From contig CBDCXM010000009.1 in assembly GCA_965223855.1 (NCBI GenBank), forward strand, positions 352,001 through 416,000: a stretch of DNA of 64,000 nt. The letters run 5' to 3'. The translations under genes were made by a program, and so were the position numbers. This stretch comes from Candidatus Multivoradales bacterium. GTDB taxonomy: Bacteria; Acidobacteriota; Thermoanaerobaculia; Multivoradales; JAHEKO01. Shown here in pieces: positions 1 through 64,000 of the stretch (position 1 is its first letter; each line of letters begins with the position of its first letter). A model generated the notes under the pieces. That model was not told the origin of the DNA. It was given only the letters and a program-made list of their open reading frames with translations, and made no database searches.

Positions 1-661
1 CACGGTGGCCGTGAGCGGTCAGGAAGAGGAGCGCACGAGTGCTCAGAGCTCGCTCCTGATGGCGATGGCGCTGGCGATCTTCCTCGTCTACCTGGTGATG
101 GCCTCGCAGTTCGAGTCGTTCCTCCACCCGTTCGTCATCATCTTCTCGCTGCCGCTCGGTGCGATCGGCGTCGTGATGGCGCTCGGCGTCACCGGCAACA
201 GCGTCAACATCGTGGCGATGATCGGCGCCGTCATGCTGGCCGGCATCGTCGTCAACAACGCGATCGTCCTCATCGACGCCGTCAACCAGCGGCGGCGCGC
301 CGGGATGGCGAAAGAGGAAGCGCTGCTGGCCGCCGGCTCCGACCGCCTGCGGCCGATTCTCATGACGTCCGCAACGACCGTGCTCGGCCTGCTGCCGATG
401 GCCCTCGGCCTCGGCGAGGGGGCGGAGCTTCGGGCGCCGCTCGCGATCACCGTGATCGGCGGTCTCACCGTGGCGACGCTCCTGACCCTGATCGTCATCC
501 CGGTGGTCTACGCCACCTTCGACCGCCGCGAGTCGCTCGCCGAGGAGGATCTCGGAGAGCCCGAGGACGACGACCAGGCGAAGGCCGAAGATGACGAAGC
601 CGCCGCAGACGAGGAACCGGACCTCGACGACGCCCTCGAAGCCGGAGCCGCCGGCGCCTGA
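1..661 (+). CDS. RND efflux transporter permease subunit (AcrB/MdtB family), 5'-partial
   Basis: C-terminal RND transmembrane motifs: LVYLVMASQFES, GIVVNNAIVLID, RLRPILMT, APLAITVIGGL. Acidic tail. Gene begins before the window. Confidence 0.93.
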   Translation, partial: TVAVSGQEEERTSAQSSLLMAMALAIFLVYLVMASQFESFLHPFVIIFSLPLGAIGVVMALGVTGNSVNIVAMIGAVMLAGIVVNNAIVLIDAVNQRRRAGMAKEEALLAAGSDRLRPILMTSATTVLGLLPMALGLGEGAELRAPLAITVIGGLTVATLLTLIVIPVVYATFDRRESLAEEDLGEPEDDDQAKAEDDEAAADEEPDLDDALEAGAAGA

Positions 662-689
662 CCGCCGGCCGATCGACAAGGAAGCCGCG

Positions 690-3600
690 ATGAGCCTGCT
701 CAAACTCTCCGTCAGCCGCCCCGTCACCACCGCGATGGTGCTGGTGAGCATCCTCGTGCTCGGGGGTATCGCCGCCGCGCGCCTGCCGCTCGCCTACCTG
801 CCGGAGATCGACGTGCCGTTCATCGGCATCCAGATCCCCTACCCCAACTCGAATCCGCAGCAGATCGAGAAGGAGATCGTGCGGCCGGTCGAGGAGCTGC
901 TGGCAACGCTGCCGGGAGTCAACTCGCTCAACGCCAACGCCACCGCCGATCAGGCGGAGTTCTTCCTCGAGTTCGACTGGGGCAACTCGATCGACATCGT
1001 CCGCATGCAGGTGGGCGAGAAGATGGACCAGATCAAGCCCGAGCTGCCGGCCGGCATCGGCGAGGTCTTCATCTTCTCGTTCAACACGAGCGACATCCCG
1101 GTGGTCGAAGGGCGCATCTCAGCCCCCGGGGTCGATCTCTCCTCGAGCTACGAGCTGATCGAGGCGCGGGTGCTCAACCGCCTGCGCCGCATCCCCGGCG
1201 TCGGCCGGGTCGACCTCGACGGCGTGCTGCCGCGCGAGATCTTCATCGACCTCGTACTCGACGAGATCGCCGCCCACAACGTCGACGTCAGCGCGCTGAT
1301 CGGCAAGCTCCAGGGGGCGACCTCGAACCTCGTCCTCGGTCAGGTGGCGGACGATCAGATGAGCTTCACCGCCCGCGCCGTGGGTGACTTCGAGTCGGTC
1401 GAGGAGATCCAGACCCTCGCCATCGACCAGCGCGGGCTGACCCTCGGCGACATTGCCGAGATCTCCTACGAGCAGCCGCCGATCGGCCACGGCCGGCATC
1501 TCGACGGCTCCTACGCCGTCGCCCTGATGGTGTTCAAGGAGTCGACCGCCAACACCGTCGACGTCGCCAACGAGGTGTTGCGGGTGCTCGACGAGGACAT
1601 CGGCGCCGATCCGCTCCTCCAGGGGATCAACGTCTTCATGTGGGACAACCAGGCGGACGCGATCACCAACGGCGTGCAGGGGCTCCTGATGGCGGGCATC
1701 ATCGGCGGCCTGCTGGCGGTGCTGTGCCTCTACTTCTTCCTGCGGCGGCTCGATTCGACGCTGATCGTCTCGCTGTCGATCCCGTTCTCGATCATCGCCG
1801 CGTGCGGCATCCTCTACTTCCTCGGCGGATCGCTGAACATCCTGTCGATGATGGGGTTGATGCTCGCGGTCGGCATGCTGGTCGACAACGGCGTCGTGGT
1901 GCTCGAATCGATCGACCGCCACCACCGGACGGAGAAGAACCGCAAGAAGTCGGCGCTCCAGGGCGCCCGCGAGGTCGTCGTGGCGGTCGGCAGCTCGACC
2001 CTCACCACCGTGATCGTCTTCCTGCCGCTGATCCTCGGCGGCAAGACCGACCTCGCCGTCTGGCTCAAGGAGATCGGGGTCGCGATCACCATCGCCCTCG
2101 GCTGCTCGCTCTTCACCGCGATGACGCTGATCCCGCTGATGTCGGCACACTTCCTCGGCCGCAAGAGGTCGAAGCCGATCCGGGCGATGTCGAAGCTCGA
2201 GGATCGCTACGCGGCCATCCTCGGATGGACCCTCACCCGGCCGTGGAAGACGGCGGGCCTGATGATCCTCTTCGCGGTGCTGGGTGTGGTGCCGATGATG
2301 ACCGGCATGGTCGACGCGGCGATGTTCTCCGGCACGCTCAACGAGCGGATCTACTTCAGCTACGAGTTCTCGGAATTCGCCTACAAGTCGCAGGCCGAAG
2401 ACGCGGTCGACGTGGTCGAGAAGGCGATCGAGCCCCACAAGGTGCGGCTCGGCATCGATTCGGTCTACAGCTACTACACCTCGAACGAGGCGGGCACGAC
2501 GCTGACGCTGGCGCAGAAGAACCTCTCGGACGACGAGGTCAAGGAGCTGCGCAAGCAGGTGCGCGAGGTGCTTCCGGAGATGGCGGGCGTCAAGTTGCGC
2601 TTCGACGAGGAGTCGGACTCCGGCGGCAACTCGACCTACTTCGCCGTCAAGTTCTTCGGTCAGGACACCGACGTGCTGCTCGATCTGGCGACCGAGGCGG
2701 CGCGGCGCATCGACACCGTCGAGGGGGTCGAGGACGTCCGCACCCCGTTCAAGGAGGCGCAGCGCGAGATCCAGGTGTCGATCGACCGCGAGAAGGCTAC
2801 CCGCCAGGGGCTGACCGCCCAGGACATGGCGAACATCTTCTCCTTCACCCTCGGCTCGATGCGGCTGCCGCGCTTCGACGCCGGAGATCGCGAGGTCGAC
2901 ACCTGGCTGGCGCTGCGCATCGAGGACCGCGAGAACCTCGAGGATCTCAAGAAGATCCAGATCGGCGGTAGCGACGACCGGCCGGTGCGGCTGGGCGACG
3001 TCGCGAACTTCCAGTTCGTCAGCCGCCCGCGCGAGATCCAGCGCGAGAACCGCAAGGTGCGGATGGCGGTGCGCGCCACCTACGAGGGCGAGGACTGGGA
3101 GAGCACCCAGAAGGAGATCGAGGGGCTGATGAACGCCTTCGAGCTCCCCGCAGGCTATTCCTGGAGCTGGAACGACCGCATCATCGAGCAGGGGCAGCAG
3201 AACGCCCAGATGGGGGTCAACATGCTGCTGGCGCTGCTGCTGGTCTACATCGTCATGGCATCGCTCTTCGAATCGCTCGCCCAGCCGTTCGCGATCCTCT
3301 TCTCGATCCTCTTCGCCCTCCCCGGAGTCTTCTGGGCGCTGGCGCTCACCGGCACCTCGTTCAACCTGATGGCGCAGATCGGCATCCTCATCCTGATGGG
3401 GATCGTCGTGAACAACGGCATCGTGCTGCTCGACCACGTGAAGAGGCTGCGCGACAGCGGCCTCACCCAGCACGACGCCTTCCTCCGCGCCGGCCGCGAG
3501 CGGCTGCGGCCGATCCTCATGACCGCCTCGACCACCGTCATCGGCCTGCTGCCGCTGGCGGTGCGCGGCCCCAACGCCGGCGGCGTCTTCTACTACCCGC

Positions 3601-3782
3601 TGGCGCGCACCGTGATGGGGGGGCTCATCTCCTCCGTCATCCTGACCCTCATCATCCTCCCCTTCTGGAGCGTCTTCATCGAGAAGGGCGTCGCCTGGCT
3701 GCGCAACATCTGGCGCCTGTCGGGCGCGCGCAAGAGCGACGGCGAGGCGGGGGTGCCGGTGGCGGCCGAGACGACGAGCTGA
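690..3782 (+). CDS. RND efflux transporter permease subunit (AcrB/MdtC family)
   Basis: About 1030 aa from ATG 690 (MSLLKLSVSRPVTT). Motifs GMLVDNGVVVLE, GIVVNNGIVLLD and RLRPILMT, with two large periplasmic loops. Tandem with the upstream permease. Confidence 0.95.
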   Translation: MSLLKLSVSRPVTTAMVLVSILVLGGIAAARLPLAYLPEIDVPFIGIQIPYPNSNPQQIEKEIVRPVEELLATLPGVNSLNANATADQAEFFLEFDWGNSIDIVRMQVGEKMDQIKPELPAGIGEVFIFSFNTSDIPVVEGRISAPGVDLSSSYELIEARVLNRLRRIPGVGRVDLDGVLPREIFIDLVLDEIAAHNVDVSALIGKLQGATSNLVLGQVADDQMSFTARAVGDFESVEEIQTLAIDQRGLTLGDIAEISYEQPPIGHGRHLDGSYAVALMVFKESTANTVDVANEVLRVLDEDIGADPLLQGINVFMWDNQADAITNGVQGLLMAGIIGGLLAVLCLYFFLRRLDSTLIVSLSIPFSIIAACGILYFLGGSLNILSMMGLMLAVGMLVDNGVVVLESIDRHHRTEKNRKKSALQGAREVVVAVGSSTLTTVIVFLPLILGGKTDLAVWLKEIGVAITIALGCSLFTAMTLIPLMSAHFLGRKRSKPIRAMSKLEDRYAAILGWTLTRPWKTAGLMILFAVLGVVPMMTGMVDAAMFSGTLNERIYFSYEFSEFAYKSQAEDAVDVVEKAIEPHKVRLGIDSVYSYYTSNEAGTTLTLAQKNLSDDEVKELRKQVREVLPEMAGVKLRFDEESDSGGNSTYFAVKFFGQDTDVLLDLATEAARRIDTVEGVEDVRTPFKEAQREIQVSIDREKATRQGLTAQDMANIFSFTLGSMRLPRFDAGDREVDTWLALRIEDRENLEDLKKIQIGGSDDRPVRLGDVANFQFVSRPREIQRENRKVRMAVRATYEGEDWESTQKEIEGLMNAFELPAGYSWSWNDRIIEQGQQNAQMGVNMLLALLLVYIVMASLFESLAQPFAILFSILFALPGVFWALALTGTSFNLMAQIGILILMGIVVNNGIVLLDHVKRLRDSGLTQHDAFLRAGRERLRPILMTASTTVIGLLPLAVRGPNAGGVFYYPLARTVMGGLISSVILTLIILPFWSVFIEKGVAWLRNIWRLSGARKSDGEAGVPVAAETTS

Positions 3783-3788
3783 AGTCGC

Positions 3789-3969
3789 TAACCCGGACTT
3801 CTCACCAGGTTTCTGCTCCAGGTCCGTGACTTGTTGGAGATACGAGGCTCTTCGTCCTGAGCAGCGCAGGCGTAGCCGTAGCTACATCGAGGAGCGCAGG
3901 GACGGAGAAACGCAGTAGATCCAGCAAGATACGGGCCTGGAGTAGGGAGCTGGTGAGAGGTCCGGGCTA
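3789..3969 (+). repeat. About 180-bp imperfect foldback (MITE/REP-like) element bounded by TA dinucleotides
   Basis: Left arm CCCGGACTTCTCACCAG.TTTCTGCTCCAGGTCCGT pairs with right arm ACGGGCCTGGAGTAGGGA.CTGGTGAGAGGTCCGGG. Apex GTAGC-CGTA-GCTAC. Lies between convergent genes. Confidence 0.75.
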
Positions 3970-5292
3970 GGGGACGGTCACCGACCAGGCCGAGGTGTCG
4001 CCTGACTCGAAGCCGTCTTCGAAGATCGGCGGGAGTCTGAACACCCAGGCGATGCCGTGGGGCTCGAACTGGATGTTGTTGGAGTTGCCGACGAGGAGCC
4101 GGGAACCGCTGAATGAGAGGGCCTCACCGAATGTGTCGAGGATCTGGCCGACCGGCGCTCGGAAAGTACCTACCTCTACCCATTCACCGTCGATGTAGCG
4201 GTTGTCGTAGACGATCCCCTGCCTGATCTGAGCGCCGTTGTCGCTCTCGCCGCCTACGAGGGCGATGTTGCCCCTCAGGGCCACGGCAGTGCCGTAGTAG
4301 TTGCCGTTGTTGGCGGCGTCCGACGCCAGGAGCTGTTGTTCTTCGCTCCAAACACCTCCTGAGCGACGGAAGACGTAGGCGGCACCGGGGCCGGGACCGC
4401 TTGGCGAAGGGTGCTGTTGCGCGCCAGCGAGCAGCGCATCTGGCTCCAGGGAGACAGAGAAACCCAGCATGGTGGCAAGAGTCCCGTCAGAAGCGCCCAG
4501 CTTCTGCTGAAACTGCCAGTTGGAGCCGTCGAAGGTGTAGACGAAGACCGCACCGGAGTTGAGACCTCCGGTGGTGTCGTTGCTGAAGTCGCCCACGACG
4601 AGGTCGTCCCCTCGCAGATCTACGGCCCAGCCGAAGCTGTGGCTACTGGACGGAGCCGAGTCGGTCAACTTCTGCCTCTCGATCCACTGATGGCCTATTC
4701 GCTCGAAGTAGTAGACAGCTCCAGGGGTGGCCGTGTCGGCCCCGGCCCGCATGGCTCCCACAGCCAGCCGGTCTCCCTCTAGTGCAAGAGCCCTCGCGAA
4801 GTGGTCCTGTTCGTCGCTGTCTGACCCTCGAATCTTGTCGACCTCGATCCAGTTGTCACCTACGCCGCGAATGAAGTAGTAGAAACTCCCCTGGTTCAAT
4901 TCGTCGTCGTCGAACGGTGCCCCGACGATGGCTACGCTCCCATCGATGGCGACCGCAACTCCGAAACCGTCGCCCTCAGCGCCATCGGAAGCTGTAAGCA
5001 TCGCGTCCTCAACCCAGGTTTCACCTTCGCGCTTGAAGATCCATGCGGCGCCCTGCTCTTCCTGTCCGCCGATGTCAGCTCCGTTGGCGCCGACGATGGC
5101 GTAGTCGCCATCGATATCGACTGCCGAACCGAACCTCCAGCCGCTCTGTTGCATGACACCTTGCAGCTGAGCCTCGGCCTCCCATTGGCCGCCGGAACCT
5201 TCGGAGGCTGCGGCCAGGCCTACAACGTTCGCGACCGGCAGGAGCAGTAGCGTGAGCGCCCGTCGCTTGGCTCTAGGGGCAAACGGTTCCAT
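3967..5292 (-). CDS. Secreted FG-GAP (integrin-alpha-like beta-propeller) repeat protein with C-terminal IFEDGFESGDTSAWS motif
   Basis: About 7 repeats of FGxAVAIDGDxxxVGA...GAxYxF. N-terminal hydrophobic signal. Terminal PPIFEDGFESGDTSAWSVTVP. Confidence 0.9.
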   Translation of the reverse strand: MEPFAPRAKRRALTLLLLPVANVVGLAAASEGSGGQWEAEAQLQGVMQQSGWRFGSAVDIDGDYAIVGANGADIGGQEEQGAAWIFKREGETWVEDAMLTASDGAEGDGFGVAVAIDGSVAIVGAPFDDDELNQGSFYYFIRGVGDNWIEVDKIRGSDSDEQDHFARALALEGDRLAVGAMRAGADTATPGAVYYFERIGHQWIERQKLTDSAPSSSHSFGWAVDLRGDDLVVGDFSNDTTGGLNSGAVFVYTFDGSNWQFQQKLGASDGTLATMLGFSVSLEPDALLAGAQQHPSPSGPGPGAAYVFRRSGGVWSEEQQLLASDAANNGNYYGTAVALRGNIALVGGESDNGAQIRQGIVYDNRYIDGEWVEVGTFRAPVGQILDTFGEALSFSGSRLLVGNSNNIQFEPHGIAWVFRLPPIFEDGFESGDTSAWSVTVP

Positions 5293-6421
5293 CGTCGATG
5301 GTCAAGCGTACATCCCATCGGGTGAAGCGAGCCCGAATGTTGCCTTGGGAACTTGGCCAGTTCGTGAGCCTGAGGGTCCATGGGCCGTCCGCTACCGTGC
5401 CTACGAAGACATTGTCTAGCAGCACCAATGGCGTCAGCTCGTCCTGGTCGTAGGCAACTTGGAGCTCGTCAGCCGGCTCGAAGTCTTTCAGGAGAATCGA
5501 CTGACCCTGAGGTCCTGTCAGGGCAACGGAGAATCTCGTATCCGCCGGCACACTGAAGCCGCGAAGCAAATAGACATCAGCGTCTGAAACCGTGCCGCCG
5601 ATCGGATCTGATGCGAACGTCAGTGTCGCCTCGGCCCACTCTCCGGGCTCGAGCACGCCCTCGTTCATCGAGGATGTCTCGATCTGCCTCAGATGGTCGA
5701 ACTTCACGTTCTGTGTCCGCCTGAACGTAGGGAATCCTGAGTCGTCCGAGGCCACCTCGATCTGCGCCGTCCTCACGATGGGGCAGTCCTCGGTGTCGTC
5801 GAAGGTCATCGCGATATCGACCGGAGGCTCGGGCGCATCGACCGGGGGCAGCGTGTGCGTTGAAGGCGAGGTCGCCGGGACGTTGTCGAAGAGAATCCAT
5901 CCCGCACCGCCAGCCGAGAGGGTGACGTCCTGCGGCACGATCCATCGGTTTCTCGGGTCGTAGGTGATCTGCGTTCCGGTGGGAAGGCCAAGGCCACCGT
6001 CTCCAGTCAGGTCTTTCGGTACAGAAAGTGTGAAGCCCTCTGTACCGACGAACACCCGATGGAGGATCGGTTCCCGAGTCTCGTAGGTGTAGTCAAAAAA
6101 AGCCAACGTTTCTTCGAAGACACCCGGACCCAGGCTGATGTTGTTGTTGGGCGCCACCTCGAGACTCACCTCCTGCCCCTCCCCTAGTGTGCCCGAAGTG
6201 GGCCCGCTCACCACATCGAAGAAGCTCGTGATCGGCTGGGGGTGAGACTTGACTTCCCATGGGAGCGGTGTGCCATCCGGAGTCCCGTCGAACGGCACGG
6301 CAACGTCGAAGGTCAGACCCGGGAAGTCGCTGGCGTCAGTAGGAGGGCCGTAGAACTCTGCTACGGGTCCGCTGAAGCTCTGATTCACCTGAATCCCGAG
6401 CGCAGGGATCGTTGTGTTCAT
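5273..6421 (-). CDS. BACON/Ig-like plus proprotein-convertase P-domain protein, probably 5'-truncated
   Basis: PTSGTLGEGQEVSLEV (BACON-like). C-terminal VALTGPQG...GTVADGPWTLRLTN...WDVRL (P-domain-like). No signal peptide or catalytic domain. Confidence 0.6.
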   Translation of the reverse strand: MNTTIPALGIQVNQSFSGPVAEFYGPPTDASDFPGLTFDVAVPFDGTPDGTPLPWEVKSHPQPITSFFDVVSGPTSGTLGEGQEVSLEVAPNNNISLGPGVFEETLAFFDYTYETREPILHRVFVGTEGFTLSVPKDLTGDGGLGLPTGTQITYDPRNRWIVPQDVTLSAGGAGWILFDNVPATSPSTHTLPPVDAPEPPVDIAMTFDDTEDCPIVRTAQIEVASDDSGFPTFRRTQNVKFDHLRQIETSSMNEGVLEPGEWAEATLTFASDPIGGTVSDADVYLLRGFSVPADTRFSVALTGPQGQSILLKDFEPADELQVAYDQDELTPLVLLDNVFVGTVADGPWTLRLTNWPSSQGNIRARFTRWDVRLTIDDGTVCP

Positions 6422-6465
6422 GCTCGACCCGAGGGGTCCCCATCCGACGCCCAGGGCACCGTCAA

Positions 6466-7800
6466 CTATGGGTCGAACGGGGCCCAGGCGTCAGCTACCT
6501 GTCGGTAGCGGTCACTGAGCCAGTCGGCGATGGCGGCCCGCTCCAGCTTGCGCTGTCCACCTGCTCGCGCGGGGGATCCGGCGTGACCGCGCACGCGCCA
6601 GCTCTCGGCAACGTCGCCGTCGTAGGCCGTCTCCGGAGCCTTCGCAACCTCGCGGTAGGCGTCACGGAACGGCTCCCCCTTCGCCACCCGCTGGTAGACG
6701 GCATCGGTTGCCGCGCTCGCAGGTTCGATCGCCGAGCGGCAGCGCTCGCGATCGACCTCGAGCCCTTCGAGCACCGGTACGAAGGTCACCAGCAGGTCGC
6801 GCGCCAGGGTCATCCCTTCGAGGAACGGCGCCTTGGTGAGCTGCAGGTCGCGGTGGTAGCCGGCGCCGACGCCGCCGTAGATATCCCCGATCTCGCCGAC
6901 CAACGAGCGCAACCGCGCCGCCGCGGCGCGGGCGATCTCGAGCGGGTCGGGGTTGCGTTTCTGCGGCATGATGCTCGAGCCGGTGGTGGTCGCGGCGCCG
7001 AGGCGCAGGAAGGCGTGCTCCTCGCCCGACCAGGCGATGAGGTCGCGGGCCAGTCGGCCGAGGTCGGTGGCGATCGCCGCGGCGACTCCGAGCACCAGCG
7101 CCTCGGTGCGGCCACGGTCGCTCTGGACGGCGACGGTGTTGACCTGCACGCGGTCGAAGCCGAGCAGCTCGGCGACCCGCTCGCGGTCGAGCGGCAGGGC
7201 AACGCCGTAGCCGGAGGCGCTGCCGAGCGGCGAGCGGTTGAGGTGGCCCCAGGCGGTCTCGATCCATGGCTGGTGGTCGAGCAACGCGTCGACCCAAGAG
7301 TCGAAGTAGTGGCCGAGCGTCGTCGGCATCGCCTGCCGGGTGTGGGTGTAGCCGGGCATGCTGGTCTCGGCGTGCTCCTGCGCCAGCCCGGCCAACGCGC
7401 CGACGGCCTCGAGGAGGGCCTTGTCGAGCTCGAGCAGCGCCTCGCGCCCCCACAGCCGCAGCGCCGCGATCACCTGATCGTTGCGGCTGCGGCCGGTGTG
7501 GATCCGCTTGCCGGCGTCGCCGAGCCTGGCCGTCAGCCGGTTCTCGATCGCGGTGTGCCCGTCCTCCTCTTCTGAGGCGATCGTGAAGTCGTCGTCCGCG
7601 GCGATCGCCGCGAGCTCCCGGCACAGCGCCTCCGCCTCTTCGGCGGAGAGCACACCGATCTCGGCGAGCATCGTTGCGTGCGCCGCGCTCGCCAGAGCGT
7701 CGTGCGGCACCAGCAGGAGGTCGAGCTCCGGGTCGCGACCGACGGTCAGTCGGGCGACGGCGGCCGACAGCGGCTCACCCTTGTCCCACAGCCGGCTCAC
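6466..7800 (-). CDS. argH: Argininosuccinate lyase
   Basis: HTGRSRNDQV, MPGYTHTRQAMP and the GSSIMPQKRNPD signature. GTG start at 7800 overlaps the argG stop (GTGA). Confidence 0.95.
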   Translation of the reverse strand: MSRLWDKGEPLSAAVARLTVGRDPELDLLLVPHDALASAAHATMLAEIGVLSAEEAEALCRELAAIAADDDFTIASEEEDGHTAIENRLTARLGDAGKRIHTGRSRNDQVIAALRLWGREALLELDKALLEAVGALAGLAQEHAETSMPGYTHTRQAMPTTLGHYFDSWVDALLDHQPWIETAWGHLNRSPLGSASGYGVALPLDRERVAELLGFDRVQVNTVAVQSDRGRTEALVLGVAAAIATDLGRLARDLIAWSGEEHAFLRLGAATTTGSSIMPQKRNPDPLEIARAAAARLRSLVGEIGDIYGGVGAGYHRDLQLTKAPFLEGMTLARDLLVTFVPVLEGLEVDRERCRSAIEPASAATDAVYQRVAKGEPFRDAYREVAKAPETAYDGDVAESWRVRGHAGSPARAGGQRKLERAAIADWLSDRYRQVADAWAPFDP

Positions 7801-9026
7801 GAGCCACTGTCGCCGAACTTGGTGATCACCCGGTGCGCCCGCAGGCGCAGCGAGTTGACGCGGATGAAGCCGCGCGCATCCTCGGCGTCGTAGCCCCCCT
7901 CGACGTCCATCGACGCGAGCGCCTGGTCGTAGAGCGAGCTCGGTGACGAGCGGCCGAGGATGGTGACCGAGCCCTTGTAGAGCCGCAGCCGCACCTCGCC
8001 GTCGATCAGCTTCTCCGACTGGTCGAAGGCGGCGCGGATGAAATCCATCTCGGGGCTGAACCAGAAGCCGTTGTAGATCAGTTCGGCGAACTTGGGTGCC
8101 AGCGAATCGCGGAGCCGCTGGACCTCTCGGTCCATGGCGATCCCCTCGAGGTCGCGCAGCGCGTGGTGGAGGATCGTGCCGCCCGGGGTCTCGTAGACGC
8201 CGCGCGACTTGATGCCGATGAAGCGGTTCTCGACGATGTCGATCCGGCCGATGCCATGGAGCCCGCCGAGTTCGTTGAGGCGGAGGAACAGCTCGAGCGG
8301 GTCGGAGATCCGACGGTAGCCGTCGTCGAGCTCGACCGGCCGCGCGTCGGCGAAGCGCAGCACGATCTCCTCCGGGTCGTCGGGGGCGTCGAGCGGCGAG
8401 CGGGTGAGCCGGAACATCTCTTCCGACGGCTCCTGCGCCGGGTCTTCGAGCATCCCCGCCTCGTAGCTGCAGTGCATCAGGTTCTCGTCGGTGCTGTAGG
8501 GCTTCGACACCGTCGCATCGACTTCGAGCCCCTGGGCGGCAGCGTACTCGAGCAGGTCCTGGCGCCCCTCGAAGCGCTCGAGGAACGCGCGGTCCTTCCA
8601 CGGCGAGACGACGTCGAGGTTGGCGGCCAGCCCCGCGTAGGCGAGTTCGAAGCGCACCTGGTCGTTGCCCTTGCCCGTGGCGCCGTGGGCGACGGCGCTC
8701 GCCCCGGTCTCGCGCGCCACCGCGATCTGCTCGCGGGCGATCAGCGGCCGCGCCAGGGCGGTGCCCAGCAGATAGCGGTTCTCGTAGATCGCGTTGCCCG
8801 CCACCGCCGGGAAGATGAAGTCGGTAACAAGCTCTTCGCGCAGGTCGCTCACGCGGACCTCGACCGCCCCCTGCTGCCTGGCGCGCTCGGCCACCGCCTC
8901 GAAGTCCTCCCGCTGGCCGACGTCGGCGACGAAGGCGACGACGTCCCACCCCTCCTCCTGAAGGAAGCGCAGGATGCAGGCCGTGTCGAGCCCGCCGCTG
9001 TAGGCGAGAACAATGCGTCGTTTCAT
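7797..9026 (-). CDS. argG: Argininosuccinate synthase
   Basis: LAYSGGLDT, YLLGTALARPLIA, HGATGKGNDQVRFE, ENRFIGIKSRGVYETPGGT. Confidence 0.98.
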   Translation of the reverse strand: MKRRIVLAYSGGLDTACILRFLQEEGWDVVAFVADVGQREDFEAVAERARQQGAVEVRVSDLREELVTDFIFPAVAGNAIYENRYLLGTALARPLIAREQIAVARETGASAVAHGATGKGNDQVRFELAYAGLAANLDVVSPWKDRAFLERFEGRQDLLEYAAAQGLEVDATVSKPYSTDENLMHCSYEAGMLEDPAQEPSEEMFRLTRSPLDAPDDPEEIVLRFADARPVELDDGYRRISDPLELFLRLNELGGLHGIGRIDIVENRFIGIKSRGVYETPGGTILHHALRDLEGIAMDREVQRLRDSLAPKFAELIYNGFWFSPEMDFIRAAFDQSEKLIDGEVRLRLYKGSVTILGRSSPSSLYDQALASMDVEGGYDAEDARGFIRVNSLRLRAHRVITKFGDSGS

Positions 9027-9144
9027 GGCGTCTCTCCGTCCGGAGGCGAGGCTACCGCCGTCTCAACTCCCGGCGCCAGTACCGCGGGTGGGGTTGTCGT
9101 CCCCGGGACCGGGGGTGCCCGCCCGCGAGGATCTATCGACCTGC

Positions 9145-10545
9145 TCAGTCCCCCCGGGTCTCGCGCTCCTGGAAGCGCTCGGCGAGCGAGCGCAGGAAAC
9201 CGCTGACCCACGGCTTGATGGCGTCGAGCTCCTCGAGCAGCTGGTCGCGGCTGACCCGCTCGACGACCGTCTCTTCGAGCGTCACGACGCTCGCGGTGCG
9301 CGGCTCCGAGGTCATGATCGCCGTCTCGCCGAAGCACTCGCCCGGCCCGATGGTGCGGAGCGACACCTTCTCCCCGTCGATCTCCTTGAACACCTCGCAC
9401 GAGCCGCTGGCGATGATGTAGGCGTGCTCGCCGGGGTCCCCCTCCCGCATCAGCAGATGCCCCGCCTCGAAGGTCTCGAGCGGCAGGCTGCCGCCGCGCA
9501 TGAAGCCGACGATGTCCTGACGCAGCTCGACGACCGTCTGCTGCCTGTCCTCGGGTTTGCGCGCCATCGCTTTCTCGAGGATCCGCACCAGCTCGCGCGG
9601 TGCTCCGGCATCGTCCGGCAGCGGGGTGAAGTGGCGCTGGCGGGCCCGCAGGATCACCGTCTCGCTGGTGCGCCCCTCGTAGGGCGGCCGGCGGGCGACG
9701 AGGAAGTAGAGCATCGCGCCGACGGCGAAGATGTCCGCCCGGGCGTCCATCTCTCCCCCGGCCGCCTGCTCGGGCGACATGTAGCCCGGGGTACCGATGA
9801 CCCTCCGCCCCCAGATCCGGGTGAACGTGCTCGACACCGGGTCGTCGATCTTCGCCAGCTCGCCGTCGGGGTCCGCCAGCCTCGCCAGCCCCCAGTCGAC
9901 CAGGTAGACCTCGCCGAACTCCCCCACCATGACGTTCTCCGGCTTGACGTCGCGATGGACGACCCCTCGCTTGTGGGCGAAGGCGAGGGCGTTGCAGACC
10001 TTGACGACCACCTCCAGGAGGTCGAAGAGGGCGCCCCGCTCGATCGGCCCGGGCGGCAGCTCACGGACGAGCTCGGCGTAGGTCCGCCCCTCGAGGAGCT
10101 TCATCGTGAAGTGGAGCCGCCCGTCCTCGGTCCTTCCCAGATCGTGGACCGGCACGATGTTGGGATGCTGCAACTGACCGGTGATCTGAGCCTCCCTCAG
10201 GAACGACTGGACCGCCTGGCGTTCGTCCTCCATCTCCGTCCGCAAGAGCTTCCGCGCCAGCCGGCGCCTCAGGGTGCGGTCGTGCAGCAGCTCGACGATC
10301 GCCATCCCGCCGCTGCCGATCTCCTCGCCCGTCTCGAAGCGCTCCTCGTCAGGCGGCAGGACGTTGGCCACCAGATCCGCCTTCGCCCGTTCGTCGAGCC
10401 GTTCCGGGGGGTCGTCGCGGGAACCGAGGAGACGCTTGAACCAACCCTTCCGCGCACCGGAACCCTCCACGCGCGTCCCCTCGAGCACGGTCGCCGTACC
10501 GCCGTGTGTGCCCGATCCGGAACCGCTGGAGCGACCTTTCGTCAC
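9145..10545 (-). CDS. Hanks-type Ser/Thr protein kinase with C-terminal cyclic-nucleotide-binding domain
   Basis: IGSGGMAIV, HRDVKPEN, DWG, GTPGYMSPEQ, DIFAVG. C-terminal REGDPGEHAYII...GECFGETAIMTSEPRTASV. No TM segment. Confidence 0.93.
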   Translation of the reverse strand: MTKGRSSGSGSGTHGGTATVLEGTRVEGSGARKGWFKRLLGSRDDPPERLDERAKADLVANVLPPDEERFETGEEIGSGGMAIVELLHDRTLRRRLARKLLRTEMEDERQAVQSFLREAQITGQLQHPNIVPVHDLGRTEDGRLHFTMKLLEGRTYAELVRELPPGPIERGALFDLLEVVVKVCNALAFAHKRGVVHRDVKPENVMVGEFGEVYLVDWGLARLADPDGELAKIDDPVSSTFTRIWGRRVIGTPGYMSPEQAAGGEMDARADIFAVGAMLYFLVARRPPYEGRTSETVILRARQRHFTPLPDDAGAPRELVRILEKAMARKPEDRQQTVVELRQDIVGFMRGGSLPLETFEAGHLLMREGDPGEHAYIIASGSCEVFKEIDGEKVSLRTIGPGECFGETAIMTSEPRTASVVTLEETVVERVSRDQLLEELDAIKPWVSGFLRSLAERFQERETRGD

Positions 10546-10648
10546 CGGCGAATCGTATCAACGGCTTCGCCCCACGACTGTGGCAAACGAGGCTTCTCTC
10601 GCGACCTGCGCCAGGTCGTCGTCTCCCCGTCTCGTAACATGGCCGACA

Positions 10649-12826
10649 GTGAAGAAACGAGCCAAGGCCGGGGCTCCGAGCGCCCTGCGCGACTGGGCGC
10701 CGGTGGGCCTTTCGCTGGTGCTCCTCGTCGCCGCTATCGTCGCGACGGTCGCCGAGCCGACCGCGATGACGACCCTGCGTCACGCGGCGTTCGACGCCTA
10801 CCAGCGCCTGCAGCCCCGCGAGTACCGGCCGGCCCCGGTGCGGGTGATCGACATCGACGAGGAGAGTCTCGACCGGCACGGCCAGTGGCCGTGGCCGCGG
10901 ACGACGCTCGCCACGTTGATCGAACGGCTCGACGAAGCCGGAGCGCGCTCGATCGCCCTCGACGTCATGCTCGCCGAGCCGGACCGCACCTCGCCACAGC
11001 TCGCGCTCGAGAGTTGGGCCGCGGACCCGGCCGTCCGGGACCTGGTGGCGCGCCTGCCCGATCACGACGAGGCTCTCGAGAAGAGGCTCGCCGCCTCGCC
11101 GGTAGTCACCGGCTTCATCCTCGATCAGGAGACCCAGGGAGAGACGCCGCTCGAGAAGGGGAGGATGGTGCTCGCCGGCGATCCGGCCGCCGCCTTCCTG
11201 CCGCCGTTTCGCGGTGCCGTCACCTCTCTGCGAGCGTTCGAGGCCGCGGCGGCGGGCAACGGTGCCCTCAACATGATCCCGAGCAACGACGGCATCGTCC
11301 GTCAGCTGCCCCTGTTGCTCGGCCACGGCGGAGCGGTGCGGCCCGGTCTGGCCGCCGAGGCTCTGCGGGTCGCCGAGGGCGCCGACAACTACGTCGTCAA
11401 GGCGTCGGGGGCGAGCGGCGAGGGGCGCTTCGGCGGCCGCACCGGCATTGTCAACGTGCGGATCGGCGACCTCGAGCCGATCGTCACCGACGCGCGCGGC
11501 GCTGTCTGGCTCCACTACTCGGACCCGGTCCCCGAGCGCACGCTCCCGGCCTGGAAGGTGCTGGCGGGCGACGTCCCGGAAGGCGCTCTCGAAGGGGGCA
11601 TCCTCTTCCTCGGCACCTCCGCCGCGGGCCTCCACGACCTGCGCCTCGACCCACTCGGCCGGATCGCCCCGGGAGCAGAGGTGCACGCCCAGGGGATCGA
11701 GCAGATCCTGCAGGGGACCTATCTGACGAGGCCCGACTGGGCGCGGGCGGCCGAGATCCTCTTCATGGTGGCGATGTGGTTCGTGCTCGTCGCGCTGATC
11801 CTGCGCTTCGGCGCGCTGCCGGCGGCGGTGATCGGCATCGCGACGATCGCCGCCGCCTACCTCGGCTCGTGGTTCGCTTTCGATCGTCTGCGGCTGCTGC
11901 TCGATCCAACCTTTCCCTCGCTGTCGGCGCTGTCGATCTACTTTGTCTGCTCGGTGGCGCAGCACTGGCGCGCGGAGCGCGATCGCACCTGGATCCGCGA
12001 CGCCTTCTCGAGCTATATCTCGCCCAATCTCGTCCGGCACCTGATCGACAACCCCGGCGATCTCGCTCTCGGCGGCGAGCGACGCGAGTGCAGCTTCGTG
12101 ATGACCGACCTCGAGTCGTTCACCACACTGGTCGAGAACCTCGAACCGACGGTCGCCGTCAGCCTGCTCAACGAGTACCTCGACGGCATCGTCGACATCG
12201 CGCTGGCGCGCGACGGCACCATCGACCGCATCGTCGGCGACGCGGTAGCGGTGATGTTCTCGGCGCCGGCGGTGCAGCCCGACCACGCCGAACGCGCCGT
12301 CGCCTGCGCCCTCGAGATCGACGCGTTCGCCCGGCGCTTCAGCGCCGCCAGGGGCGAGCAGGGGGTCGAGGTCGGGCGGACGCGGATCGGCGTCAACACG
12401 GGCGTCGTCACCGTCGGCAACGTCGGCGGCGACCGGATCGTCGACTATCGTGCCCTCGGCGATCCGGTCAACACGGCCGCACGCCTCGAGACGGTCAACC
12501 GACACCTCGGTACCAACGTCTGCGTGAGCGCGGCGACCGTCGCCGCCTGCCCCGACTTCCACGGCCGCCCGATCGGACGCCTCCTGCTCAAGGGGAAATC
12601 CGAGGCGGTCGAGGCGTTCGAGCCGCTGTCGCGGGAAGAGGCGGCGGGGGCTTCGAACACGGCCTATCTGCGGGCGTTCGCCCTGATGGAGGAGGAGGCG
12701 GCGGAGGCCCCCGCCGCCTTCGACCGACTGCGGCAGCAACACCCCGACGACCCCCTGGTCGCCCTCCACGCCGATCGCCTCGCCGCCGGCGAGACCGGCT
12801 CGACCATCGCCTTCTCCGAGAAGTAG
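10649..12826 (+). CDS. CHASE2-domain class III nucleotide (adenylate/guanylate-family) cyclase
   Basis: CHASE2 motifs IDIDEESL..GQWPWPR and DGIVRQLPL, then 3 TM helices. Cyclase motifs MTDLESFT, VGDAV, RIGVNTG, GDPVNTAARLE, LKGKSEAV. GTG start at 10649 inferred. Confidence 0.93.
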   Translation: MKKRAKAGAPSALRDWAPVGLSLVLLVAAIVATVAEPTAMTTLRHAAFDAYQRLQPREYRPAPVRVIDIDEESLDRHGQWPWPRTTLATLIERLDEAGARSIALDVMLAEPDRTSPQLALESWAADPAVRDLVARLPDHDEALEKRLAASPVVTGFILDQETQGETPLEKGRMVLAGDPAAAFLPPFRGAVTSLRAFEAAAAGNGALNMIPSNDGIVRQLPLLLGHGGAVRPGLAAEALRVAEGADNYVVKASGASGEGRFGGRTGIVNVRIGDLEPIVTDARGAVWLHYSDPVPERTLPAWKVLAGDVPEGALEGGILFLGTSAAGLHDLRLDPLGRIAPGAEVHAQGIEQILQGTYLTRPDWARAAEILFMVAMWFVLVALILRFGALPAAVIGIATIAAAYLGSWFAFDRLRLLLDPTFPSLSALSIYFVCSVAQHWRAERDRTWIRDAFSSYISPNLVRHLIDNPGDLALGGERRECSFVMTDLESFTTLVENLEPTVAVSLLNEYLDGIVDIALARDGTIDRIVGDAVAVMFSAPAVQPDHAERAVACALEIDAFARRFSAARGEQGVEVGRTRIGVNTGVVTVGNVGGDRIVDYRALGDPVNTAARLETVNRHLGTNVCVSAATVAACPDFHGRPIGRLLLKGKSEAVEAFEPLSREEAAGASNTAYLRAFALMEEEAAEAPAAFDRLRQQHPDDPLVALHADRLAAGETGSTIAFSEK

Positions 12827-12827
12827 C

Positions 12828-13685
12828 TCAGCGCTCGGAGGCGGCTTCGATCCGCCGGGCCTGCTCGAGCTGCGCCTCGATGTTGGCGAGCCAGGCACGG
12901 CCGTCGGCGGTGCGCGCCAGGAGTTGCATCGCCGGCTCGCAGTAGCGCTGGACGATCTTCGAGAAGAAGTGCGGGAAGTCCGCTTCGAGGTCCCGCGGGC
13001 TACCGTAGCCGAGGCGTTCATTGACGCCCGTTTCCTCGAACTCGTAGTAGAGCGCCGGGTAGCGGCGGCGGGCGTGCGGCTCCGCCACCTGCCCGAGCAG
13101 ATCGGCGGCGCGCGCGAGCCCCGGGAGGTCTTCGACCTCCTGGTAGGCGTCCTTTTCGGGCACCGGGAAACGGGTCCGATCGATGCAGGCGGTCATCCGC
13201 TCGACGTCGAGCAGCGGATGGCTCGCGAATCGCTCGCAGACGAACTGGATGGCGCGATCGACGTGGTAAGGGCCGAGAGCGGCGTCGGTCGCCTCGAGGG
13301 GAAGCTCGACCACCGCGTCGCCGATCCCGGTCGCTCGGCGACCCGGGTCGTCACCGCGGCACAGATCCGGCACGTAACCGATGTCGTGGCACAGGAGCGA
13401 TGCGAGGACGTCCAGGCGATCGCAGGCCGGCACGGTTCCGCTCCGGTCGAGCCCTTCGAGGACCGCTTTGCCGACGAGGGTGACGAGCACCGTGTGGTGA
13501 GCGTTGTGGTAGAGCGCGTTGCACGAGGCCAGCCGCCCCAGCACCTCGACCGCGATCTCCCGCAGCGCGGCCGCATGCTCCCCCGCTTCGGGATCGGCCG
13601 CGAGAAAGCCCGCCTCCAGCCGCTCGGCGACGAGTTCGACGAGGGCGGCGGAAGGCTCGAACGATGGCGCCCCGCCGCCGATCAG
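12828..13685 (-). CDS. HD-domain metal-dependent phosphohydrolase (Npun_R2479-like), possible cNMP phosphodiesterase
   Basis: ALYHNAHHTVLVTLVG, CHDIGYV, YHVDR, RAADLLGQ. The frame is open upstream of the ORF-track start (13544) to a CTG overlapping the OmpA stop. Start uncertain. Confidence 0.8.
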   Translation of the reverse strand: MIGGGAPSFEPSAALVELVAERLEAGFLAADPEAGEHAAALREIAVEVLGRLASCNALYHNAHHTVLVTLVGKAVLEGLDRSGTVPACDRLDVLASLLCHDIGYVPDLCRGDDPGRRATGIGDAVVELPLEATDAALGPYHVDRAIQFVCERFASHPLLDVERMTACIDRTRFPVPEKDAYQEVEDLPGLARAADLLGQVAEPHARRRYPALYYEFEETGVNERLGYGSPRDLEADFPHFFSKIVQRYCEPAMQLLARTADGRAWLANIEAQLEQARRIEAASER

Positions 13686-14356
13686 CGCACCCTGACGACG
13701 ACCCTGCGATTCCGCGGTTCGCGCACCCCGTCTCCCGTCGGCACCGCCGGTTGCGATTCACCGAACGCCTCGATGGCGATCGCCGCTGCAGGGACACCGG
13801 CCTCGATCAGCCTGTCGCGCACCGCTTCGGCCCGTCGCCGCGACAGGCCGTCGTTGAGCGTCTCGGTCCCCGAAGTGTCGGTGTGACCGGCCACCCGGAT
13901 CGCCGCAGTCGCACGCTGTCGGAGGTCTTCGAGCAGCTCGTCCATCGCCCCGTCCGCCCCGCCCGCCAGCCGGGTCGTGCCGAGCTCGAAGAGGACGGTC
14001 CAGTCCGTCGGAGCGGGAGGCTCGTGCTCGATCGCCGGAGAAAAGCCGAGCTCGAGCCCGTCGACCTCCACCGTGCGGATGTCACTCAGATCGTCGAAGG
14101 AGACCGCCTCGTAGGCGGAGTCGAGCAGCGCGCTCTCGCCGTCGCGCGTCACTTCGATCGCGCCGACAGTGCCGTCCTCGTCGGGCAGCAGGACGACGTA
14201 CTGGCGCCATTCGGGCTCCTCCTCGACCGGCTCTTCGCCACCAAGGAGCGGCAGCACCACCGAGTCAGGCGGCCACCAGTGGACCGGCACCCGCTGCGCG
14301 GCACAACCTGGAAGCAGGAGAGCTCCGATCAGCACGACCGCCCGCGCTCGGTTCAT
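13682..14356 (-). CDS. OmpA-family peptidoglycan-binding lipoprotein
   Basis: Lipobox LLPGC. OmpA C-domain motifs VAGHTDTSG..N..LSRRRAEAV and FGESQP...NRRVVV. Confidence 0.92.
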   Translation of the reverse strand: MNRARAVVLIGALLLPGCAAQRVPVHWWPPDSVVLPLLGGEEPVEEEPEWRQYVVLLPDEDGTVGAIEVTRDGESALLDSAYEAVSFDDLSDIRTVEVDGLELGFSPAIEHEPPAPTDWTVLFELGTTRLAGGADGAMDELLEDLRQRATAAIRVAGHTDTSGTETLNDGLSRRRAEAVRDRLIEAGVPAAAIAIEAFGESQPAVPTGDGVREPRNRRVVVRVR

Positions 14357-14799
14357 TCGGCTGCGCTCTCCAACCTCACGAGAAATCGCGTGCCTCGGAT
14401 CCCGATCGTGCCGACCGGGGTCTCCACGTTCGCCGATTCGGGCGACAGCTTGGCGATCAGGCCGGAGACGTAGAGCAGCGTGCCGCGGGCGAGGCGGGAG
14501 AGGAACGCCCCCTCGCTCGCACCCGCCTCGTAGACGTACTCGTCGATCGTGAGACTGGTGTCGGGGCCGATCGACAGTCGGGAGTCGTCGATGAACAGCA
14601 CCCCCAGGGCGCCGTCGGATCCGGTCTCCAGGGTGTCGTCCTGGAACACCGCGGCGCCCAGCTCGGCAGCGCTGCGCTCCCCGCCCGACACGATGAAGGC
14701 ACTTCCACTCAACTCCTTGACGTGGCCGACGGGCTCGGACGCCGCGACGGCACCGGCCGAGAGGACCACGAGAACCAACCAGAGACGGCGATGCATCAC
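14353..14799 (-). CDS. Small periplasmic FecR-domain protein
   Basis: Signal peptide. DTLETGSDGALGVLFIDDSRLSIGPDT and VETPVGTIGIRGTRF (FecR core). Confidence 0.88.
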   Translation of the reverse strand: MMHRRLWLVLVVLSAGAVAASEPVGHVKELSGSAFIVSGGERSAAELGAAVFQDDTLETGSDGALGVLFIDDSRLSIGPDTSLTIDEYVYEAGASEGAFLSRLARGTLLYVSGLIAKLSPESANVETPVGTIGIRGTRFLVRLESAAE

Positions 14800-14925
14800 C
14801 TCTCCCTTCCCTTCAGATGGCTGTTACACGACCCTCACAGAATAGCACCGCCACCTCGCCGGGCAGCTGCCGACAGCGCCACACAGGTCGAAAAATCGCT
14901 ATGACAGACTACCGACACCCTACCC

Positions 14926-16737
14926 ATGGCAGATATGGCAGGTCACACCACAGGCCGCGTCCTCCTCGCCATCGCGCTCGTCGCGGTGATGGCGCCCGCT
15001 GCCTGGTCCCAGGAGGAGACGGCGCCGGTCCGCACCGCCGACGAGGAGCACGCGGCGCTCTTCCTCGAAGACCGCTTCCCGGCCGCCACGACCTGCGCCA
15101 CCTGTCACCCCGACCACTACCGCGAGTGGTCGGTGTCGCCGCACGCCTACGCGCAGATGAGCCCCGTTTTCAACGCCATGCACGGGACGATTCTCAAGCT
15201 GACCAACGGCACGAACGGCGACTTCTGCATCCGCTGCCACACGCCGGTGGGGATGAACCTCGGCGAGCCCGAGTTCATGAGCAACATGGACCGCCACCCG
15301 ACCTCGCGGGAAGGGGTCACCTGCATCGTCTGCCACCGGGTCAATCGCGCCTACGGCAAGCTCAGCGGACGGCTGGCGATCGTCGAGGGCGACGTCTTCG
15401 ACACCGTCTACGGACCGACCGGAGGCGAGGAGCTCGAGCGGGTGATCGACAGCTCCGAGTTTCGCGTCAACACCGAGCGGGGGCAGGCCGGGCGGGCGAT
15501 CCACGCCGAGGCGGAGCCGTTCTTCCAACTCCGAGAGGCGGGCATCTGCGGAACCTGCCACGACGTCAACCTGGTGAACGGCTTCCGTCTCGAGGAGGCG
15601 TTCAGCGAGTTCAAGACGTCACCGGCCGCGCGCCGGGGGGTGACGTGCCAGGACTGCCACATGGGGACGGAGCCGGGAATCGCCTCCGGGTTCCGCCAGG
15701 GGCCGGCGGCAATGATCGGCACCCGGCCGACCGCCGAGCGCCGGCTCACGAATCACATGTTCATCGGGCCGGATTACTCGATCGTCCACCCGGGGATCTT
15801 CCCGCACAACACCCGGGCCTCCGAACTGGCGACGATCCGCGACTGGCTCCAGTTCGACTGGGAAGCGGGCTGGGGCACCGACGCCTTCGAGCTCGAAGCG
15901 CCGGAGGACTACGAGTTCCCCGAGGTGTGGGCCTCCGCCGACGACCGCTACGACGCCCGCGACATCCTCGACGCCAACCTCACGCTGCTCGACGAGGCCA
16001 ACCAGGCGCGCCTCCAGCTGCTGCGCGCCGGTTACGTTCTCGGGGACACGAAGGTCGAGAAGAAGGGTCGCGGGCTCGCCTTCTCGATCGAAGTCCGCAA
16101 CGCCACCGACGGTCACGGCGTGCCGACCGGCTTCGACGCCGAGAGGCTCGTCTGGCTCGAAGTGACGGTCGCGGACGCGGACGGCGAGGTCGTCTTCCGC
16201 TCCGGCGATCTCGACCCGAACGGCGACGTGCGCGACCTGCACTCCCTCTACGTCCACAACGGCGAGCTGCCTCTCGACCGCTACCTCTTCAGCCTCCAGT
16301 CGAAGTTCCTGACCCGGATGGTGCGGGGCGGCGAGCGCGAGCAGGTGCTGGCGATCAACTACTCGCCCGACCCTCTGCCGTTCCTGCGACCCTCGGTCAC
16401 CTCGACGATCCTCACCGGGAGACCTCGCGGCGCCCGCAAGCACAAGCAGAACCTCGCTCCGCTCGGTCACCGCGTGGCGCGCTACGAGGTGCCGGCGGCC
16501 AAGCTCACCGGGCGCCCGCCGTACCGGGCCACGTTCCGGCTCAAGGCGGCGATGGTGCCGGTGAATCTGGTCCACGAAATCAAGGACGTCGGGTTCGACT
16601 ACTTCATGAGCGCTCGCGACGTCGCCGAGCGAGTGGTGGCAGGCCATCTCGTCCTCTGGGAACGACAGCTCGCCCTCGAAGACGGTGCCGAACCGCCCCA
16701 AGCCGAAGAAGCCGTGGATGCCGCCGCGTCGCCCTAG
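14926..16737 (+). CDS. Periplasmic pentaheme c-type cytochrome (c554-like N-domain plus heme-free C-domain)
   Basis: Signal peptide (AWS-QEE). 5 CxxCH: CATCH, CIRCH, CIVCH, CGTCH, CQDCH. GHGVPTGF motif in the C-domain. Confidence 0.9.
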   Translation: MADMAGHTTGRVLLAIALVAVMAPAAWSQEETAPVRTADEEHAALFLEDRFPAATTCATCHPDHYREWSVSPHAYAQMSPVFNAMHGTILKLTNGTNGDFCIRCHTPVGMNLGEPEFMSNMDRHPTSREGVTCIVCHRVNRAYGKLSGRLAIVEGDVFDTVYGPTGGEELERVIDSSEFRVNTERGQAGRAIHAEAEPFFQLREAGICGTCHDVNLVNGFRLEEAFSEFKTSPAARRGVTCQDCHMGTEPGIASGFRQGPAAMIGTRPTAERRLTNHMFIGPDYSIVHPGIFPHNTRASELATIRDWLQFDWEAGWGTDAFELEAPEDYEFPEVWASADDRYDARDILDANLTLLDEANQARLQLLRAGYVLGDTKVEKKGRGLAFSIEVRNATDGHGVPTGFDAERLVWLEVTVADADGEVVFRSGDLDPNGDVRDLHSLYVHNGELPLDRYLFSLQSKFLTRMVRGGEREQVLAINYSPDPLPFLRPSVTSTILTGRPRGARKHKQNLAPLGHRVARYEVPAAKLTGRPPYRATFRLKAAMVPVNLVHEIKDVGFDYFMSARDVAERVVAGHLVLWERQLALEDGAEPPQAEEAVDAAASP

Positions 16738-18163
16738 GGGCTTGCTGAGGAACCCTCGTGGGTCGCGCGCCGGCCTCATCTTCGCCGCCGCGACGCTGAT
16801 GGCGACGGCGATCGGCGCCGCCGAGCCTCCCACCGAGGGAGACGGCGAGAGCGCGAGCCGCCTCACCGACGAGGCGATCCCACTGCAGGTCGATGCGGTA
16901 CCCGAGCGGCCGAAGCCGCCCCTCGAGCTCGGCGAACCGTTCCTCGGCACCGGCACCCTGCGCCCCGGCTTCCGACTGCCGACCGGCGCCGTGTGGCAGC
17001 CGGCGCTCGTCGCTTTCGGCTCCCTGAGGACCGCGGCCCAGAGCTTCGACTCCGGCGCCGGCAGGGTGAGCGAGCTCGTCGCCCGGTTGGACCTCTTCGC
17101 CAACCTTCAGCTCTCGGGAACGGAGCGCGTGGTCGTCGGCTTCCGGCCGCTCGACCGCGACGGTCGCTTCACCTCGTACGTCTTCTCGAGCGACGTCCCG
17201 GGGATCGAGGACGGGTCCCGCGACGAGTGGAACGGCGAGGTGACGAGCGTCTACTTCGAGGGAGACTTCGGCGAGATCTTCCCCAATCTCTCGAAGGACG
17301 ACTTCAGCCGCACCGACGTAGGTTTCTCGGCCGGCCGTCAGCCGCTGATCTTCCAGGAAGGGATGCTGATCAACGACTCGATCGACGGCATCGGGTTGAC
17401 CCGCAACACGCTTCAGCCGGGCAATCTGTCGAACTTCCGCGCCACGCTCTTCCTCGGCTTCGACGAGGTCGGCCGGCCCGACCGCATCGACGACGACGCG
17501 CGGCTCGTCGCGCTCCTGACCTCGACCGATACCAGGAGGTCGACCTGGGACGTCGATCTCGCGTGGGTGGAATCGCAGGTCGAGGGAGACCTCCTGGCCG
17601 GCGGGATCAGCGCGATTCAGAGACTCGGGCACTACAACACCGCGTTTCGACTGCTCGGCTCTTCAGCCCTCGACCGGGAAAGCGACCTCGTCTCCGACGG
17701 CTGGCTGCTGCTCAACGAGGTGTCGTGGACGCCGCACCACAGCCACGACCTCGTCTACGTCAACACCTTCGTCGCCGCCGACCGCTTCTCGTCCGCGGCG
17801 CGCGGGCCGAGCACCGGAGGCCCGCTCGGGCGCGCGGGCATCAACTTCGCTGCCGTCGGGCTGGGCAACTACGGCGCGGCGCTGAGCTCGGAGGCCGAGG
17901 ACGTCGCCGGCGCGGCGGTCGGCTACCAGCGCTTCTTCGATCACACCCGCAAGCAGCTCCTCGTCGAGGCTGGCGCGCGTCTCGGCACCCGTTCCGGGAG
18001 CGCCGACTCCGCCGCCGTCACCGTGCGGTTTCAGACCGCGCTCAAGCGCCACTACGTGCTGGTGCTCGATGCCTTCGGCGGCTACCGCGACCCGGGACCC
18101 GCAGCACCCGGCGGCCGGCAGGAGCTACTCGGTGCGCGGGTCGAACTGGTGACGAAGTTCTGA
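16718..18163 (+). CDS. Putative outer-membrane beta-barrel (porin) protein
   Basis: Signal-like N-terminus, many amphipathic beta-strand patterns, C-terminal ARVELVTKF ending in Phe. Sandwiched between two multiheme cytochromes. Start uncertain (16718 or 16742). Confidence 0.7.
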   Translation: MPPRRPRGLLRNPRGSRAGLIFAAATLMATAIGAAEPPTEGDGESASRLTDEAIPLQVDAVPERPKPPLELGEPFLGTGTLRPGFRLPTGAVWQPALVAFGSLRTAAQSFDSGAGRVSELVARLDLFANLQLSGTERVVVGFRPLDRDGRFTSYVFSSDVPGIEDGSRDEWNGEVTSVYFEGDFGEIFPNLSKDDFSRTDVGFSAGRQPLIFQEGMLINDSIDGIGLTRNTLQPGNLSNFRATLFLGFDEVGRPDRIDDDARLVALLTSTDTRRSTWDVDLAWVESQVEGDLLAGGISAIQRLGHYNTAFRLLGSSALDRESDLVSDGWLLLNEVSWTPHHSHDLVYVNTFVAADRFSSAARGPSTGGPLGRAGINFAAVGLGNYGAALSSEAEDVAGAAVGYQRFFDHTRKQLLVEAGARLGTRSGSADSAAVTVRFQTALKRHYVLVLDAFGGYRDPGPAAPGGRQELLGARVELVTKF

Positions 18164-20202
18164 TGGCGGCCGCCCGCCTCCTCGGCCCGGCGGTGGCCGG
18201 TCTGCTCGCGATCGGCCCGGTGGCGGCGGCCGAGACCCCGGCGGCGCGCGACCCGGCGAAGATCGTCACCGCCGAGGCGTGCGGCGAGTGCCATCTCGAG
18301 GAGTTCGAGGTGTGGAAGACGACGCCTCACGCACTCGGCTTCAAGTCGCTCCACCGCAGCGCCGACGCTGAAGAGATCGCGCGCAAGATGGGTCATCGGC
18401 TCATCAAGCGCGACAGCCCCTGCCTCGAATGTCACTACACGACGGCACTCGACGGCGAGCGCGAACGCGCGGTGTCGGGAGTGTCGTGCGAGTCGTGCCA
18501 CGGCGCCGGCCGCGACTGGATCGAGGTACACAACGACTACGGCCCCGACGCCACCTTCGCCACCGAGACCGACGCCCACCGCGAGCAGCGAATCGCCGCC
18601 AGCCGAGCGGCCGGGATGCTGCGGCCGACCGACCTCTACGAGGTGGCCGCCAACTGCTTCGGCTGCCACACGGTGCCCAACGAGGAGCTCGTCAACGTCG
18701 GCGGCCACACGACGGGCAGCATCGGCTTCGAGCTGGTCGAGTGGTCGCAGGGCGAGATCCGGCATAACTTCGTCGCGGCGCAGCGGGGCGGGAGCAAGGA
18801 GAACGTCGAGCGCTCCGACGAGCGCAAGCGGCTGATGTACGTCGTCGGCCGATCGCTCGAGCTCGAGTACGCGCTGCGCGGACTCGCCAAAGCGACCGAG
18901 GACGGGGCCTACGCGAAGTCGATGATCCGCAAGGTTCGCAACGCGGTTGCCGAGGTCGGCGACATCGCGGCGGTCACGACCCTCGCGCCGGTCAACACCA
19001 TGACCGCCGCGGTGCGCGAAGCCCGGGTCAGCCAGGGGAACGCAGCCGAGCTGCTGGCCGCCGCCGATCGGGTGAGCGCGGCGACCAGAGCGCTGCTCCG
19101 GGAGCCGGCCGGCGCGCAGGTGGCGGCCCTCGATCCTCTGAGACTCGGCCAGCCGCTCCCGGGGACGGATCAACTCGCCGAGGACGAGCGCGAGGGCCTC
19201 GAGGACCCCGTCGAGGGCGCGGCCGAGACCGTCCCGGCGGCCGTCGCCGCGGCGGCCGCACCCGGAGAGCCCGGCGCCACCACCGCCGGCGCCGGCAGCG
19301 GTCGGAGCGTGCCCGACTACGCTCGCAAGACCCGGCTGCGACCGACCTCGCCGCACCGCACGATCGACGCCGGCGCGTGCAGCGGCTGCCACGAGGAGCA
19401 GAACGCCTGGTGGTTCGACGACCCTCACTACGCCGCCGCCGAGCCGTTTCACGAGGGCGATCCGAAGAACGCCCAGATCGCCCGGCTCTACGGGCTCGCG
19501 GCCGGCGAGGCGACCAGGGGAAACCAGCTGTGCATGGACTGTCACGGCACGGTCGTCACCGGCAAGGAGCGCCGCGAAGTGTGGGACGGGGTGAGCTGCC
19601 AGAGCTGCCACGGTGGCGCCGCCGACTACCTCGAGCCGCACAAGGAAGGGGACGAGACGGCCGGAGATCAGCGCAGCGGCTACCTCGCCGCACTCGGTCT
19701 CGGCATGAAGGAGCTGCGTCGTCCCGAGGTGCGGGCGCGCAACTGCGCGAGCTGCCACTACATCACCGACCCGCGTCTGATCTCCGCCGGGCACCCGACC
19801 GGCAGGGACTTCCGGATCGTCGAGCGGATGCCGCGGATTCGCCACTGGGAGCGGGCCGATCTCGACGCCTCCGCCCTCGAGAGCGCCTTCCGCGACGAGG
19901 TGGCACGGCGAGGAGCGATTCCCGAGGTTGTCCTCGCCTCGCTGCCGGCGGGAGAGTCGCCGCTCGCCGCCGCTGCGACGGCGACGCGGACCCGCCGCGC
20001 GGGAGGGGGCTCCCGCCCCGTCAGAGCCCTGCCGCCGCGACAGCGACCGGTCGATCCGATCGCCATCCCGGACCCTGCGAGCGTCGGCCCGCTCGACCTC
20101 CCCCCCTTCGACCCTCCGGCGGACGACGCGCCGCTCGAGGAGGTCCTGGCGCTGATTCAGCAGCGACTCGCCCTCATCTACGAAAACGTTCAGGAGCCGT
20201 GA
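18163..20202 (+). CDS. Periplasmic octaheme cytochrome c (two tandem c554-like tetraheme domains)
   Basis: ATG in a TGATG overlap, signal peptide. 8 CxxCH: CGECH, CLECH, CESCH, CFGCH, CSGCH, CMDCH, CQSCH, CASCH. Repeated GVSCxSCHG. Confidence 0.9.
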   Translation: MAAARLLGPAVAGLLAIGPVAAAETPAARDPAKIVTAEACGECHLEEFEVWKTTPHALGFKSLHRSADAEEIARKMGHRLIKRDSPCLECHYTTALDGERERAVSGVSCESCHGAGRDWIEVHNDYGPDATFATETDAHREQRIAASRAAGMLRPTDLYEVAANCFGCHTVPNEELVNVGGHTTGSIGFELVEWSQGEIRHNFVAAQRGGSKENVERSDERKRLMYVVGRSLELEYALRGLAKATEDGAYAKSMIRKVRNAVAEVGDIAAVTTLAPVNTMTAAVREARVSQGNAAELLAAADRVSAATRALLREPAGAQVAALDPLRLGQPLPGTDQLAEDEREGLEDPVEGAAETVPAAVAAAAAPGEPGATTAGAGSGRSVPDYARKTRLRPTSPHRTIDAGACSGCHEEQNAWWFDDPHYAAAEPFHEGDPKNAQIARLYGLAAGEATRGNQLCMDCHGTVVTGKERREVWDGVSCQSCHGGAADYLEPHKEGDETAGDQRSGYLAALGLGMKELRRPEVRARNCASCHYITDPRLISAGHPTGRDFRIVERMPRIRHWERADLDASALESAFRDEVARRGAIPEVVLASLPAGESPLAAAATATRTRRAGGGSRPVRALPPRQRPVDPIAIPDPASVGPLDLPPFDPPADDAPLEEVLALIQQRLALIYENVQEP

Positions 20203-20203
20203 C

Positions 20204-21838
20204 GTGAGCGAGCCGTTCGAACCGGGCAAGACCGTGCTCAAGCAGATCGAGCAGTACGGCGACCGCTGGAGCGCCTACGGCGCGAGCGAGAGCATCGTCT
20301 CGATCTCCGACAGGCTCACCCTCGAGGAGATGAGGGAGATCGACGTCTTCTCCGACTACGACGACTCGTTCCTCGAGAAGATCCGCTCCGACGTCTCGGT
20401 GGCGGTGTGGAAGCCGGACTCGGTGCTGTTCGAGGAAGGGAGCTACATCGACCTCGCCTTCGTCGTCCTCGAGGGAGAGGTCGAGACCTTCGTCGCCGGG
20501 ATCGGCAAGGGTGAAGCGACGCCGCAGCCGATCTTCGACGCCACACGCACCGTGCTGGGCGACGCCGAGACCACCCTGGCGGCCGAGCGCACCACACTGA
20601 TGCCGACGCTCTCGCCGCCGAGGCGGGCGCCGAAGGAGATCACGCTCCTCGCTTCGATGGACTTCGACATGCCGCGCGAAGGCACCGTGAGACTCGGCCC
20701 CGGCGAGGTGTTCGGCGAGATCGGCGCCCTGAGCGGCTGGCCTCAGTCGGTGACGGCACGGACCGTGACCGAGTGCCGTCTGGTGCAGATCCGGATCAAC
20801 GCGCTCAGGCTGATGAAGCGCAAGTCCGCGGCACTCAAGGAGCGCCTCGACGAGCGCTACCGCGAGCGCTCGCTGAGCGCGCAGCTGCGGACGACGCCGC
20901 TCCTGAGGCGCTCGAGCCCGCTGGTGATCGAGGCGCTCAAGGACGAGGTCGAGCTCGTCTCCTGCGAGCCGGGAGAGACGGTGCTCACCCACGGCGACGA
21001 GCCCGACGCGCTCTATCTGGTGCGCTCCGGCTTCCTCAAGCTGCTGCAGCCGCTGGCCGACGGTCAGATCGCCGTCTCGTACCTGTCGAAGGGGATGACC
21101 CTCGGCGAGGCGGAGCTGCTGCTGCCCGAGATCGACGGCTGGCAGGTCAGCGCCGAATCGGTCGAGTACAGCGAGCTGGTGCGGATCCCGGCACCGGTCT
21201 TCGACAATCTCCTGCGCAACGAGCCGCTGATCGAAGCCGATCTTTGGGCGTCGGCTCAGGAGCGCATCCGCGAGTCCGGCTTCGCGCGGCGGCACATCGG
21301 TCACGCGGAGTTCCTCCAGGAGGCGCTCGACACCGGGCTCGTTCAGGGCAACAGCATCCTGGTGATCGACCTCGAATCCTGCACCCGATGCGACGACTGC
21401 GTGCGCGCCTGTGCCGACACGCACGAGGGGCGCCCCCGCTTCGTGCGCGAGGGAGACAAGTACGCCAACCTCCTGATCGCCAAGTCCTGCTACCACTGCC
21501 GGGATCCGGTCTGTCTCGTCGGCTGCCCGACCGGCGCGATCCATCGCGCCGGGCTGAGCGATGTCGTCGAGATCGAAGACGAAATCTGTATCGGCTGCGC
21601 GAGCTGTTTCCGCAACTGCCCGTACGACGCGATCGTCATGCACGAGACCGGCGACCTGTGGCCGGACGACATGATCCCGGTCGGGCTGCGAGGGCGCGAT
21701 CGCCAGGTCGCCAGCAAGTGCGACCTTTGTGCCGACACCGGTCACGGGCCGGCGTGTGTCAGCAACTGCCCTCAGGGTTGCGCCTACCGGGTCGGATCGC
21801 TGGAGGAGTTCCAACGGCTGATGAGCGGGGAGAGCTAG
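20204..21838 (+). CDS. Two cNMP-binding (CAP_ED) domains fused to a DmsB/NrfC-like 4x[4Fe-4S] ferredoxin
   Basis: LFEEG...GEVFGEIG and HGDEPDALYLVRSG...LGEAE. Cys sets CTRCDDCVRAC, CYHCRDPVCLVGCP, CIGCASCFRNCP, KCDLC..PACVSNCP. No signal peptide. Confidence 0.9.
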   Translation: MSEPFEPGKTVLKQIEQYGDRWSAYGASESIVSISDRLTLEEMREIDVFSDYDDSFLEKIRSDVSVAVWKPDSVLFEEGSYIDLAFVVLEGEVETFVAGIGKGEATPQPIFDATRTVLGDAETTLAAERTTLMPTLSPPRRAPKEITLLASMDFDMPREGTVRLGPGEVFGEIGALSGWPQSVTARTVTECRLVQIRINALRLMKRKSAALKERLDERYRERSLSAQLRTTPLLRRSSPLVIEALKDEVELVSCEPGETVLTHGDEPDALYLVRSGFLKLLQPLADGQIAVSYLSKGMTLGEAELLLPEIDGWQVSAESVEYSELVRIPAPVFDNLLRNEPLIEADLWASAQERIRESGFARRHIGHAEFLQEALDTGLVQGNSILVIDLESCTRCDDCVRACADTHEGRPRFVREGDKYANLLIAKSCYHCRDPVCLVGCPTGAIHRAGLSDVVEIEDEICIGCASCFRNCPYDAIVMHETGDLWPDDMIPVGLRGRDRQVASKCDLCADTGHGPACVSNCPQGCAYRVGSLEEFQRLMSGES

Positions 21839-21841
21839 GCC

Positions 21842-22672
21842 TTGACTCACCGCCACCGCAGCGCGCGCCGGTCGAGGGCGGCCGTGATCGCGGCCTCCGT
21901 CGCCGCGCTCGCAGTGGTCGTCTACGTCGGCGGCGCGACCCTGTGGGAGGTGGCTCCGGGAACTCCGTTGAGCATCGGCTTCGGTGTCGCGGCGGCGATC
22001 CTCCTTCTCGGGGCAGCCCTCTACGGCGCGCGGCGGCGACTCGTACGCCTCGCCTCGCGACGCAGCCTCGGGACAGCCTCGAGCTGGCTCGCCTTTCATC
22101 TCTACGGCAGCCTCCTCTTCCTGCTGCTCGTGCACCTCCACTCCGGCTTCGCCGTTCCGAGCGAAGGGGTGACCTGGTGGCTGTGGGCACTCTCCTGGTG
22201 GACGGTCGTCACGGGGGTCGCCGGTCGGCTGCTGCAACTGTGGATCCCCAGAGCGCTCGGCTCGGGCCTGTCGGTGGAGGTGCTCTACGAGCGCATCCCC
22301 GAGCTGATCGAGGAGCTGCGCGAACGGTCGGAGACTCTCGCCGCCACTTGCGACGAGTCGGTGCAGAATCTCTACTCCAACCAGGTGGCGAAGCAGCTCA
22401 CGGGGCCGAGGCGCCGCTGGATCTACTTCGTCGATCCGGCCGGCGGAGCGCGGTCGCAACTGCGTGAGTTCGACTACCTGCGCACGATGCTGCCGCCGGA
22501 GGAGCAGGACAAACTCGATCGACTGGCGGGGTACCTGCGCACGAAGCTCGAATTCGACGCTCACTACACCCTGCAGGGAGTGCTGCGCTCGTGGCTGTGG
22601 ATCCACGTCCCGCCGTCGCTGGCGGTGCTCGCCCTGGTCATCGTCCACGTCTTCGCGGTCACCTACTACTGA
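21842..22672 (+). CDS. Integral membrane protein with conserved-looking intramembrane His residues (putative b-heme/ferric-reductase-like subunit)
   Basis: About 5 TM segments. WLAFHLYGS..LVHLHSGF and WLWIHVPPS..IVHVF His pairs. Confidence 0.65.
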   Translation: MTHRHRSARRSRAAVIAASVAALAVVVYVGGATLWEVAPGTPLSIGFGVAAAILLLGAALYGARRRLVRLASRRSLGTASSWLAFHLYGSLLFLLLVHLHSGFAVPSEGVTWWLWALSWWTVVTGVAGRLLQLWIPRALGSGLSVEVLYERIPELIEELRERSETLAATCDESVQNLYSNQVAKQLTGPRRRWIYFVDPAGGARSQLREFDYLRTMLPPEEQDKLDRLAGYLRTKLEFDAHYTLQGVLRSWLWIHVPPSLAVLALVIVHVFAVTYY

Positions 22673-22687
22673 TGGCGGACTCACACG

Positions 22688-24268
22688 ATGGCGGCTAAGC
22701 GTCGGCAGGGGAAGGGCTCCTACGGCCGCTGGCAACTGCCGGTGGCGAGGCGCTATCTCGTCCCGGGGTCGAGGGGGCGTCGGATGGTCCTGGCGGCCGC
22801 GCTCTTCGCGCTCATCCTGGCCGCGGTGGCGGCAGACTTCCGGCTGCGGCGCGGCAAGGCGCTCTCCAAGGGCGCGCTGTCGTCGCACCACGCCCTCCAG
22901 GAGCAGGACTGCGCCTCCTGCCACGTCGAGTTCGATGCGGTGAGCGACGACCGCTGCTCCTCGTGCCACGAGAAGTTCGGCGATCAGCTCGGCGTCTACA
23001 CCTTCGCCGCTCACTACCTGTACCGGTCGACCGACTTCCAGCGCGTCGTCGCCTCGGAACACGAGCTGCCGTGCTCCTCCTGCCATCTCGAGCACGCGGG
23101 GCGCGAAGCTCAGATCACCCGCGTACCGGATTCGCGCTGTCTCGACTGTCACGAATACGGCGCCTTCGGCGACGACCACCCGGAGTTCGCCTTCGCGCGG
23201 GAGGAGGCCGCCGAGGCGGGCGGCCTGCACTTCCCTCACATCGAGCACATTCGCGAAGTGATGGCGCAGCAGAACCTGCACGACGTCGAGCGGTCGTGCC
23301 TCTACTGTCATCGGCCGGAGGCGGACGGGCGCTCGTTCCAGCCGATCGAGTTCGATCTCCATTGCGACTCCTGCCACCTCACGACGACTACGGCGACGCC
23401 GCGGCTGCCGATCGCAGGAGAGGCGGGCGAGGAGGATGGTCCCGGAGTCGAGACGCTGGAAGCAATCCGCGCTCGCGGCGGCCCGGGCACGGAGTGGGCC
23501 TACTACACGAACCCCAACGAGTTCCGCCGCACCGGGCCGCGGATCCTCAAGTCGCCGCTGCATCACGAGGATCCATGGATTCTCGACAACCTGCGCCGGC
23601 TGCGGCGCGAGCTCTATCCCGACGCCGGGCTCGCCGACCTCCTGACCGCCTCCCCCGATGCCCCGGTGCATCGATTGAGCGAGGTCTACGGCGAGGCGAT
23701 CGCCACCCTGCAGTCACAGGTCGACGGCCTGCGTGCCCGCCCCGAGCCGGAGATCCAACGTGACCTCGCGAAGCTCTCCGCGCTCCTGACCGAGGCGGAG
23801 CGGAGCCTCCTCGATCCCTATACCCCCCTCGACGAGACCGAGTTCCAGCTCGCCCTCGAGCGACCCGATCCGAATCTGTCGGCGGAGCAAGTCGACTCGA
23901 TCGACCGCCTCGCCGACGAGCTGACGACGCCGTGCCGCCAGTGCCACATCGTCGAGAACGCCACCCTCGCCCGGGTCCAGACCGATCAGCGGACTCTCCT
24001 GAGCGCCGAGTTCGACCACCGCGCCCACATCCTCCAGCGGCGCTGTCTCGACTGCCATCGCGAGATCCCCGTACTCGAGCACCTGAACTCCCCCGAGCCG
24101 GTCGATCCCGCGATCGACAACGCCGGCATTCACAACCTGCCGCGCATCGAAGCGTGCCGGGAGTGCCACCAGCCGCGCCAGGTCTCGGACCGCTGCGTCA
24201 CCTGCCACGTCTTTCATCCGGACAAGAACCGGCGATCGGAACTGCTGCTCTACCTGGAGACCGGCTGA
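22688..24268 (+). CDS. Membrane-anchored decaheme cytochrome c (c3/c7-like)
   Basis: N-terminal TM. 10 CxxCH: CASCH, CSSCH x2, CLDCH x2, CLYCH, CDSCH, CRQCH, CRECH, CVTCH. FPHxxH and FDHxxH distal-ligand motifs. Confidence 0.92.
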   Translation: MAAKRRQGKGSYGRWQLPVARRYLVPGSRGRRMVLAAALFALILAAVAADFRLRRGKALSKGALSSHHALQEQDCASCHVEFDAVSDDRCSSCHEKFGDQLGVYTFAAHYLYRSTDFQRVVASEHELPCSSCHLEHAGREAQITRVPDSRCLDCHEYGAFGDDHPEFAFAREEAAEAGGLHFPHIEHIREVMAQQNLHDVERSCLYCHRPEADGRSFQPIEFDLHCDSCHLTTTTATPRLPIAGEAGEEDGPGVETLEAIRARGGPGTEWAYYTNPNEFRRTGPRILKSPLHHEDPWILDNLRRLRRELYPDAGLADLLTASPDAPVHRLSEVYGEAIATLQSQVDGLRARPEPEIQRDLAKLSALLTEAERSLLDPYTPLDETEFQLALERPDPNLSAEQVDSIDRLADELTTPCRQCHIVENATLARVQTDQRTLLSAEFDHRAHILQRRCLDCHREIPVLEHLNSPEPVDPAIDNAGIHNLPRIEACRECHQPRQVSDRCVTCHVFHPDKNRRSELLLYLETG

Positions 24269-24606
24269 TGGGAGCGCGGCTGCTGTGCAAGACCGGCAAG
24301 CTGGAGGGGCTCGAGTTCTCGCTCGGCGAAGAGACGACCGTGGGTCGCCGCCGCTCGAGCGACGCGGTGGTCGACGCCCCCGGGGTTTCGGGCACGCACG
24401 CGACGATCCGCTGGTCGGAGGAGGGCGGCCGCTACGAGCTCGAGGACCTCGGCAGTACCAACGGCACCCTGCTCGACGGCGTCCCCGCCCAGGGCATCGA
24501 GCCTCTCGGGACCCTGCACGTCATCACCTTCGGGCGGCACCACAGCTTCATCTTCGTGTGGGACGGCGCGACCCCGACCGGCACGACGAGCGCCGAGGAG
24601 GAGTAG
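24268..24606 (+). CDS. Stand-alone FHA domain protein
   Basis: ATG in a TGATG overlap. TVGR, VSGTHA, LEDLGSTNGTLLDG. Confidence 0.9.
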   Translation: MGARLLCKTGKLEGLEFSLGEETTVGRRRSSDAVVDAPGVSGTHATIRWSEEGGRYELEDLGSTNGTLLDGVPAQGIEPLGTLHVITFGRHHSFIFVWDGATPTGTTSAEEE

Positions 24607-24660
24607 GCCGCTCTCCCCCCCTCGGCCTCGGCCCCTCGGAGAACTCCGAGCCCGGGCTCG

Positions 24661-25110
24661 TCAGGACTCTCGCGAATCGGGCGGCGAATCGGGCTTGGCC
24701 TTCTTGAGGAAGCGCAGCGTCAAGAAGTTGGCGAGCGTGAGCGCAACGGCGATCTCGAAACGCCCGACCGCGACCGCCACGCCGACCGCGGCGGTACTCC
24801 AGATGCTCGCCGCGGTCGCCGTGCCGTGTACGGTCACTCCGCGCTTGACGATCGCCCCACCACCGAGGAAACCGACCCCGGTCAGCAGCCCCTGGATGAT
24901 CCTGCCGAGTTCCGGGCTGGCGTTGCCGAGCACCGAGCGCGCCAGCAGCACATAGGCGGTGCTCGCCATCGCCACCAGCGGGAAGGTGCGCAACCCGAGA
25001 CTGCGCTCCTCCTGTTCGCGGTCCCACGCGATCGGCAACGCAAGCAGAAACGAAGCGCCGAGCAGCAGGAGGTGCTCCAGGACGCTCGCCGGATCGACCA
25101 GTTCGCTCAA
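24661..25110 (-). CDS. MgtC/SapB family membrane protein
   Basis: GLRTFPLV, GVGFLGGGAI, VHGTATAASIW. TTG start overlaps the MarR stop (TTGA). Confidence 0.9.
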   Translation of the reverse strand: MSELVDPASVLEHLLLLGASFLLALPIAWDREQEERSLGLRTFPLVAMASTAYVLLARSVLGNASPELGRIIQGLLTGVGFLGGGAIVKRGVTVHGTATAASIWSTAAVGVAVAVGRFEIAVALTLANFLTLRFLKKAKPDSPPDSRES

Positions 25111-25607
25111 ACCGTCTCCTCCCCCGCTCCCTCGCCGCTCATCATGTCGGCGATCCACTCGACCGCACCGATCAGGTCCTGCCGCTGCCGGTCGTCGAGC
25201 GAGTCGAAGCGCCGCTGAAACTCATCGCCCAGTGGCAGCGGCAGCCGGGCGGCGACCGCTCTGCCCGCCTCCGTCGCGACGATATGCACGTTGCGGCGAT
25301 CCACCGGGTCGCGAACCCGGTCGATCCAACCCTTCGCTTCGAGGCGATCGATCACACCGACGAGGGTGCTCGGGCTGACGAAGAGTTGAGCCGCGATCGC
25401 GCGGGAGGTCACCGCCTCGCCCGTCACGACAGCGAGCAGGCACAGGAGCTGAGGCATCGTGACCCCTTCGCGGTTCGACAGTCCCCGCGAATGGACGTCG
25501 AGCGCATGGCCCATGCGGCGAACGGCCGCTACCAGAGCGAGCGACTGCTCGAGGGAGCGCTCAGTCCTGTCCGGGGGCAAGGCTTCGCTTGACAAGGCCG
25601 ACACCAA
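25107..25607 (-). CDS. MarR family transcriptional regulator
   Basis: VTMPQLLCL, wHTH SPSTLVGVIDRLEAKGWIDR..DPVDRR, TEAGR. Start uncertain. Confidence 0.9.
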   Translation of the reverse strand: MVSALSSEALPPDRTERSLEQSLALVAAVRRMGHALDVHSRGLSNREGVTMPQLLCLLAVVTGEAVTSRAIAAQLFVSPSTLVGVIDRLEAKGWIDRVRDPVDRRNVHIVATEAGRAVAARLPLPLGDEFQRRFDSLDDRQRQDLIGAVEWIADMMSGEGAGEETV

Positions 25608-25630
25608 TCATTAGTGTAAGAACCGTTACA
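25589..25630 (+). promoter_or_regulatory. Sigma70-type promoter for mscS with an overlapping palindromic operator
   Basis: TTGACA (25589-94), 17 bp, TAGTGT (25612-17). Palindrome TGTAA-N6-TTACA (25615-30) over -10/+1. AAGGAG RBS before GTG 25672. Confidence 0.65.
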
Positions 25631-25671
25631 GCAGTACCGCTTGCTTCAAGAACAGTCTAAAGGAGCCCCCC

Positions 25672-26610
25672 GTGGACATCAACCAGGCACTCGAGCCCGC
25701 GAAAGACCGTCTCCAGGAGTGGGGCGACACCTTGATCGCACTGGCGCCGAATCTCGTCGCCGGAATCCTGATTCTCGTCTGTGCCTGGCTCCTCTCGAAG
25801 CTCGGCCGCCGAGCGGTCGAGAAGATCGCACTCCGAGCCGCCGCCCGCAGCGCCATCGCGAGACTGCTCGGCACGGCCACGGCCGTCGGCATCATGGTCG
25901 CCGGTCTGTTCGTCGCCCTCGGGGTGCTGCAACTCGACAAGACGGTGACCTCCCTCCTCGCCGGTGCCGGTGTGATCGGAATCGCCCTCGGTTTCGCTGC
26001 GCAGAGCATGGCGGCGAACATCCTCTCCGGCACCGTCATCTCGCTGCGCAAGCCGTACAAGGAGGGAGACGTCATCGAGTCGGCGGAGCACTTCGGCACC
26101 GTCGAGGTGATCGACCTTCGCGTGACCGAGATCCTCACGCCCGAGGGCCAGACTGTCCTGCTACCGAACAAAGAGGTTCTCGAGCAGCCGCTCGTCAACT
26201 ACAGCAGACTCGGACTGCGCAGGATCGATCTCAGCGTCGGCGTCTCCTACTCCGACGATCTCGACTCGGCGGCCGCTATCGCGAGAGAGGCGGTCTCCGG
26301 CATCTCGAGTCGCCTCGAGGAACGCGAGGTCGAACTCTTCTACACCGAGTTCGGGTCGAGCTCGATCGACTTCACGGTGCGCTTCTGGATTCCGTTCGAG
26401 CGCCAGAGCGACTACCTGTCGGCCCGATCGGAAGCGATCGTCCGCATCAAGAAGGCGTTCGACGCCCACGACATCACCATCCCGTTCCCGATCCGGACTC
26501 TCGACTTCGGCATCGAGGGGGCTCAGACGCCCGATGCCGTGATCACCGCCCTCCCCGCCCTCGGGAGCCCGACACCTCATCATCACACTACGGAAAGGAA
26601 GGCCTCATGA
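25672..26610 (+). CDS. mscS: Small-conductance mechanosensitive channel (MscS family)
   Basis: LAGAGVIGIALGFAAQ..AN..SG, PYKEGDVI, GTVEVIDLRVT, IPFPIR. Confidence 0.9.
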   Translation: MDINQALEPAKDRLQEWGDTLIALAPNLVAGILILVCAWLLSKLGRRAVEKIALRAAARSAIARLLGTATAVGIMVAGLFVALGVLQLDKTVTSLLAGAGVIGIALGFAAQSMAANILSGTVISLRKPYKEGDVIESAEHFGTVEVIDLRVTEILTPEGQTVLLPNKEVLEQPLVNYSRLGLRRIDLSVGVSYSDDLDSAAAIAREAVSGISSRLEEREVELFYTEFGSSSIDFTVRFWIPFERQSDYLSARSEAIVRIKKAFDAHDITIPFPIRTLDFGIEGAQTPDAVITALPALGSPTPHHHTTERKAS

Positions 26611-26924
26611 ACCGTCATCGCAGAAGACAGGTCCAGCAGCGACTGAACTCCGAGCATCACCGGCTGGAGGCTCGTCTCCACCTCGTCAAGGCGCGCATCG
26701 CCCGGCTGCGAGCCGAGCTCGCCGGCACCTCCCGTTCGGCGCTCGACCGGGTCGAGGAGCGCAAGCAGAAGTTCGAGCGCGCGCTCGACCGCCTGGAGCA
26801 GGCCGGGGCGGACACCTGGGAGGCGGCCGGGCGTCACGCCTCGAGCGCCTGGAGTCACCTCGAGAGCGCCTACCGCGATCTCACCCGCGGCCTCGACCGC
26901 AACTTGTCGACCGACGCCGGCTAA
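26607..26924 (+). CDS. Small coiled-coil hypothetical protein
   Basis: ATGA overlap with mscS and AAGGAAGG RBS. Helical 105 aa ending in a LEQAGADTWE..AWSHL pattern. Confidence 0.65.
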   Translation: MNRHRRRQVQQRLNSEHHRLEARLHLVKARIARLRAELAGTSRSALDRVEERKQKFERALDRLEQAGADTWEAAGRHASSAWSHLESAYRDLTRGLDRNLSTDAG

Positions 26925-26961
26925 ACAACCGGACGTCCGGGCTACTGCTCCGGCGCCGGCC

Positions 26962-28581
26962 TCAGTCGAGGATCGGATCCTTGTAGCCCGTGAGCTGCCA
27001 GCGGATCAGCGATACCGGAATGACTCCGGCGGCGTCGACTTCCTCGAAGAAGCCCGAGAGGGTGAAGTCGTCGCCGAGCTGCTCCGAGCGCTCCCGCAGC
27101 AGCTCCTCGATCAGCACCTTGCCCGTGATGTAGCTCGTGCCGTAGCCCGGCTGGCGCAGGTAGAGAAGCTGTTCGAACCCGAGCAGGTCGAGGTCCTCGC
27201 GCATCCAGCCCCGCGGCGTCCATTCGACGTGAAAGTCGCGCGCCTCGGCCATCGTCTTGTCGTTGGAGTGAACCCACAGCGACCCGAGGCCGCGCGCGGC
27301 GCGCTGCGCGAGCATGATCCAGACGATCTCGCGCACCCGCGGATTGTCGTCATAGAGGCCGGCGTGCATCATCATCTCCTCGACCCCGGTCGCCATCCCC
27401 TCGGCGCGCGAGTCGAAGATGTTGTAGAGGAGCGGCCCGCGGCGGATCGGGCTGGGGTGCGGGTCGCTCTCCATCCGTGCGAGATCCCACCAGTGGTAGA
27501 AGTGGGTCCACAGCGTCATCGGCTCGAAATGGATCGCCGTGCGGAAGAAGTTGCGCTCCTGCTCGGGAACAAAACTGCCGATCCGGGCCCGTAGCGCCGG
27601 GTCCATGTAGTCCTTCATCTCGAGGACGTCGTTGTCCTCGAGGAAGCGCAGGTAGTCCGTCACCGCAGCGTTGGCCCGCTCGTCGTACTCCTCGGGCGAG
27701 GCGATCGCCACGAGAGGCGGCAGATCACGGTTGCGGTGCTCCTCGAGCCGCAGGGAGGCGTGCGCGCGGTCGAGCTCACGCTCGAGCAGGCGCACCTCGT
27801 CCTCCCAGGTCAGCGGCACCAGGTGGACGTTGTGCAGATACCAGGTGTAGTGCTCGCGGCCGATGCCGGAGGAACCGGTCTTGGACGCCGTCTGCTGCTC
27901 GAGCCAGCCGATGAAGTCGACCGTCGCCCGGTGGGCCGCGGCGCGCGCCTCGGCAAGTGCGTCGCCGGCGCCCTCGATCCGATCGGCGAGCCCGGCCAGA
28001 ACTTCGGCCTGGTCGCGCAGGTCGCCGATCCCCGCTTCCCACAGCTCTCGCGCGTTGCCGGTCAGGTTGCCGCGAGCCTGGGCCAGAAGCGGCGCGATGG
28101 TCGAGAGTTCCGAACGCAGCTTCTCCGCAGCAGCCTCGGTGAGCGGGAACTCGTAGGTCCACAACTCGACCACGCCGTGATGAGTCGGCCCCTCGTGAGC
28201 CGGTGTGTCACTCTGATAGGTCCACACCGACTTGTAGAAGGCGGGATCGCGCTGCCACGGCCGGAGCACCCGCAGGTTGAAGTCGAGCCCGTTCATCTCG
28301 GCGCGCACGATGTGGTAATCCACCTGCCGTTCGACCGGCCAACCTTCCGGGTCGATCGCCGCCAGCCGCTGCTGTAGCGCTTCGAGACCGGTCCGCTGTT
28401 CGGCCAGGGCAGCCTCGGTGTAGTCGGGCGCACCGTCGAGAAGTCGCGGTCGCTCCAGCTGGCGCCAGTCGGCGAAGAGATCGAGCAGCTCTTCGTAGCC
28501 GTCGGCTGCCGCGGGTGAAACGGTCGCGGCGATCGAAACAACGGCAAGCAGGGTCGCGATCGTGAGTCGTGGGCTCTTCAT
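26962..28581 (-). CDS. DUF885-family secreted (zincin-like) protein
   Basis: Signal peptide. RAEGMATGVEE, LYLRQPGYGTSYITGK, FTLSGFFEE..AGVIPVSL, typical of the DUF885 C-terminus. Confidence 0.75.
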   Translation of the reverse strand: MKSPRLTIATLLAVVSIAATVSPAAADGYEELLDLFADWRQLERPRLLDGAPDYTEAALAEQRTGLEALQQRLAAIDPEGWPVERQVDYHIVRAEMNGLDFNLRVLRPWQRDPAFYKSVWTYQSDTPAHEGPTHHGVVELWTYEFPLTEAAAEKLRSELSTIAPLLAQARGNLTGNARELWEAGIGDLRDQAEVLAGLADRIEGAGDALAEARAAAHRATVDFIGWLEQQTASKTGSSGIGREHYTWYLHNVHLVPLTWEDEVRLLERELDRAHASLRLEEHRNRDLPPLVAIASPEEYDERANAAVTDYLRFLEDNDVLEMKDYMDPALRARIGSFVPEQERNFFRTAIHFEPMTLWTHFYHWWDLARMESDPHPSPIRRGPLLYNIFDSRAEGMATGVEEMMMHAGLYDDNPRVREIVWIMLAQRAARGLGSLWVHSNDKTMAEARDFHVEWTPRGWMREDLDLLGFEQLLYLRQPGYGTSYITGKVLIEELLRERSEQLGDDFTLSGFFEEVDAAGVIPVSLIRWQLTGYKDPILD

Positions 28582-28697
28582 GGCATCCTCCCGGGTAGTC
28601 GAACCCCGAGTGTGCCAGAGCCGGCGCTTCTCCAGAGCCGAGGCCTGGCCGGAGCCGTACCTTCTTCTGCAAGCGGAGACACGGACAAGGAGATGCC

Positions 28698-29159
28698 ATG
28701 CACGAGATGAGCGCCCTCACCACCTGGTTCCTGCCCTTCCTGCCCAAGCTCTTCGCCGCCTTCGCCGCCGGCGCCATCGTCGGCCTCGAACGCCAGCGTG
28801 CCAGCGGCTCGATCGGCATCCGGCACTGCGTTCTGGTATGCGCCGGCGCGACGACCTACATGGCGACCGGCCACCTGATCCTCGAACACACCCAACTCGT
28901 GGGCGATCCGACCCGCATAGCGAGTCAGATCATCACCGGCATCGGCTTCCTCGGCGCCGGCGCGATCCTGCGCGGGGACGGCGGCGTGAGCGGCCTCGCT
29001 TCCGCCGCCACCGTATGGTTCCTGGGCGCTCTCGGAATCCTGATCGGCTGCGACTTCCCCCTGATCGGAGTCCTCCTGGCAGCGGTGGTCGCCCTTCTGC
29101 TGATGGCGCTCAGCAGCTTCGAGACAAGCCTGAGGAAGCGGCGAGCCAGTTCAGGCTAG
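28698..29159 (+). CDS. MgtC/SapB family membrane protein
   Basis: GLERQ, GIRHCVLV, DPTRIASQIITGIGFLGAGAI, GLASAATVW. AAGGAG RBS. Confidence 0.92.
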   Translation: MHEMSALTTWFLPFLPKLFAAFAAGAIVGLERQRASGSIGIRHCVLVCAGATTYMATGHLILEHTQLVGDPTRIASQIITGIGFLGAGAILRGDGGVSGLASAATVWFLGALGILIGCDFPLIGVLLAAVVALLLMALSSFETSLRKRRASSG

Positions 29160-29623
29160 CCGTCTCCGCGGCGCACCAGCGGCCGGCGACGATCGAGCAC
29201 TCTGCGTGGGCGCTCCCGCTCGCGCAACGCCTGCAGGCCTCGTTCGACCGCCGCCTGTTGCACCGCGCGTTCGAACGCCTCGCTCTCGTCGATCTGCGCC
29301 TGCCTCTTCGCCAGGTAGGCGTCCCTCGCCTCCGCCTGCCGGGCGAGCCAGTTGCGCACGGAGGCCCGCGTCGCGCGCTGCCGCCGCCTCAGCTCGCCGA
29401 CGGTAGCGGAGCCGCCGTCGGCGCCGACGAGAACCCGCTCGTCGGGCAGCGCCCGGATCTGAGCGGGCCTCATGGTCTCGAGCTGCCTTGCGGTGATGCG
29501 CTCCGTCGTCGCGACGGGCGCCTCCCGCGCTTGAACTCTGCGCTGGGCATCGCCCTGCGTTGCCAGCGCCCAGACCGCCATAGTCATCGCACCAGCCACC
29601 AGCAATCTCGCTCTCGTCCTCAT
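29156..29623 (-). CDS. Secreted Arg-rich helical hypothetical protein
   Basis: ATG 29623 preceded by AGGAG. Signal peptide MRTRARLLVAGAMTMAVWALATQGDA. Directly downstream of the PKD protein gene. Confidence 0.6.
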   Translation of the reverse strand: MRTRARLLVAGAMTMAVWALATQGDAQRRVQAREAPVATTERITARQLETMRPAQIRALPDERVLVGADGGSATVGELRRRQRATRASVRNWLARQAEARDAYLAKRQAQIDESEAFERAVQQAAVERGLQALRERERPRRVLDRRRPLVRRGDG

Positions 29624-29631
29624 CGCCGCTC

Positions 29632-30738
29632 CTACTTGTGAGAGGTGCACACCGGACCGCGAATGAAGACGTCCAGCGTGTACAGGATCTTGTCGTTCGG
29701 GGTGACGACCCAGTCGATCGAGGGCCGCCACGACGTTGCACCCGGGACGAATCCCGAAGGAAGTGTTCCCGACGCAGGGGTCGTCCTCCCCTCGTCCGGG
29801 TCGGTCTCGTCTTCGAGGTGACTGCTGAACTCGGCGTGATCGAGCACCCAGCCGTTGCTCAGAGAGATCTGGTACCGGTCGGTGCCCGAGTCGTCACCGA
29901 TCGTCCCCCAGCAGTTCTCGTGAGAGGCGCGGATGGTCGGCGGCGGCGATCCCACGACGACACCTTCCTGGATGCCGAGGATGTCGGCGACCCCCCACTG
30001 ACAGGAGCCCTCGAAGCTCGCGCCGGTGCAGCCACCGGCGTTGGCGTCCCGACCGCACTCGAGGTTGACGACGTCCTCGGTCGGGAACTGACGGACTTCG
30101 GTCGGTACCGGCACGGGAAAGACCGGCGACAGCTTTCCGTCGGCCGTCTCGATCTGAATGCCGAAGACGCAGTTGTCGTGAACGCCGGCCGGCACGAGGC
30201 CGCCGATCGCGTCATCGAACCAGTTCTCCACCTCGAGTTGGTGGCTCGTCGTCGGCGAGGCGATGAACCACACCTTGCCCGCCTGATCGCCGAAGCCGCT
30301 GCCACCGACCAGCAGACCGAGCCCCGGCGTGATCCCGAAGCCGAAGATCCGCTCGATGCGGGGACCCGGTATGTACTCGAACCCGCGCTCGAACTCCCGG
30401 CGTTCGAGCCGGATCCGCACGGAGATCTGGATCTCGTCCTGGCCGACGATGTTGCAGTCGCCCGACGTCACCCGCGCCGGGAAGCTGCCCGGGCTGTCGT
30501 AGACGTGGTCGAGGTCGGCCAGCGGCAAGGCGGCGTTGTTGAAGGCGTCCGAGTCGCCGTCGCCGTAGTCGAGCGTGACATCGCAGATGCCCTGCCCCTC
30601 GACCCGGAAGGTGACCGTGTCGCCGACGAAGACCGAAGCCGGGTTCGCGGAAATCCCCGAAACAAAGTCCTGCGCCAGCGCCGGCGAGCTGACGATCCAG
30701 AGCGTCGCCGCGACGCACCCCAACAGGCGGTTCCTCAT
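29632..30738 (-). CDS. Secreted PKD- and IPT/TIG-like domain protein
   Basis: ATG 30738 with AAAGGGGG RBS, signal peptide (ALA-Q). PKD motif DYGDGD...HVYDSPGSF. GSGFGDQAGKV...WFDDAI (TIG-like). Confidence 0.7.
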   Translation of the reverse strand: MRNRLLGCVAATLWIVSSPALAQDFVSGISANPASVFVGDTVTFRVEGQGICDVTLDYGDGDSDAFNNAALPLADLDHVYDSPGSFPARVTSGDCNIVGQDEIQISVRIRLERREFERGFEYIPGPRIERIFGFGITPGLGLLVGGSGFGDQAGKVWFIASPTTSHQLEVENWFDDAIGGLVPAGVHDNCVFGIQIETADGKLSPVFPVPVPTEVRQFPTEDVVNLECGRDANAGGCTGASFEGSCQWGVADILGIQEGVVVGSPPPTIRASHENCWGTIGDDSGTDRYQISLSNGWVLDHAEFSSHLEDETDPDEGRTTPASGTLPSGFVPGATSWRPSIDWVVTPNDKILYTLDVFIRGPVCTSHK

Positions 30739-30827
30739 AGTCCCCCCTTTTGAACTGAGAGCCCTCATTGTCTCAGATGGGGGCGAGACTCCTGTGGTCT
30801 GCGTTACAGGACGCGTGTCGACCCGCC

Positions 30828-31310
30828 TCAGGCGATCTCGGTCACCCGCTCGTCCTGCGGTCCCTCGACCGCCTCGACGGCCACCCCGTGCGCGCGCAGA
30901 TAGTCGACCCCGTTGGCGCCCGCGTAGCCTCCGCCGACGACGACCACCTTGGTGATGCCCGCGTGGTGAATCAGTTTCGCGCACAGCACGCATGGCTCGC
31001 CGGTGACGAGCAGCCAGGCTCCCTGGGTGGCGACGCCGGAAGCCGCACAGTTGCAGATGACGTTCATCTCCGCATGGTGGCAGCCGATCTCCATCCGCGT
31101 TCCCGACTGCACCCCGAGCTCGTCGCGCGAGCAGACATCTCCGCCGCACAGATCCCCGCCGCCGCGCGGACCCCCGTTGTAGCCGTCCATCAGGGTCACG
31201 TTGCGGCTCGGGTCGAGCAACAGAGCCCCGAACTTTCGCCGCGGGCAGTTCGACGCCTTGGCGAGCGCCAGACACTGCTCGATCCGGATGCGGATGTGTT
31301 TTTCTTTCAA
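30828..31310 (-). CDS. Deoxycytidylate (dCMP) deaminase, ComEB family
   Basis: SNCPRRKFGA, GYNG, HAEMNVI, PCVLCAKLIHHAGITKVV zinc motifs. Confidence 0.92.
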   Translation of the reverse strand: MKEKHIRIRIEQCLALAKASNCPRRKFGALLLDPSRNVTLMDGYNGGPRGGGDLCGGDVCSRDELGVQSGTRMEIGCHHAEMNVICNCAASGVATQGAWLLVTGEPCVLCAKLIHHAGITKVVVVGGGYAGANGVDYLRAHGVAVEAVEGPQDERVTEIA

Positions 31311-31518
31311 CTCGAAATCTCCTCCGCGCCGATCTGTTGCGGCACCCGATGCTGTGTCGCCTCAACGAACAGAGCCTCGCCGAACTCTTGGGTGGCTCGC
31401 TCTCGAGGAGAGAACGGCCCTCGTGCGACGAGGGAACGATAGCAGCGACGCCTCTCACTGAACTCCGGCTCCGTGGCGTTGTAGTCTTCTCAGCAAATCT
31501 GTCGAATTGGAGAAGTTG

Positions 31519-32523
31519 ATGGACGTCGAGCGATACCAGCGCGCCGCAGCCAGTCCGGCGTTGTACCTCTGCCTGCTGGGCCTGGCACTCGGGGTCGCAG
31601 GGTGCCCTCCGACCACGGTCCCGCCGTCGGCCCCGCCGCTCCCTCCGGAGCTCGATTTCCCCGCCGCCTACAGGGTCCAGGCCGCCGGACAGGTCCAGGT
31701 GGACACGATCGAGCTGCCGGGGACCGCGACGATGGACTATCTCGTCTACCCGAGCGGTCGGGTGGTCGTCACGCATCTCGACGTCCGGGTCCCGGACCTC
31801 GACATCGTCGTCTACTTTCTCTGGTGGGAGACCGACCGAGAGCGGCTGCGATGCAATCGGATGCACCTGACCGAGCCGGTCGTCGCCAGCCTGGTCGGCG
31901 ATCGGATCGATTTCGCTGTCGGATCGGCCGCGATGCGGGGGGTGTCGTTCTTTGAGCGCTCGCCCTCGGGTGATTGCTCAGGGCGCCACCGGCGACTCGA
32001 GGTTTCCAACGACGGCGTGTTCTCCGTCCTGCACGACCCCGACATGCCGAAGTGGGAGATGCGTGCCGCCTTCACGGCAACCTTCGACGGCAACAGCGTG
32101 CCGCTCGACTTCCGACTCGACGGCCGGTTTCTGAACCGGCCGCCGATGGCGTCGATGGGCGTCGCCGAGGCGGGCACGACGAGCTGGGAGCTCATCGGCG
32201 AGGGATGTCCGGTCGCCCAGGAGGAGTCCAAGATCCCGCCGAACCGTCCGGAGGGGCTGGTGCTCGATCTGCGTTCCTTCTCCTACGACAACGACAGCCG
32301 CGAAAGCGAGACCCGCTTTCAGGTGAAGTTCCCGCGTGGAGACATCAGCACCGAGCAGTGGGCCAAGTCGAGCGGCGGCAAGTACGAGTACCTGGGCGAG
32401 GGCCGTCTCCTCGGACCGGTTCTCTTCGAGGCGGGCAAGGCCCATTCGCTGATGCTGACCGTCACCGATCGCACCGGGGCCAAGGCCCGACAGATCTGCC
32501 AGTTCGAGGTTTCGCCGTCATGA
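31519..32523 (+). CDS. Hypothetical lipoprotein with C-terminal PKD-like segment
   Basis: GGAG RBS, lipobox GVAGC, Pro-rich linker. NRPPMA...SYDND...LTVTDRTGA (PKD-like). Confidence 0.6.
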   Translation: MDVERYQRAAASPALYLCLLGLALGVAGCPPTTVPPSAPPLPPELDFPAAYRVQAAGQVQVDTIELPGTATMDYLVYPSGRVVVTHLDVRVPDLDIVVYFLWWETDRERLRCNRMHLTEPVVASLVGDRIDFAVGSAAMRGVSFFERSPSGDCSGRHRRLEVSNDGVFSVLHDPDMPKWEMRAAFTATFDGNSVPLDFRLDGRFLNRPPMASMGVAEAGTTSWELIGEGCPVAQEESKIPPNRPEGLVLDLRSFSYDNDSRESETRFQVKFPRGDISTEQWAKSSGGKYEYLGEGRLLGPVLFEAGKAHSLMLTVTDRTGAKARQICQFEVSPS

Positions 32524-33848
32524 GCTCACTCCTCTCCCGGATCCACCCTCGCTCCTTCGCGCTGCCGCTCCTTCTCCTCGTCGGCGCAGTCACGCCCGGC
32601 TGCGGCTTCTTCATCGACGAGTTCATCCCGCGCGGCCCGTCGCTCGAGTGCACGGCTCAGGTCCGCAGCGCAGACGGCCATGTCGAGACGATCTCCAGCC
32701 TCACCCACCCCGACTTCGTGGAGATCGTCACCAGTGGCGGTACCACCGAGACGGCACAGCTGCGCGAGTACTTCCTGTGTGAAGCCGGCAGTTGTCCCGC
32801 TCCCGATGCCTGCCCCCGCTTCTCCTCGATCGCCAACGCGGAGGCGGACTGGGAGTCCTGGCTCGGCCTGCGGGTTCGTGGCCAGACCGCCGAGCCGACC
32901 TCCGTGTTCGGCCAGTTCGAAGGCCCGTGGTGCCTCGTCCCGGACACGATCGTCTGCACGGAAGCGGCCTTCCAGGAAGGCTACGGCGATTGCGGGCTGC
33001 TCCCGTCCGTCGATCGGTTGCCGATCTGCCCGGACGCTCCGCCGCCACCGCCCGGCGATCCGTGCCTCGAGATCGCCTGCAGTGGTGGCGTACCCTGCAC
33101 CTCGGTCGACTTCGGTGACCTGCCGCTCGGCGGCACGGCGACCGAAACGGTGACCGTGAGCAACTGCGGCGCCACCGCCAGCCCCGATATCGCACTGGTG
33201 CTCGACGGCGAGATCCTGCCGGACCTCGCATTCGGACAGCGCGACTTCGCGGTCACCCGTAACGACTGCCTCCCCGACACCCCGGAAGAGATGCTGGCGG
33301 GCGAGGAGATCCTCACCAACCCGTTGGTCGACGCCGTCAACTCGCGCTGCGAGTTCGACGTCACCTTCGCACCCGAGAACCCGCGCGAGCACGGTGCCGA
33401 GATCGCCTTCCGCAGCGACCTCGACCCGCGCCACCAGATTGTCCTCAGGGGCAACGGCCTCGGCGGAAGCCTCATCTTCGAAGTGCCCGATCTGCCCGAC
33501 CCGCGGGCGATTCCGCCGGCGATCTGCGTCGATGCGGTCGTCGGGAGCTGCACGCGCAGCCGCATCGTCCGGATCACCAACACCGGCCCGGGTGCGGTCA
33601 CGATCACCGACGTCCGTCTCGACCGCGGGGCTCCGAACTGGCAGGTCGTCATGCCGACGGGCGCGGCCCTGCCGGTGACCCTCGGGCCGGCCGATCCCCC
33701 CTTCGACGTCACGGTGCGCTGGTGCACGAGCGCCCCGCCGGAAGAGCTGGACGGTCAGCTGGTCATCGACACGAACTCTCCCGACACCCCGACCTTCCTG
33801 CTCGGGCTCAACCGACAGGGCAGCGGTACCTGCCCGCCCGGAACCTGA
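32520..33848 (+). CDS. Cys-rich lipoprotein with two ASH/choice-of-anchor-D-like Ig domains
   Basis: ATGA overlap, lipobox TPGC. VDFGDLPLGGTATETVTVSNCG, CEFDVTFAP, VRITNTGPGAVTITDV, GQLVIDTNSP. Confidence 0.7.
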   Translation: MSSLLSRIHPRSFALPLLLLVGAVTPGCGFFIDEFIPRGPSLECTAQVRSADGHVETISSLTHPDFVEIVTSGGTTETAQLREYFLCEAGSCPAPDACPRFSSIANAEADWESWLGLRVRGQTAEPTSVFGQFEGPWCLVPDTIVCTEAAFQEGYGDCGLLPSVDRLPICPDAPPPPPGDPCLEIACSGGVPCTSVDFGDLPLGGTATETVTVSNCGATASPDIALVLDGEILPDLAFGQRDFAVTRNDCLPDTPEEMLAGEEILTNPLVDAVNSRCEFDVTFAPENPREHGAEIAFRSDLDPRHQIVLRGNGLGGSLIFEVPDLPDPRAIPPAICVDAVVGSCTRSRIVRITNTGPGAVTITDVRLDRGAPNWQVVMPTGAALPVTLGPADPPFDVTVRWCTSAPPEELDGQLVIDTNSPDTPTFLLGLNRQGSGTCPPGT

Positions 33849-33894
33849 CGCCAGGAACCTGGTGCTCGACACCTGACGCTCGGAGCCTGGCGTC
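33847..33894. terminator. Possible bidirectional hairpin between convergent genes
   Basis: GACGCCAGG (33847-55) and CCTGGCGTC (33886-94) inverted pair. No U-tract. Confidence 0.3.
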
Positions 33895-33906
33895 GGTATC
33901 CGGGGC

Positions 33907-34317
33907 TCAGCCCAACGCTTCGAGCTGCCGGCGCAGGTCGTCCGGCAGCGGCTTCTTTTCGCCCGTCCGGTAGTCGATCAGCACGACGACTCCCTTACCC
34001 CGGGCGACCGGCTTGTCGGGGGTCGAGGCTCGCGCCGCCCGGTAGTCCATGCCGAAGCTGGTAGTGCCGAGTCTCGAGATCCGCGTGCCGACGACGATCT
34101 CCTCCGGATAATGAACCGCCTCGAGGAAATCGCAGCTCGTGTGGGCGAGGATCGGGCCCGTCTCCGGGGTGCCGTCGGTCGCGAGGCCGAGCTGCCGGAA
34201 GCACTCGATCCTGGCGGTCTCGAACCAGGTGAAGTAGCGCGCGTTGTTCACGTGACCGAGCGCGTCGAGCTCGGACCAGTGCAGGCGGAAGGTGACGGTG
34301 ACCGGAAAGCCGTCCAT
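33907..34317 (-). CDS. Acyl-CoA thioesterase (4HBT/YbgC hot-dog family)
   Basis: ELDALGHVNNARYFTWFETAR, LGTTSF. Confidence 0.93.
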   Translation of the reverse strand: MDGFPVTVTFRLHWSELDALGHVNNARYFTWFETARIECFRQLGLATDGTPETGPILAHTSCDFLEAVHYPEEIVVGTRISRLGTTSFGMDYRAARASTPDKPVARGKGVVVLIDYRTGEKKPLPDDLRRQLEALG

Positions 34318-34387
34318 CCCGGCATCCTAGCCCGTTCTTCTCAGACGGCAGCGGCCTGATTTCGCCGGTGACGGGCGGCCAACCGGG

Positions 34388-34822
34388 CTACTGCGGCTCG
34401 AGAGGAACGGACTGCCGGTTCCGGCGGCCGCCGCTCTCCCACAGATAGCTGACCATCGCCGGCCTGCCCTGCCATTCGAGCACTGCGACGCGCAGGTCGC
34501 AGCGCCTGACCCTGCGGTCCCGGGTCAGCACCCTCACGGCCAGGGTCGCTTCCGGATCGGGATCGCAGACCAGTCCCGCCAGCCGCCGGGCGAGGACCTG
34601 CCGGCGGTCGTCCGGGTGCACCAGCTCGCCGAAGCTCATCCGCGCCAGCTCGCGCGGTCGGTAGCCCAGATGCTTCGAGACCGCCGGATTGGAGTACCTC
34701 AGAAGGCCGTCCTGCGCCACCAGGATCATCTCGCCGGCATGGTCGGCCACCTGGCGGAACGCGTCGCCCCCTGTGAGCCGGGCTCGGTCGGGGGTCGCTG
34801 TGGCGGCGATCGGAATCGTCAT
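34388..34822 (-). CDS. Stand-alone PAS-domain protein
   Basis: ATG 34822 with GAGGAAGAGG upstream. YSNPAVSKHLGY..EL...ELVHPDDR, LTRD..RC, WQGRPA. Confidence 0.75.
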   Translation of the reverse strand: MTIPIAATATPDRARLTGGDAFRQVADHAGEMILVAQDGLLRYSNPAVSKHLGYRPRELARMSFGELVHPDDRRQVLARRLAGLVCDPDPEATLAVRVLTRDRRVRRCDLRVAVLEWQGRPAMVSYLWESGGRRNRQSVPLEPQ

Positions 34823-35054
34823 CTCCCTCTTCCTCCTCGACACTGCTTCTCGCAAGGTCCATACCGACTCAGGCCGGGCTCGCAACTCCCTGACGGGGAG
34901 GCACTTACAGCATCCCGCAACCGTGGCGGCGATCCTCGAGCCTCCCGGCGACCGGGGAGTTCTTCCCCGGTCGAACGGCGCCGGCGCGACCTCGACACCT
35001 GCGACCACAGTGAGCCCCAGCCGGTAAGATCGCCCGGCAGCCCCCTGAGATCCC

Positions 35055-35948
35055 ATGGAACCCGACGCAGCGATCGAAAAGGTCAAGAGCGCACTCGACG
35101 TGCCGCTGTTCTCGATCGCCGGCACCGAGATCACGGCGGCGACCCTGACGGCGTTCTTCCTCATCGTCGTCGCTTCCTTCGTCATCTCGAAGTTGCTGCG
35201 CAAGGGCGTCGAGCGCTTCCTGACGGCGCGCGAGGTCGAAGACCATGGAACCCGTGCGGTCATCTCGCGGCTGCTGCACTACGTGATCGTCTTCGTCGGC
35301 GTCGGCACGGCCCTTCACACGATCGGCATCAACCTGAGCGCTCTCTTCGCCGCCGGGGCACTCTTTGCCGTGGCGATCGGTTTCGCGATGCAGAACGTCA
35401 CCGCGAACTTCGTCTCCGGCGTCATCCTGCTCGTCGAGCGGTCGATCAAGCCGGGAGACGTGATCGAGGTCAACGGCGCCATGGTGCGGGTGCGCGACAT
35501 GGGCATCCGCGCCACGATCGTGCGCACGCTCGACGACGAGGACGTGGTGATCCCCAATTCGGTGCTGGTCCAGGGTGAGGTCAAGAACTTCACCTTTCGC
35601 GACGACCTCTACCGGTTGCGGGTCGAGGTCGGCGTCGCCTACGAATCGGATCTGCACCGGGTGCGGGACGTGCTCGAGGCGTGCACACGCAGCCTCGATT
35701 GGCGCAGCGATCAGAGGGACCCGGTCGTCCTGCTGACCCTCTTCGGCAGCTCCTCCGTCGACTACGAGATCTCGGTGTGGACCGAGAACCCCTGGAAGAG
35801 CCGCTCCGACCGCTCGCGCCTGCGAGAAGCGATCTGGTGGGCGTTCCAGGAAGCGGGCATCACGATCGCCTTCCCGCAGCTCGACGTTCACTTCGACGAC
35901 CGGGAGGGGAAGAGGCCGGACTTGAGAAAGGTGCAGGCCTCGGAGTGA
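35055..35948 (+). CDS. Mechanosensitive ion channel (MscS family, MscK-like core)
   Basis: AIGFAMQNVTANFVSGVILLVERSIKPGDVI, GIRAT, IPNS, IAFPQLDVH. Confidence 0.92.
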   Translation: MEPDAAIEKVKSALDVPLFSIAGTEITAATLTAFFLIVVASFVISKLLRKGVERFLTAREVEDHGTRAVISRLLHYVIVFVGVGTALHTIGINLSALFAAGALFAVAIGFAMQNVTANFVSGVILLVERSIKPGDVIEVNGAMVRVRDMGIRATIVRTLDDEDVVIPNSVLVQGEVKNFTFRDDLYRLRVEVGVAYESDLHRVRDVLEACTRSLDWRSDQRDPVVLLTLFGSSSVDYEISVWTENPWKSRSDRSRLREAIWWAFQEAGITIAFPQLDVHFDDREGKRPDLRKVQASE

Positions 35949-37012
35949 ACCGCCGGCGCCGCAGGCGAAAGTCCGCCCCGGGCTCCCAGCCAGGGCACAT
36001 CGCACTCGAGCCGGACGCAGGCGAGGTTTCGATGAGCCTCATCGGTTACCGCGGCGAGCGAATCGCCGAAGTCGAGACCGTGGATCTCGCCGATGTCCGC
36101 GACTACCTCGACCGCTTCGACGTCACCTGGGTCAACGTCGATGGCCTCGGCGACGGCCGGCTCCTGCACGAGCTGGCGGAGCTCTTCGGCATGCACGCCC
36201 TGGCGCTCGAAGACGTCGTGCACGTAGGCCAGCGGCCAAAGGTCGAGATCTACGAAGAGGATCTCTTCATCGTCGCCCAGATGGTCTCGCTCGATGATCG
36301 TTCCACCGCCTCCGAGCAGATCAGTCTCTACCTCACCGACCGCTGCGTCATCACCTTCCAGGAGCGGCCCGGGGACTGTCTCGAGCCCGTACGGCAGCGA
36401 TTGCGAGCCGGCCATCGACGGCGGCTGCGGGAGCGGGGCCCCGACTACCTCGCCTACGCCATTCTCGACGCGGTCATCGACCACTACTTCCCGACCCTCG
36501 AGGAGTTCCAGGACCGGCTGGAAGCGTTCGAGGAGCGCCTGCGCGAAGGGGTCGAGGATCCGCACGACGAGATCCGAGGCACCCGACGCGACCTGCAGAC
36601 GCTGCGCCAGGCGATCCAGCCGACCCGCGACGCGACCCGCCTGCTGGCGGCGACCGAGCTGCCGCGAATCACCGCCGAGACTCAGACCTTCCTGCGCGAT
36701 TGCCACGACCACGTGCTCGAGGCGGTCGAGCAGCTCGAATCGTGCCGCGAGATCGCCTCCGGGCTGATGGACCTCCACCTCGCCGCAGAGAGCCATCGGG
36801 CCAACGAGACCATGAAGGTGCTCACGCTGGTGGCGACGATCTTCATGCCGTTGTCGTTTCTTGCCGGCGTCTACGGCATGAACTTCGACTCGTCGCTGCC
36901 GGGCAACATGCCCGAGCTGTCGATCCCTTACGGCTACGTCGGCCTGCTCGGCATCATGCTGGTGCTCGCAGTCCTGATGCTGATCTTCTTTCGCAGGAAC
37001 CGCTGGCTGTGA
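35945..37012 (+). CDS. corA: Magnesium/cobalt transporter CorA
   Basis: GTGA overlap start. HALALEDVV..QRPKVE, MKVLT, FMPLSFLAGVYGMNF, MPEL. Confidence 0.95.
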   Translation: MNRRRRRRKSAPGSQPGHIALEPDAGEVSMSLIGYRGERIAEVETVDLADVRDYLDRFDVTWVNVDGLGDGRLLHELAELFGMHALALEDVVHVGQRPKVEIYEEDLFIVAQMVSLDDRSTASEQISLYLTDRCVITFQERPGDCLEPVRQRLRAGHRRRLRERGPDYLAYAILDAVIDHYFPTLEEFQDRLEAFEERLREGVEDPHDEIRGTRRDLQTLRQAIQPTRDATRLLAATELPRITAETQTFLRDCHDHVLEAVEQLESCREIASGLMDLHLAAESHRANETMKVLTLVATIFMPLSFLAGVYGMNFDSSLPGNMPELSIPYGYVGLLGIMLVLAVLMLIFFRRNRWL

Positions 37013-37136
37013 CCGCTCCCCGCGGGAACCAGCCGAGCCTGTGCGGAGTCGAAGCCGACGCAGTTGTGCCGAGCGACCTGAGACCGCTTCCAACGACACC
37101 GAACCCGAATCCCGAGCCAACCCTGGAGACCGACCG

Positions 37137-38477
37137 ATGATCCGCAACCTCTCCCGCACGCTCCTCAGCCTCGCAGTTTTCGCCCTCACGGCCGTCCATG
37201 CAGGAGCCGACGACTGGCCGCAGTGGCGCGGCGCCGACCGCGACGGCAAGTCGGCCGAGACCGGGCTTCTCCAGAGCTGGCCGGAGGGCGGCCCGCCGCT
37301 CGCCTGGACGGCGGAAGGGCTCGGAAGCGGCTTCTCGAGCCTCTCGGTCGCCGACGGTCGCATCTATACGCTGGGCGACCTCGAGGACTCGCAGTACGCG
37401 ATCGCCCTGAGCGAAGAGACGGGCGAGATTCTCTGGAAGACCGCCATCGGCCCGTCGTGGGAGGACCGATTCCTCGGGCCCCGCTCGACGCCGACCATCG
37501 ACGGCGACCACGTCTACATCATGAGCACCGAGGGCGACGTGATCTGCCTCGAGGCCGCGACCGGCACCGAGAAATGGCGCCGCAGCCTGCCGAACGACTT
37601 CGAGAGCAACATGATGCAGGCGATGGGGTCGACCGACTGGAAATACTCGGAGTCGCCGCTGGTCGACGGCGACCGGGTGATCGTCACCCCGGGGGTCACG
37701 CCGGCAGCGCTGGTCGCGCTCGACAAGGCCACCGGAGAGACGATCTGGCAGGCGCCGATCGGCCGCATCGGCTCGGCGGGCGCGCACGGCGCCGGCTACT
37801 CGTCGGTGGTGGTCTCGCACGGCGCCGGCGTCAAGCAGTACGTGCAGCTCATCGGCCGCGGAGTGATCGGCATCGAAGCCGAGAGCGGGCGCCATCTGTG
37901 GGGATACAACAGGGTGGCCAACGACATCGCGAACATCCCGACTCCGATCGTCGACGGCGACCATGTGTTCGCGACCACCGGCTACGGCACCGGCGCGGCG
38001 CTGATCCGAATCGTCCCGGCCGAGGAAGGGAGCGAGGACGCCGAGGAGGGAAAGCTCGCCGCCGAGGAGGTCTACTTCCTCGAAGCCGACACCTTCCAGA
38101 ACCATCACGGCGGCGTCATTCTCCACGATGGCTATCTGTACGCGGGCACCGGCCACAATCGGGGGTTCCCGGTGGCGGTCAAGCTGGACGACGGATCGGT
38201 GGCCTGGGGGCCGGAGCGCAACGACGGCAGCGGCTCGGCTGCGGTGGCCTACGCGGACGGGCGGCTCTATTTCCGCTACCAGAACGGGGTGGTGGTGCTG
38301 ATCGAGGCGACGCCGGACGAGTATCGGGAGCACGGCTCGTTCGAGATTCCCGAGGTCGAGCACCCGAGCTGGCCGCATCCGGTGATCTCGGACGGCAAGC
38401 TCTATCTGCGCGAGCAGGACAAGTTGTATGTCTACGACGTGCGGGCGCCGGTGACGGAGGCGGCGGGAGCCTTCTGA
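37137..38477 (+). CDS. Secreted PQQ-binding-like (BamB-type) beta-propeller protein
   Basis: Signal peptide, DWPQWRG, repeated S/TP.VDGD and ALD..TGE..W blades. Confidence 0.9.
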   Translation: MIRNLSRTLLSLAVFALTAVHAGADDWPQWRGADRDGKSAETGLLQSWPEGGPPLAWTAEGLGSGFSSLSVADGRIYTLGDLEDSQYAIALSEETGEILWKTAIGPSWEDRFLGPRSTPTIDGDHVYIMSTEGDVICLEAATGTEKWRRSLPNDFESNMMQAMGSTDWKYSESPLVDGDRVIVTPGVTPAALVALDKATGETIWQAPIGRIGSAGAHGAGYSSVVVSHGAGVKQYVQLIGRGVIGIEAESGRHLWGYNRVANDIANIPTPIVDGDHVFATTGYGTGAALIRIVPAEEGSEDAEEGKLAAEEVYFLEADTFQNHHGGVILHDGYLYAGTGHNRGFPVAVKLDDGSVAWGPERNDGSGSAAVAYADGRLYFRYQNGVVVLIEATPDEYREHGSFEIPEVEHPSWPHPVISDGKLYLREQDKLYVYDVRAPVTEAAGAF

Positions 38478-38559
38478 GGCTAGTCACCTGGGGCCGGGCG
38501 GGCCTTCGATGAGGAGAGGAACTCGGGTATTTCGAGCGGGGCCTTGCGCCGCTAGAGCC

Positions 38560-38730
38560 GGTCTCTGAGGAGCGTGGAAGCCGCGCCCGAGGGGGACGGC
38601 GCGCGTCAGGGGTGGGAGAACCCTCGACGCGCGCTCGCTCGCCTGCGCCGGGTACCCGCTCGATAGAAGGACGGCTTTCGGGGCTTGGCGAGAGCCCCCT
38701 CGGGCCCGGCTTCCACGCTCCTCAGAGACC
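38560..38730. repeat. 171-bp foldback element with 36-bp terminal inverted repeats (MITE/REP-like)
   Basis: 38560-38595 is the reverse complement of 38695-38730 with one mismatch. Two internal hairpins. Lies between convergent genes. Confidence 0.8.
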
Positions 38731-38773
38731 TACCGCCCTTGTTCTTGCGGACCTCCCTTCGGCCCTAGGCCTG

Positions 38774-40090
38774 TCAGGGGGCGGCTTCGGCAACCGTATC
38801 CGCCTCCTCAGCAAGACAATAGAGAGAAGAGGATCCTCGGAGGTAGAGCTCGCTTCCCGCGAGGGCGGGCGAAGCGGCGAAGTCCTCGTCAAGCTGGTTC
38901 TCGGCCAGTACTTCGAACTCGGGGCCGGTGCCGAGGACGACGGTCGTGCCGCCGCGGCCGACGATGTAGATGCGGCCGTCGGCGGCCACGAGGGAGGAGT
39001 AGACGCCGTCGATCCCCGGCAGGCGGACGGGGCCGAAGCGCTTCTCGCCGGTCTTCGCGTCGAGGCTCGTGAGGATGCCGGTGTTGACCTTGAGGAAGTA
39101 GAGCTGGTCGCCGTAGAGGACGGGTGACGGGACATAGGGAGTGTCTTCGTCGTACGACCAGGCGAACTCGTCTTCGGTGCCGGCGGCCTCGGGCCGGATC
39201 GCCTTGAAGGCGGCGCCGCGGAAGCCGCTGGTGGCGTAGACGAGGCCGTTTGCGTAGATCGGCGACGGCACGACGTTGACGGTCTGGCCGCCGACCGCCC
39301 AGCGCTCTTCGCCGGTCGCGAGGTCGTAGCCGCGCACGGCGCCGGTGGCGCTGACGACCACCTCGGTCACGCCGTCGCGCTCGATGACGATCGGGGTCGA
39401 CCACGAGGTGACCTCTTCGCGTTCGTGGCGCCAGCGCTCCTCGCCGCTGGTCTTGTCGAAGACGACGAGGAAGGAGTCGCCCTCGTGATCCCAGTTGAGG
39501 ACGAGCGCGTCGCCCGCGAGCACCGGCGACGAGCCTTCGCCGAAGCCGCGGCGGGTGGCCATGTCACCCAGGTCCTTCGACCACAGAAGGTCGCCCTCGA
39601 GGTCGTAGACGTAGGTGCCCAGCGAGCCGAAGTGGGCGACGAGGACCTCGCCGTCGGTGACCGGCGAAGCCGACGCCCAGGAGGCGTCGGTGTGGGTCCC
39701 CTCGTGCGGTTCTTTCTCGATCGGGACGTGCTCCCACGTCTTCTCGCCGGTCGCCCGGTCATAGGCGAGGACGGTCATCCGCAGCGGGCCGTCGGGAGCG
39801 ACGCCGCGCTGGCCTTCCTGCGGCCCGCTCGGAGCCCGGGTCGGCACCGCGGTGACGACGTAGACGCGCTCGCCCCAGACGATCGGCGAGCCGTGGCCGT
39901 AGCCGGGGATATCGGCCTTCCATCGCACGTTCCTCTCCTCCGACCACTCGAGCGGCGGCTCGGCGTCGGGAGCGGCGCCGCTGGCGAGCGGGCCGCGCCA
40001 CTGCGGCCAGGCGGCCTCTCCGGCTGCGGCGAACGTCGCCGGCGTGAGCGCCAACGCGAGAAGAGCTGCAGTGACTCTGTTCGGTGCCAT
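38774..40090 (-). CDS. Secreted PQQ-binding-like (BamB-type) beta-propeller protein
   Basis: ATG 40090 with GGAGG RBS, signal peptide, WPQWRGP, SPIVWG, WSTP, YVPSPV. Confidence 0.9.
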   Translation of the reverse strand: MAPNRVTAALLALALTPATFAAAGEAAWPQWRGPLASGAAPDAEPPLEWSEERNVRWKADIPGYGHGSPIVWGERVYVVTAVPTRAPSGPQEGQRGVAPDGPLRMTVLAYDRATGEKTWEHVPIEKEPHEGTHTDASWASASPVTDGEVLVAHFGSLGTYVYDLEGDLLWSKDLGDMATRRGFGEGSSPVLAGDALVLNWDHEGDSFLVVFDKTSGEERWRHEREEVTSWSTPIVIERDGVTEVVVSATGAVRGYDLATGEERWAVGGQTVNVVPSPIYANGLVYATSGFRGAAFKAIRPEAAGTEDEFAWSYDEDTPYVPSPVLYGDQLYFLKVNTGILTSLDAKTGEKRFGPVRLPGIDGVYSSLVAADGRIYIVGRGGTTVVLGTGPEFEVLAENQLDEDFAASPALAGSELYLRGSSSLYCLAEEADTVAEAAP

Positions 40091-40235
40091 CGGGAAGACC
40101 TCCACATGGTGAGTGAATCGGACGGCGATCGTACCGTGCCGATTCGTCGTGGCTGCGGCACGGGTACACTGCACCTCCCATTCCGGGCGCGGTCTGCGGA
40201 ACCGACTGCGCTCCTGCGGGAGAGGAGACGAATCG

Positions 40236-40787
40236 ATGGCAACTGCTCAGAGTTCCGGCCTCGCGTGGCTGGTCTTCGTGTTCATGACCGTGGCGTCTTG
40301 GGGCGTCTACGGGATCTTCCTTCACAACGGCCAGACGGCGATGGGCGACCCGGTCAACGGGCGCTACAAGGCGTTCCTCTTCGTCGGCGTCGCCTACTTC
40401 CTGACCGCGGTGCTGGCGCCGCTCGTGCTACTGAAGCTCCGCGGCGCCGAGTGGGCGATGCCCGCCTCAGGCATCACCTGGTCTCTGGTGGCGGGGATCG
40501 TCGGCGCCGCCGGGGCGTTCGGCGTGCTGCTCGCCTTCGGCGCCGGCGGCACCCCTGCTTCGGTGATGTCGCTCGTCTTCGCCGGAGCGCCGGTCGTCAA
40601 CGCGATCGTCGCTCTGACCTGGCATCCGCCGGCCGGAGGCATCGGCTCGATCCGCTGGCCGTTCTTTGCAGGCATCGTGCTCGCCGCGCTCGGGGGCTAC
40701 CTCGTGACGGTGTTCAAACCGGCACCGGGACCGGCTCCCGGCTCCCCACCGAAAGCGCCGACCGAGGTCGCCTCGCAGCAGAAATAG
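40236..40787 (+). CDS. Small 5-TM DMT/EamA-like membrane protein
   Basis: GAGGAG RBS. SWGVYG, AGIVGAAGAFG, VMSLVFAGAPVVN pattern of a half-size DMT transporter. Confidence 0.65.
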   Translation: MATAQSSGLAWLVFVFMTVASWGVYGIFLHNGQTAMGDPVNGRYKAFLFVGVAYFLTAVLAPLVLLKLRGAEWAMPASGITWSLVAGIVGAAGAFGVLLAFGAGGTPASVMSLVFAGAPVVNAIVALTWHPPAGGIGSIRWPFFAGIVLAALGGYLVTVFKPAPGPAPGSPPKAPTEVASQQK

Positions 40788-40910
40788 CCGGCGGTCGATG
40801 CCGGTCCGCATGCGGCGAGCCGCCTGCTAGAATCGGGCAGGTCGCTTTCCCCGGAAGACGCATCCGCGCCCTCCGAATCCACACCTCCAAGAGCCCACAA
40901 GGAGTCGCAC

Positions 40911-43121
40911 GTGCCAGCACGAATCAGGACGCTCTTTCTCTTCGCTACGGCGCTCGCGGTCGCCTCGACCACCGTCGCCGGTGACTGGACCCACTGGCGG
41001 GGACCGACCCGCAACGGCGTCTCCCCGGAGACCGGCTTGCTGGAAGCCTGGTCGGCCGAGGGGGAGAACCTGCTGTGGAGGGTCGAGGACTTCATCGGCC
41101 GCTCGACGCCGGTGGTGTTCGGCAACCGGGTGTGCGCCAACGGGCGCGCCGGCGAGGGCGCCGAGCGGCAGGAGATGGTCGCCTGCTTCGATGCCGAGAC
41201 CGGCGAGCGGCTTTGGGAGCGACGGTTCAACGTCTTCCACACCTCGGTGCCGTGGACCCGTGTCGGCTGGGCCAACATCACGGCGGATGCGGAGACCGGC
41301 TATCTCTACGTCCAGGGGGTGGGCGGCCTCTTCCACTGCCTCGACAGTGCCGACGGCAGCATCGTCTGGTCGCGCAACCTGATCGAGGACTTCGGCTTCA
41401 TGGAGGGCTACGGCGGGCGCACCCAGACGCCGGTCGTCGACGAAGACAGGGTCATCGTGACCTTCGCCAACACCAGCTGGGGCGACGAAGGCAGGCCGCT
41501 CCACCGCCTGCGCGCCTTCGACAAGCGGACCGGGGAGCAGCTCTGGGTCGCTTCGCCCGCCAACTCGATGGCCGACAAGAACAGTCAGTCGACGCCGGCG
41601 ATCGCCGTCATCGGCGGGCGGAGGCTGGTGATCCAGGGCAACGGCGGCGGCTGGATCTACGCCGTAGAGGCTCGGACCGGCCGCGAGGTGTGGGGTTTCC
41701 ACCTCAGCCAGCGCGGCATCAACACCTCGGTGCTGGTGGAAGGCACGACGGTCTATGCCATGCACAGCGAGGAGAACGTCGACGAGGGGACGATGGGCCG
41801 AGTGGTGGCGATCGACGCCACCGGTTCGGGCGACGTCACAGCGACCCACGAGCTGTGGCGCTCCGACATCGGCGCCGGCTTCACATCGCCCGCTCTCGCT
41901 GACGGCAAGCTGTTCGTCGTCGACAATTCCGCCAACCTCTACGCCCTCGACCCGGAGACGGGAGAGGAGCTGTGGGAGCTCAACGTCGGTCGTGTCGGCA
42001 AAGGCTCGCCCGTGTGGGCGGACGGCAAGATCTACCTCACCGAGGTCAACGGCCGCTTCGCCATCGTCGATGCGAGCGGCGAGGAAGGGACTCTTCTCGA
42101 CCTCGAGCAGCTGCGCGTCGGGCGCCGCCGGCCGGAGATCTACGGCTCACCGGCGATCGCCAACGGGCGGATCTACTTCACCACCGACGCCGGGCTCTAC
42201 GCACTCGGACAGGGCGACCCGAGCCCGGCGGCGACGGTAGAGCTCGACCTCGAGGAGCCGTCGATCCCCTCCGACACCGCCGCCGCCACGATTCGCGTCG
42301 TCCCGGGCGACCTCCAACTCGCCTTCGGCGAGACGGCCAGCTTCCGGGTGGATGCCTTCGACGAGCTCGGCCGTCGGCTCGGCTCGCGCCAGGCGGAACT
42401 CGCGGTGGAGGGCATCGAAGGCTCGATCGACGGTGACACGCTCACGGCAGGTTCACTGCCGGGCACCGGATCTGTCGTCGCCACCTTCGACGACATGACG
42501 GCGAAGGCCCGGATCCGCGTGGTCCCCTCGATCCCGTTCTCGGAGGACTTCGAGGGTACCGAGACCGGCTCCCGCCCCGGTTACATGCTCGGCTACCTCG
42601 CCCGCTTCGCCGTCGCCGAGCACGACGGCAGCAAGGTGCTCGCCAAGGGGCCGTCGCCGGTCAAGATCCACCGCCACATCACCTTCCTCGGCGCGCCGTG
42701 GCATGACAACTACACCGTCGAGGCGGACCTCAAGGCCGACGCCGAGAACCCCGAGAATCCCGATCTCGGGCTCATCAACGGCGGCTACACCATGGAGCTC
42801 CTCTCGATCGGCGCCCGTCCGGGTGCCCCTCCGGGGCCGAAGCTCCAGGTGCGCTCGTGGCAGGCGGGGCTGCGCATCGCCACCGATATCGAGTTCGACT
42901 GGACACCCGGTACCTGGTACCGGATGAAACTCCGTGTCGATCAGCAGGAAGACTCGGCGCTCATCCGCGGCAAGGTGTGGCCGCGTGGCGAGGACGAGCC
43001 GGCCGACTGGTCGATCGAGGTCACCGACGCACTGCCGATTCTCTCCGGCGCCGCCGGGATCTCCGCCTACTCCCCCTCTTTCGTCTACTTCGACAACTTT
43101 CAGGTGAGTGAGAACGAATGA
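40911..43121 (+). CDS. Secreted PQQ-like beta-propeller protein with Ig-like and C-terminal ConA/lectin-like domains
   Basis: AAGGAG RBS, DWTHWRGP, propeller repeats. C-terminal FSEDFE...WYRMKLRV...GKVW...YFDNFQV jelly-roll pattern. Confidence 0.85.
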   Translation: MPARIRTLFLFATALAVASTTVAGDWTHWRGPTRNGVSPETGLLEAWSAEGENLLWRVEDFIGRSTPVVFGNRVCANGRAGEGAERQEMVACFDAETGERLWERRFNVFHTSVPWTRVGWANITADAETGYLYVQGVGGLFHCLDSADGSIVWSRNLIEDFGFMEGYGGRTQTPVVDEDRVIVTFANTSWGDEGRPLHRLRAFDKRTGEQLWVASPANSMADKNSQSTPAIAVIGGRRLVIQGNGGGWIYAVEARTGREVWGFHLSQRGINTSVLVEGTTVYAMHSEENVDEGTMGRVVAIDATGSGDVTATHELWRSDIGAGFTSPALADGKLFVVDNSANLYALDPETGEELWELNVGRVGKGSPVWADGKIYLTEVNGRFAIVDASGEEGTLLDLEQLRVGRRRPEIYGSPAIANGRIYFTTDAGLYALGQGDPSPAATVELDLEEPSIPSDTAAATIRVVPGDLQLAFGETASFRVDAFDELGRRLGSRQAELAVEGIEGSIDGDTLTAGSLPGTGSVVATFDDMTAKARIRVVPSIPFSEDFEGTETGSRPGYMLGYLARFAVAEHDGSKVLAKGPSPVKIHRHITFLGAPWHDNYTVEADLKADAENPENPDLGLINGGYTMELLSIGARPGAPPGPKLQVRSWQAGLRIATDIEFDWTPGTWYRMKLRVDQQEDSALIRGKVWPRGEDEPADWSIEVTDALPILSGAAGISAYSPSFVYFDNFQVSENE

Positions 43122-44593
43122 ACCGCAACAGCCTCTTCGTCGTCGCCGCTCTCGCGGCTCTGATCGCTCTTCCCGCCATCGCCCAGGACGCGGCGATGTT
43201 CGGCAACGGCCCGCAGCGCAACATGACTTCGGATGCCACCGACCTTCCCACCGAGTGGGACCTGGGGAGCGGCAAGAACGTGCTGTGGAAGCAGCAGCTC
43301 GGTTCGCAGTCCTACGGCGGTCCGGTGCTCTTCGACGACCGCATCTACGTCGGCACCAACAACGAAGCCGAGCGCAACCCGGCGATCACCGGCGACCGCG
43401 GGAACGTGATGGCGTTCAACGCCACCACCGGTGAGTTCCTGTGGCAGGCGGCTCACGCCAAGCTGACCTCGGGCCGGGTGCATGACTGGCCGCTCCAGGG
43501 GGTCTGCGCGGCGCCCTACGTCGAGGGCGACCGCCTCTGGTACGTGTCGAACCGTGCGGAGATCATCGCCGCCGACGTCGACGGCTTCCGCGACGGTGAG
43601 AACGACGGACCGTACACCTCGGAGGAGCACAGCTCCGAGATCGACGAGGATGTGATCTGGAAGGTCGACATGATCGGCGATCTCGACGTCTTCCCGCACA
43701 ACCTGGCCGTCGGCAGCCCGCTGGCTGTCGGCGACAAGCTGTTCATCGTCACCGGCAACGGCGTCGACGAGGGACACATCAACATCCCTTCGCCCGACGC
43801 GCCGAGCTTCCTCGCCGTCGACAAGAACACCGGCGAAGTGCTGTGGACCTCGGACGCACCGGGGCCGAGCATCCTCCACGGCCAGTGGTCGAACCCGGCC
43901 TACGGAGTGATCGGCGGTACGCCTCAGGTGGTCTTCCCCGGCGGTGACGGCTGGCTCTATTCGTTCCACCCCGACTCCGGCGAGCTGCTGTGGAAGTTCG
44001 ACTGCAACCCCAAGGACTCGATCTGGGAGCTCGGCGGCATGGGGACGCGCAACGCGATCATCTCGACGCCGGTGATCCACAACGACCGCGTCTACCTCGG
44101 CGTCGGCCAGGATCCCGAGCACGGCGAAGGGGTCGGCAACTTCTGGGTGATCGACGCGACGAAGCGCGGTGAGCTCGGTGCGGACGCGGTCGTGTGGCAT
44201 CGCGGCGGGGAAGAGTTCGGCCGCACGATCTCGACGGCGGCGATCCACGACGGCATCGTCTACATCGCCGACCTCTCCGGCTTCCTCTACGCCCTCGATG
44301 CCGACACCGGCGAGCACTACTGGACCTACGACGCCTTCGCGGCGGTGTGGGGCTCGGCGTTCGTCGCCGACGGCAAGGTCTACCTCGGTGACGAGGACGG
44401 CGACATCGTGGTGCTCGAGGCCGGCAAGGAGATGAACCTGATCGCCGAGACCAACCTCGGATCGGCGGTCTACACGACGCCGGTGGCGCGCGACGGCACG
44501 CTCTACATCGCCAGCCGCAACATGCTCTTCGCCTTCCAGGAGGGGGCGATGCTCGAGGCCGCCGAGGGCGGCGAAACAGCAGCGGCGCCGTGA
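43118..44593 (+). CDS. Secreted PQQ-like beta-propeller protein
   Basis: ATGA overlap, signal peptide, MFGNGPQRN, propeller repeats. Confidence 0.88.
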   Translation: MNRNSLFVVAALAALIALPAIAQDAAMFGNGPQRNMTSDATDLPTEWDLGSGKNVLWKQQLGSQSYGGPVLFDDRIYVGTNNEAERNPAITGDRGNVMAFNATTGEFLWQAAHAKLTSGRVHDWPLQGVCAAPYVEGDRLWYVSNRAEIIAADVDGFRDGENDGPYTSEEHSSEIDEDVIWKVDMIGDLDVFPHNLAVGSPLAVGDKLFIVTGNGVDEGHINIPSPDAPSFLAVDKNTGEVLWTSDAPGPSILHGQWSNPAYGVIGGTPQVVFPGGDGWLYSFHPDSGELLWKFDCNPKDSIWELGGMGTRNAIISTPVIHNDRVYLGVGQDPEHGEGVGNFWVIDATKRGELGADAVVWHRGGEEFGRTISTAAIHDGIVYIADLSGFLYALDADTGEHYWTYDAFAAVWGSAFVADGKVYLGDEDGDIVVLEAGKEMNLIAETNLGSAVYTTPVARDGTLYIASRNMLFAFQEGAMLEAAEGGETAAAP

Positions 44594-45666
44594 GCGATCT
44601 CGCCTCCAGGGTCGAGGCTGCTCGGGAGCAGCTCGACGCTCACGTGCGCGACACGGTCGCCTGGCACTTCGACCCGGAGACCGGCTGCCCGTTCTGGCTC
44701 GACTTCGCCTCGAAGCTCGACTTCGATCCGCGCGAACGGATCCACGGCTACAAGGATCTCGCGGTCCTGGGACACTTCGAGGACGAGTGGCTCCGCGGCG
44801 GCCCGATCCGCCGCTGGGTGCCGAAGGGGCTGGCCGACAAGCCGCTCTACGTCTTCGAAACCGGCGGCTCCACCGGGCTGCCGAAGTCGCGCGTCAACAT
44901 CGAGGACTTCCAGACCGACTACGAGCTCTTCAGCGACACCCTTTCCGACGAGACCTTCCCGAAGGGCGCCGACTGGTTGATGCTCGGCCCCACCGGGCCG
45001 CGTCGGCTGCGCCTCGCGATCGAGCACCTCGCTCAGCACCGCGGCGGCGTCGCCTTTCACGTCGACCTCGACCCGCGCTGGGTCAACAAGCTGATCAAGG
45101 CGGGCAAGCACCAGGAGATGCAGCTCTACAAGGAGCACGTCATCGACCAGGGCTTGAAGATCCTGCGCGCCCACGACTCGGTCGAGTGCCTCTTCACGAC
45201 GCCGAAGCTCCTCGAGGCGCTGTGCGAGAAGATCTCGCTCACCAAGGCGGGCATCAAGGGGATCTTCTGCGGCGGCACCGAGATGAACGCCCAGTTCCAC
45301 CGCTTCGCCCGCGAGGAGCTGGTGCCGGGGATCGACTTCCAGCCGACCTACGGCAACACGTTGATGGGCCTCGCCTGCAACAAGCCGTTCGAGCTCACCG
45401 AGAACTACGAGATCACCTACTACGCCCCGGCGCCACGTGCGATCTTCGACATCGTCAACCCCGACGACCCGACCGAGACCGTCGGTTACGGCGAGACGGG
45501 GCGCGTCATGCTGACGACGCTCACGAAGGAGTTCTTCATGCCGCGCTTCCTCGAGCGCGACGAGGGCGAGCGGGCGGAGCCGACCGACCGGTTCCCGTGG
45601 GACGGGGTGACGAACCTGAGGCTCTTCCAGCGGTTGGAGAGTTCGGTGGTGGTGGGGGTGTACTAG
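44590..45666 (+). CDS. LuxE/PaaK/EhpF-like adenylate-forming enzyme (ANL N-domain only)
   Basis: P-loop-like FETGGSTGLPK, GGTE, PTYGNT, VGYGETGRVMLT, RFLERD. Confidence 0.7.
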   Translation: MSDLASRVEAAREQLDAHVRDTVAWHFDPETGCPFWLDFASKLDFDPRERIHGYKDLAVLGHFEDEWLRGGPIRRWVPKGLADKPLYVFETGGSTGLPKSRVNIEDFQTDYELFSDTLSDETFPKGADWLMLGPTGPRRLRLAIEHLAQHRGGVAFHVDLDPRWVNKLIKAGKHQEMQLYKEHVIDQGLKILRAHDSVECLFTTPKLLEALCEKISLTKAGIKGIFCGGTEMNAQFHRFAREELVPGIDFQPTYGNTLMGLACNKPFELTENYEITYYAPAPRAIFDIVNPDDPTETVGYGETGRVMLTTLTKEFFMPRFLERDEGERAEPTDRFPWDGVTNLRLFQRLESSVVVGVY

Positions 45667-45691
45667 GAGTTGAAAGTCCCCAGGGCGCCGG

Positions 45692-45757
45692 AAACTACTA
45701 GAAATCTGTAGTTTTCCGTCAAGCCGGCATAACGTAACTACAGTTTTACTGTAGTAT
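45692..45757 (+). promoter_or_regulatory. Two ACTAC-N9-GTAGT inverted-repeat operators and a -10 box upstream of abiEi
   Basis: IR1 AAACTACTAGAAATCTGTAGTTT (45692-45714). IR2 ACTACAGTTTTACTGTAGT (45737-45755). TAGTAT at 45752-57, 6 nt before the GTG. Confidence 0.75.
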
Positions 45758-45763
45758 GGCGTA

Positions 45764-46351
45764 GTGGCACAACAGCGGATCGACCGGCGGAGGACCCTCG
45801 CCAACCTCGCTGGTCAACAGAAGGGCTACTTCCTGGCATCCCAGGCCGTCGATGCCGGCTACAGCTATCAGGCCCAGAAGTACCACACGGATCGAGGCAA
45901 CTGGATTCGAATTGATCGAGGCCTATACCGGCTTCGAGACTGGCCTGTCGGCCCATACGACGATCTGGTCCGCTGGTCACTGTGGAGCCGAGGCCGCGCT
46001 GTCATCTCGCACGAGACGGCACTCGACGTCCACGATCTCGGTGACGTCAACCCCAGTCGCATCCACCTGACCGTCCCCTCGACCTTCCACGCCAGGTCGG
46101 CTCAGGTGCACCTCCATCGCGCAGACCTCGACCCGTCCGACATCAGCGAACACGACGGATATCGAGTCACCACGCCCCTCAGGACCCTGCTCGATGCGGC
46201 TGTCAGCGATCTCGACCAGGACTACCTCACAGGCGCCGTCGACGATGCCCGTTCCCGCGACCCGACCATCGCTCCCAGGCTTCTCCGGATCGCAGATGCG
46301 TTCGGGCCTCGCGCTGCCCTCCGTATCGAGAGAGCCCTCGCCGAACTGTGA
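45764..46351 (+). CDS. abiEi: Type IV toxin-antitoxin antitoxin, AbiEi family
   Basis: wHTH LAGQQKGYF...WIRIDRGLYRL, ISHETAL..H, VTTPLRTLLD. Confidence 0.9.
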   Translation: MAQQRIDRRRTLANLAGQQKGYFLASQAVDAGYSYQAQKYHTDRGNWIRIDRGLYRLRDWPVGPYDDLVRWSLWSRGRAVISHETALDVHDLGDVNPSRIHLTVPSTFHARSAQVHLHRADLDPSDISEHDGYRVTTPLRTLLDAAVSDLDQDYLTGAVDDARSRDPTIAPRLLRIADAFGPRAALRIERALAEL

Positions 46352-47214
46352 CCGCCTACGCCACTGCCGCCGCTCTCCGCCAGGCGATCGAAGAGCGTCT
46401 TCGCCATCGGTCCGAGACCACGGGAGAGAGTCTCGATCGTCTGCGACGCAGGCTCGTCTTTGAACGCCTGCTGGTTCGACTCCAGGAGTCTCAGCCTGGG
46501 AGCTGGATCCTGAAAGGAGGGATGGCGCTCGAACTTCGGCTTGGAGATCGAGCCCGAGCCACCAAGGATCTCGACCTGGCGCTACGAGAGAGCGAACCGA
46601 CGGAAGAACTCGTGCTCACGAAGCTGGCGCAAGCAATCCAGATCGAAGTCGATCAAGACCGATTCGAGTTCGAGATTCGCGGCATCCGGAGCATGGCGCC
46701 CCATGTCTCTCCCGACACTGTCTGGCGAGTCAACCTTCTCGCGAAGCTGGCAGGGCGGGAGTTCGGCTCGATCCGCGCCGACATCGTTACGCGAACCGAC
46801 GAGATCGCGTCAACCGAGACTTTTCTGCCTACGCCCACCCTGGACATCCCCGAGTTGCAGACTCGCGAAGTGGAGATCGTCGATCCGAAACAGCACTTTG
46901 CAGAGAAGCTCCACGCGGTCACTCGTTCCTTCGCCAACCGACCCAACACGCGCTCTCGAGACCTGGTCGATCTGGTTCTGTTGATCGAGAACGGCCTACG
47001 CGCCGATCAACGGCTCGCCAAGACACTCGCGCACGTCTTCGACCACCGCGGCACTCACTCTCTGGAGGGCCCTTTGCCCGAACTCCCGGAGAGCTGGCGC
47101 CCGGAGTTCGACAGAGCCGTTCGAGACTTGCAACTCGGACCCAAGAGCCTCGATGAGGCCGTCGAACTCGTCGAGACCTTCCTGAGTCGGACTTTCTCCA
47201 ACCCCGAAGGGTGA
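46348..47214 (+). CDS. abiEii: Nucleotidyltransferase toxin, AbiEii/AbiGii (DUF1814) family
   Basis: GTGA overlap. ILKGGMAL, RATKDLDL, AEKLHA, RSRDLVDL. Confidence 0.92.
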   Translation: MTAYATAAALRQAIEERLRHRSETTGESLDRLRRRLVFERLLVRLQESQPGSWILKGGMALELRLGDRARATKDLDLALRESEPTEELVLTKLAQAIQIEVDQDRFEFEIRGIRSMAPHVSPDTVWRVNLLAKLAGREFGSIRADIVTRTDEIASTETFLPTPTLDIPELQTREVEIVDPKQHFAEKLHAVTRSFANRPNTRSRDLVDLVLLIENGLRADQRLAKTLAHVFDHRGTHSLEGPLPELPESWRPEFDRAVRDLQLGPKSLDEAVELVETFLSRTFSNPEG

Positions 47215-47244
47215 GTCCGGCCGGCAAGGCTCGACTCGCCCGAG

Positions 47245-50097
47245 CTACACCGGATAGACCTTCAGTACCTCGTCCCCGTAGTGGTTGATCACCTTGACGG
47301 CGATCTTCCCTGACTCGGGCTTGTCGAACGGGCGACTCTCGGTCCGGTAGAGGGTCGACCAGGCGTCCTCGTCGATCTCCGCCTTGAGCGCCTTCTTGAG
47401 CTTCTCGTAGGGCTTGTCGGCGCCGGTGAAGTAGGCATGACGGACGAAGAAGCTCTCGCCGTTGTAGTCGGTATCGAGGAACCAACAGGCGATCTCGTCG
47501 GTGGTGCTGGAGCGGATCTCGCCAGTGGTCGGGTCGTAGACGTCGAGACCGTGGATCTCGACCTGCATGCGGCCGCCCTCGACTTCGCGCAGCTCGATGT
47601 CCGGCTCGCCGAACACCATGAAGAGATTGCCGGCGCCGGTCTTCTTGAGGAGTTCCTCGCCCATCGAGAGATCGGGGTTCATCCGCACCAGCAGCACCGG
47701 CAGCTTGCCGTACTGCTTCGAGGCTTCGGCGATGAAACCTCGTTCCGCAGTCGCTCCTTCGGGTGAGATCGCCTTCGCCTTCTCGCTCGCGTGGGCATCG
47801 AAGGCGAAGCCGAGTACCAGCAGCAGGTCGAAGCCGACCCCCGCCACCGCCTCCTTGGCCGCCCCTTCGATCTGATCCTTGCCGACCGTACCGTGCTCGG
47901 GGCCGATCGCGATCGCCACGCGCTTTCTCTTGCCGTCGGCGTCCTCGTACTCGCCCGCCGCCTGCACCCAGGCGCCGGCGAACGGCTCGACGAAGTCGAA
48001 CTCGAGCCGCTCCTCGCGGCGGGTGTTCTGGACCCCGGCCTTCCGCAGATTGTCGAGGATCATCGACTCGAACCCCTCGCCGCCGCGCTCGGCGGCCGCC
48101 GCCCGGCGTTCCTCGCCCTCCCCCGCCGGGCGTTCGGCCGACGGATCGAGCAGGCGGTGGGGGGAGAGGCTCTCGACCGTGAACGGGCCAGTCACCCGCA
48201 CCGCGCCCTTGTCTTCGTAGGGGCGGTCGACCAGCAGCTCCTGGTCGGCACGGCGGGCGATCGAAGCGTCGATCTCCTCTTGGCGGCGGCGGCGGAGCTT
48301 CCACCACGCCTCGTGCGCCTCGGTCGCCTCCTGCGGCCAGCCGGCGTCGGGTTCGCGCGGAATCTCCCACTCCTCCCACGACTGCTTCGCCGCCTCGTTG
48401 AGCGCCGCGCGCAGGGGCTCCAGCTCCTGCTGGTGGCGCTCCCAAATCTCGTCGATCTCCTCGTTGTTGGCGATCGCCTTCAGGGTGATGTGGGGGACGC
48501 GCTCGTAGACGAAGCCCCTCCGCACATCGCCGCCGTACTCGGGCTCGGCGCCGGAGGCGTCGAGCGGGCGACCGGTGATCTCCGCCTCCTTCGCTGTACC
48601 CTCGGGGGTGTCGGCGAGCAGGTAGTACGGGTACTTCGCCGTCATCAGGCGGGTGCGGGCCAGCGCAAGGGCGACGCGTGAGGTGTCGATGGTAATCCAG
48701 CGGCGGCCCCATTGCTCGGCGAGGAGAGCGGTCATCCCCGACCCGCAAGTCGGATCCAGAACGAGGTCGCCAGGGTGGCTCGCCATGAGAAGACACCGCT
48801 CGATCACCTCAGGTTGAGTTTGAACTACGTACACCTTGGCTGCGGACTTACCGGCCGTATCACCCCATAGATTGGTCCGCGGAGTGAACGCAAAGTCGTC
48901 ATGGAAACGCACAAACCACGGTGGGCCTCCGCGACTCTCGAGTCGTCCAGCGCGCTCGAGCCGATCAAGGCCGTCCAGGGTGGTCTTCCAGTGGGCGTTC
49001 CTCCCGGGATTGAACTCTGCACCGCGCCAGGAGAATCCTTGAGCGGTCTTGGCAGCGCCAGCTGAGTTCAACTTGGAGAGAGCGTAGATCCTCGCTCCTT
49101 TGGGAAGCCGGTCGGGGTTCGACTTCTCATTTCCGCGGACTGGCCTTCGCACACCTTCGTGCTCGATCCCCCACGATCCTCCGGCCGTCCCGCTCATCCA
49201 AGCAGCCTGCCGCCTCCTGCGCCAAAGTTGGTGGTACGCGGCTTGGTCGGCTCTCTTCGAGTACCAGACGACGTAGAACACACCATCGTCCAGCAACTTG
49301 CTGGGCGTAGCCGTCTTCTTGACGCTGATCAGAGAAACGCAGTTCTCGCTACCGAACACCTCGTCCAGTAGAGCCCTAACGAGGTGGACGTTCTCGACTC
49401 CAATCTGGACGAAGACAGAGCCCGTCTCAGTGAGCAGCTCTCGCGCCACCACCAACCGATCCCTCAAGTACGCCAGGTACGAGTGAATCCCCAGCTCCCA
49501 CGTATCCCGGAACGCCTTCACCTGCTCCGGCTGCCGCGTCGCGTCCCCCGCCTTGCCGTCCTTGACGTCACGCTTCCGCGTCGAAACCTGCCAGTTCGAC
49601 CCGAACTTGATCCCGTAGGGCGGGTCGAGATAGATCGTCTGCACCTTCCCCTTGAGCCCCTCCTTCTCCGCCAGGCTCGTCATCACCATCAGCGAGTCGC
49701 CGAGGATCATCCGGTTCGACCACTTCTCGTCGTGCCGGTAGAAGTCGATCCGCTTGTCGAAGTCGTCGAGCGCGTCGAATTCGGCGAAGAGCATCTGCTC
49801 CGGCTCGGGCTCCCCTTCCCGCGCCGTGTCGCGCAGGTTCTCCACCAGCGCCTGGGGATGGACCTTCTCCTGGATGTAGACCGGCACCACCGGCACCGCG
49901 AGGTCGGCGCGGTCCTGCTCGTCTTTGCCCTGCCAGACGAGCTGCGGGTCGAGCGACGGGTCGCGCGGGTAGAGCAGGTGCTCGCGCCCCTCTTCGTCCT
50001 CGGCGACGAAGGCGGCGAGCTCCTCGGTGGGGATGTTGGTGCGGGCGTCCTGGTGGTGGATCGCCTCGACGGACTTCTCCTTCTTCTTCTTCGCCAT
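47245..50097 (-). CDS. mod: Type III restriction-modification N6-adenine methyltransferase (Mod)
   Basis: beta-class order: IYLDPPYG, then variable region, then VLDPTCGSGMT. Long C-terminal extension ending IAVKVINHYGDEVLKV. Confidence 0.92.
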   Translation of the reverse strand: MAKKKKEKSVEAIHHQDARTNIPTEELAAFVAEDEEGREHLLYPRDPSLDPQLVWQGKDEQDRADLAVPVVPVYIQEKVHPQALVENLRDTAREGEPEPEQMLFAEFDALDDFDKRIDFYRHDEKWSNRMILGDSLMVMTSLAEKEGLKGKVQTIYLDPPYGIKFGSNWQVSTRKRDVKDGKAGDATRQPEQVKAFRDTWELGIHSYLAYLRDRLVVARELLTETGSVFVQIGVENVHLVRALLDEVFGSENCVSLISVKKTATPSKLLDDGVFYVVWYSKRADQAAYHQLWRRRRQAAWMSGTAGGSWGIEHEGVRRPVRGNEKSNPDRLPKGARIYALSKLNSAGAAKTAQGFSWRGAEFNPGRNAHWKTTLDGLDRLERAGRLESRGGPPWFVRFHDDFAFTPRTNLWGDTAGKSAAKVYVVQTQPEVIERCLLMASHPGDLVLDPTCGSGMTALLAEQWGRRWITIDTSRVALALARTRLMTAKYPYYLLADTPEGTAKEAEITGRPLDASGAEPEYGGDVRRGFVYERVPHITLKAIANNEEIDEIWERHQQELEPLRAALNEAAKQSWEEWEIPREPDAGWPQEATEAHEAWWKLRRRRQEEIDASIARRADQELLVDRPYEDKGAVRVTGPFTVESLSPHRLLDPSAERPAGEGEERRAAAAERGGEGFESMILDNLRKAGVQNTRREERLEFDFVEPFAGAWVQAAGEYEDADGKRKRVAIAIGPEHGTVGKDQIEGAAKEAVAGVGFDLLLVLGFAFDAHASEKAKAISPEGATAERGFIAEASKQYGKLPVLLVRMNPDLSMGEELLKKTGAGNLFMVFGEPDIELREVEGGRMQVEIHGLDVYDPTTGEIRSSTTDEIACWFLDTDYNGESFFVRHAYFTGADKPYEKLKKALKAEIDEDAWSTLYRTESRPFDKPESGKIAVKVINHYGDEVLKVYPV

Positions 50098-50156
50098 CTA
50101 CGTTCTCTTTCCGGAGGGTTGCCGGGTCATACCCAGACTGTGCGAACTGCTGTCGG

Positions 50157-50322
50157 CGCGCGTCCAGCGGCCCGTTTCGGCAACTGGCGGATGGACAGTG
50201 TCTGAAGAAGCTGTAGCTCTCCGGTCCGTCAAGGGCGGCGAAGGGGTTTCTCTGCCCGGGGCCAGGTCGGGTATGGCCGGGCAGAGAAAGGGCTTCGCCG
50301 CCCTGAATCCTCTGGACGCGCG
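50157..50322. repeat. 166-bp branched foldback element between res and mod
   Basis: Outer IR CGCGCGTCCAG/CTGGACGCGCG. Inner hairpin 50232-50304: AGGGCGGCGAAG..TTTCTCTGCCC / GGGCAGAGAAA..CTTCGCCGCCCT. Confidence 0.65.
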
Positions 50323-50330
50323 AACGATGG

Positions 50331-53300
50331 TCACCGCTCGCCTCCGCCAAGCCAGTCCAGAATCGCCTGCTTCCCCTGCCAGGGGTCGGTGATCTCCAAG
50401 AAGCCCCAGCGCCCGAGACGCGCGTTGTTGACCGCCGGCACCCAGAGCGACTTCGCGGTATCGACCTTCACCTGCTTGTCCTTGCGCCTCTCGCCGCTGA
50501 CTTCGAGGACGAGGTGCAGGGGGTCGTCGTGGCCGCCCCCGTCGTCGATGCGGGCAATGAAGTCGGGCACATAGCTACGGGTGATGCCGCCGTCCGAGTA
50601 GGGGATGGTGAAGCCGAGGTTGTCGTTCTTGACGTACGCCTCGACCGGGTCGAGCTTCTCCAGACTCTGCGCCATCTTCTGCTCCCACGACTCGGTGTCG
50701 GCGACGACGTGGGAGACGTGGCACTTCTCCGGGTCCGTCACCCACACCGGCCGCCGGGTGTCGAATTCGACCCAGCGGGTCGAACCCTCCGGCTCGAAGC
50801 GCCGCAGGATCGGCAGCAGCACCGCGTCGTCCGCTGCGGCGCGGACGATCGAGCGGTAGATGCGGCCGGCCGCCTGGTGAGAGAGTTCGGAGAGCAGCAG
50901 CAACTGGGGAAAGACGTCGTCGGAGAGCACGAGACACTGTTCGCGCCACCGGCGGGCGATGGCGAGGATCTCCGGGAATCGCCACGCCTGGACCGTCTCC
51001 GGCGCGACGTCGCCATCCTCCTCCTCACCCTCGACGCCGCCGCGGAAATAGCGCTCCAGCACCCGGCGGGCCAGTTGGAAATCGACCTCGGCGAGGCGGC
51101 GCGCCTTGAGGTCGTCGAGCGTGTGGATGGCGCTCTCGCCGACGATCGGCGCGTTCTCGACCTCGGTCGGCACGTCGCGAGTCGACAGATGGAGCACGGC
51201 GCCGTCGTCGAACTGCGCCTCCAGTCGCTCGGACGGCAGCTCCCAGCGGTAACCCTCGAGGCGGGGGAAGGCGATCTCGCACTCGGCACGATCGGGCAGT
51301 GCCCTCACATGAGTCGGCTCGACGTCCGGCTTCGGATCTTCGATCGAGCCCGAGGTGGGGATGAACGAGAACGGCACGCCGTAGACCTCGGCGTACTCGG
51401 GGCTGAACTTCCTCTTCTCGTTGAGGGCGTAGCTGCGCCGTCTCAAGCCGCGGCCGATCACCTGCTCGCACAGGAGCTGAGTGCCGAAGGCGCGCACACC
51501 GAGGATGTGGGTGACGGTGCTCGCGTCCCAACCCTCGGTGAGCATCGACACCGACACCACGCACCGCACCCCCTCGCCGAGCTTGCCTTTCTTGCCGACG
51601 GTGTTCATCACCTCGCGCAACAGGTCGGAGTCGGTGAGCTGGTCGGGGTCGCGACCGGGGAAGCGTGCGCGGAATTCGTCCTTCCACTCCTCGATCTCGT
51701 GCGCCATCAGCTTCTTGAACGCCGGCGCGAGGGCGTCGCCCGATTCGAGCTGCTCGCTGTCGATGAGCACCGTGTTGGGGCGCGCCCGCCAGCGGGCGGG
51801 GGAGCCGGCTTCGACGTTGTCAAAGAGCGCCAGTTTGCCGGGGACGAGGACCGATTCGCCCTTCCTGACCTGTTTCTCCCAGCCGGAGATGTAGTCGTAG
51901 ACGAGCTTCGACACCGCGGTGTTGTTGCAGACGACAATGAAAACCGGCGGCGTCGAGCCTCCGGAGCGCTCCTTCTCCCCCGCCTCCCAGGCGGCGTAGT
52001 GCTGCTCGTAGTGTCCGTAGAGGCTCTGGAGCGCCCCTTCCAGCTCAGCCGGCAGGTCGGGTTCAGTCGGAGTGGCGCCGGCGGTGCGCCCCTTCTTCGG
52101 CAGGTCGTCGCGGATCTTGGACCACAGCTCCCGGTAGGTCGGCAGAGGGCCGGTCATCGAGTCGTCCGCCACCGGCACGCGCGGCACCTTCACGAGCCCC
52201 GCCTCGATGGCATCGATGAGCGAGAAGTCGGACACCACCCAAGGGAAGAGCGTCCCTTCCGAGTAGCCGGAGCCCTTGAGGAAGAACGGCGTCGCCGAAA
52301 GGTCGTAGATCGCCCGGATACCGATCTTCTTCTGGATCGCTTCGAGACCGGAGATCCAGACGTGCGCCTTCTTGCCTTCGCGCGTCGCCTCGGCGCGCTC
52401 GTCGCGGGTGAGCTTCTCCTTCTTCGCGGACTCCTTCGGCCGGTAGCAGTGGTGCGCCTCGTCGTTCAAGACGACGATGTTCTTCTTGCCGCCGAGATCG
52501 CGCAGCACGCGGCGCACCATCTGGTCGGGAGTCTCGAGGAACGGGCTCTCTTCGCTCCCCCGGGTGAGGATCGCCTTGGTCAGCCGCGCGGCGTCGCCGG
52601 TGTCGCGGCGGATGAACCTGTGGAAGTTGACGATCTCGATCTTCGCCCGATGGAGCTGACCGCGCAGCTCGGGCGGCACCAGGTTCCACCTGCCGCCGTA
52701 GTAGTTCTCGGCGTCGCCCGGCAGCAGCACTCGCAATCGGTCGCGCACGGTGATGCCCGGGGCGACGACGAGGAAGGCGTCGGAGAAGCGCTTGTCCTGC
52801 GGGTTGGCGATTTTGTTGAGCGCCTGCCAGGCGATGAGCATCGCCATGATGAGCGTCTTGCCGGAGCCGGTCGCCATCTTGAGGGCGAGCCGGTAGAGGC
52901 CGGGGTTGGCCCCCTCGTTGGCCTCACGCAGCTCGTTCTCGATCCAGGCGTCCCCTTCCCTCCTGGCCGCCTCGGCCAGGTAGATCGCCGTTTCGAGCGC
53001 TTCGCGCTGGCAGAAGAAGAGGCGCGGCTCGCGGCCGGTGTCGTTCCAGTGCTCGAGCAGCCGGCGGGTGGTCGGCGTCACCCCCGGATAGTCGCCCTGG
53101 CGGAAGCGGGCGACGCGGGCGCGAACGCGGTTGATGAAGGCGTTCTCCTCGACCCGGTCCGAGGTCCATTGGGTCTTCTCGAGCTGGAGCTGCTTCTTTC
53201 CCTTCTTCTTCGTCGGCGCGATCGGAATGAAGTACGCGCTGGTGCGCCGTGACTCGACAATCTCGTCGGTGATTCCGTCTTCGCCGAAGCGGAAGTGGCG

Positions 53301-53357
53301 ATCCGGCTCCTCGTAGGGGGTGTTGAGGATCGGGTTCGGGATCGTGGTTGGGGGCAT
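50331..53357 (-). CDS. res: Type III restriction endonuclease Res subunit (SF2 helicase plus PD-(D/E)xK; BPTD_3080-like)
   Basis: Start MPPTTIPNPILNTPYEEP at 53357. MATGSGKT, DEAHH, SATP, MLTEGWD, QVIGRGLRR, YVPDFI...LEVSG. Confidence 0.92.
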   Translation of the reverse strand: MPPTTIPNPILNTPYEEPDRHFRFGEDGITDEIVESRRTSAYFIPIAPTKKKGKKQLQLEKTQWTSDRVEENAFINRVRARVARFRQGDYPGVTPTTRRLLEHWNDTGREPRLFFCQREALETAIYLAEAARREGDAWIENELREANEGANPGLYRLALKMATGSGKTLIMAMLIAWQALNKIANPQDKRFSDAFLVVAPGITVRDRLRVLLPGDAENYYGGRWNLVPPELRGQLHRAKIEIVNFHRFIRRDTGDAARLTKAILTRGSEESPFLETPDQMVRRVLRDLGGKKNIVVLNDEAHHCYRPKESAKKEKLTRDERAEATREGKKAHVWISGLEAIQKKIGIRAIYDLSATPFFLKGSGYSEGTLFPWVVSDFSLIDAIEAGLVKVPRVPVADDSMTGPLPTYRELWSKIRDDLPKKGRTAGATPTEPDLPAELEGALQSLYGHYEQHYAAWEAGEKERSGGSTPPVFIVVCNNTAVSKLVYDYISGWEKQVRKGESVLVPGKLALFDNVEAGSPARWRARPNTVLIDSEQLESGDALAPAFKKLMAHEIEEWKDEFRARFPGRDPDQLTDSDLLREVMNTVGKKGKLGEGVRCVVSVSMLTEGWDASTVTHILGVRAFGTQLLCEQVIGRGLRRRSYALNEKRKFSPEYAEVYGVPFSFIPTSGSIEDPKPDVEPTHVRALPDRAECEIAFPRLEGYRWELPSERLEAQFDDGAVLHLSTRDVPTEVENAPIVGESAIHTLDDLKARRLAEVDFQLARRVLERYFRGGVEGEEEDGDVAPETVQAWRFPEILAIARRWREQCLVLSDDVFPQLLLLSELSHQAAGRIYRSIVRAAADDAVLLPILRRFEPEGSTRWVEFDTRRPVWVTDPEKCHVSHVVADTESWEQKMAQSLEKLDPVEAYVKNDNLGFTIPYSDGGITRSYVPDFIARIDDGGGHDDPLHLVLEVSGERRKDKQVKVDTAKSLWVPAVNNARLGRWGFLEITDPWQGKQAILDWLGGGER

Positions 53358-53572
53358 GGATCGAGTTTGCGGAATCGCAACGAGGAAGTCTCGTTGGCGT
53401 TTCGGCACATCGGCAACCGAAGAAGAGCTTGCGGCGAAGCTAACAAAGGGCCGCTCACCGCGTAAAGAAGAGTGCTGCGTGGCGACGGCTCGCGGCTCCG
53501 CGACTGCTACCATCGCCGACCCGGGCATCCGGCCGGGTACCCTCTTCTCCCCATACTCGAGGTCGATCACCG

Positions 53573-54997
53573 ATGCTCCATATCCCTCTGCTCCGCGCCG
53601 GCAAGCCCTATCGCAGCCTCGCCGTCCGCACGCTGACCGACATCCGCACCGGCGAGCCGGTGGTGGAGGTCTCGCAGGCCAACGCCGGGCTGCTGGCCCG
53701 CGATCTGACGCGCGCGGCGGAGAACCAGCAGCGGCTAGAGCGGCTCTCGGTCGACGAGCTGCTCGACATCTGTTCGCGAGCCGCCGCGGCGCTGGCGGAA
53801 GACGAACTGCCGATCGGTGACGAGATGCAGTCGCCCGAGCGCTACCTCGAGCAGGTTTCGGCCACCACCGGCCTGCCGCAGGCGATGGCGCGTGCCAATC
53901 TCGGCAAGGCGAAGTTCGTGCTCGAGGAGATGCGCACCGTCCTTGGCGGTCTCACCCGCGGCCTCGACGCCGACATCCTCGACCGTGGCTACGGCGAGCA
54001 GGACGGGCGGATCCTCTCCTACCGCCGCGAGACGCCGGTGCTCGGCGCGGTGCTGCCGTCGAACTCGCCCGGCGTGCACTCGCTGTGGCTGCCGGCGATC
54101 CCGATGAAGGTGACGCTGGCGCTCAAGCCCGGGCGGATGGAGCCGTGGACGCCGTATCGCATCGCCCAGGCGTTCATCGCCGCCGGCTGCCCGCCCGAGG
54201 CGTTCGGCTTCTACCCGACCGACCATGCCGGCGCCGGCGAGATCCTGCAGCGCTGCGGACGGTCGCTGCTTTACGGCGACGCCGCGACGGTCAAGCCGTG
54301 GGAGGGCGACCGCCGCGTGCAGCGCCACGGTCCCGGGTGGAGCAAGGTCGTGCTCGGCGAGGACGGCGCGGTCGACTGGGAGGAGCACCTGCCGCTGATG
54401 GCCGACTCGGTGGCCGCCAACGGCGGGCGTTCCTGCGTCAACGCCTCGGGCGTCTGGACTGCGGCTCAGGGACGCGAGATCGCCAAGGGGCTCGCCGGCG
54501 CGCTGGCGAAGATCGAAGCGCTGCCGCTCGACCATCCCGAGGCCCGGCTCGCCGCCTTCCCGAGCATCGAAGGCGCCCATCAACTCTCCGACTACATCGA
54601 CGCGCGACTGGCGATCCCCGGTGCTGAGGACGTGACTGCCTCCTACCGCGACAGCCGGGTCGTCGAGGTCGACGGTTGCGCCTTCGTCCTGCCGACCGTC
54701 GTCTACTGCACCGACCCGGAGCACCCGCTGGCGCGGGCCGAGTTCCTGTTCCCCTTCGTCAGCGTCGTCGAGCGGCCGGCGGGCGAGCTGGTGGCGGATC
54801 TCGGCGAGTCGCTGGTGGTGACCGGCCTCACCGAGGACCCGGCGCTGCGGCAGCAGCTCCTGACGGCGCCGCACGTCGAGCGCCTCAACCTCGGCGCCCT
54901 CGGCACCCACCAGGTCGCCTGGGACCAGCCGCACGAAGGAAATCTCTTCGAGCTGCTCTACCGGCAGCGGTCGTTCCAGGCCGCCGCCGCGGTCTGA
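53573..54997 (+). CDS. Aldehyde dehydrogenase superfamily / LuxC-like acyl reductase
   Basis: LPSNSPG, LKPG, HGPGWSK, catalytic NGGRSCVNAS, EFLFPF. Confidence 0.85.
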   Translation: MLHIPLLRAGKPYRSLAVRTLTDIRTGEPVVEVSQANAGLLARDLTRAAENQQRLERLSVDELLDICSRAAAALAEDELPIGDEMQSPERYLEQVSATTGLPQAMARANLGKAKFVLEEMRTVLGGLTRGLDADILDRGYGEQDGRILSYRRETPVLGAVLPSNSPGVHSLWLPAIPMKVTLALKPGRMEPWTPYRIAQAFIAAGCPPEAFGFYPTDHAGAGEILQRCGRSLLYGDAATVKPWEGDRRVQRHGPGWSKVVLGEDGAVDWEEHLPLMADSVAANGGRSCVNASGVWTAAQGREIAKGLAGALAKIEALPLDHPEARLAAFPSIEGAHQLSDYIDARLAIPGAEDVTASYRDSRVVEVDGCAFVLPTVVYCTDPEHPLARAEFLFPFVSVVERPAGELVADLGESLVVTGLTEDPALRQQLLTAPHVERLNLGALGTHQVAWDQPHEGNLFELLYRQRSFQAAAAV

Positions 54998-55025
54998 GCG
55001 CGGATCTCGACGGGTCGAAGCGACG

Positions 55026-56291
55026 ATGAGCGTTCCCGAGGGGCCTGTATCCGGGGGCCCGGTTTCCGAGGACTCGGCGTCCAGTGATCCGGGGCCCGAC
55101 AGCTCGGGGCTCGAGCCCACTGCGAGCCCTGCGGCGGCCAGCTCGCTGGACCCGCTCTCGGAGTGGACCCGTCGCGTTGGCGGAATCGAGGTGCGCTTCG
55201 GCGAGGGGCGGCTGGCGGAGCTCGGCGAGGCGGCCCGCGAGTTCACCCGGACCCGCGTCCTGCTCGTCACCGATCCGGGGCTGGTGGCGGCCGGCCATCC
55301 GGCGCGCGCCGAGGAGGCGCTCACCCGAGCCGGTCTCGACGTGACGACGTTCTCCGCCGTCAATGCCAACCCGACGGAGGAGGACGTCGCTGCGGGAACC
55401 GAAGTCGCTCGCGGGCGGTCTATCGAACTGATCGTCGCCCTCGGCGGCGGCAGTGCCATGGACTGCGCCAAGGGAATCAACTTCCTGCTGACCAACGGCG
55501 GGCGGATGGAGGACTACTGGGGTCGCGGCAAGGCGACGCGGCCGATGCTGCCGTCGATCGGCGTGCCGACGACCGCCGGCACCGGCAGCGAGGCACAGTC
55601 CTACGCCCTCATCACCCACGCCGAAACCCATCGCAAGATGGCCTGCGGTGACGAGAAGGCGCGCTTCCGGGCGGTCATCCTCGATCCGTCGCTGCTGCCG
55701 ACGGCGCCACGCGCGATCGCCGCAGCCGCCGGCATGGACGCCCTGTCGCACGCGCTCGAGAGCCTCGTCACCACGGCGCGCACCGAGCGCTCCGGCGAGC
55801 TCTCGCGCCGCGCCTGGGAGCTGCTCGCTCCGGTCACCGACCGTCTCGACCCGGGCGACTCCACAGGGCGACTGCTGGCCGACCGCTCCGACCGCGGACC
55901 GGCCGCCCTCGGAGCCTTCCTCGGCGGCGCCGCCATCGAGCAGTCGATGCTCGGTGCGGCCCACGCCGCCGCCAACCCGTTGACCGCCCGTTTCGGGGTA
56001 CCCCACGGCGAGGCGATCGGCCTCACCCTGGCGCCGGTGATCCGGGCGAACCGCGAGGTTGCCGAGGTGCTCTACAGGACCCTCGACCCGGGCGGCGCCG
56101 AGGCGCTGGCGACCCATGTCGAGACGACCCGCGACCGGCTCGAAATGCCGCAGTCGCTTTCGGTGTTGGGCATCTCGAAGCACGATCTGCCGGAGCTCGC
56201 GGCCGCTGCGACGCTCGAATGGACCGGCACGTTCAACCCGCGGCCGCTCGAGGCACAGGACTTCGAGGAGATCTATGAACAGGTTTTCTAG
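55026..56291 (+). CDS. Iron-containing (group III) alcohol dehydrogenase
   Basis: GGGSAMDCAK, PTTAGTGSE, metal ligands DALSH, GAAH, PHG. Low-complexity N-terminal extension. Confidence 0.92.
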   Translation: MSVPEGPVSGGPVSEDSASSDPGPDSSGLEPTASPAAASSLDPLSEWTRRVGGIEVRFGEGRLAELGEAAREFTRTRVLLVTDPGLVAAGHPARAEEALTRAGLDVTTFSAVNANPTEEDVAAGTEVARGRSIELIVALGGGSAMDCAKGINFLLTNGGRMEDYWGRGKATRPMLPSIGVPTTAGTGSEAQSYALITHAETHRKMACGDEKARFRAVILDPSLLPTAPRAIAAAAGMDALSHALESLVTTARTERSGELSRRAWELLAPVTDRLDPGDSTGRLLADRSDRGPAALGAFLGGAAIEQSMLGAAHAAANPLTARFGVPHGEAIGLTLAPVIRANREVAEVLYRTLDPGGAEALATHVETTRDRLEMPQSLSVLGISKHDLPELAAAATLEWTGTFNPRPLEAQDFEEIYEQVF

Positions 56292-57393
56292 ACCGATCGC
56301 CGCCACGATCGTGCTGCTCGCCGCAGGGGCGTCCCGGGCAACCGCGGCCGACTGGCCGCTCTTCCGCGGCGACTCCGCCCTCACCGGCGTGGCTCGCGAG
56401 GTGCTCGCTCCGCCGCTCGACGTCGTGTGGAGCTTCACCATCGACGAAGGCTCGGAGTCGAGCCCGGCGATCGCCGGCGACCGCGTGTTCGTCGCCGGTC
56501 TCGACGGCGTGCTCCGCGCCCTCTCTCTGGCCGACGGGACCGAGCTGTGGAGCTACGCCACCGAGGACGAGATCAAGTCGTCGCCGTCGGTCTTCGGCGA
56601 CACGGTCTACATCGGCGACGAGGGGGGCGTCTTCCACGCCGTCGACGCCACCAACGGTGAGAAGCGGTGGAGCTACGCCACCGACGGCGGTGTGATCTCG
56701 TCGGCCAACCAGGTCGGCGACGTCGTGCTCTTCGGCTCCTACGACCAGTACCTCTACGCCCTCGATGCCGCGACGGGCGAACTCCGATGGCAGGTCGAGA
56801 CCGACGCCCAGGTGCATGCCACCCCGGCGGTTCACGACGGCCTCGCCTACATCGCCGGTTGCGACGGCCAGTTCCGGGGCATCCGGCTGGCCGACGGCGA
56901 GCAGGCGACGACCATCGGTCTCGGCGGCTACGTCGCCGCCAGCCCGGCGATTCTCGGCGAGCGCGCCTTCGTCGGCAGCTTCGAGAACGAGGTGCTGGGA
57001 CTCGACCTCGGAACCTCCGAAGTCGTCTGGCGTTACCGCCACCCCGACAAGAGCTTCCCCTACTACGCCTCGCCGGCGATCACCGACGAAGTGGTCGTCA
57101 TCGGCGGCCGGGACAAGTTCGTTCACGCCATCGACCCCAAGAGCGGCGAAGCGCGCTGGACCGTCGCCATGCGGGCCCGGATCGACGTCTCGCCGGTGAT
57201 CTCGGGCGAGTTGGTCTACGTTGGCGACAAGTCAGGCGACCTGCTGGCGCTGTCGCTCGCCGACGGCGGTGAAGTGTGGCGCTTCGAGACCGGCGAGGCG
57301 CTCGGCACCTCACCGGCGCTCGCAGACGGTAGGCTGGTGGTCGTGACTCTCGACGGAACCGTCCTCGCTTTCGCACGTAAGAAGACACCATGA
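56275..57393 (+). CDS. Secreted PQQ-binding-like (BamB-type) beta-propeller protein
   Basis: ATG 56275, signal peptide, DWPLFRGD, about 8 regular SSP....G.VY.G..DG..YALD..TG...W blades. Confidence 0.9.
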   Translation: MNRFSRPIAATIVLLAAGASRATAADWPLFRGDSALTGVAREVLAPPLDVVWSFTIDEGSESSPAIAGDRVFVAGLDGVLRALSLADGTELWSYATEDEIKSSPSVFGDTVYIGDEGGVFHAVDATNGEKRWSYATDGGVISSANQVGDVVLFGSYDQYLYALDAATGELRWQVETDAQVHATPAVHDGLAYIAGCDGQFRGIRLADGEQATTIGLGGYVAASPAILGERAFVGSFENEVLGLDLGTSEVVWRYRHPDKSFPYYASPAITDEVVVIGGRDKFVHAIDPKSGEARWTVAMRARIDVSPVISGELVYVGDKSGDLLALSLADGGEVWRFETGEALGTSPALADGRLVVVTLDGTVLAFARKKTP

Positions 57394-58724
57394 CCGAGCC
57401 CGAACCGGCAACCGCCGGCACCCCCTCCGCAGAGACCGAAGTCGGCAGCGTCTTCGTCTCCAACTACCCGCCGTACTCGGCGTGGAGCCGCGACCACCTG
57501 CCGGAGCTCGACAGGGTGCTGGCCGCTCCGCCCCGGCCCGACACGCCGCTCGGCCTCTACCTCCACATCCCGTTCTGCCGCAAGCGCTGCAAGTTCTGCT
57601 ACTTCCGGGTCTACACCGACAAGAACTTCAACGAGATCGGCGCCTACGTCGACGCCCTGGCGCGCGAGATCGAGCTCTACGCGCCGTCTCCGGCGATCGC
57701 CGGGCGCAAGCCGAAGTTCGTCTACTTCGGCGGCGGCACACCCTCCTACATCAGCGCCAAGCAGCTGGTCGCTCTGGTCGAGCGGGCCCAGCGCGCGATT
57801 CCCTGGGACGAGGCCGAGGAGGTGTCGTTCGAATGCGAGCCGGGGACCCTCTCCGAGGGCAAGGTCGAAACGCTCAAGGAGATCGGCGTCACTCGACTGT
57901 CGCTGGGCATCGAGAACTTCGACGACGAGATCCTGCGCGAGAACGGCCGAGCGCACCTGTCGCACGAGATCGACCGCTGCCTGCCGTGGATCGCCGCGGC
58001 CGACTTCGACCAGCTCAACATCGATCTGATCGCCGGCATGGTCGGCGAGCGCTGGGAGACCTGGCGCGAGACGGTCGCCCGCACCGTCGATCTCTCACCC
58101 GACAGCGTGACCATCTACCAGATGGAACTGCCGTTCAACACCCGCTACTCCGGACGCCTCCTCGAGGAGGGGACGCTCGACGTGCCGCTCGCCACCTGGG
58201 ACGACAAGCGGGCGTGGCACGACTTCGCGATCGAGGAGCTCATCAAGGCGGGCTACGAGATCTCCTCCGGCTACACGATGGTGAAGTCGAAGGCGCGCAC
58301 CCGCTTCGTCTACCGGGACTCGGTGTGGGAGGGGTGCGACCTGCTCGGCACCGGCGTCGCCTCGTTCTCGCACCTCTCGGGCGTGCACTTCCAGAATCTC
58401 GACGGCTGGGGGGAGTACCTCGCCACCGTCGGCGAAGACCGCCTGCCGCTCGGCCGCGCGCTGCCGACGACCGAGCGCGACCGGCTGGTGCGCGAGACGA
58501 TCCTGCAGCTCAAGCGCGGCCGGCTCGAGACGGCGCCGCTCGAAGCGAAGTTCGGGGTTTCGATCGCCGAGACGTTCGCCGAGCCGCTCGCAAAGCTCGC
58601 CGCGGACGAGATGCTCCAGGTCCACGACGGCGCCATCGAGCTGACCCGCAGGGGGCTCTTGCGCGTCGACTCTCTCCTTCCCGCTTTCTACGACGACTCC
58701 CATCGGGGACGTCGCTACACCTAG
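57390..58724 (+). CDS. HemN-like radical SAM enzyme (class C methyltransferase / coproporphyrinogen oxidase family)
   Basis: YLHIPFCRKRCKFCYF, YFGGGTPS, RLSLGIE, NIDLIAG. N-terminal FVSNYPP. HemN C-terminal domain. Confidence 0.88.
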   Translation: MTEPEPATAGTPSAETEVGSVFVSNYPPYSAWSRDHLPELDRVLAAPPRPDTPLGLYLHIPFCRKRCKFCYFRVYTDKNFNEIGAYVDALAREIELYAPSPAIAGRKPKFVYFGGGTPSYISAKQLVALVERAQRAIPWDEAEEVSFECEPGTLSEGKVETLKEIGVTRLSLGIENFDDEILRENGRAHLSHEIDRCLPWIAAADFDQLNIDLIAGMVGERWETWRETVARTVDLSPDSVTIYQMELPFNTRYSGRLLEEGTLDVPLATWDDKRAWHDFAIEELIKAGYEISSGYTMVKSKARTRFVYRDSVWEGCDLLGTGVASFSHLSGVHFQNLDGWGEYLATVGEDRLPLGRALPTTERDRLVRETILQLKRGRLETAPLEAKFGVSIAETFAEPLAKLAADEMLQVHDGAIELTRRGLLRVDSLLPAFYDDSHRGRRYT

Positions 58725-58734
58725 AGGACTTCAC

Positions 58735-60849
58735 ATGCACCACTTCCTTCTCGCGCCGCGGCGCGGAACGCTCTACCTCTTCGCGCCGATCCTCCTGGCC
58801 GCGCTGTCGATCTCTCCCGGTCTCTCCGCTCAGGAGGCCGATGCCGACGACGAGGACACGTCAACGGTCGAAGAGACGATCGACGTCACCGACTCGCTCC
58901 CCTTCCTGCCGACCTCGAACACCGTCGCCTCGAAACTGCCGACCGAGCTGACCTGGACGCCGGCCAACATCGGCGCCGTCAGCGGCACGCTCTTCGAGCA
59001 GCAGGGCGCCGACGTGCTCGGCGACGCGCTCGCCAACGTCAGCGGCGTCAACGTCCAGACCGGCTCCGGAGTGTTCGACTACTTCGTCCTGCGCGGCTTC
59101 GATTCGCTCACCAGCGGGCTGATCCTCACCGACGGCGCGATCGAGCCGGAGACGACCTTCTACCAGCTCTACGACGTCGAGCGGGTGGAGGTGTTCAAGG
59201 GGCCGGCCGGCTTCCTGTACGGCAGCAACCCGCTGGCGGGAGTCGTCAATCTGGTGCGCAAGCGCCCCGTGCCGCATCGGTTCGCCAACTTCGCCGTCGA
59301 GGGCGGCAGCTTCGGCTCTCGCGAGGCGTCGATCGACTTCAACCACGGCAGCGACGAGGGGGCGACCCGATTCCGCCTCAACGGCCTGTGGCGCGAGAGC
59401 GACGGCTACCGCGACGGCCGCGATCGTGAGGTGGTGGCGATTCACCCGACGCTCAGCTGGCGGCCCGACGACCGCCAGCAACTGACCTTCAGCTTCGAGA
59501 GCCTCGACTCCGACTACCGCCCCGACGCCGGGTTGCCGCTCCTCGACAACCAGCTGCCCGACGTTCCACGCGAGCGCTCCTACGCCTCGCCGTTCGACCT
59601 CTCGACGCAACAGGTGACGCGCGGCCAGGTCGACTACGACCGGCAGCTCGACGAGCGCTGGTCGCTGCGCGACAAGCTTTACTACCGCGAGCTCGACTGG
59701 CAGACCCGTGGCACGCTCATCAACGGCGTCCTCGACCTCGGCTTCGGCGATCCGTTCGTCTTCCGCACCCTCTTCGACCTCGACGACCGGCAGACCTTCG
59801 TCGGCAATCAGTTCGAGGTGCTCTTCGCGAGCGAGCGCCATCAGCTGATGGCCGGCGTCGAGATCGGCGACTACGCCGACGACTACACCCTCGACGCCTC
59901 GTTCCTCGACCCGATCGGGCTCTTCATGCCGATCGAGAATCCGGGCGGCGTCCCGATCCCGATCCCGGGCCAGGCGATGAGCGGCGACACCGAGACCCGT
60001 GTCATCGCCCCCTACGTCGTCGATCAGATCCAACTCTCCGACCGCGCCCGACTGACCGTCGGCGCGCGCTTCGACTCGATCGAGTTCGAGGACACGGTCA
60101 GCGGCACCAGCCGCAGCGACGGCGAGCTGAGCCCGCTCCTCGGACTGGTCGTCGCCACCGGCGACGAGTCGTCGATCTACGCCAACGCCGCGCGCTCCTT
60201 CTCGCCCGCCTCGCCGCGGGTGATCGGCGACCGGGAGCCCGAGGAGGGGACGCAGTTCGAACTCGGCTTCCGCCATCACTTCGCCGGCGGCAGGGTTCGA
60301 ACCGTCGTCGCCGCCTATCAGCTCGAACGCGAGAACATCGCCATCCCCGACGACAACGGCTTCACCCAGCAGGCGGGCGATCAGCGCTCCCAGGGGATCG
60401 AGGCGGAGTTCGGCGGCGACTTCGGCTGTGGCATCAACGGCACGTTCTCCTATGCCTACACCGACGCCGAGCTGACCCGGTTCAGCGAGGCGATCTTCCT
60501 CCCGGAGCCGCCGTTCGTGCTCGTTCTCGACCGATCCGGCAACCGTCCGGCGTTTTCGCCCGAACATATGTTCAGCGGCTGGTTGAGCCGCAGGTTCGCC
60601 GGCAACTGGACCGTCGCCGGCGGCGTGCGCTGGCTCGACGACCAGTTCATCGCCGAGGACAACGCGGCGGTGATCGACTCCCACACGGTGGTCGACGCGA
60701 TGGTGGCCTACGACTTCGACCGCTGGAGGATCGCGCTGGACCTCGACAACCTGACCGACGAAACCTACGAGACCCGCGGTTTCGGCTCCTTCTCGGTAAT
60801 CCCGGCGGAGCCGTTCTCCGCGAGCGTGAGGGTCGAGCTCCGGCGCTGA
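58735..60849 (+). CDS. TonB-dependent outer-membrane receptor (siderophore-receptor-like)
   Basis: TonB box ETIDVT, plug LRGF...ERVEVFKGPAGFLYG..GGVVNLV-type motif, NLTDETY. Confidence 0.92.
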   Translation: MHHFLLAPRRGTLYLFAPILLAALSISPGLSAQEADADDEDTSTVEETIDVTDSLPFLPTSNTVASKLPTELTWTPANIGAVSGTLFEQQGADVLGDALANVSGVNVQTGSGVFDYFVLRGFDSLTSGLILTDGAIEPETTFYQLYDVERVEVFKGPAGFLYGSNPLAGVVNLVRKRPVPHRFANFAVEGGSFGSREASIDFNHGSDEGATRFRLNGLWRESDGYRDGRDREVVAIHPTLSWRPDDRQQLTFSFESLDSDYRPDAGLPLLDNQLPDVPRERSYASPFDLSTQQVTRGQVDYDRQLDERWSLRDKLYYRELDWQTRGTLINGVLDLGFGDPFVFRTLFDLDDRQTFVGNQFEVLFASERHQLMAGVEIGDYADDYTLDASFLDPIGLFMPIENPGGVPIPIPGQAMSGDTETRVIAPYVVDQIQLSDRARLTVGARFDSIEFEDTVSGTSRSDGELSPLLGLVVATGDESSIYANAARSFSPASPRVIGDREPEEGTQFELGFRHHFAGGRVRTVVAAYQLERENIAIPDDNGFTQQAGDQRSQGIEAEFGGDFGCGINGTFSYAYTDAELTRFSEAIFLPEPPFVLVLDRSGNRPAFSPEHMFSGWLSRRFAGNWTVAGGVRWLDDQFIAEDNAAVIDSHTVVDAMVAYDFDRWRIALDLDNLTDETYETRGFGSFSVIPAEPFSASVRVELRR

Positions 60850-60880
60850 TACGAGAACACGAGACACGAGTGAGATCGCC

Positions 60881-62119
60881 ATGAAGACGAACTACGACGC
60901 CGTCGTCATCGGCGGCGGCCCCGCGGGCTCGACCGCCGCCACCGTGCTGGCCCAGCACGGCCGCAGCGTCGCTCTCTACGAGCGCTCGGCGACCCCGCAA
61001 TTCAAGGTCGGCGAGTCGCTGATGCCGGCGACCTACTGGATCTTCGAGCGCCTCGGCGTGCTCGACAAGGTGCGCGCGACCTCGTTCCCGCAGAAGCGCA
61101 GCGTCCAGTTCGTCAACTCCGACGGCGACGAGTCGAAGCCGTTCTACTTCCACGAGTTCCGCGACGAAGAGAGCTCGCAGACGTGGCAGGTGAAGCGCAG
61201 CGAGTTCGATGCGCTGCTCGTCGACAACGCGCGCGAGCACGGTGTCGATGTCGCCTGGGGAACGGCGGTGCGAGAGGTGCGCTTCGACGGCGAACGCGCC
61301 GTCGGCGTCACGATCGACCGCGACGGTGAGCCGATCGACGTCGATGCCGGCGTCGTGATCGACGCGAGCGGCCAGAGTGCGTTGATCTCGCGTCGCCTCG
61401 GCCTGCGCGAGTTCGAGCCGAACCTGCGCAACGTCGCCTACTACTCACACTTCGAGGGAGCGCGACTCGACGAGGGGATCGACGGCGGCGCGACGATCAT
61501 CTTCCGCACCTCCGACAGCAAGGCGTGGTTCTGGCTCATCCCGCAGCCGGACGGCATCGCCAGCGTCGGTGTCGTCGGCGGTGTCGATCACCTGGTCGAG
61601 GGACGCGGCGGCGATCCTCAGAAGGTGTTCGAGGAGGAGCTGACGCGTTGCCCGCGGCTCGCCGAGCGGCTGACCGAGGCTCGGCAGACGATGGAGATGA
61701 AGGCGATCCGCGACTTCTCCTACCACTCGCGCCACGCCGCGGGAGACGGCTGGGTGCTGGTCGGTGACGCCTTCGGCTTCATCGACCCGATCTACTCGAG
61801 CGGCGTCTTCCTGGCGATGAAGTCGGGCGAGATGGCCGCAGACGCGATCCAGGAGGCGCTCGCGGCCGACGACACCTCCGCCGCCCGGCTGGGAGCGTTC
61901 GAGAGCGAGCTGCGGCGCGGCACGGAGGCGCTTCGTCAGCTCGTCTACGCCTACTACGACCCGGACTTCTCCGTCGCCGAGTTCCTCGGCCGCTATCCGC
62001 GCTTCCGCAAGGACCTGACCGAGATGCTGATCGGCAACGTCTACCGGGTGCCGATCGACGACTTCGTCGCCGCCCTCGTCGAGCATCGCGAACACACCGC
62101 CGCCGGGGTCGCTTCTTGA
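60881..62119 (+). CDS. Flavin-dependent halogenase-family oxidoreductase
   Basis: GGGPAG, VGES, FPQK (candidate catalytic Lys), DASG, WFWLIP (WxWxIP), GDAFGFIDPIYSSGV. Confidence 0.8.
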   Translation: MKTNYDAVVIGGGPAGSTAATVLAQHGRSVALYERSATPQFKVGESLMPATYWIFERLGVLDKVRATSFPQKRSVQFVNSDGDESKPFYFHEFRDEESSQTWQVKRSEFDALLVDNAREHGVDVAWGTAVREVRFDGERAVGVTIDRDGEPIDVDAGVVIDASGQSALISRRLGLREFEPNLRNVAYYSHFEGARLDEGIDGGATIIFRTSDSKAWFWLIPQPDGIASVGVVGGVDHLVEGRGGDPQKVFEEELTRCPRLAERLTEARQTMEMKAIRDFSYHSRHAAGDGWVLVGDAFGFIDPIYSSGVFLAMKSGEMAADAIQEALAADDTSAARLGAFESELRRGTEALRQLVYAYYDPDFSVAEFLGRYPRFRKDLTEMLIGNVYRVPIDDFVAALVEHREHTAAGVAS

Positions 62120-62304
62120 GTCGCGGCCGCGGCCTCTGGATCGCGGCGATCGTGCTGGCGGTGCTGCGCGCCGACCTGTGGTGGTGGCACGAGCCGAGGC
62201 TCGTCCTCGGACTGCCGATCGGCCTCGCCTACCAGGTCGGCTTCTGTCTTCTCGCCGCCGGCGTCATGGCGCTGCTGGCGCGACGACTGCTGCCTGAAGC
62301 ATGA
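62116..62304 (+). CDS. Small 2-TM accessory protein of a solute:sodium symporter (DUF3311-like)
   Basis: 62 aa, DLWWW..P.LVLGLPIGLAY. Overlaps both neighbours by 4 bp. Confidence 0.75.
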   Translation: MSRGRGLWIAAIVLAVLRADLWWWHEPRLVLGLPIGLAYQVGFCLLAAGVMALLARRLLPEA

Positions 62305-63761
62305 CGCTGGCGATCATCGCCGGCTATCTGCTGCTCGTCCTCGGGGTCGGGTGGTGGAGCTCGCGCGCCTTCCGCGGCACGGGCGAGGACTACTTCGTCG
62401 CCACCCGCAGCATCGGCGCGTTACTGCTGCTGGCGTCGCTCTTCGGCACCAACATGACGTCGTTCTCGCTGCTCGGCGCCTCCGGCGAGGCCTACCGGCG
62501 CGGCATCGGAGTCTTCGGCCTCATGGCGTCTTCGACCGCGCTGGTGGCGCCGCTGGTGCTGCTCACCCTCGCTCCGCGCGCCTGGGAGCTCGGCCGCCGC
62601 AACGGCTATCGCACCCAGGTCGAGCTGGTGCGCGATCGCTGGGGGTCGGACACCCTGGGGACGGTGCTCTTCGCCTTTCAGGTGGTCCTGCTGGTGCCGT
62701 ATCTGATGATCGGCATCAAGGGGGGCGGCATCACCCTCGCGCAGATCACCGAGGGAACGGTGCCCGAGTGGGGAGGCTCGCTCGTGATGGTGCTGGTGGT
62801 GCTCGCCTACGTCACCATCGGCGGGCTGCGCGGCACCGCGTGGGCGAACGCGCTGCAGACGATCGTCTTCATGACCCTGGGCGCCCTCACGTTCGTGATC
62901 GTGGTGCACAACTTCGGCGGGCTCACCGCCGCCTTCCAGCGGGTCGCCGAGGCCGAGCCGGCCCTTCTGGTGCGCGGCGAGCGGATCACGCCGGCCGAGT
63001 TCCTCGGCTACCTGGCGGTGCCGCTGTCGGCGGTCGGGTTCCCGCACCTCTTCCTCCACTGGCTGACGGCACGCGATCGGGCGAGCTTCCGGCTGCCGGT
63101 GATCGCCTACCCGCTGTGCCTCGCCGCGGTGTGGCTGCCGAGCGTGTCGATCGGCGTCCTCGGGGCGGTCGACTTCCCCGGCCTCGAGGGGCCGCAGTCG
63201 AACTCGGTGCTGATCCTGATGATCGGCGAGCACGCGCCGGCGGTGCTGGCCGGCTTTCTCGCCGCCGGCGTGCTCGCCGCGGTGATGTCGTCGCTCGACT
63301 CACAGAGTCTCGCGCTCGCCAACATGTTCACGCGCGACGTCGTGAAACACTACCGGGGCGGCCTGAGCGACCGACTCGAGGTGCTCGCCGGCCGCGGTTT
63401 CGTGGTGCTGGTGCTGGCCGTGACCTTCGTGCTCTCCATCGTCGTCGACCGCAGTCTCTTCCGCCTCGGCGTGTGGTCGTTCAGCGGCTTCGCCGCGCTC
63501 ACCCCACTGATGGTGGGCGCGCTCTTCTGGCGTCGCTGCACCCTCGCCGGTGCCGCCGCCTCGCTCGCCGCCGCCATCGGCACCTGGAGCGTCTTCTTCG
63601 CCCAGGGCCACGACGTTCCCGGGTTCAAGGTCGCCGGAGTGCCGCCGGTGGTGATCGTCCTCGGCGCAGCGGCCGTCGCGCTCGTCGCCGGCTCGTGGAT
63701 CGGACGCACCGGAGACGAGCGCGTCGAGCGCTTCTTCCCGGCGGACGGAGATCAGGTTTGA
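62301..63761 (+). CDS. Sodium:solute symporter family protein
   Basis: DYFVATR, YVTIGGLRGTAW, AAVMSSLDS, about 13 TM. Confidence 0.93.
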   Translation: MTLAIIAGYLLLVLGVGWWSSRAFRGTGEDYFVATRSIGALLLLASLFGTNMTSFSLLGASGEAYRRGIGVFGLMASSTALVAPLVLLTLAPRAWELGRRNGYRTQVELVRDRWGSDTLGTVLFAFQVVLLVPYLMIGIKGGGITLAQITEGTVPEWGGSLVMVLVVLAYVTIGGLRGTAWANALQTIVFMTLGALTFVIVVHNFGGLTAAFQRVAEAEPALLVRGERITPAEFLGYLAVPLSAVGFPHLFLHWLTARDRASFRLPVIAYPLCLAAVWLPSVSIGVLGAVDFPGLEGPQSNSVLILMIGEHAPAVLAGFLAAGVLAAVMSSLDSQSLALANMFTRDVVKHYRGGLSDRLEVLAGRGFVVLVLAVTFVLSIVVDRSLFRLGVWSFSGFAALTPLMVGALFWRRCTLAGAAASLAAAIGTWSVFFAQGHDVPGFKVAGVPPVVIVLGAAAVALVAGSWIGRTGDERVERFFPADGDQV

Positions 63762-63774
63762 GGGGGGAGCGGGC

Positions 63775-64000
63775 ATGAGGATCGCCTACATCGCCGCCGG
63801 CGCCGGGGGGATGTACTGCGGCAGCTGCCTCCACGACAACGCGCTCGCCGCCGCCCTGCAGCGCGCGGGTCACGACGTGGCGCTCCTGCCGACCTACACG
63901 CCGCTCAAGACCGACGAAGCGAACGTCAGCGACGAGCGGGTCTTCTACGGTGCGCTCAACGTCTACCTGCAGCAGAAGTCGAAGCTCTTCCGCCGCACCC
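63775..64000 (+). CDS. Glycosyltransferase family 4 protein, 3'-partial (absent from ORF track)
   Basis: GGGGGAG RBS. Translates as MRIAYIAAGAGGMYCGSCLHDNALAAALQRAGHDVALLPTYTPL..., a GT-B N-terminus (LAxAL..xGHDV). Runs off the window. Confidence 0.8.
   Translation, partial: MRIAYIAAGAGGMYCGSCLHDNALAAALQRAGHDVALLPTYTPLKTDEANVSDERVFYGALNVYLQQKSKLFRRT

Follow-up and report, generated by a model that had tools for sequence, protein, structure and literature searches.

The twelve genes between positions 9145 and 24606 of the window (the whole 64,000-nucleotide stretch of Candidatus Multivoradales DNA analysed here) are probably three separate neighbouring units: a PCC4/Ptd-type operon (unit 1, 14926-24606), a CHASE2 cyclic-nucleotide (cNMP) module (unit 2, 10649-14799) and a cNMP-binding Ser/Thr kinase (unit 3). 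The single "12-gene system" under cNMP and phosphorylation control, as proposed by a first-pass annotation, is a juxtaposition. The observations behind this explanation are the gene content, the synteny, the conserved motifs and a complex model that supports it.

Gene content of the block

Genes were called by GC3 frame analysis, domains were assigned with Pfam and NCBIfam, and haems were counted as CXXCH motifs. All twelve genes were present with the domains that the first-pass annotation had given them, and the CXXCH counts bear out its 5, 8 and 10 haems:

9145-10545, minus strand: Ser/Thr kinase with C-terminal cNMP_binding domain (Pfam Pkinase E 6.4e-38, cNMP_binding E 1.3e-23)
~10649-12826 (start codon inferred), plus strand: CHASE2-sensor class III nucleotide cyclase (Pfam CHASE2 E 1.1e-52, Guanylate_cyc E 2.8e-16)
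12828-13544, minus strand: HD-domain metalloprotein, candidate cNMP phosphodiesterase (NCBIfam NF045583 E 8e-73)
13682-14356, minus strand: OmpA-family peptidoglycan-binding protein, putative lipoprotein by eye (Pfam OmpA E 5.3e-18)
14353-14799, minus strand: secreted FecR-domain protein (Pfam FecR E 9.2e-10)
14926-16737, plus strand: PtdA-like pentahaem cytochrome with a C-terminal non-haem domain (5 CXXCH)
16718-18163, plus strand: PtdB-like outer-membrane beta-barrel, ~18-20 strands (AF2 model)
18163-20202, plus strand: octahaem cytochrome built from two tandem copies of a PtdD-like tetrahaem module (8 CXXCH)
20204-21838, plus strand: PtdE-like cytoplasmic protein, two CNB-fold sensor domains and an NrfC/HycB-type ferredoxin with four predicted [4Fe-4S] clusters (Pfam cNMP_binding, Fer4_11)
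21842-22672, plus strand: PtdF-like inner-membrane protein of the PCC3/PCC4 IMP family, candidate dihaem b protein (five TM helices, two WX3HX13H motifs)
22688-24268, plus strand: PtdG-like decahaem cytochrome with N-terminal membrane anchor (10 CXXCH, hydrophobic N-terminal segment)
24268-24606, plus strand: single-FHA protein, 112 aa (Pfam FHA E 6.7e-15)

The seven right-hand genes are as tightly coupled as had been claimed. Every junction is an overlap or a gap of at most 15 nt, with two TGATG overlaps among them; the Fe-S gene (pfam13247 type, with sensor domains) lies 3 nt 5' of the membrane-protein gene, and the start of the FHA gene overlaps the stop of the decahaem gene. The PtdB-like and PtdF-like proteins have no Pfam or NCBIfam family match. 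The HD protein has no Pfam match, and its 245 bits against NF045583 lie under the curated cut-off of 400.

Unit 1 is a PCC4/ptd-type cluster

Judged from sequence, the right half of the block is an acidobacterial (Thermoanaerobaculia) copy of the PCC4 or ptdABCDEFG cluster, an assignment that draws on architecture, motifs and a shared 5ze8 relative and not on direct homology to the published proteobacterial proteins. The conduit put forward as undescribed was already known, since PCC4 (He et al. 2017, Front Microbiol 8:1584, PMC5566968) and the ptdABCDEFG operon (bioRxiv 10.1101/2023.11.21.568154) have both been described in silico; the preprint calls ptd function "completely unknown". To the published pattern of 5-, 4- and 10-haem genes with a porin correspond, in the window, 5, 8 (two tetrahaem halves) and 10 haems with a barrel model. 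The same seven-gene order appears wherever a relative locus extends far enough to reveal it (10 loci), so the order is not a matter of chance, and the operon recurs in records from Thermoanaerobaculia, Vicinamibacteria, Acanthopleuribacteraceae and Ignavibacteria. By synteny in these relatives, the cytochromes, barrel, sensor-fused Fe-S protein, four-His membrane protein and FHA protein form a single conserved unit, and this part of the earlier proposal holds.

The FHA protein of the window operon matches residues 5-100 of the 282-aa L015 protein, which is the first half of the relatives' two-FHA protein. Relatives also have a second FHA domain and a fusion of an NAD(P)H-type flavoprotein with FHA, both lost here. 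The flavoprotein-FHA gene, its domains assigned with Pfam, is present in 25 of 42 distinct loci. The window locus has no PtdC-type FAD/NAD(P)-binding oxidoreductase gene, and the L015 flavoprotein as query found no orthologue in the window's 92%-complete genome, where the best match covered its N-terminal part only (30% identity, E 8e-13). The flavoprotein is also missing at the locus of one same-genus genome. Because no orthologue was found, NAD(P)H input cannot be claimed for the window.

Such losses could also mean that the window operon is a decaying, non-working remnant left after the flavoprotein and half of the FHA protein disappeared. The 112-aa FHA gene, the missing flavoprotein-FHA gene and the complete loss of the FHA gene in the same-genus genome G004 point that way. 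However, all seven frames are intact with strong third-position GC bias, every haem, Cys and His motif is retained, and the six core genes are likewise intact in G004, which makes decay a very remote prospect.

Regulation of the Ptd-type operon looks built in. FHA domains occur in three forms, free, flavoprotein-fused and decahaem-fused, and they and the sensor-type domains of the Fe-S subunit are conserved across phyla. In a paralogous cluster, conserved in 8 genomes, such parts are fused: one protein (798 aa) is Pyr_redox-CNBx2-Fe-S and another (599 aa) is FHA-decahaem. In a related variant a kinase is translationally coupled within the operon.

The cyclase module and the kinase are probably separate neighbours

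The left block of CHASE2 cyclase, HD, OmpA and FecR genes is a conserved module of its own, independent of ptd. Cyclase orthologues occur at 57-66% identity in G003, G021 and G001, and the order cyclase-HD-OmpA-FecR is kept in two same-genus genomes, G003 and G001. There the HD protein is syntenic with the cyclase (57% identity in both), the OmpA protein is syntenic too, and the FecR protein is 68% (G003) and 58% (G001) identical. A CHASE2 cyclase, a FecR protein and a candidate cNMP hydrolase are clustered and conserved across genomes (Pfam, NCBIfam, synteny in G003 and G001). We found no ptdE orthologue in either of these two genomes. Within a 41-genome set, which includes the unpublished G005 with neither gene, cyclase orthologues are present in G000, G001, G003 and G021 and ptdE orthologues in 15 genomes, and the overlap is G000 only. 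Unit 2 would be a self-contained envelope-sensing cNMP module, with the kinase at 9145-10545 a plausible reader of its signal.

The alternative joins all twelve genes into one cNMP/phospho-controlled system, in which the cyclase would make a signal that the HD protein erases, with the kinase and Fe-S protein as its readers and a kinase/FHA pair as the gate of the conduit. Lack of co-conservation between the signalling and cytochrome genes in other genomes had been set beforehand as what would refute this model, and the neighbourhood comparison of 42 distinct loci went against it: the cyclase, HD, OmpA and FecR genes adjoin the operon in the window only (1/42) and stand beside none of the other 41 ptd-type loci. 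The separate distribution of cyclase and ptdE orthologues across genomes also counts against a common system, whereas the adjacent, divergent arrangement of the genes in the window genome speaks for it.

Sequence around the cNMP pockets divides the two supposed readers. The kinase pocket is canonical (FGE...PRTAS), with the Arg of the phosphate-binding cassette kept. Both pockets of the Fe-S protein lack this Arg. At the position where cAMP/cGMP binders have it (aligned to PKA RI-alpha PRAAT), pocket 1 has Gln in 119 of 120 close homologues, and pocket 2 has Glu in 59, Gln in 43 and Arg in 14 of 120 homologues. The Gly-Glu of the cassette is kept (G171, E172 and G301 invariant, position 302 E in 115 of 120). 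From these residues, the PtdE-like sensor domains are unlikely to bind cAMP or cGMP in the usual mode.

As for the proposed kinase/FHA pair, FHA domains recur and the related variant has its in-operon kinase. Orthologues of the cNMP kinase lie far from ptd: the G022 orthologue (54% identity) is 1.35 Mb away and the G029 orthologue (43%) sits on a different contig. Some kinase occurs no more than 5 kb from the operon at 14 of the 42 loci, which would favour a functional tie, yet adjacency in Ptd-type loci (8/35) is near chance, with ~29 kinase genes in the 4.5 Mb of the window's genome. The relatives seem to have more kinase genes than that.

Two further observations favour a link. In G026 and G027 a CHASE2 cyclase lies downstream of the paralogous cluster on the same strand, and both sensor pockets of the Fe-S fusion retain Arg; among the 7 genomes whose flank is long enough, however, only 2 have the cyclase in this place. 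In G003, two other effector genes with cNMP domains flank the module of the window cyclase, and therefore it tends to adjoin its readers. The two juxtapositions of a CHASE2 cyclase with clusters of this superfamily (window; G026/G027) leave some room for a real link, though a single twelve-gene system is improbable.

A proposed electron chain from cytoplasm to envelope

The PtdE-like protein carries two cNMP_binding stretches and four Cys motifs, in which 15 of 16 Cys are invariant and the remaining one is at least 90% conserved (40 sequences). Its nearest solved relatives are HycB3 (7qv7_A, E 5.3e-16) and then NrfC, its domains are of cytoplasmic type and no signal peptide was seen by eye. 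The PtdF-like protein was modelled by AF2 at a mean pLDDT of 89.7, with long helices at 3-34, 42-66, 79-100, 109-140 and 219-275. It shows the features that He et al. (PMC5566968) give for PCC3/PCC4 IMPs: five helices, a pair of WX3HX13H motifs on helices 3 and 5 (W82-H86-H100, W251-H255-H269) and SGXXG on helix 4 (TGVAG at 124-128 in the window, consensus SGLxG). Residues W82, H86, H100, G125, G128, W251 and H255 are invariant in 31 sequences, and going by these motifs the four conserved His should hold two b-type haems.

Subunit-pair modelling, suggested by the first-pass annotation, supports a complex between this membrane protein and PtdE residues 362-544. The median ipSAE was 0.70, whereas the best of 3 controls scored 0.00; contact agreement between runs was at least 79% and partner pLDDT at least 77. 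Of 157 solved complexes 116 score as high as this, and of 215 mismatched pairs 2 do, a calibration that is rough here as our own alignments were used. In the model, the first and last Cys motifs of PtdE face PtdF loops adjoining H86 and H255.

Unit 1 most likely works as a regulated chain by which electrons leave the cytoplasm for the cell envelope; we infer its cofactors, its terminal substrate, the direction in which electrons flow and every aspect of its regulation. The four-cluster PtdE-like protein would dock on the cytoplasmic face of the five-helix PtdF-like protein, whose two b haems would pass electrons across the inner membrane to the membrane-anchored decahaem. From there electrons may move through the octahaem to the pentahaem cytochrome with the 18-20-strand outer-membrane barrel. 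Electron input in most relatives would come from the NAD(P)H-type flavoprotein with its FHA domain, and with it the chain would resemble a split, Fe-S-wired NOX/ferric-reductase exporter of reducing power. Control would most likely follow two routes, FHA domains reading phospho-threonine and some ligand at the non-canonical sensor domains.

He et al. (PMC5566968) proposed the opposite direction for PCC4: electrons from an external donor, for instance Fe(II) or Mn(II), would enter by way of the barrel and periplasmic cytochromes and reach the quinone pool via the membrane protein. Iron oxidisers were the first source of the cluster, and no lipoprotein or clearly extracellular cytochrome is recognisable in the window operon, both in keeping with uptake. 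However, docking on the membrane protein is predicted for the cytoplasmic four-cluster protein, and most relatives have an NAD(P)H-type flavoprotein, either fused or encoded next door, so that a path reaching the cytoplasm fits better than one ending at quinone. We consider inward flow unlikely.

At the outer end of the outward chain, the PtdA-like pentahaem is the best conserved operon protein (62-77% identity in relatives) and matches 5ze8_A, the T. tepidum cytochrome c552 (E 4.8e-14), to which PtdA is homologous according to the preprint (bioRxiv 10.1101/2023.11.21.568154). The octahaem halves are 31% identical to each other (E 8e-19), and the PtdG-like decahaem is syntenic in relatives. 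The PtdB-like model (mean pLDDT 69.2) has its barrel in residues 107-491, behind a conserved N-terminal extension that is disordered in the model, and ends in Phe; its top Foldseek matches are 18-strand barrels (MOMP 5ldv E 1.4e-12, then AlgE and OprD/Occ).

The same inner chain might instead end in the periplasm, by analogy with ExtKL/MccSep of Geobacter, a periplasmic pentahaem polysulfide reductase encoded beside a porin (Sci Adv 2026, PMC13510729): the pentahaem would then reduce a small solute entering via the barrel. The conservation of the pentahaem, its grouping with c552, a weak N-terminal match to the NCBIfam ExtKL model (E 1.8e-9), the likeness of the barrel model to 18-strand substrate channels and the published MccSep biochemistry are consistent with such a role. 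However, the window protein has Phe at the MccSep selenocysteine place in a by-eye alignment to the peptide in PMC13510729, where a Sec/Cys residue defines the family, and no substrate clue was found within the locus. A periplasmic end is a reading to which we give some weight, on balance a rather unlikely one.

Comparison with known systems

MtrCAB and Geobacter Pcc (OmbB-OmaB-OmcB) are porin-cytochrome complexes, and the MtrB barrel has 26 strands. The predicted outer end of unit 1 shares with them a barrel and multihaem cytochromes at the outer membrane. In contrast to both, the operon has no recognisable lipoprotein surface cytochrome, no lipobox being seen by eye in its three cytochromes, and its inner module would begin in the cytoplasm, not with a quinol oxidase. 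Against the Pfam MtrC/MtrF families, two of the three cytochromes score under the cut-off and the octahaem is borderline (33.3 vs 30 bits). At ~18-20 strands, in a model with a confidence of only 69, the PtdB-like barrel would be narrower than that of MtrB and perhaps too tight for a cytochrome to pass through.

PCC4 (PMC5566968) and ptd (bioRxiv 10.1101/2023.11.21.568154), as described there, share with unit 1 the porin, the tetrahaem module, the decahaem and a sensor-domain Fe-S gene immediately 5' of a five-helix WX3HX13H membrane-protein gene; the FAD/NAD(P) oxidoreductase is shared only by relatives of the window operon. The window operon differs in its tetrahaem duplicated to an octahaem and in lacking the flavoprotein, the operon and its relatives in having an FHA gene, and the relatives in a flavoprotein that has an FHA domain and is placed at the 3' end. 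The main texts of both sources (supplements lie outside this comparison) make no mention of FHA, kinase or cyclase. Their hosts are mainly Proteobacteria and Planctomycetes, with Nitrospirales in the preprint, whereas the window is from Acidobacteriota.

He et al. (PMC5566968) drew a parallel to NOX/FRE/STEAP ferric-reductase-domain exporters, in which an NAD(P)H flavoprotein likewise feeds two stacked b haems on two HX13H helices. The Ptd-type chain would differ in placing a four-cluster ferredoxin between flavin and haems, and each of its parts has its own gene. Structurally the resemblance is weak: the PtdF-like model has no solved Foldseek match at E <= 0.001, and its VIA-align matches to STEAP4 (Z 7.9), STEAP1 (Z 7.6) and FdnI (within Z 7.6-7.9) lie in the noise range for helical bundles.

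With ExtKL/MccSep and T. tepidum c552, placed in one family by EMBO Rep 2025 (PMC11976967), the window pentahaem has in common five haems and a C-terminal beta domain. It lacks Sec/Cys at the catalytic place aligned by eye to ExtKL/MccSep and is ~150 residues longer.

The signalling part also has a described counterpart: a cluster of CHASE2 adenylate cyclase, phosphodiesterase, FecR-domain and TPR genes is already reported in Campylobacterota (mBio 2022, PMC9239204), and the S. meliloti FecR-domain protein SMc02177 is discussed alongside the CHASE2 cyclase CyaD1 (PMC5498481). Unit 2 has in common with these a CHASE2 cyclase, a secreted FecR protein and a candidate cNMP hydrolase. In contrast to the Campylobacterota cluster as reported, its candidate hydrolase is an Npun_R2479-type HD protein, and it has a protein of the OmpA family instead of the TPR protein.

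Gene content of the locus

The high and uneven GC content of the window (62-73%) made raw lists of open reading frames noisy, and genes were therefore called by third-position GC. With these calls, and with Pfam and NCBIfam, every gene named in the first-pass annotation was recovered; that annotation had read twelve genes at 9145..24606 as a single candidate trans-envelope electron conduit controlled by cyclic nucleotides (cNMPs) and phosphorylation.

Genes of the block
9145-10545, minus strand: Ser/Thr kinase fused to a cyclic-nucleotide-binding (CNB) domain (Pfam, NCBIfam)
about 10649-12826, plus strand: CHASE2 class III cyclase (Pfam, NCBIfam)
12828-13544, minus strand: HD protein (NF045583, E 8e-73, under the curated cut-off)
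13682-14356, minus strand: OmpA (Pfam, NCBIfam)
14353-14799, minus strand: FecR (Pfam, NCBIfam)
operon gene 1, plus strand: cytochrome with 5 CXXCH (pentahaem, PtdA-like)
operon gene 2, plus strand: beta-barrel (AF2 model; without a family match)
operon gene 3, plus strand: cytochrome with 8 CXXCH (octahaem)
operon gene 4, plus strand: Fe-S protein with two CNB stretches and four Cys motifs (PtdE-like)
operon gene 5, plus strand: membrane protein without a family match (PtdF-like)
operon gene 6, plus strand: cytochrome with 10 CXXCH and an N-terminal anchor (decahaem)
operon gene 7, plus strand: FHA protein (Pfam)

The HD protein has no Pfam match. The seven same-strand genes run divergently from FecR; neighbours overlap or stand no more than 15 nt apart, and two of the junctions have the form TGATG. 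A promoter and terminator scan of 14300-25700 returned no promoter-like site and one terminator-like site, the latter within an opposite-strand gene, and inspection by eye of the region between FecR and the pentahaem gene revealed no CRP-type palindrome (TGTGA-N6-TCACA). GC dips to 0.62-0.64 relative to the surroundings at window positions 4001-6000 and 46001-48000. Outside the window, 16-22 kb ahead of it (G000:C9:329606-336463, in the window's genome), an FHA-like gene is found in close company with two Ser/Thr kinase genes.

The operon and the signalling genes are separate units

The Fe-S protein has full-length orthologues (57-67% identity) in 15 of the 41 genomes of the window's order, the window's own included; one unpublished genome among the 41, G005, is without an orthologue. 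Across the phylum, 9 of 301 genomes sampled evenly also carry one. Synteny was assessed by mapping the window's proteins onto the fetched surroundings of Fe-S orthologues, which gave 42 distinct loci on the ptd side, and the sample included 8 loci more. The order of cytochrome, barrel, Fe-S protein, membrane protein and decahaem is retained at all 42 as far as each contig reaches, and the CHASE2 cyclase, HD, OmpA and FecR genes stand beside the operon at the window alone (1/42). The same four genes are syntenic in G003, a 93% complete genome of the same genus (66, 57, 51 and 68% identity, respectively), and are carried together on one 4.5-kb contig of a further genome, G001; a ptdE orthologue was sought in both genomes and none was found. 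Cyclase orthologues are present in G000, G001, G003 and G021, a set that overlaps with the ptdE-bearing genomes only in the window's own, G000. Orthologues of the cNMP-kinase lie 1.35 Mb away from ptd in G022 (54% identity) and on a contig other than that of ptd in G029 (43% identity). Because the left block and the kinase have orthologues apart from ptd, the block falls into three units. The window locus is a PCC4/Ptd operon, a published multihaem type, beside a cNMP-kinase and a CHASE2 signalling module that stands on its own, and the twelve-gene picture is a coincidence of neighbourhood rather than a new system. For the finding as first written, the chief value of this analysis is negative.

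In G003 the cyclase module adjoins other cNMP effectors: a CNB-patatin protein diverges from FecR and is followed by a CNB-acyltransferase. The former is NTE-like and the latter FeeM-like (L076:16052-19467). On the other side of the cyclase, past a methyltransferase gene, lies an 883-aa fusion of a kinase to an ECF sigma factor.

Flavoprotein, FHA domains and gene fusions

In most relatives the genes downstream of the decahaem gene encode a two-FHA protein of 236-325 aa and a Pyr_redox_2 (FAD/NAD(P)H) protein that ends in an FHA domain (Pfam), the latter present at 25 of 42 loci; in Vicinamibacteria the two-FHA gene is found upstream of the pentahaem gene instead. FHA domains recur in relatives, fused or free, and the window's own FHA protein of 112 aa keeps the first domain only. 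The flavoprotein-FHA gene is absent from the window locus, and a query of the window's genome with a relative's flavoprotein-FHA found no such gene. Where relatives carry the flavoprotein-FHA gene and a second FHA domain, the window has two genes convergent to its FHA gene (24664-25607, minus strand), one of the MgtC family and one encoding a MarR regulator. G004, of the same genus, has lost the FHA gene too, with a convergent kinase that starts 5 nt past the decahaem gene. Relative to the known PCC4/Ptd operon, the window's version is a variant that lacks the flavoprotein and half of the FHA protein.

A paralogous cluster in 8 genomes encodes a Pyr_redox-CNBx2-Fe-S fusion of 798 aa and an FHA-decahaem fusion of 599 aa. 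Its seven genes (L080:331-5352 in G026; the same in L078/L079, L088, L090, L092, L094, L096 and L098) specify the Pyr_redox-CNBx2-Fe-S protein, a PtdF-like protein, the FHA-decahaem protein, an HbpS-like protein, a 705-aa protein, a 1300-aa decahaem with LVIVD repeats and a tetrahaem. By the Rosetta-stone argument, these fusions suggest that flavoprotein, Fe-S protein, FHA and decahaem function jointly.

In a variant cluster (L043:661-15423, L044-L047 and L051; records labelled Cytophagia, KSB1, Coneutiohabitans and others), the gene of a PtdE orthologue (53-57% identity) precedes those of a 340-aa protein and of a fusion between a Ser/Thr kinase and an FGE-sulfatase domain. Start and stop codons overlap in this cluster, including at the start of the kinase gene, which is the last. 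The 340-aa protein lacks the HX13H motif and was ruled out as PtdF-type. Elsewhere, a PtdE orthologue contains one in-frame TAG (G054:C32:59907-61502), and three database entries (P0109, P0110 and P0121; 822-828 aa) hold PtdE-like and PtdF-like parts as a single product. He et al. noted the same joined product in Oceanospirillum and suspected a merged gene call (PMC5566968).

Outer barrel and cytochromes

The barrel model has about 18-20 strands (pLDDT 69) and resembles 18-strand channels, first MOMP (E 1.4e-12), then AlgE and OprD/Occ. Residues 1-103 come out as disordered in the model, although part of this stretch is strongly conserved: window positions 16718-17000 (barrel residues about 55-106) encode many invariant residues, such as L67, P73, R75, P76, E81 and G83. 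Such conservation could mark the N-terminal extension as a plug or a cytochrome-docking segment. The octahaem is a duplicated tetrahaem, with 31% identity between its halves (E 8e-19). The pentahaem is the best conserved gene of the operon and matches T. tepidum c552 (5ze8; E 4.8e-14); the related pentahaem ExtKL/MccSep is described as reducing polysulfide in the periplasm by means of a catalytic selenocysteine (PMC13510729), whereas the window protein, aligned by eye, has Phe at that position. Cultured Sulfidibacter corallicola carries PtdA at 72% identity, so that genetics is possible.

The inner-membrane step

The membrane protein is modelled with five long helices (AF2, pLDDT 89.7), and W82, H86, H100, G125, G128, W251 and H255 are invariant across 31 sequences. 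Its motifs, WX3HX13H (helices 3 and 5) and [ST]GXXG (helix 4), are exactly those of the PCC3/PCC4 inner-membrane protein, which He et al. liken to ferric-reductase domains (PMC5566968). Searches against the PDB gave no match at E <= 0.001 with Foldseek and nothing under E 1 with phmmer. VIA-align wide ranked 4D2 (Z 8.7), STEAP4 (7.9), STEAP1 (7.6) and FdnI (7.6), all scores being below the tool's noise mark for helical proteins and at the level of a helical bundle.

The nearest relatives of the Fe-S domain are HycB3, HycB and NrfC, and no signal peptide was seen by eye in the Fe-S protein. Modelling of subunit pairs, as proposed with the original annotation, favoured a complex: on alignments made in this analysis, the membrane protein and Fe-S residues 362-544 reached a median ipSAE of 0.70, whereas the best of 3 controls scored 0.00; 116 of 157 solved complexes and 2 of 215 mismatched pairs attain this mark. 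The runs agree in at least 79% of contacts, and partner pLDDT is at least 77. In the model the first and last Cys motifs meet an Arg-rich loop before helix 3 and segments before helix 5, on the face of the membrane protein that bears H86 and H255. The model supports binding of the Fe-S protein to the membrane protein.

Sensor domains

When pocket 1 of the Fe-S protein is aligned to PKA RI-alpha (HMMER), Gln replaces the phosphate-binding Arg that is required for cAMP/cGMP binding. This Gln is found in 119 of the 120 closest homologues, within a near-invariant GWPQSVTA motif that also occurs in one PtdE each from records labelled 'Cytophagia', unclassified bacterium MAG, Ignavibacteria and Vicinamibacterales. 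In pocket 2 the same 120 homologues have Glu (59), Gln (43) or Arg (14). In the paralogous fusion proteins neither pocket has lost its Arg. Of the two cNMP readers proposed earlier, the kinase keeps its pocket Arg, and the Fe-S protein is the doubtful one. Its pocket is probably conserved for a ligand, though not for cAMP/cGMP in the usual mode. A testable point follows: the sensor pockets appear to have drifted off cAMP/cGMP in the window's branch, and the sister branch appears to keep pockets of the cAMP/cGMP type.

Hints of cyclic-nucleotide control

Three observations favour a reading in which cyclase, HD protein, kinase, FHA and conduit act as one. Downstream of the paralogous cluster, two genomes, G026 and G027, have a same-strand CHASE2 cyclase (30-33% identity to that of the window), which the five other genomes with sufficient flank lack at this position; at one relative's locus (L019), a different class III cyclase lies 2.5 kb upstream; and a kinase is found within 5 kb of the operon at 14 of 42 loci (8 of 35 Ptd-type loci), counts taken over unequal flank lengths and related loci with no statistic computed. 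The chance expectation for a kinase at this distance is roughly 7-10% in a genome with ~29 kinase genes in 4.5 Mb, and higher in kinase-rich relatives. Enrichment of kinases at Ptd-type loci was rejected, 8 of 35 being judged not clearly above chance. Because of the cyclase and kinase hints the single-system reading keeps a slim chance, and the earlier claim of cNMP control is weak for the window's operon.

In its fullest form, which we regard as improbable, Ptd/PCC4-type conduits would be signal-gated electron valves, with FHA and sensor domains on the cytoplasmic face switching a NOX-like export of reducing power; in this genome the adjacent CHASE2 cyclase, as an envelope sensor, would signal to the cNMP-binding kinase, and the resulting phosphorylated Ptd component would be read by FHA. 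If true, a cascade from second messenger to phosphorylation would control electron flow across the envelope.

Comparison with known systems

We found no literature joining Thermoanaerobaculia with multihaem cytochromes and a porin. On FHA together with multihaem cytochromes and extracellular electron transfer, the one work among the matches listed is a Gallionellaceae pangenome, in which a single table row records, without comment, a 'forkhead-associated protein' of 10 haem motifs for 27 of 87 iron oxidisers. For the left block, a cluster of CHASE2 cyclase, phosphodiesterase, FecR and TPR genes has already been described in Campylobacterota (PMC9239204).

The conduit had been put forward as a candidate undescribed system, and it is already known as PCC4 and ptd. 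PCC4 was defined by He et al. in 2017 as a porin, three periplasmic cytochromes (4, 5 and 10 haem sites) and a conserved inner-membrane protein, with an Fe-S gene upstream of the inner-membrane protein gene in subgroup II (PMC5566968). A 2023-24 preprint named ptdABCDEFG, comprising the PCC4 parts, an FAD/NAD(P) oxidoreductase and a CNB/Fe-S protein, termed its function completely unknown and reported transcription of Ptd/PCC4 clusters in marine low-oxygen water (bioRxiv 10.1101/2023.11.21.568154). FHA, kinase and cyclase are not mentioned in the main text of either source, whose supplements hold domain figures and gene tables. Ptd/PCC4 clusters are widespread (677 representative clusters in the Fe-S subunit family at E <= 1e-30), and regulatory domains are built into this operon family. 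The locus and its relatives contribute a further testable point, that predicted phospho-threonine readers, the FHA domains, are part of the chain. He et al. proposed that electrons are taken up towards quinone (PMC5566968); in our reading, the Ptd chain probably starts in the cytoplasm at the NAD(P)H flavoprotein, not at the quinone pool.

What the first reader, a model, noticed from the sequence alone, without database searches (positions are those of the whole stretch)
14926..24268. 23-heme porin-cytochrome operon spanning both membranes but with no catalytic subunit
Seen: 5+8+10 CxxCH motifs, a Phe-terminated barrel candidate, a His-paired membrane protein and a cytoplasmic DmsB-like ferredoxin, linked by TGATG overlaps or 1-15 bp gaps. 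No molybdopterin, hydrogenase, flavin/NAD(P) or NrfD subunit is present, and the cytochromes do not look like MtrA/MtrC. Inference: a non-Mtr wire from the cell surface to cytoplasmic Fe-S clusters, whose terminal partner is encoded elsewhere or is the signalling module itself.
Basis: partly seen in the sequence, partly recalled or inferred. Interest (0 to 1): 0.75.

Follow-up and report, generated by a model that had tools for sequence, protein, structure and literature searches.

The report
Ptd-type multihaem porin-cytochrome gene cluster
This is a real, intact operon for a 23-haem electron chain running from cytoplasmic iron-sulfur clusters to an outer-membrane barrel; it belongs to a widespread gene cluster that a preprint has already named "ptd" but nobody has characterised.

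Summary
There are three cytochromes with 5, 8 and 10 CxxCH motifs, a barrel protein, a membrane protein with four invariant His, and a ferredoxin with tandem cNMP-type domains, all tightly packed on one strand. A seventh gene, an FHA protein at 24268-24606, was missed.

The cluster matches the ptdABCDEFG operon named in bioRxiv 10.1101/2023.11.21.568154, whose function is unknown. Here it lacks ptdC and carries a doubled PtdD.

- **Conservation:** the six-gene order recurs in 22 of 80 related loci across several phyla, and the G5-G6 core is near-universal.
- **Barrel:** G2 models as an 18-strand barrel like AlgE, OprD and MOMP, not like MtrB.
- **G1-G2 complex:** a complex model (score 0.90, best control 0.00) puts a haem-free segment of the pentahaem protein inside the barrel.
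- **G1:** it is 60-77% identical across phyla and related to pentahaem cytochrome c552 (PDB 5ZE8). "No catalytic subunit" is therefore doubtful.
- **Missing partner:** relatives encode an FAD/NAD(P) oxidoreductase-FHA-2Fe-2S protein just downstream, in 40 of 47 loci with enough flank. This window does not.

My reading is a regulated electron-export chain that ends in a porin-docked periplasmic haem enzyme, not an Mtr-like wire to minerals. The substrate and the direction of electron flow remain inferred.

The parts
14926..16737 (+). G1, PtdA-like: secreted pentahaem cytochrome with a haem-free C-terminal domain of about 350 aa
   Evidence: It has 5 CxxCH and no other Cys. It is homologous to PDB 5ZE8 pentahaem c552 (E 4.8e-14 as a single sequence, 2e-16 as a profile), including the H-x-x-PTG stretch of the C-terminal domain. 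Identity to 22 orthologues from several phyla is 60-77% for 21 of them and 39% for L046.
16718..18163 (+). G2, PtdB-like: outer-membrane beta-barrel of about 18 strands, with a conserved periplasmic N-terminal arm (residues about 46-95)
   Evidence: There is no Pfam or NCBIfam hit. The AF2 model has pLDDT 79.4. The best Foldseek PDB matches are MOMP, AlgE, OccK/OprD and chitoporin. Of 95 invariant residues, 48 lie in the modelled interface with G1, against 84 of 341 variable ones.
18163..20202 (+). G3, PtdD-like: periplasmic octahaem cytochrome made of two homologous c554-like tetrahaem modules
   Evidence: It has 8 CxxCH and matches Pfam Cytochrome_C554 twice (85 bits). The two halves align at 31% identity over 177 aa, E 1e-18. 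The N-terminal module matches Nitrosomonas c554, PDB 1BVB, E 6.8e-7.
20204..21838 (+). G4, PtdE-like: cytoplasmic protein with two tandem cNMP-type domains and a four-group (16 Cys) 4Fe-4S ferredoxin domain
   Evidence: Domain hits are. All 16 Cys are invariant in 61 sequences. It has no signal peptide. It is fused to G5 in L024, L029, L053 and L055 and in P0362, P0399 and P0495.
21842..22672 (+). G5, PtdF-like: inner-membrane protein with 5 TM helices, a cytoplasmic helical domain of about 110 aa and four invariant His; a candidate dihaem b
   Evidence: Alignment A2 of 45 sequences shows H86, H100, H255 and H269 invariant. The AF2 model has pLDDT 88 and no PDB fold match at E<=0.001. The Atlas's automatic name for its cluster is 'ferric reductase like transmembrane component'. 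A profile search finds 3,112 cluster representatives at E<=1e-3.
22688..24268 (+). G6, PtdG-like: decahaem cytochrome with an N-terminal membrane anchor
   Evidence: It has 10 CxxCH. The count is 10 in 65 of 69 complete orthologues. It follows G5 in nearly all loci.
24268..24606 (+).
   Evidence: Its start overlaps the G6 stop in TGATG. Pfam FHA E 1.4e-15. It matches the N-terminal FHA domain of the two-FHA protein of about 290 aa that follows G6 in 44 of 80 loci.
9145..10545 (-). Ser/Thr protein kinase fused to a cNMP-binding domain; a possible regulator whose link to the operon is inferred
   Evidence: Pfam Pkinase and cNMP_binding. A Ser/Thr kinase lies within 10 kb of the cluster in 30 of 80 related loci.
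10274..12826 (+). CHASE2-domain adenylate/guanylate cyclase (start codon uncertain); a possible source of the nucleotide signal, link inferred
   Evidence: Pfam CHASE2 (180 bits) and Guanylate_cyc. It was not found near the cluster in the 80 related loci at E<=1e-8.

Best explanation
This is a ptd-type cluster: seven co-transcribed genes that build one redox chain across the cell envelope.

Proposed path. G4, with 16 Cys that could hold up to four 4Fe-4S clusters, sits in the cytoplasm on G5. G5 carries two b haems across the inner membrane on its two His pairs. The membrane-anchored decahaem G6 and the soluble octahaem G3 then relay electrons through the periplasm to the pentahaem G1. G1 is clamped under the 18-strand barrel G2, with a haem-free loop pushed into the barrel lumen.

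Proposed function. I read G1 as the terminal enzyme, acting on a small soluble compound that reaches it through or at G2. I do not read the system as a haem wire that crosses the outer membrane.

Proposed direction. The likely direction is outward. In most relatives a cytoplasmic FAD/NAD(P)H oxidoreductase with FHA and 2Fe-2S domains is encoded just downstream and would feed the chain. That gene is missing from this window, so here the donor is encoded elsewhere or replaced. FHA domains, nearby Ser/Thr kinases and phosphatases, and the cNMP-type domains of G4 suggest that the flux is gated by signalling.

Shown by tools: the domain content, the conservation, the gene order, the G4-G5 fusions, the barrel class and a complex model that passes its controls.

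Inferred: haem b binding, the order of carriers, the direction of flow, the substrate and the regulation.
For: Published type: the cluster matches the ptdABCDEFG architecture gene for gene, except for ptdC (passages and sections read).

Synteny in the 80 loci fetched with the G5 profile:
- All six genes are present in 22 loci, in the window's order in 20 of them, plus 5 cut by contig ends.
- G3-G6 are present in 24 loci, G4-G6 in 8, and G5-G6 alone in 16.

Links between the parts:
- G4 and G5 are fused in L024, L029, L053 and L055 and in P0362, P0399 and P0495. The fusion places the Fe-S domain at the cytoplasmic N-terminus of G5.
- G5 has invariant His 86/100 and 255/269, each pair 13 residues apart on one TM helix.

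G1-G2 complex: score 0.90 and best of 3 controls 0.00. That mark was reached by 116 of 157 solved complexes and 2 of 215 mismatched pairs; these counts hold only roughly because my own alignments were used. The runs agree in at least 82% of contacts, and the partner's pLDDT is at least 86. The interface takes in inward-facing alternate residues of most strands and most of the periplasmic turns of G2, together with G1 residues about 465-516. Invariant G2 residues are enriched in that interface, 48 of 95 against 84 of 341, Fisher p 4e-6.

Barrel class: the best PDB fold matches are all porin-sized barrels that I recall as 18-stranded (MOMP, AlgE, OccK/OprD, chitoporin).

G1 looks like an enzyme: median identity is 70%, against 43% for G3 and 47% for G6. 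It is homologous to 5ZE8.

Precedent: the pentahaem ExtKL of the Geobacter extHIJKL 'porin-cytochrome' cluster is a periplasmic polysulfide reductase (bioRxiv 10.1101/2025.11.18.688581, abstract and sections 4, 7 and 11 read). extI in that cluster encodes an outer-membrane porin (PMC11976967, passage).

Cytoplasmic donor in relatives: a Pyr_redox_2-FHA-Fer2 protein follows the cluster in 52 of 80 loci, and in 40 of the 47 with at least 5.5 kb of flank. It is kept even in 7 of the 16 loci that lack a G4 hit.
Against: - No biochemical datum exists for any Ptd protein. The naming preprint calls the function 'completely unknown'.
- The window lacks the flavoprotein donor and keeps only one of the two FHA domains of the downstream protein. 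This copy could therefore work differently or be decaying.
- G1 has six invariant His outside the motifs. That is enough for bis-His ligation of all five haems, so no open catalytic haem is evident. It also lacks the Cys/Sec site of MccSep.
- G5 matches no Pfam family and no solved fold, so haem binding rests on the His pattern alone.
- The complex model is a confidence score, not a measurement. Inward-facing barrel residues tend to be conserved anyway, which weakens the enrichment test.
- The strand number was inferred from DSSP segments, contact parity and fold matches, not counted on coordinates.
- All 80 loci were fetched through G5, so the counts describe neighbourhoods of G5 only.
Confidence: 0.55

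Rival explanations
1. Mtr-like extracellular electron transfer. The chain delivers respiratory electrons through the outer membrane to insoluble Fe(III)/Mn(IV), humics or electrodes.
For: A barrel gene sits next to multihaem cytochrome genes, and the complex model puts part of the cytochrome inside the barrel, which resembles the MtrAB principle. The naming preprint also raises iron reduction as a possibility. Weak sub-threshold hits to MtrC/MtrF and DmsE-family models exist.
Against: The barrel matches 18-strand channels, not MtrB. The 26-strand size of MtrB is recalled, not tested. The inserted G1 segment (about 465-516) has no CxxCH, and all five motifs lie at residues 57-245. No lipoprotein or surface cytochrome is present: G6 has an N-terminal TM anchor, and G1 and G3 have plain signal peptides. 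Scores against MtrA/DmsE (30.7 vs 192.2), OmcA/MtrC (29.7 vs 209.3) and the GSU2203 family (23.3 vs 325) are far below their cut-offs. Carriers include organisms described as aerobes: Sulfidibacter corallicola (L005; PMC8841776, passages) and a Salinibacter MAG (L069).
Confidence: 0.12
2. Electron uptake. G1 oxidises a periplasmic or imported donor such as a reduced sulfur compound, hydroxylamine/NO or Fe(II). Electrons then flow inward through G3, G6 and G5 to the cytoplasmic Fe-S protein, and in relatives on to NAD(P)+.
For: Every carrier in the chain is reversible in principle. The preprint reports ptd genes in many nitrite-oxidising Nitrospirales, which need reverse electron flow. The c554-type modules of G3 belong to a family known from ammonia oxidisers. 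An Fe-S protein on the cytoplasmic face of a dihaem b subunit recalls NarHI (recalled).
Against: Inward transfer from haem c to low-potential Fe-S clusters and NAD(P)+ runs uphill and against the membrane potential (textbook bioenergetics, not tested here). No quinone-coupling or proton-pumping module is in the cluster. Many carriers are heterotrophs.
Confidence: 0.15
3. A redox sensor rather than a respiratory chain. The haem chain reports the periplasmic or external redox state to the cNMP/FHA/kinase machinery.
For: Signalling parts are unusually dense. G4 has tandem cNMP-type domains. FHA domains occur in G7 and in the relatives' flavoprotein. PP2C genes occur in 11 loci and Ser/Thr kinase genes in 30 of the 80 loci. 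A CHASE2 cyclase and a cNMP-kinase lie upstream here.
Against: Twenty-three c haems, up to four Fe-S clusters and a dedicated barrel are far more than a sensor needs. ptdAB are highly transcribed in the field according to the preprint. G1 shows enzyme-like conservation. The phosphate-binding Arg of canonical cNMP sites (recalled motif) is replaced in both G4 domains, so the ligand is uncertain.
Confidence: 0.08
4. In this genome the cluster is a stranded remnant. It lost its cytoplasmic donor by rearrangement and no longer functions.
For: The flavoprotein gene is absent from the window. It is also absent from the 120 best hits listed of 869 when I looked for the window's contig length, though this is inconclusive. 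G7 keeps one FHA domain where relatives have two. Unrelated converging genes (MgtC, MarR) follow directly.
Against: All seven ORFs are intact, with every CxxCH, every Fe-S Cys and all four His in place. GC3 of 0.87-0.91 matches that of the neighbouring genes. L059, another complete cluster, also lacks the flavoprotein within 7.6 kb. The 16 loci without G4 show that the parts list is flexible.
Confidence: 0.1

Closest known systems
ptdABCDEFG cluster of marine Alphaproteobacteria UBA11136 and others (bioRxiv 10.1101/2023.11.21.568154)
   Same: [quoted passage not shown] That paper also notes the homology to T. tepidum c552.
   Different: There is no PtdC (FAD/NAD(P) oxidoreductase) between the porin and the next cytochrome. 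PtdD is doubled to eight haems. An FHA gene follows the decahaem gene. The preprint counts two 4Fe-4S clusters in PtdE, whereas I find 16 invariant Cys in four groups. Direct sequence comparison was not possible because the preprint's supplementary tables are closed.
Geobacter sulfurreducens ExtHIJKL, with ExtKL = MccSep polysulfide reductase (bioRxiv 10.1101/2025.11.18.688581; PDB 9WT8)
   Same: An outer-membrane barrel gene sits beside a periplasmic pentahaem protein built from a haem cap and an Ig-like beta-sandwich with a long hairpin. It shows that a cluster read as a 'porin-cytochrome conduit' can hold an enzyme.
   Different: G1 has no Sec or Cys outside its CxxCH motifs. Its score against the ExtKL model is 36.7 bits, against a cut-off of 250. 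The profile hit to 9WT8 is only E 0.26. The Ext cluster has no G4/G5/G6 equivalents.
Pentahaem cytochrome c552 of Thermochromatium tepidum (PDB 5ZE8)
   Same: This is the only solved structure with clear sequence homology to G1, E 2e-16 by profile. The match covers all five haem motifs and the H-x-x-PTG strand of the C-terminal domain.
   Different: It is 435 aa against 603 aa for G1. The long conserved stretch 430-570 of G1, which the model puts in and under the barrel, is only partly matched, with a second aligned stretch ending near residue 434. The function of c552 is unknown (PMC11976967, passage).
MtrCAB porin-cytochrome complex of Shewanella
   Same: The principle is shared: a periplasmic multihaem protein is held in an outer-membrane barrel, and decahaem proteins are present.
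   Different: The barrel class is different. All family scores are far below their cut-offs. There is no surface lipoprotein cytochrome. The inserted segment is haem-free.
NADPH oxidase / ferric-reductase-domain proteins, and NarHI-type Fe-S plus dihaem b pairs
   Same: Two His pairs lie 13 residues apart on two TM helices, and a flavin/NAD(P)H module and Fe-S carriers sit on the cytoplasmic side in relatives. This is a working analogy for carrying electrons across the membrane.
   Different: G5 matches neither Pfam Ferric_reduct nor any solved fold. Relatives give only sub-threshold DUF4405 and Ni_hydr_CYTB hits. G5 has five helices with a cytoplasmic insert of about 110 aa, and the flavin module is a separate thioredoxin-reductase-like protein.

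Membership tests
ptd cluster (Elbon et al. preprint) | [quoted passage not shown] | tested here: met
   It has 5 CxxCH. 5ZE8 matches at E 4.8e-14 and 2e-16, including the C-terminal H-x-x-PTG stretch.
ptd cluster (Elbon et al. preprint) | PtdB: porin gene directly after PtdA | tested here: met
   G1 is followed by G2 in 23 of 23 loci.
ptd cluster (Elbon et al. preprint) | PtdC: FAD/NAD(P)-binding oxidoreductase between the porin and the tetrahaem gene | tested here: not met
   G2 and G3 share TGATG, so no gene lies between them. No comparable gene is in the operon. The window's one FAD-binding gene (60881-62119) is halogenase/monooxygenase-like and lies 36 kb away.
ptd cluster (Elbon et al. 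preprint) | PtdD: periplasmic tetrahaem protein | tested here: inconclusive
   G3 has eight haems as two homologous tetrahaem modules. Among 47 complete orthologues, 20 have 8 CxxCH, 9 have 7, 15 have 3, 2 have 10 and 1 has 4.
ptd cluster (Elbon et al. preprint) | PtdE (cNMP + 4Fe-4S), PtdF (ferric-reductase-like TM protein) and PtdG (decahaem) in this order | tested here: met
   
ptd cluster (Elbon et al. preprint) | Sequence homology to the published Ptd proteins themselves | not testable with these tools
MtrCAB / PioAB porin-cytochrome | Large MtrB/PioB-family barrel (26 strands in MtrB, recalled) | tested here: not met
   The best PDB fold matches listed (ranks 1-50) are all porin-sized barrels such as MOMP, AlgE, OccK/OprD, chitoporin and Wzi. 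G2 has no NCBIfam or Pfam hit.
MtrCAB / PioAB porin-cytochrome | MtrA/DmsE-family decahaem and OmcA/MtrC-family surface decahaem | tested here: not met
   TIGR03508 scores 30.7 bits (G1) and 14.8 bits (G3) against a cut-off of 192.2. TIGR03507 scores 29.7 bits (G6) against 209.3.
MccSep / ExtKL pentahaem polysulfide reductase | Haem-ligating Cys plus a catalytic Sec/Cys outside the CxxCH motifs | tested here: not met
   All 10 Cys of G1 are in CxxCH motifs. NF040886 scores 36.7 bits against a cut-off of 250.
Ferric-reductase-domain (NOX/STEAP-type) dihaem b proteins | Two His pairs, each on one TM helix about 13 residues apart | tested here: met
   H86/H100 and H255/H269 are invariant in 45 sequences and lie in helices 79-101 and 219-275 of the model.
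Ferric-reductase-domain (NOX/STEAP-type) dihaem b proteins | Recognisable sequence or fold homology (Pfam Ferric_reduct, solved NOX/STEAP/MsrQ folds) | tested here: not met
   G5 has no Pfam hit at E<=0.1 and no PDB fold match at E<=0.001. The only support is an automatic Atlas cluster name and sub-threshold DUF4405 and Ni_hydr_CYTB hits in 2 of 14 relatives scanned.
Ferric-reductase-domain (NOX/STEAP-type) dihaem b proteins | Binds two b haems | not testable with these tools
   This needs spectroscopy of the purified protein.
DmsB/NrfC/HycB four-cluster ferredoxins | Four Cys groups (16 Cys) | tested here: met
   All 16 Cys are invariant in 61 sequences. The best PDB matches are HycB3 (5.3e-16) and PsrB, deposited as 'NrfC protein' (2.8e-12).
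DmsB/NrfC/HycB four-cluster ferredoxins | Membership of a named equivalog, with a partner catalytic subunit | tested here: not met
   The best NCBIfam hit is DmsB at 64.2 bits against a cut-off of 214.1. No molybdopterin or hydrogenase gene is in the operon.
Cyclic-nucleotide-binding domains | Pfam cNMP_binding above its cut-off | tested here: met
   93 bits against 27.5, in two stretches. The tandem arrangement matches PKA regulatory subunits.
Cyclic-nucleotide-binding domains | Canonical phosphate-binding cassette with its Arg (motif recalled) | tested here: not met
   Domain 1 reads FGEIGALSGWPQSVTA, with Gln conserved where the Arg is expected. Domain 2 also lacks the Arg. The pattern is conserved in 61 sequences.

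The most novel reading that the evidence does not exclude
The Ptd core (FAD/NAD(P)H-FHA-2Fe-2S protein, G4, G5, G6) is a bacterial, multi-subunit counterpart of NADPH oxidase. It would be a phospho-Thr- and nucleotide-gated exporter of cytoplasmic reducing power that plugs into interchangeable outer modules. One such module is G1-G2. Another, found in 20 of the 80 loci, consists of an HbpS-like protein, an unknown protein, a multihaem protein of about 1000 aa and an LVIVD propeller. On this reading G1-G2 is a new kind of porin-cytochrome junction, in which a haem-free hairpin of a pentahaem enzyme occupies an 18-strand barrel. That would turn a substrate channel into the mouth of a periplasmic active site.
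Probability: 0.3. Interest if true: 0.8.

Novelty: new variant of a known kind. Interest (0 to 1): 0.55.

Why it matters
The family is large: 3,112 clusters of G5 relatives at 50% identity. The related loci span Acidobacteriota, Bacteroidota/Rhodothermales, KSB1, Calditrichia, Ignavibacteria, Myxococcota and Nitrospirota. According to the preprint it is also highly transcribed in an ocean oxygen-deficient zone. Yet no function is known.

If it is a regulated route from cytoplasmic NAD(P)H to a porin-docked haem enzyme, it would add a new way for bacteria to spend or sense reducing power at the envelope. It would also caution against reading every barrel-plus-cytochrome cluster as mineral respiration.

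A cultured carrier, Sulfidibacter corallicola M133 (locus L005), makes this testable.

Tried and rejected
- **G2 and G5 families:** Pfam and NCBIfam gave nothing for either protein.
- **G5 fold:** Foldseek against the PDB found no match at E<=0.001.
- **Promoter and terminator scan of 14300-25200:** 0 promoter-like sites and 1 terminator-like site, against 3.0 expected. Uninformative.
- **Open catalytic haem in G1:** I looked by counting invariant His. There are six outside the motifs, so the count neither shows nor excludes one.
- **Missing flavoprotein in the window:** tblastn at E<=1e-5 found none, and Pfam on 27 further ORFs found none of that type.
- **Missing flavoprotein elsewhere on the contig:** none of the 120 best hits listed, of 869, had the window's contig length. 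This is inconclusive because only the best 120 are shown.
- **LVIVD/multihaem lead:** the Tenderiales 'uet' preprint (10.1101/2022.05.06.490989, passages) describes a different system.
- **CHASE2 cyclase, FecR-domain, OmpA-like, MgtC and MarR neighbours:** not found near the cluster in any of the 80 loci at E<=1e-8. I do not count them as parts, although the cyclase is listed as a possible local regulator.
- **Interface enrichment in G1:** invariant residues are not enriched, 17 of 110 against 105 of 440.
- **Literature:** 'ptdABCDEFG' and combinations of cyclic nucleotide-binding, 4Fe-4S, multiheme, porin, pentaheme, decaheme and ferric reductase turned up only the one preprint that describes this cluster type.

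Full report
**What is there.** The window is high in G+C (0.62-0.73), so I chose genes by third-position GC. Seven genes on the + strand form one tight block from 14926 to 24606.
- G1, 14926-16737: 603 aa, signal peptide, 5 CxxCH.
- G2, 16718-18163: 481 aa, ends in KF.
- G3, 18163-20202: 679 aa, signal peptide, 8 CxxCH.
- G4, 20204-21838: 544 aa.
- G5, 21842-22672: 276 aa.
- G6, 22688-24268: 526 aa, N-terminal membrane anchor, 10 CxxCH.
Its ATG overlaps the G6 stop.

The junctions are a 20-nt overlap, TGATG, gaps of 1, 3 and 15 nt, and TGATG again. All 46 Cys of the three cytochromes lie in CxxCH motifs. The 36 other ORFs I took as genes (15,311 residues) contain no such motif.

**Domains.**
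- G1, G3 and G6 match only general multihaem models such as Cytochrome_C554, c7 and c3. They score far below the cut-offs of the MtrA/DmsE, OmcA/MtrC and GSU2203 families.
- G3 consists of two homologous c554-like tetrahaem modules, 31% identical over 177 aa, E 1e-18.
- G4 has two cNMP-type domains arranged like those of PKA regulatory subunits. Its ferredoxin domain is closest to HycB3, PsrB (deposited as 'NrfC protein') and HycB. Its 16 Cys in four groups are invariant in 61 sequences, which fits four clusters rather than two. It has no export signal. In both cNMP-type domains the Arg of the canonical phosphate-binding cassette (recalled motif) is replaced, so the ligand is uncertain.
- G2 and G5 match no Pfam or NCBIfam family.

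**The two unknowns.**
- G2 has more than 1,000 relatives at E<=1e-3 among the candidates scored, and the best are 55-69% identical. With 45 of them, AlphaFold2 gives a barrel with mean pLDDT 79.4. The best Foldseek matches in the PDB are MOMP, AlgE, OccK/OprD, chitoporin and Wzi, E 2e-12 to 1e-8. I recall all of these as 18-strand barrels. DSSP shows 19 long segments; they give 18 strands if 136-143 and 150-158 form one kinked strand, which also fits the parity of the contacts described below. I could not count strands on coordinates.
- G5 models as five TM helices with a cytoplasmic helical insert of about 110 aa (pLDDT 88). It has no solved structural relative.
- In G5, H86/H100 on the third helix and H255/H269 on the last are invariant in 45 sequences. 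This is the classic spacing for two stacked b haems, but it is a sequence pattern, not a measurement. A profile search finds 3,112 cluster representatives.

**Relatives and gene order.** A scan of one genome per species with the G5 profile returned 80 loci. They come from Acidobacteriota, KSB1, Bacteroidota, Rhodothermales including Salinibacter, Ignavibacteria, Calditrichia, Myxococcota, Nitrospirota and others. tblastn with the window's proteins gave these classes:

| Genes found | Loci |
|---|---|
| All six (window order in 20 of 22) | 22, plus 5 cut by contig ends |
| G3-G4-G5-G6 | 24 |
| G4-G5-G6 | 8 |
| G5-G6 only | 16 |

- G1 is always followed by G2 (23 of 23 loci).
- G4 and G5 form one ORF in L024, L029, L053 and L055 and in three independent full-length cluster representatives.
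- Median identity to the window is 70% for G1, 53% for G2, 43% for G3, 56% for G4, 48% for G5 and 47% for G6.
- All counts describe neighbourhoods of G5, because that protein was the bait.

**What the window lacks.** Downstream of G6, relatives encode a two-FHA protein in 44 of 80 loci. They also encode a protein of about 760 aa with a thioredoxin-reductase-like FAD/NAD(P) domain, FHA domains and a 2Fe-2S ferredoxin domain. That protein is present in 52 of 80 loci, in 40 of the 47 with at least 5.5 kb of flank, and in 15 of the 16 complete clusters with that much flank. A PP2C phosphatase (11 loci) and a Ser/Thr kinase (30 loci) often follow.

The window has only G7, which matches the first FHA domain. 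Unrelated converging genes come next. No homologue of the flavoprotein is in the 64 kb. None of the 120 best database hits listed had the window's contig length, which is inconclusive. The flavoprotein is kept in 7 of the 16 loci without a G4 hit. In 20 loci a different outer module replaces G1-G2: an HbpS-like protein, an unknown protein, a multihaem protein of about 1000 aa and an LVIVD propeller. So the core is modular.

**G1 and G2 together.** I modelled G1 residues 36-585 with G2 residues 46-481, each with its own alignment.
- The score was 0.90, and the best of 3 controls scored 0.00.
- That mark was reached by 116 of 157 solved complexes and 2 of 215 mismatched pairs. These counts hold only roughly because my own alignments were used.
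- The three runs agree in at least 82% of contacts, and the partner's pLDDT is at least 86.
- No similar complex is known to me, so recall from a solved structure seems unlikely. The result is still the model's own confidence, not proof.
- The interface covers inward-facing alternate residues of most strands and most of the periplasmic turns of G2. It also covers one inward-folded loop (372-375) and the whole N-terminal arm 46-101.
- On G1 it covers residues about 465-516 and 546-568, and parts of the haem domain.
- The inserted stretch is among the best-conserved parts of G1 and has no haem motif.
- Invariant G2 residues are enriched in the interface, 48 of 95 against 84 of 341, p 4e-6. G1 shows no such enrichment, 17 of 110 against 105 of 440.

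**What is known.** A full-text search found one description of this cluster type: the ptdABCDEFG operon in bioRxiv 10.1101/2023.11.21.568154 (passages, results section 8 and discussion section 9 read). It lists the following parts:
- a porin;
- an FAD/NAD(P) oxidoreductase;
- a tetrahaem protein;
- a cNMP-domain protein with 4Fe-4S clusters;
- a ferric-reductase-like membrane protein;
- a decahaem protein.

The authors call the function 'completely unknown'. A search for the name itself found only that paper.

The window matches this gene for gene, except that ptdC is absent, PtdD is doubled and an FHA gene follows. I could not compare sequences because the supplement is closed.

G1's only solved homologue is the pentahaem c552 of T. 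tepidum, PDB 5ZE8, E 2e-16 by profile, whose function is unknown. A second preprint (10.1101/2025.11.18.688581; abstract and sections 4, 7 and 11 read) shows that ExtKL of the Geobacter extHIJKL cluster is a periplasmic polysulfide reductase. ExtKL is a pentahaem protein with an Ig-like stem and a long hairpin. extI in the same cluster encodes a porin (PMC11976967, passage). G1 lacks ExtKL's Cys/Sec site and is not a member of that family, but the precedent matters.

**Reading.** The best-supported picture is one chain with the following steps:
- cytoplasmic Fe-S protein (G4);
- b haems across the inner membrane (G5);
- anchored decahaem (G6);
- soluble octahaem (G3);
- pentahaem G1, clamped under and into the G2 barrel.

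Electrons in most relatives would come from a cytoplasmic NAD(P)H flavoprotein, and the flux would be gated by FHA/kinase and cNMP-type signalling.

Because the barrel is of the substrate-channel size and its modelled occupant is haem-free, I favour a porin-coupled periplasmic enzyme acting on a small soluble substrate over a wire to minerals. The direction of flow, the substrate, haem b binding and the regulation are all inferred.

The rivals are Mtr-like mineral respiration, inward electron uptake, a redox sensor, and a stranded remnant in this genome. They are weighed in their own sections.

**Verdict.** The finding is real and its anatomy was read correctly. What this analysis adds:
- the seventh gene;
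- the barrel class;
- a passing G1-G2 complex model with a plug-in-barrel geometry;
- natural G4-G5 fusions;
- the conserved flavoprotein, FHA, kinase and phosphatase genes in relatives, and their absence here.

Noticed in passing
window 24268-24606 (+): A 112-aa FHA-domain gene overlaps the stop of the decahaem gene (TGATG). It is the seventh gene of the operon, lies outside the finding's coordinates, and is a one-domain version of the two-FHA protein found after G6 in 44 of 80 related loci.
   Followed up: yes
window 9145-14799: A divergent signalling and envelope block lies upstream. It holds a Ser/Thr kinase fused to a cNMP-binding domain (9145-10545, -), a CHASE2 adenylate/guanylate cyclase (10274-12826, +), an unknown 238-aa gene (12828-13544, -), an OmpA-like gene (13682-14356, -) and a FecR-domain gene (14353-14799, -). 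Only a kinase recurs near the cluster in other genomes.
   Followed up: partly
L018:12555-20057, L023:3266-7172, L044:326-7257 and 17 further loci: Twenty related loci lack G1-G2. Next to the G5-G6 core they carry another conserved set instead: an HbpS-like protein of about 550 aa, an unknown protein of about 600 aa, a multihaem protein of about 1000 aa and an LVIVD beta-propeller. This looks like an alternative outer module.
   Followed up: partly
L046, L017, L036: The gene order is rearranged. L046 (Myxococcota) has G3-G4-G5-G6-G1-G2 with divergent G1 (39%) and G2 (28%). L017 and L036 have G3-G6-G4-G5.
   Followed up: no
window 20204-21838 (G4 residues about 168-190 and 298-325): Both cNMP-type domains lack the Arg of the canonical phosphate-binding cassette (recalled motif). 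The first reads FGEIGALSGWPQSVTA and is conserved in 61 sequences. The ligand may not be cAMP or cGMP.
   Followed up: partly
window 37041-44593 and 56059-57393: Five genes encode BamB/PQQ-like beta-propeller proteins: 37041-38477, 38774-40174 (-), 40911-43121, 43118-44593 and 56059-57393. Aldehyde and iron-type alcohol dehydrogenase genes lie nearby at 53573-56291.
   Followed up: no
window 46348-53570: An AbiEii-type nucleotidyltransferase toxin gene (46348-47214) sits next to an N6/N4 DNA methylase (47245-50097, -) and a ResIII helicase (50331-53570, -). This looks like a type III-like restriction-modification island. G+C dips to 0.64 at 46-48 kb.
   Followed up: no
window 24661-29159 and 35055-35948: There are two MgtC-family genes (24661-25158 -, 28698-29159 +), a MarR regulator (25107-25607 -) and two MscS-type channel genes (25672-26610, 35055-35948).
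   Followed up: no
window 57390-63761: A HemN-like radical SAM gene (57390-58724), a TonB-dependent receptor (58735-60849), an FAD-dependent halogenase/monooxygenase-like gene (60881-62119) and a sodium:solute symporter (62301-63761) lie in a row.
   Followed up: no
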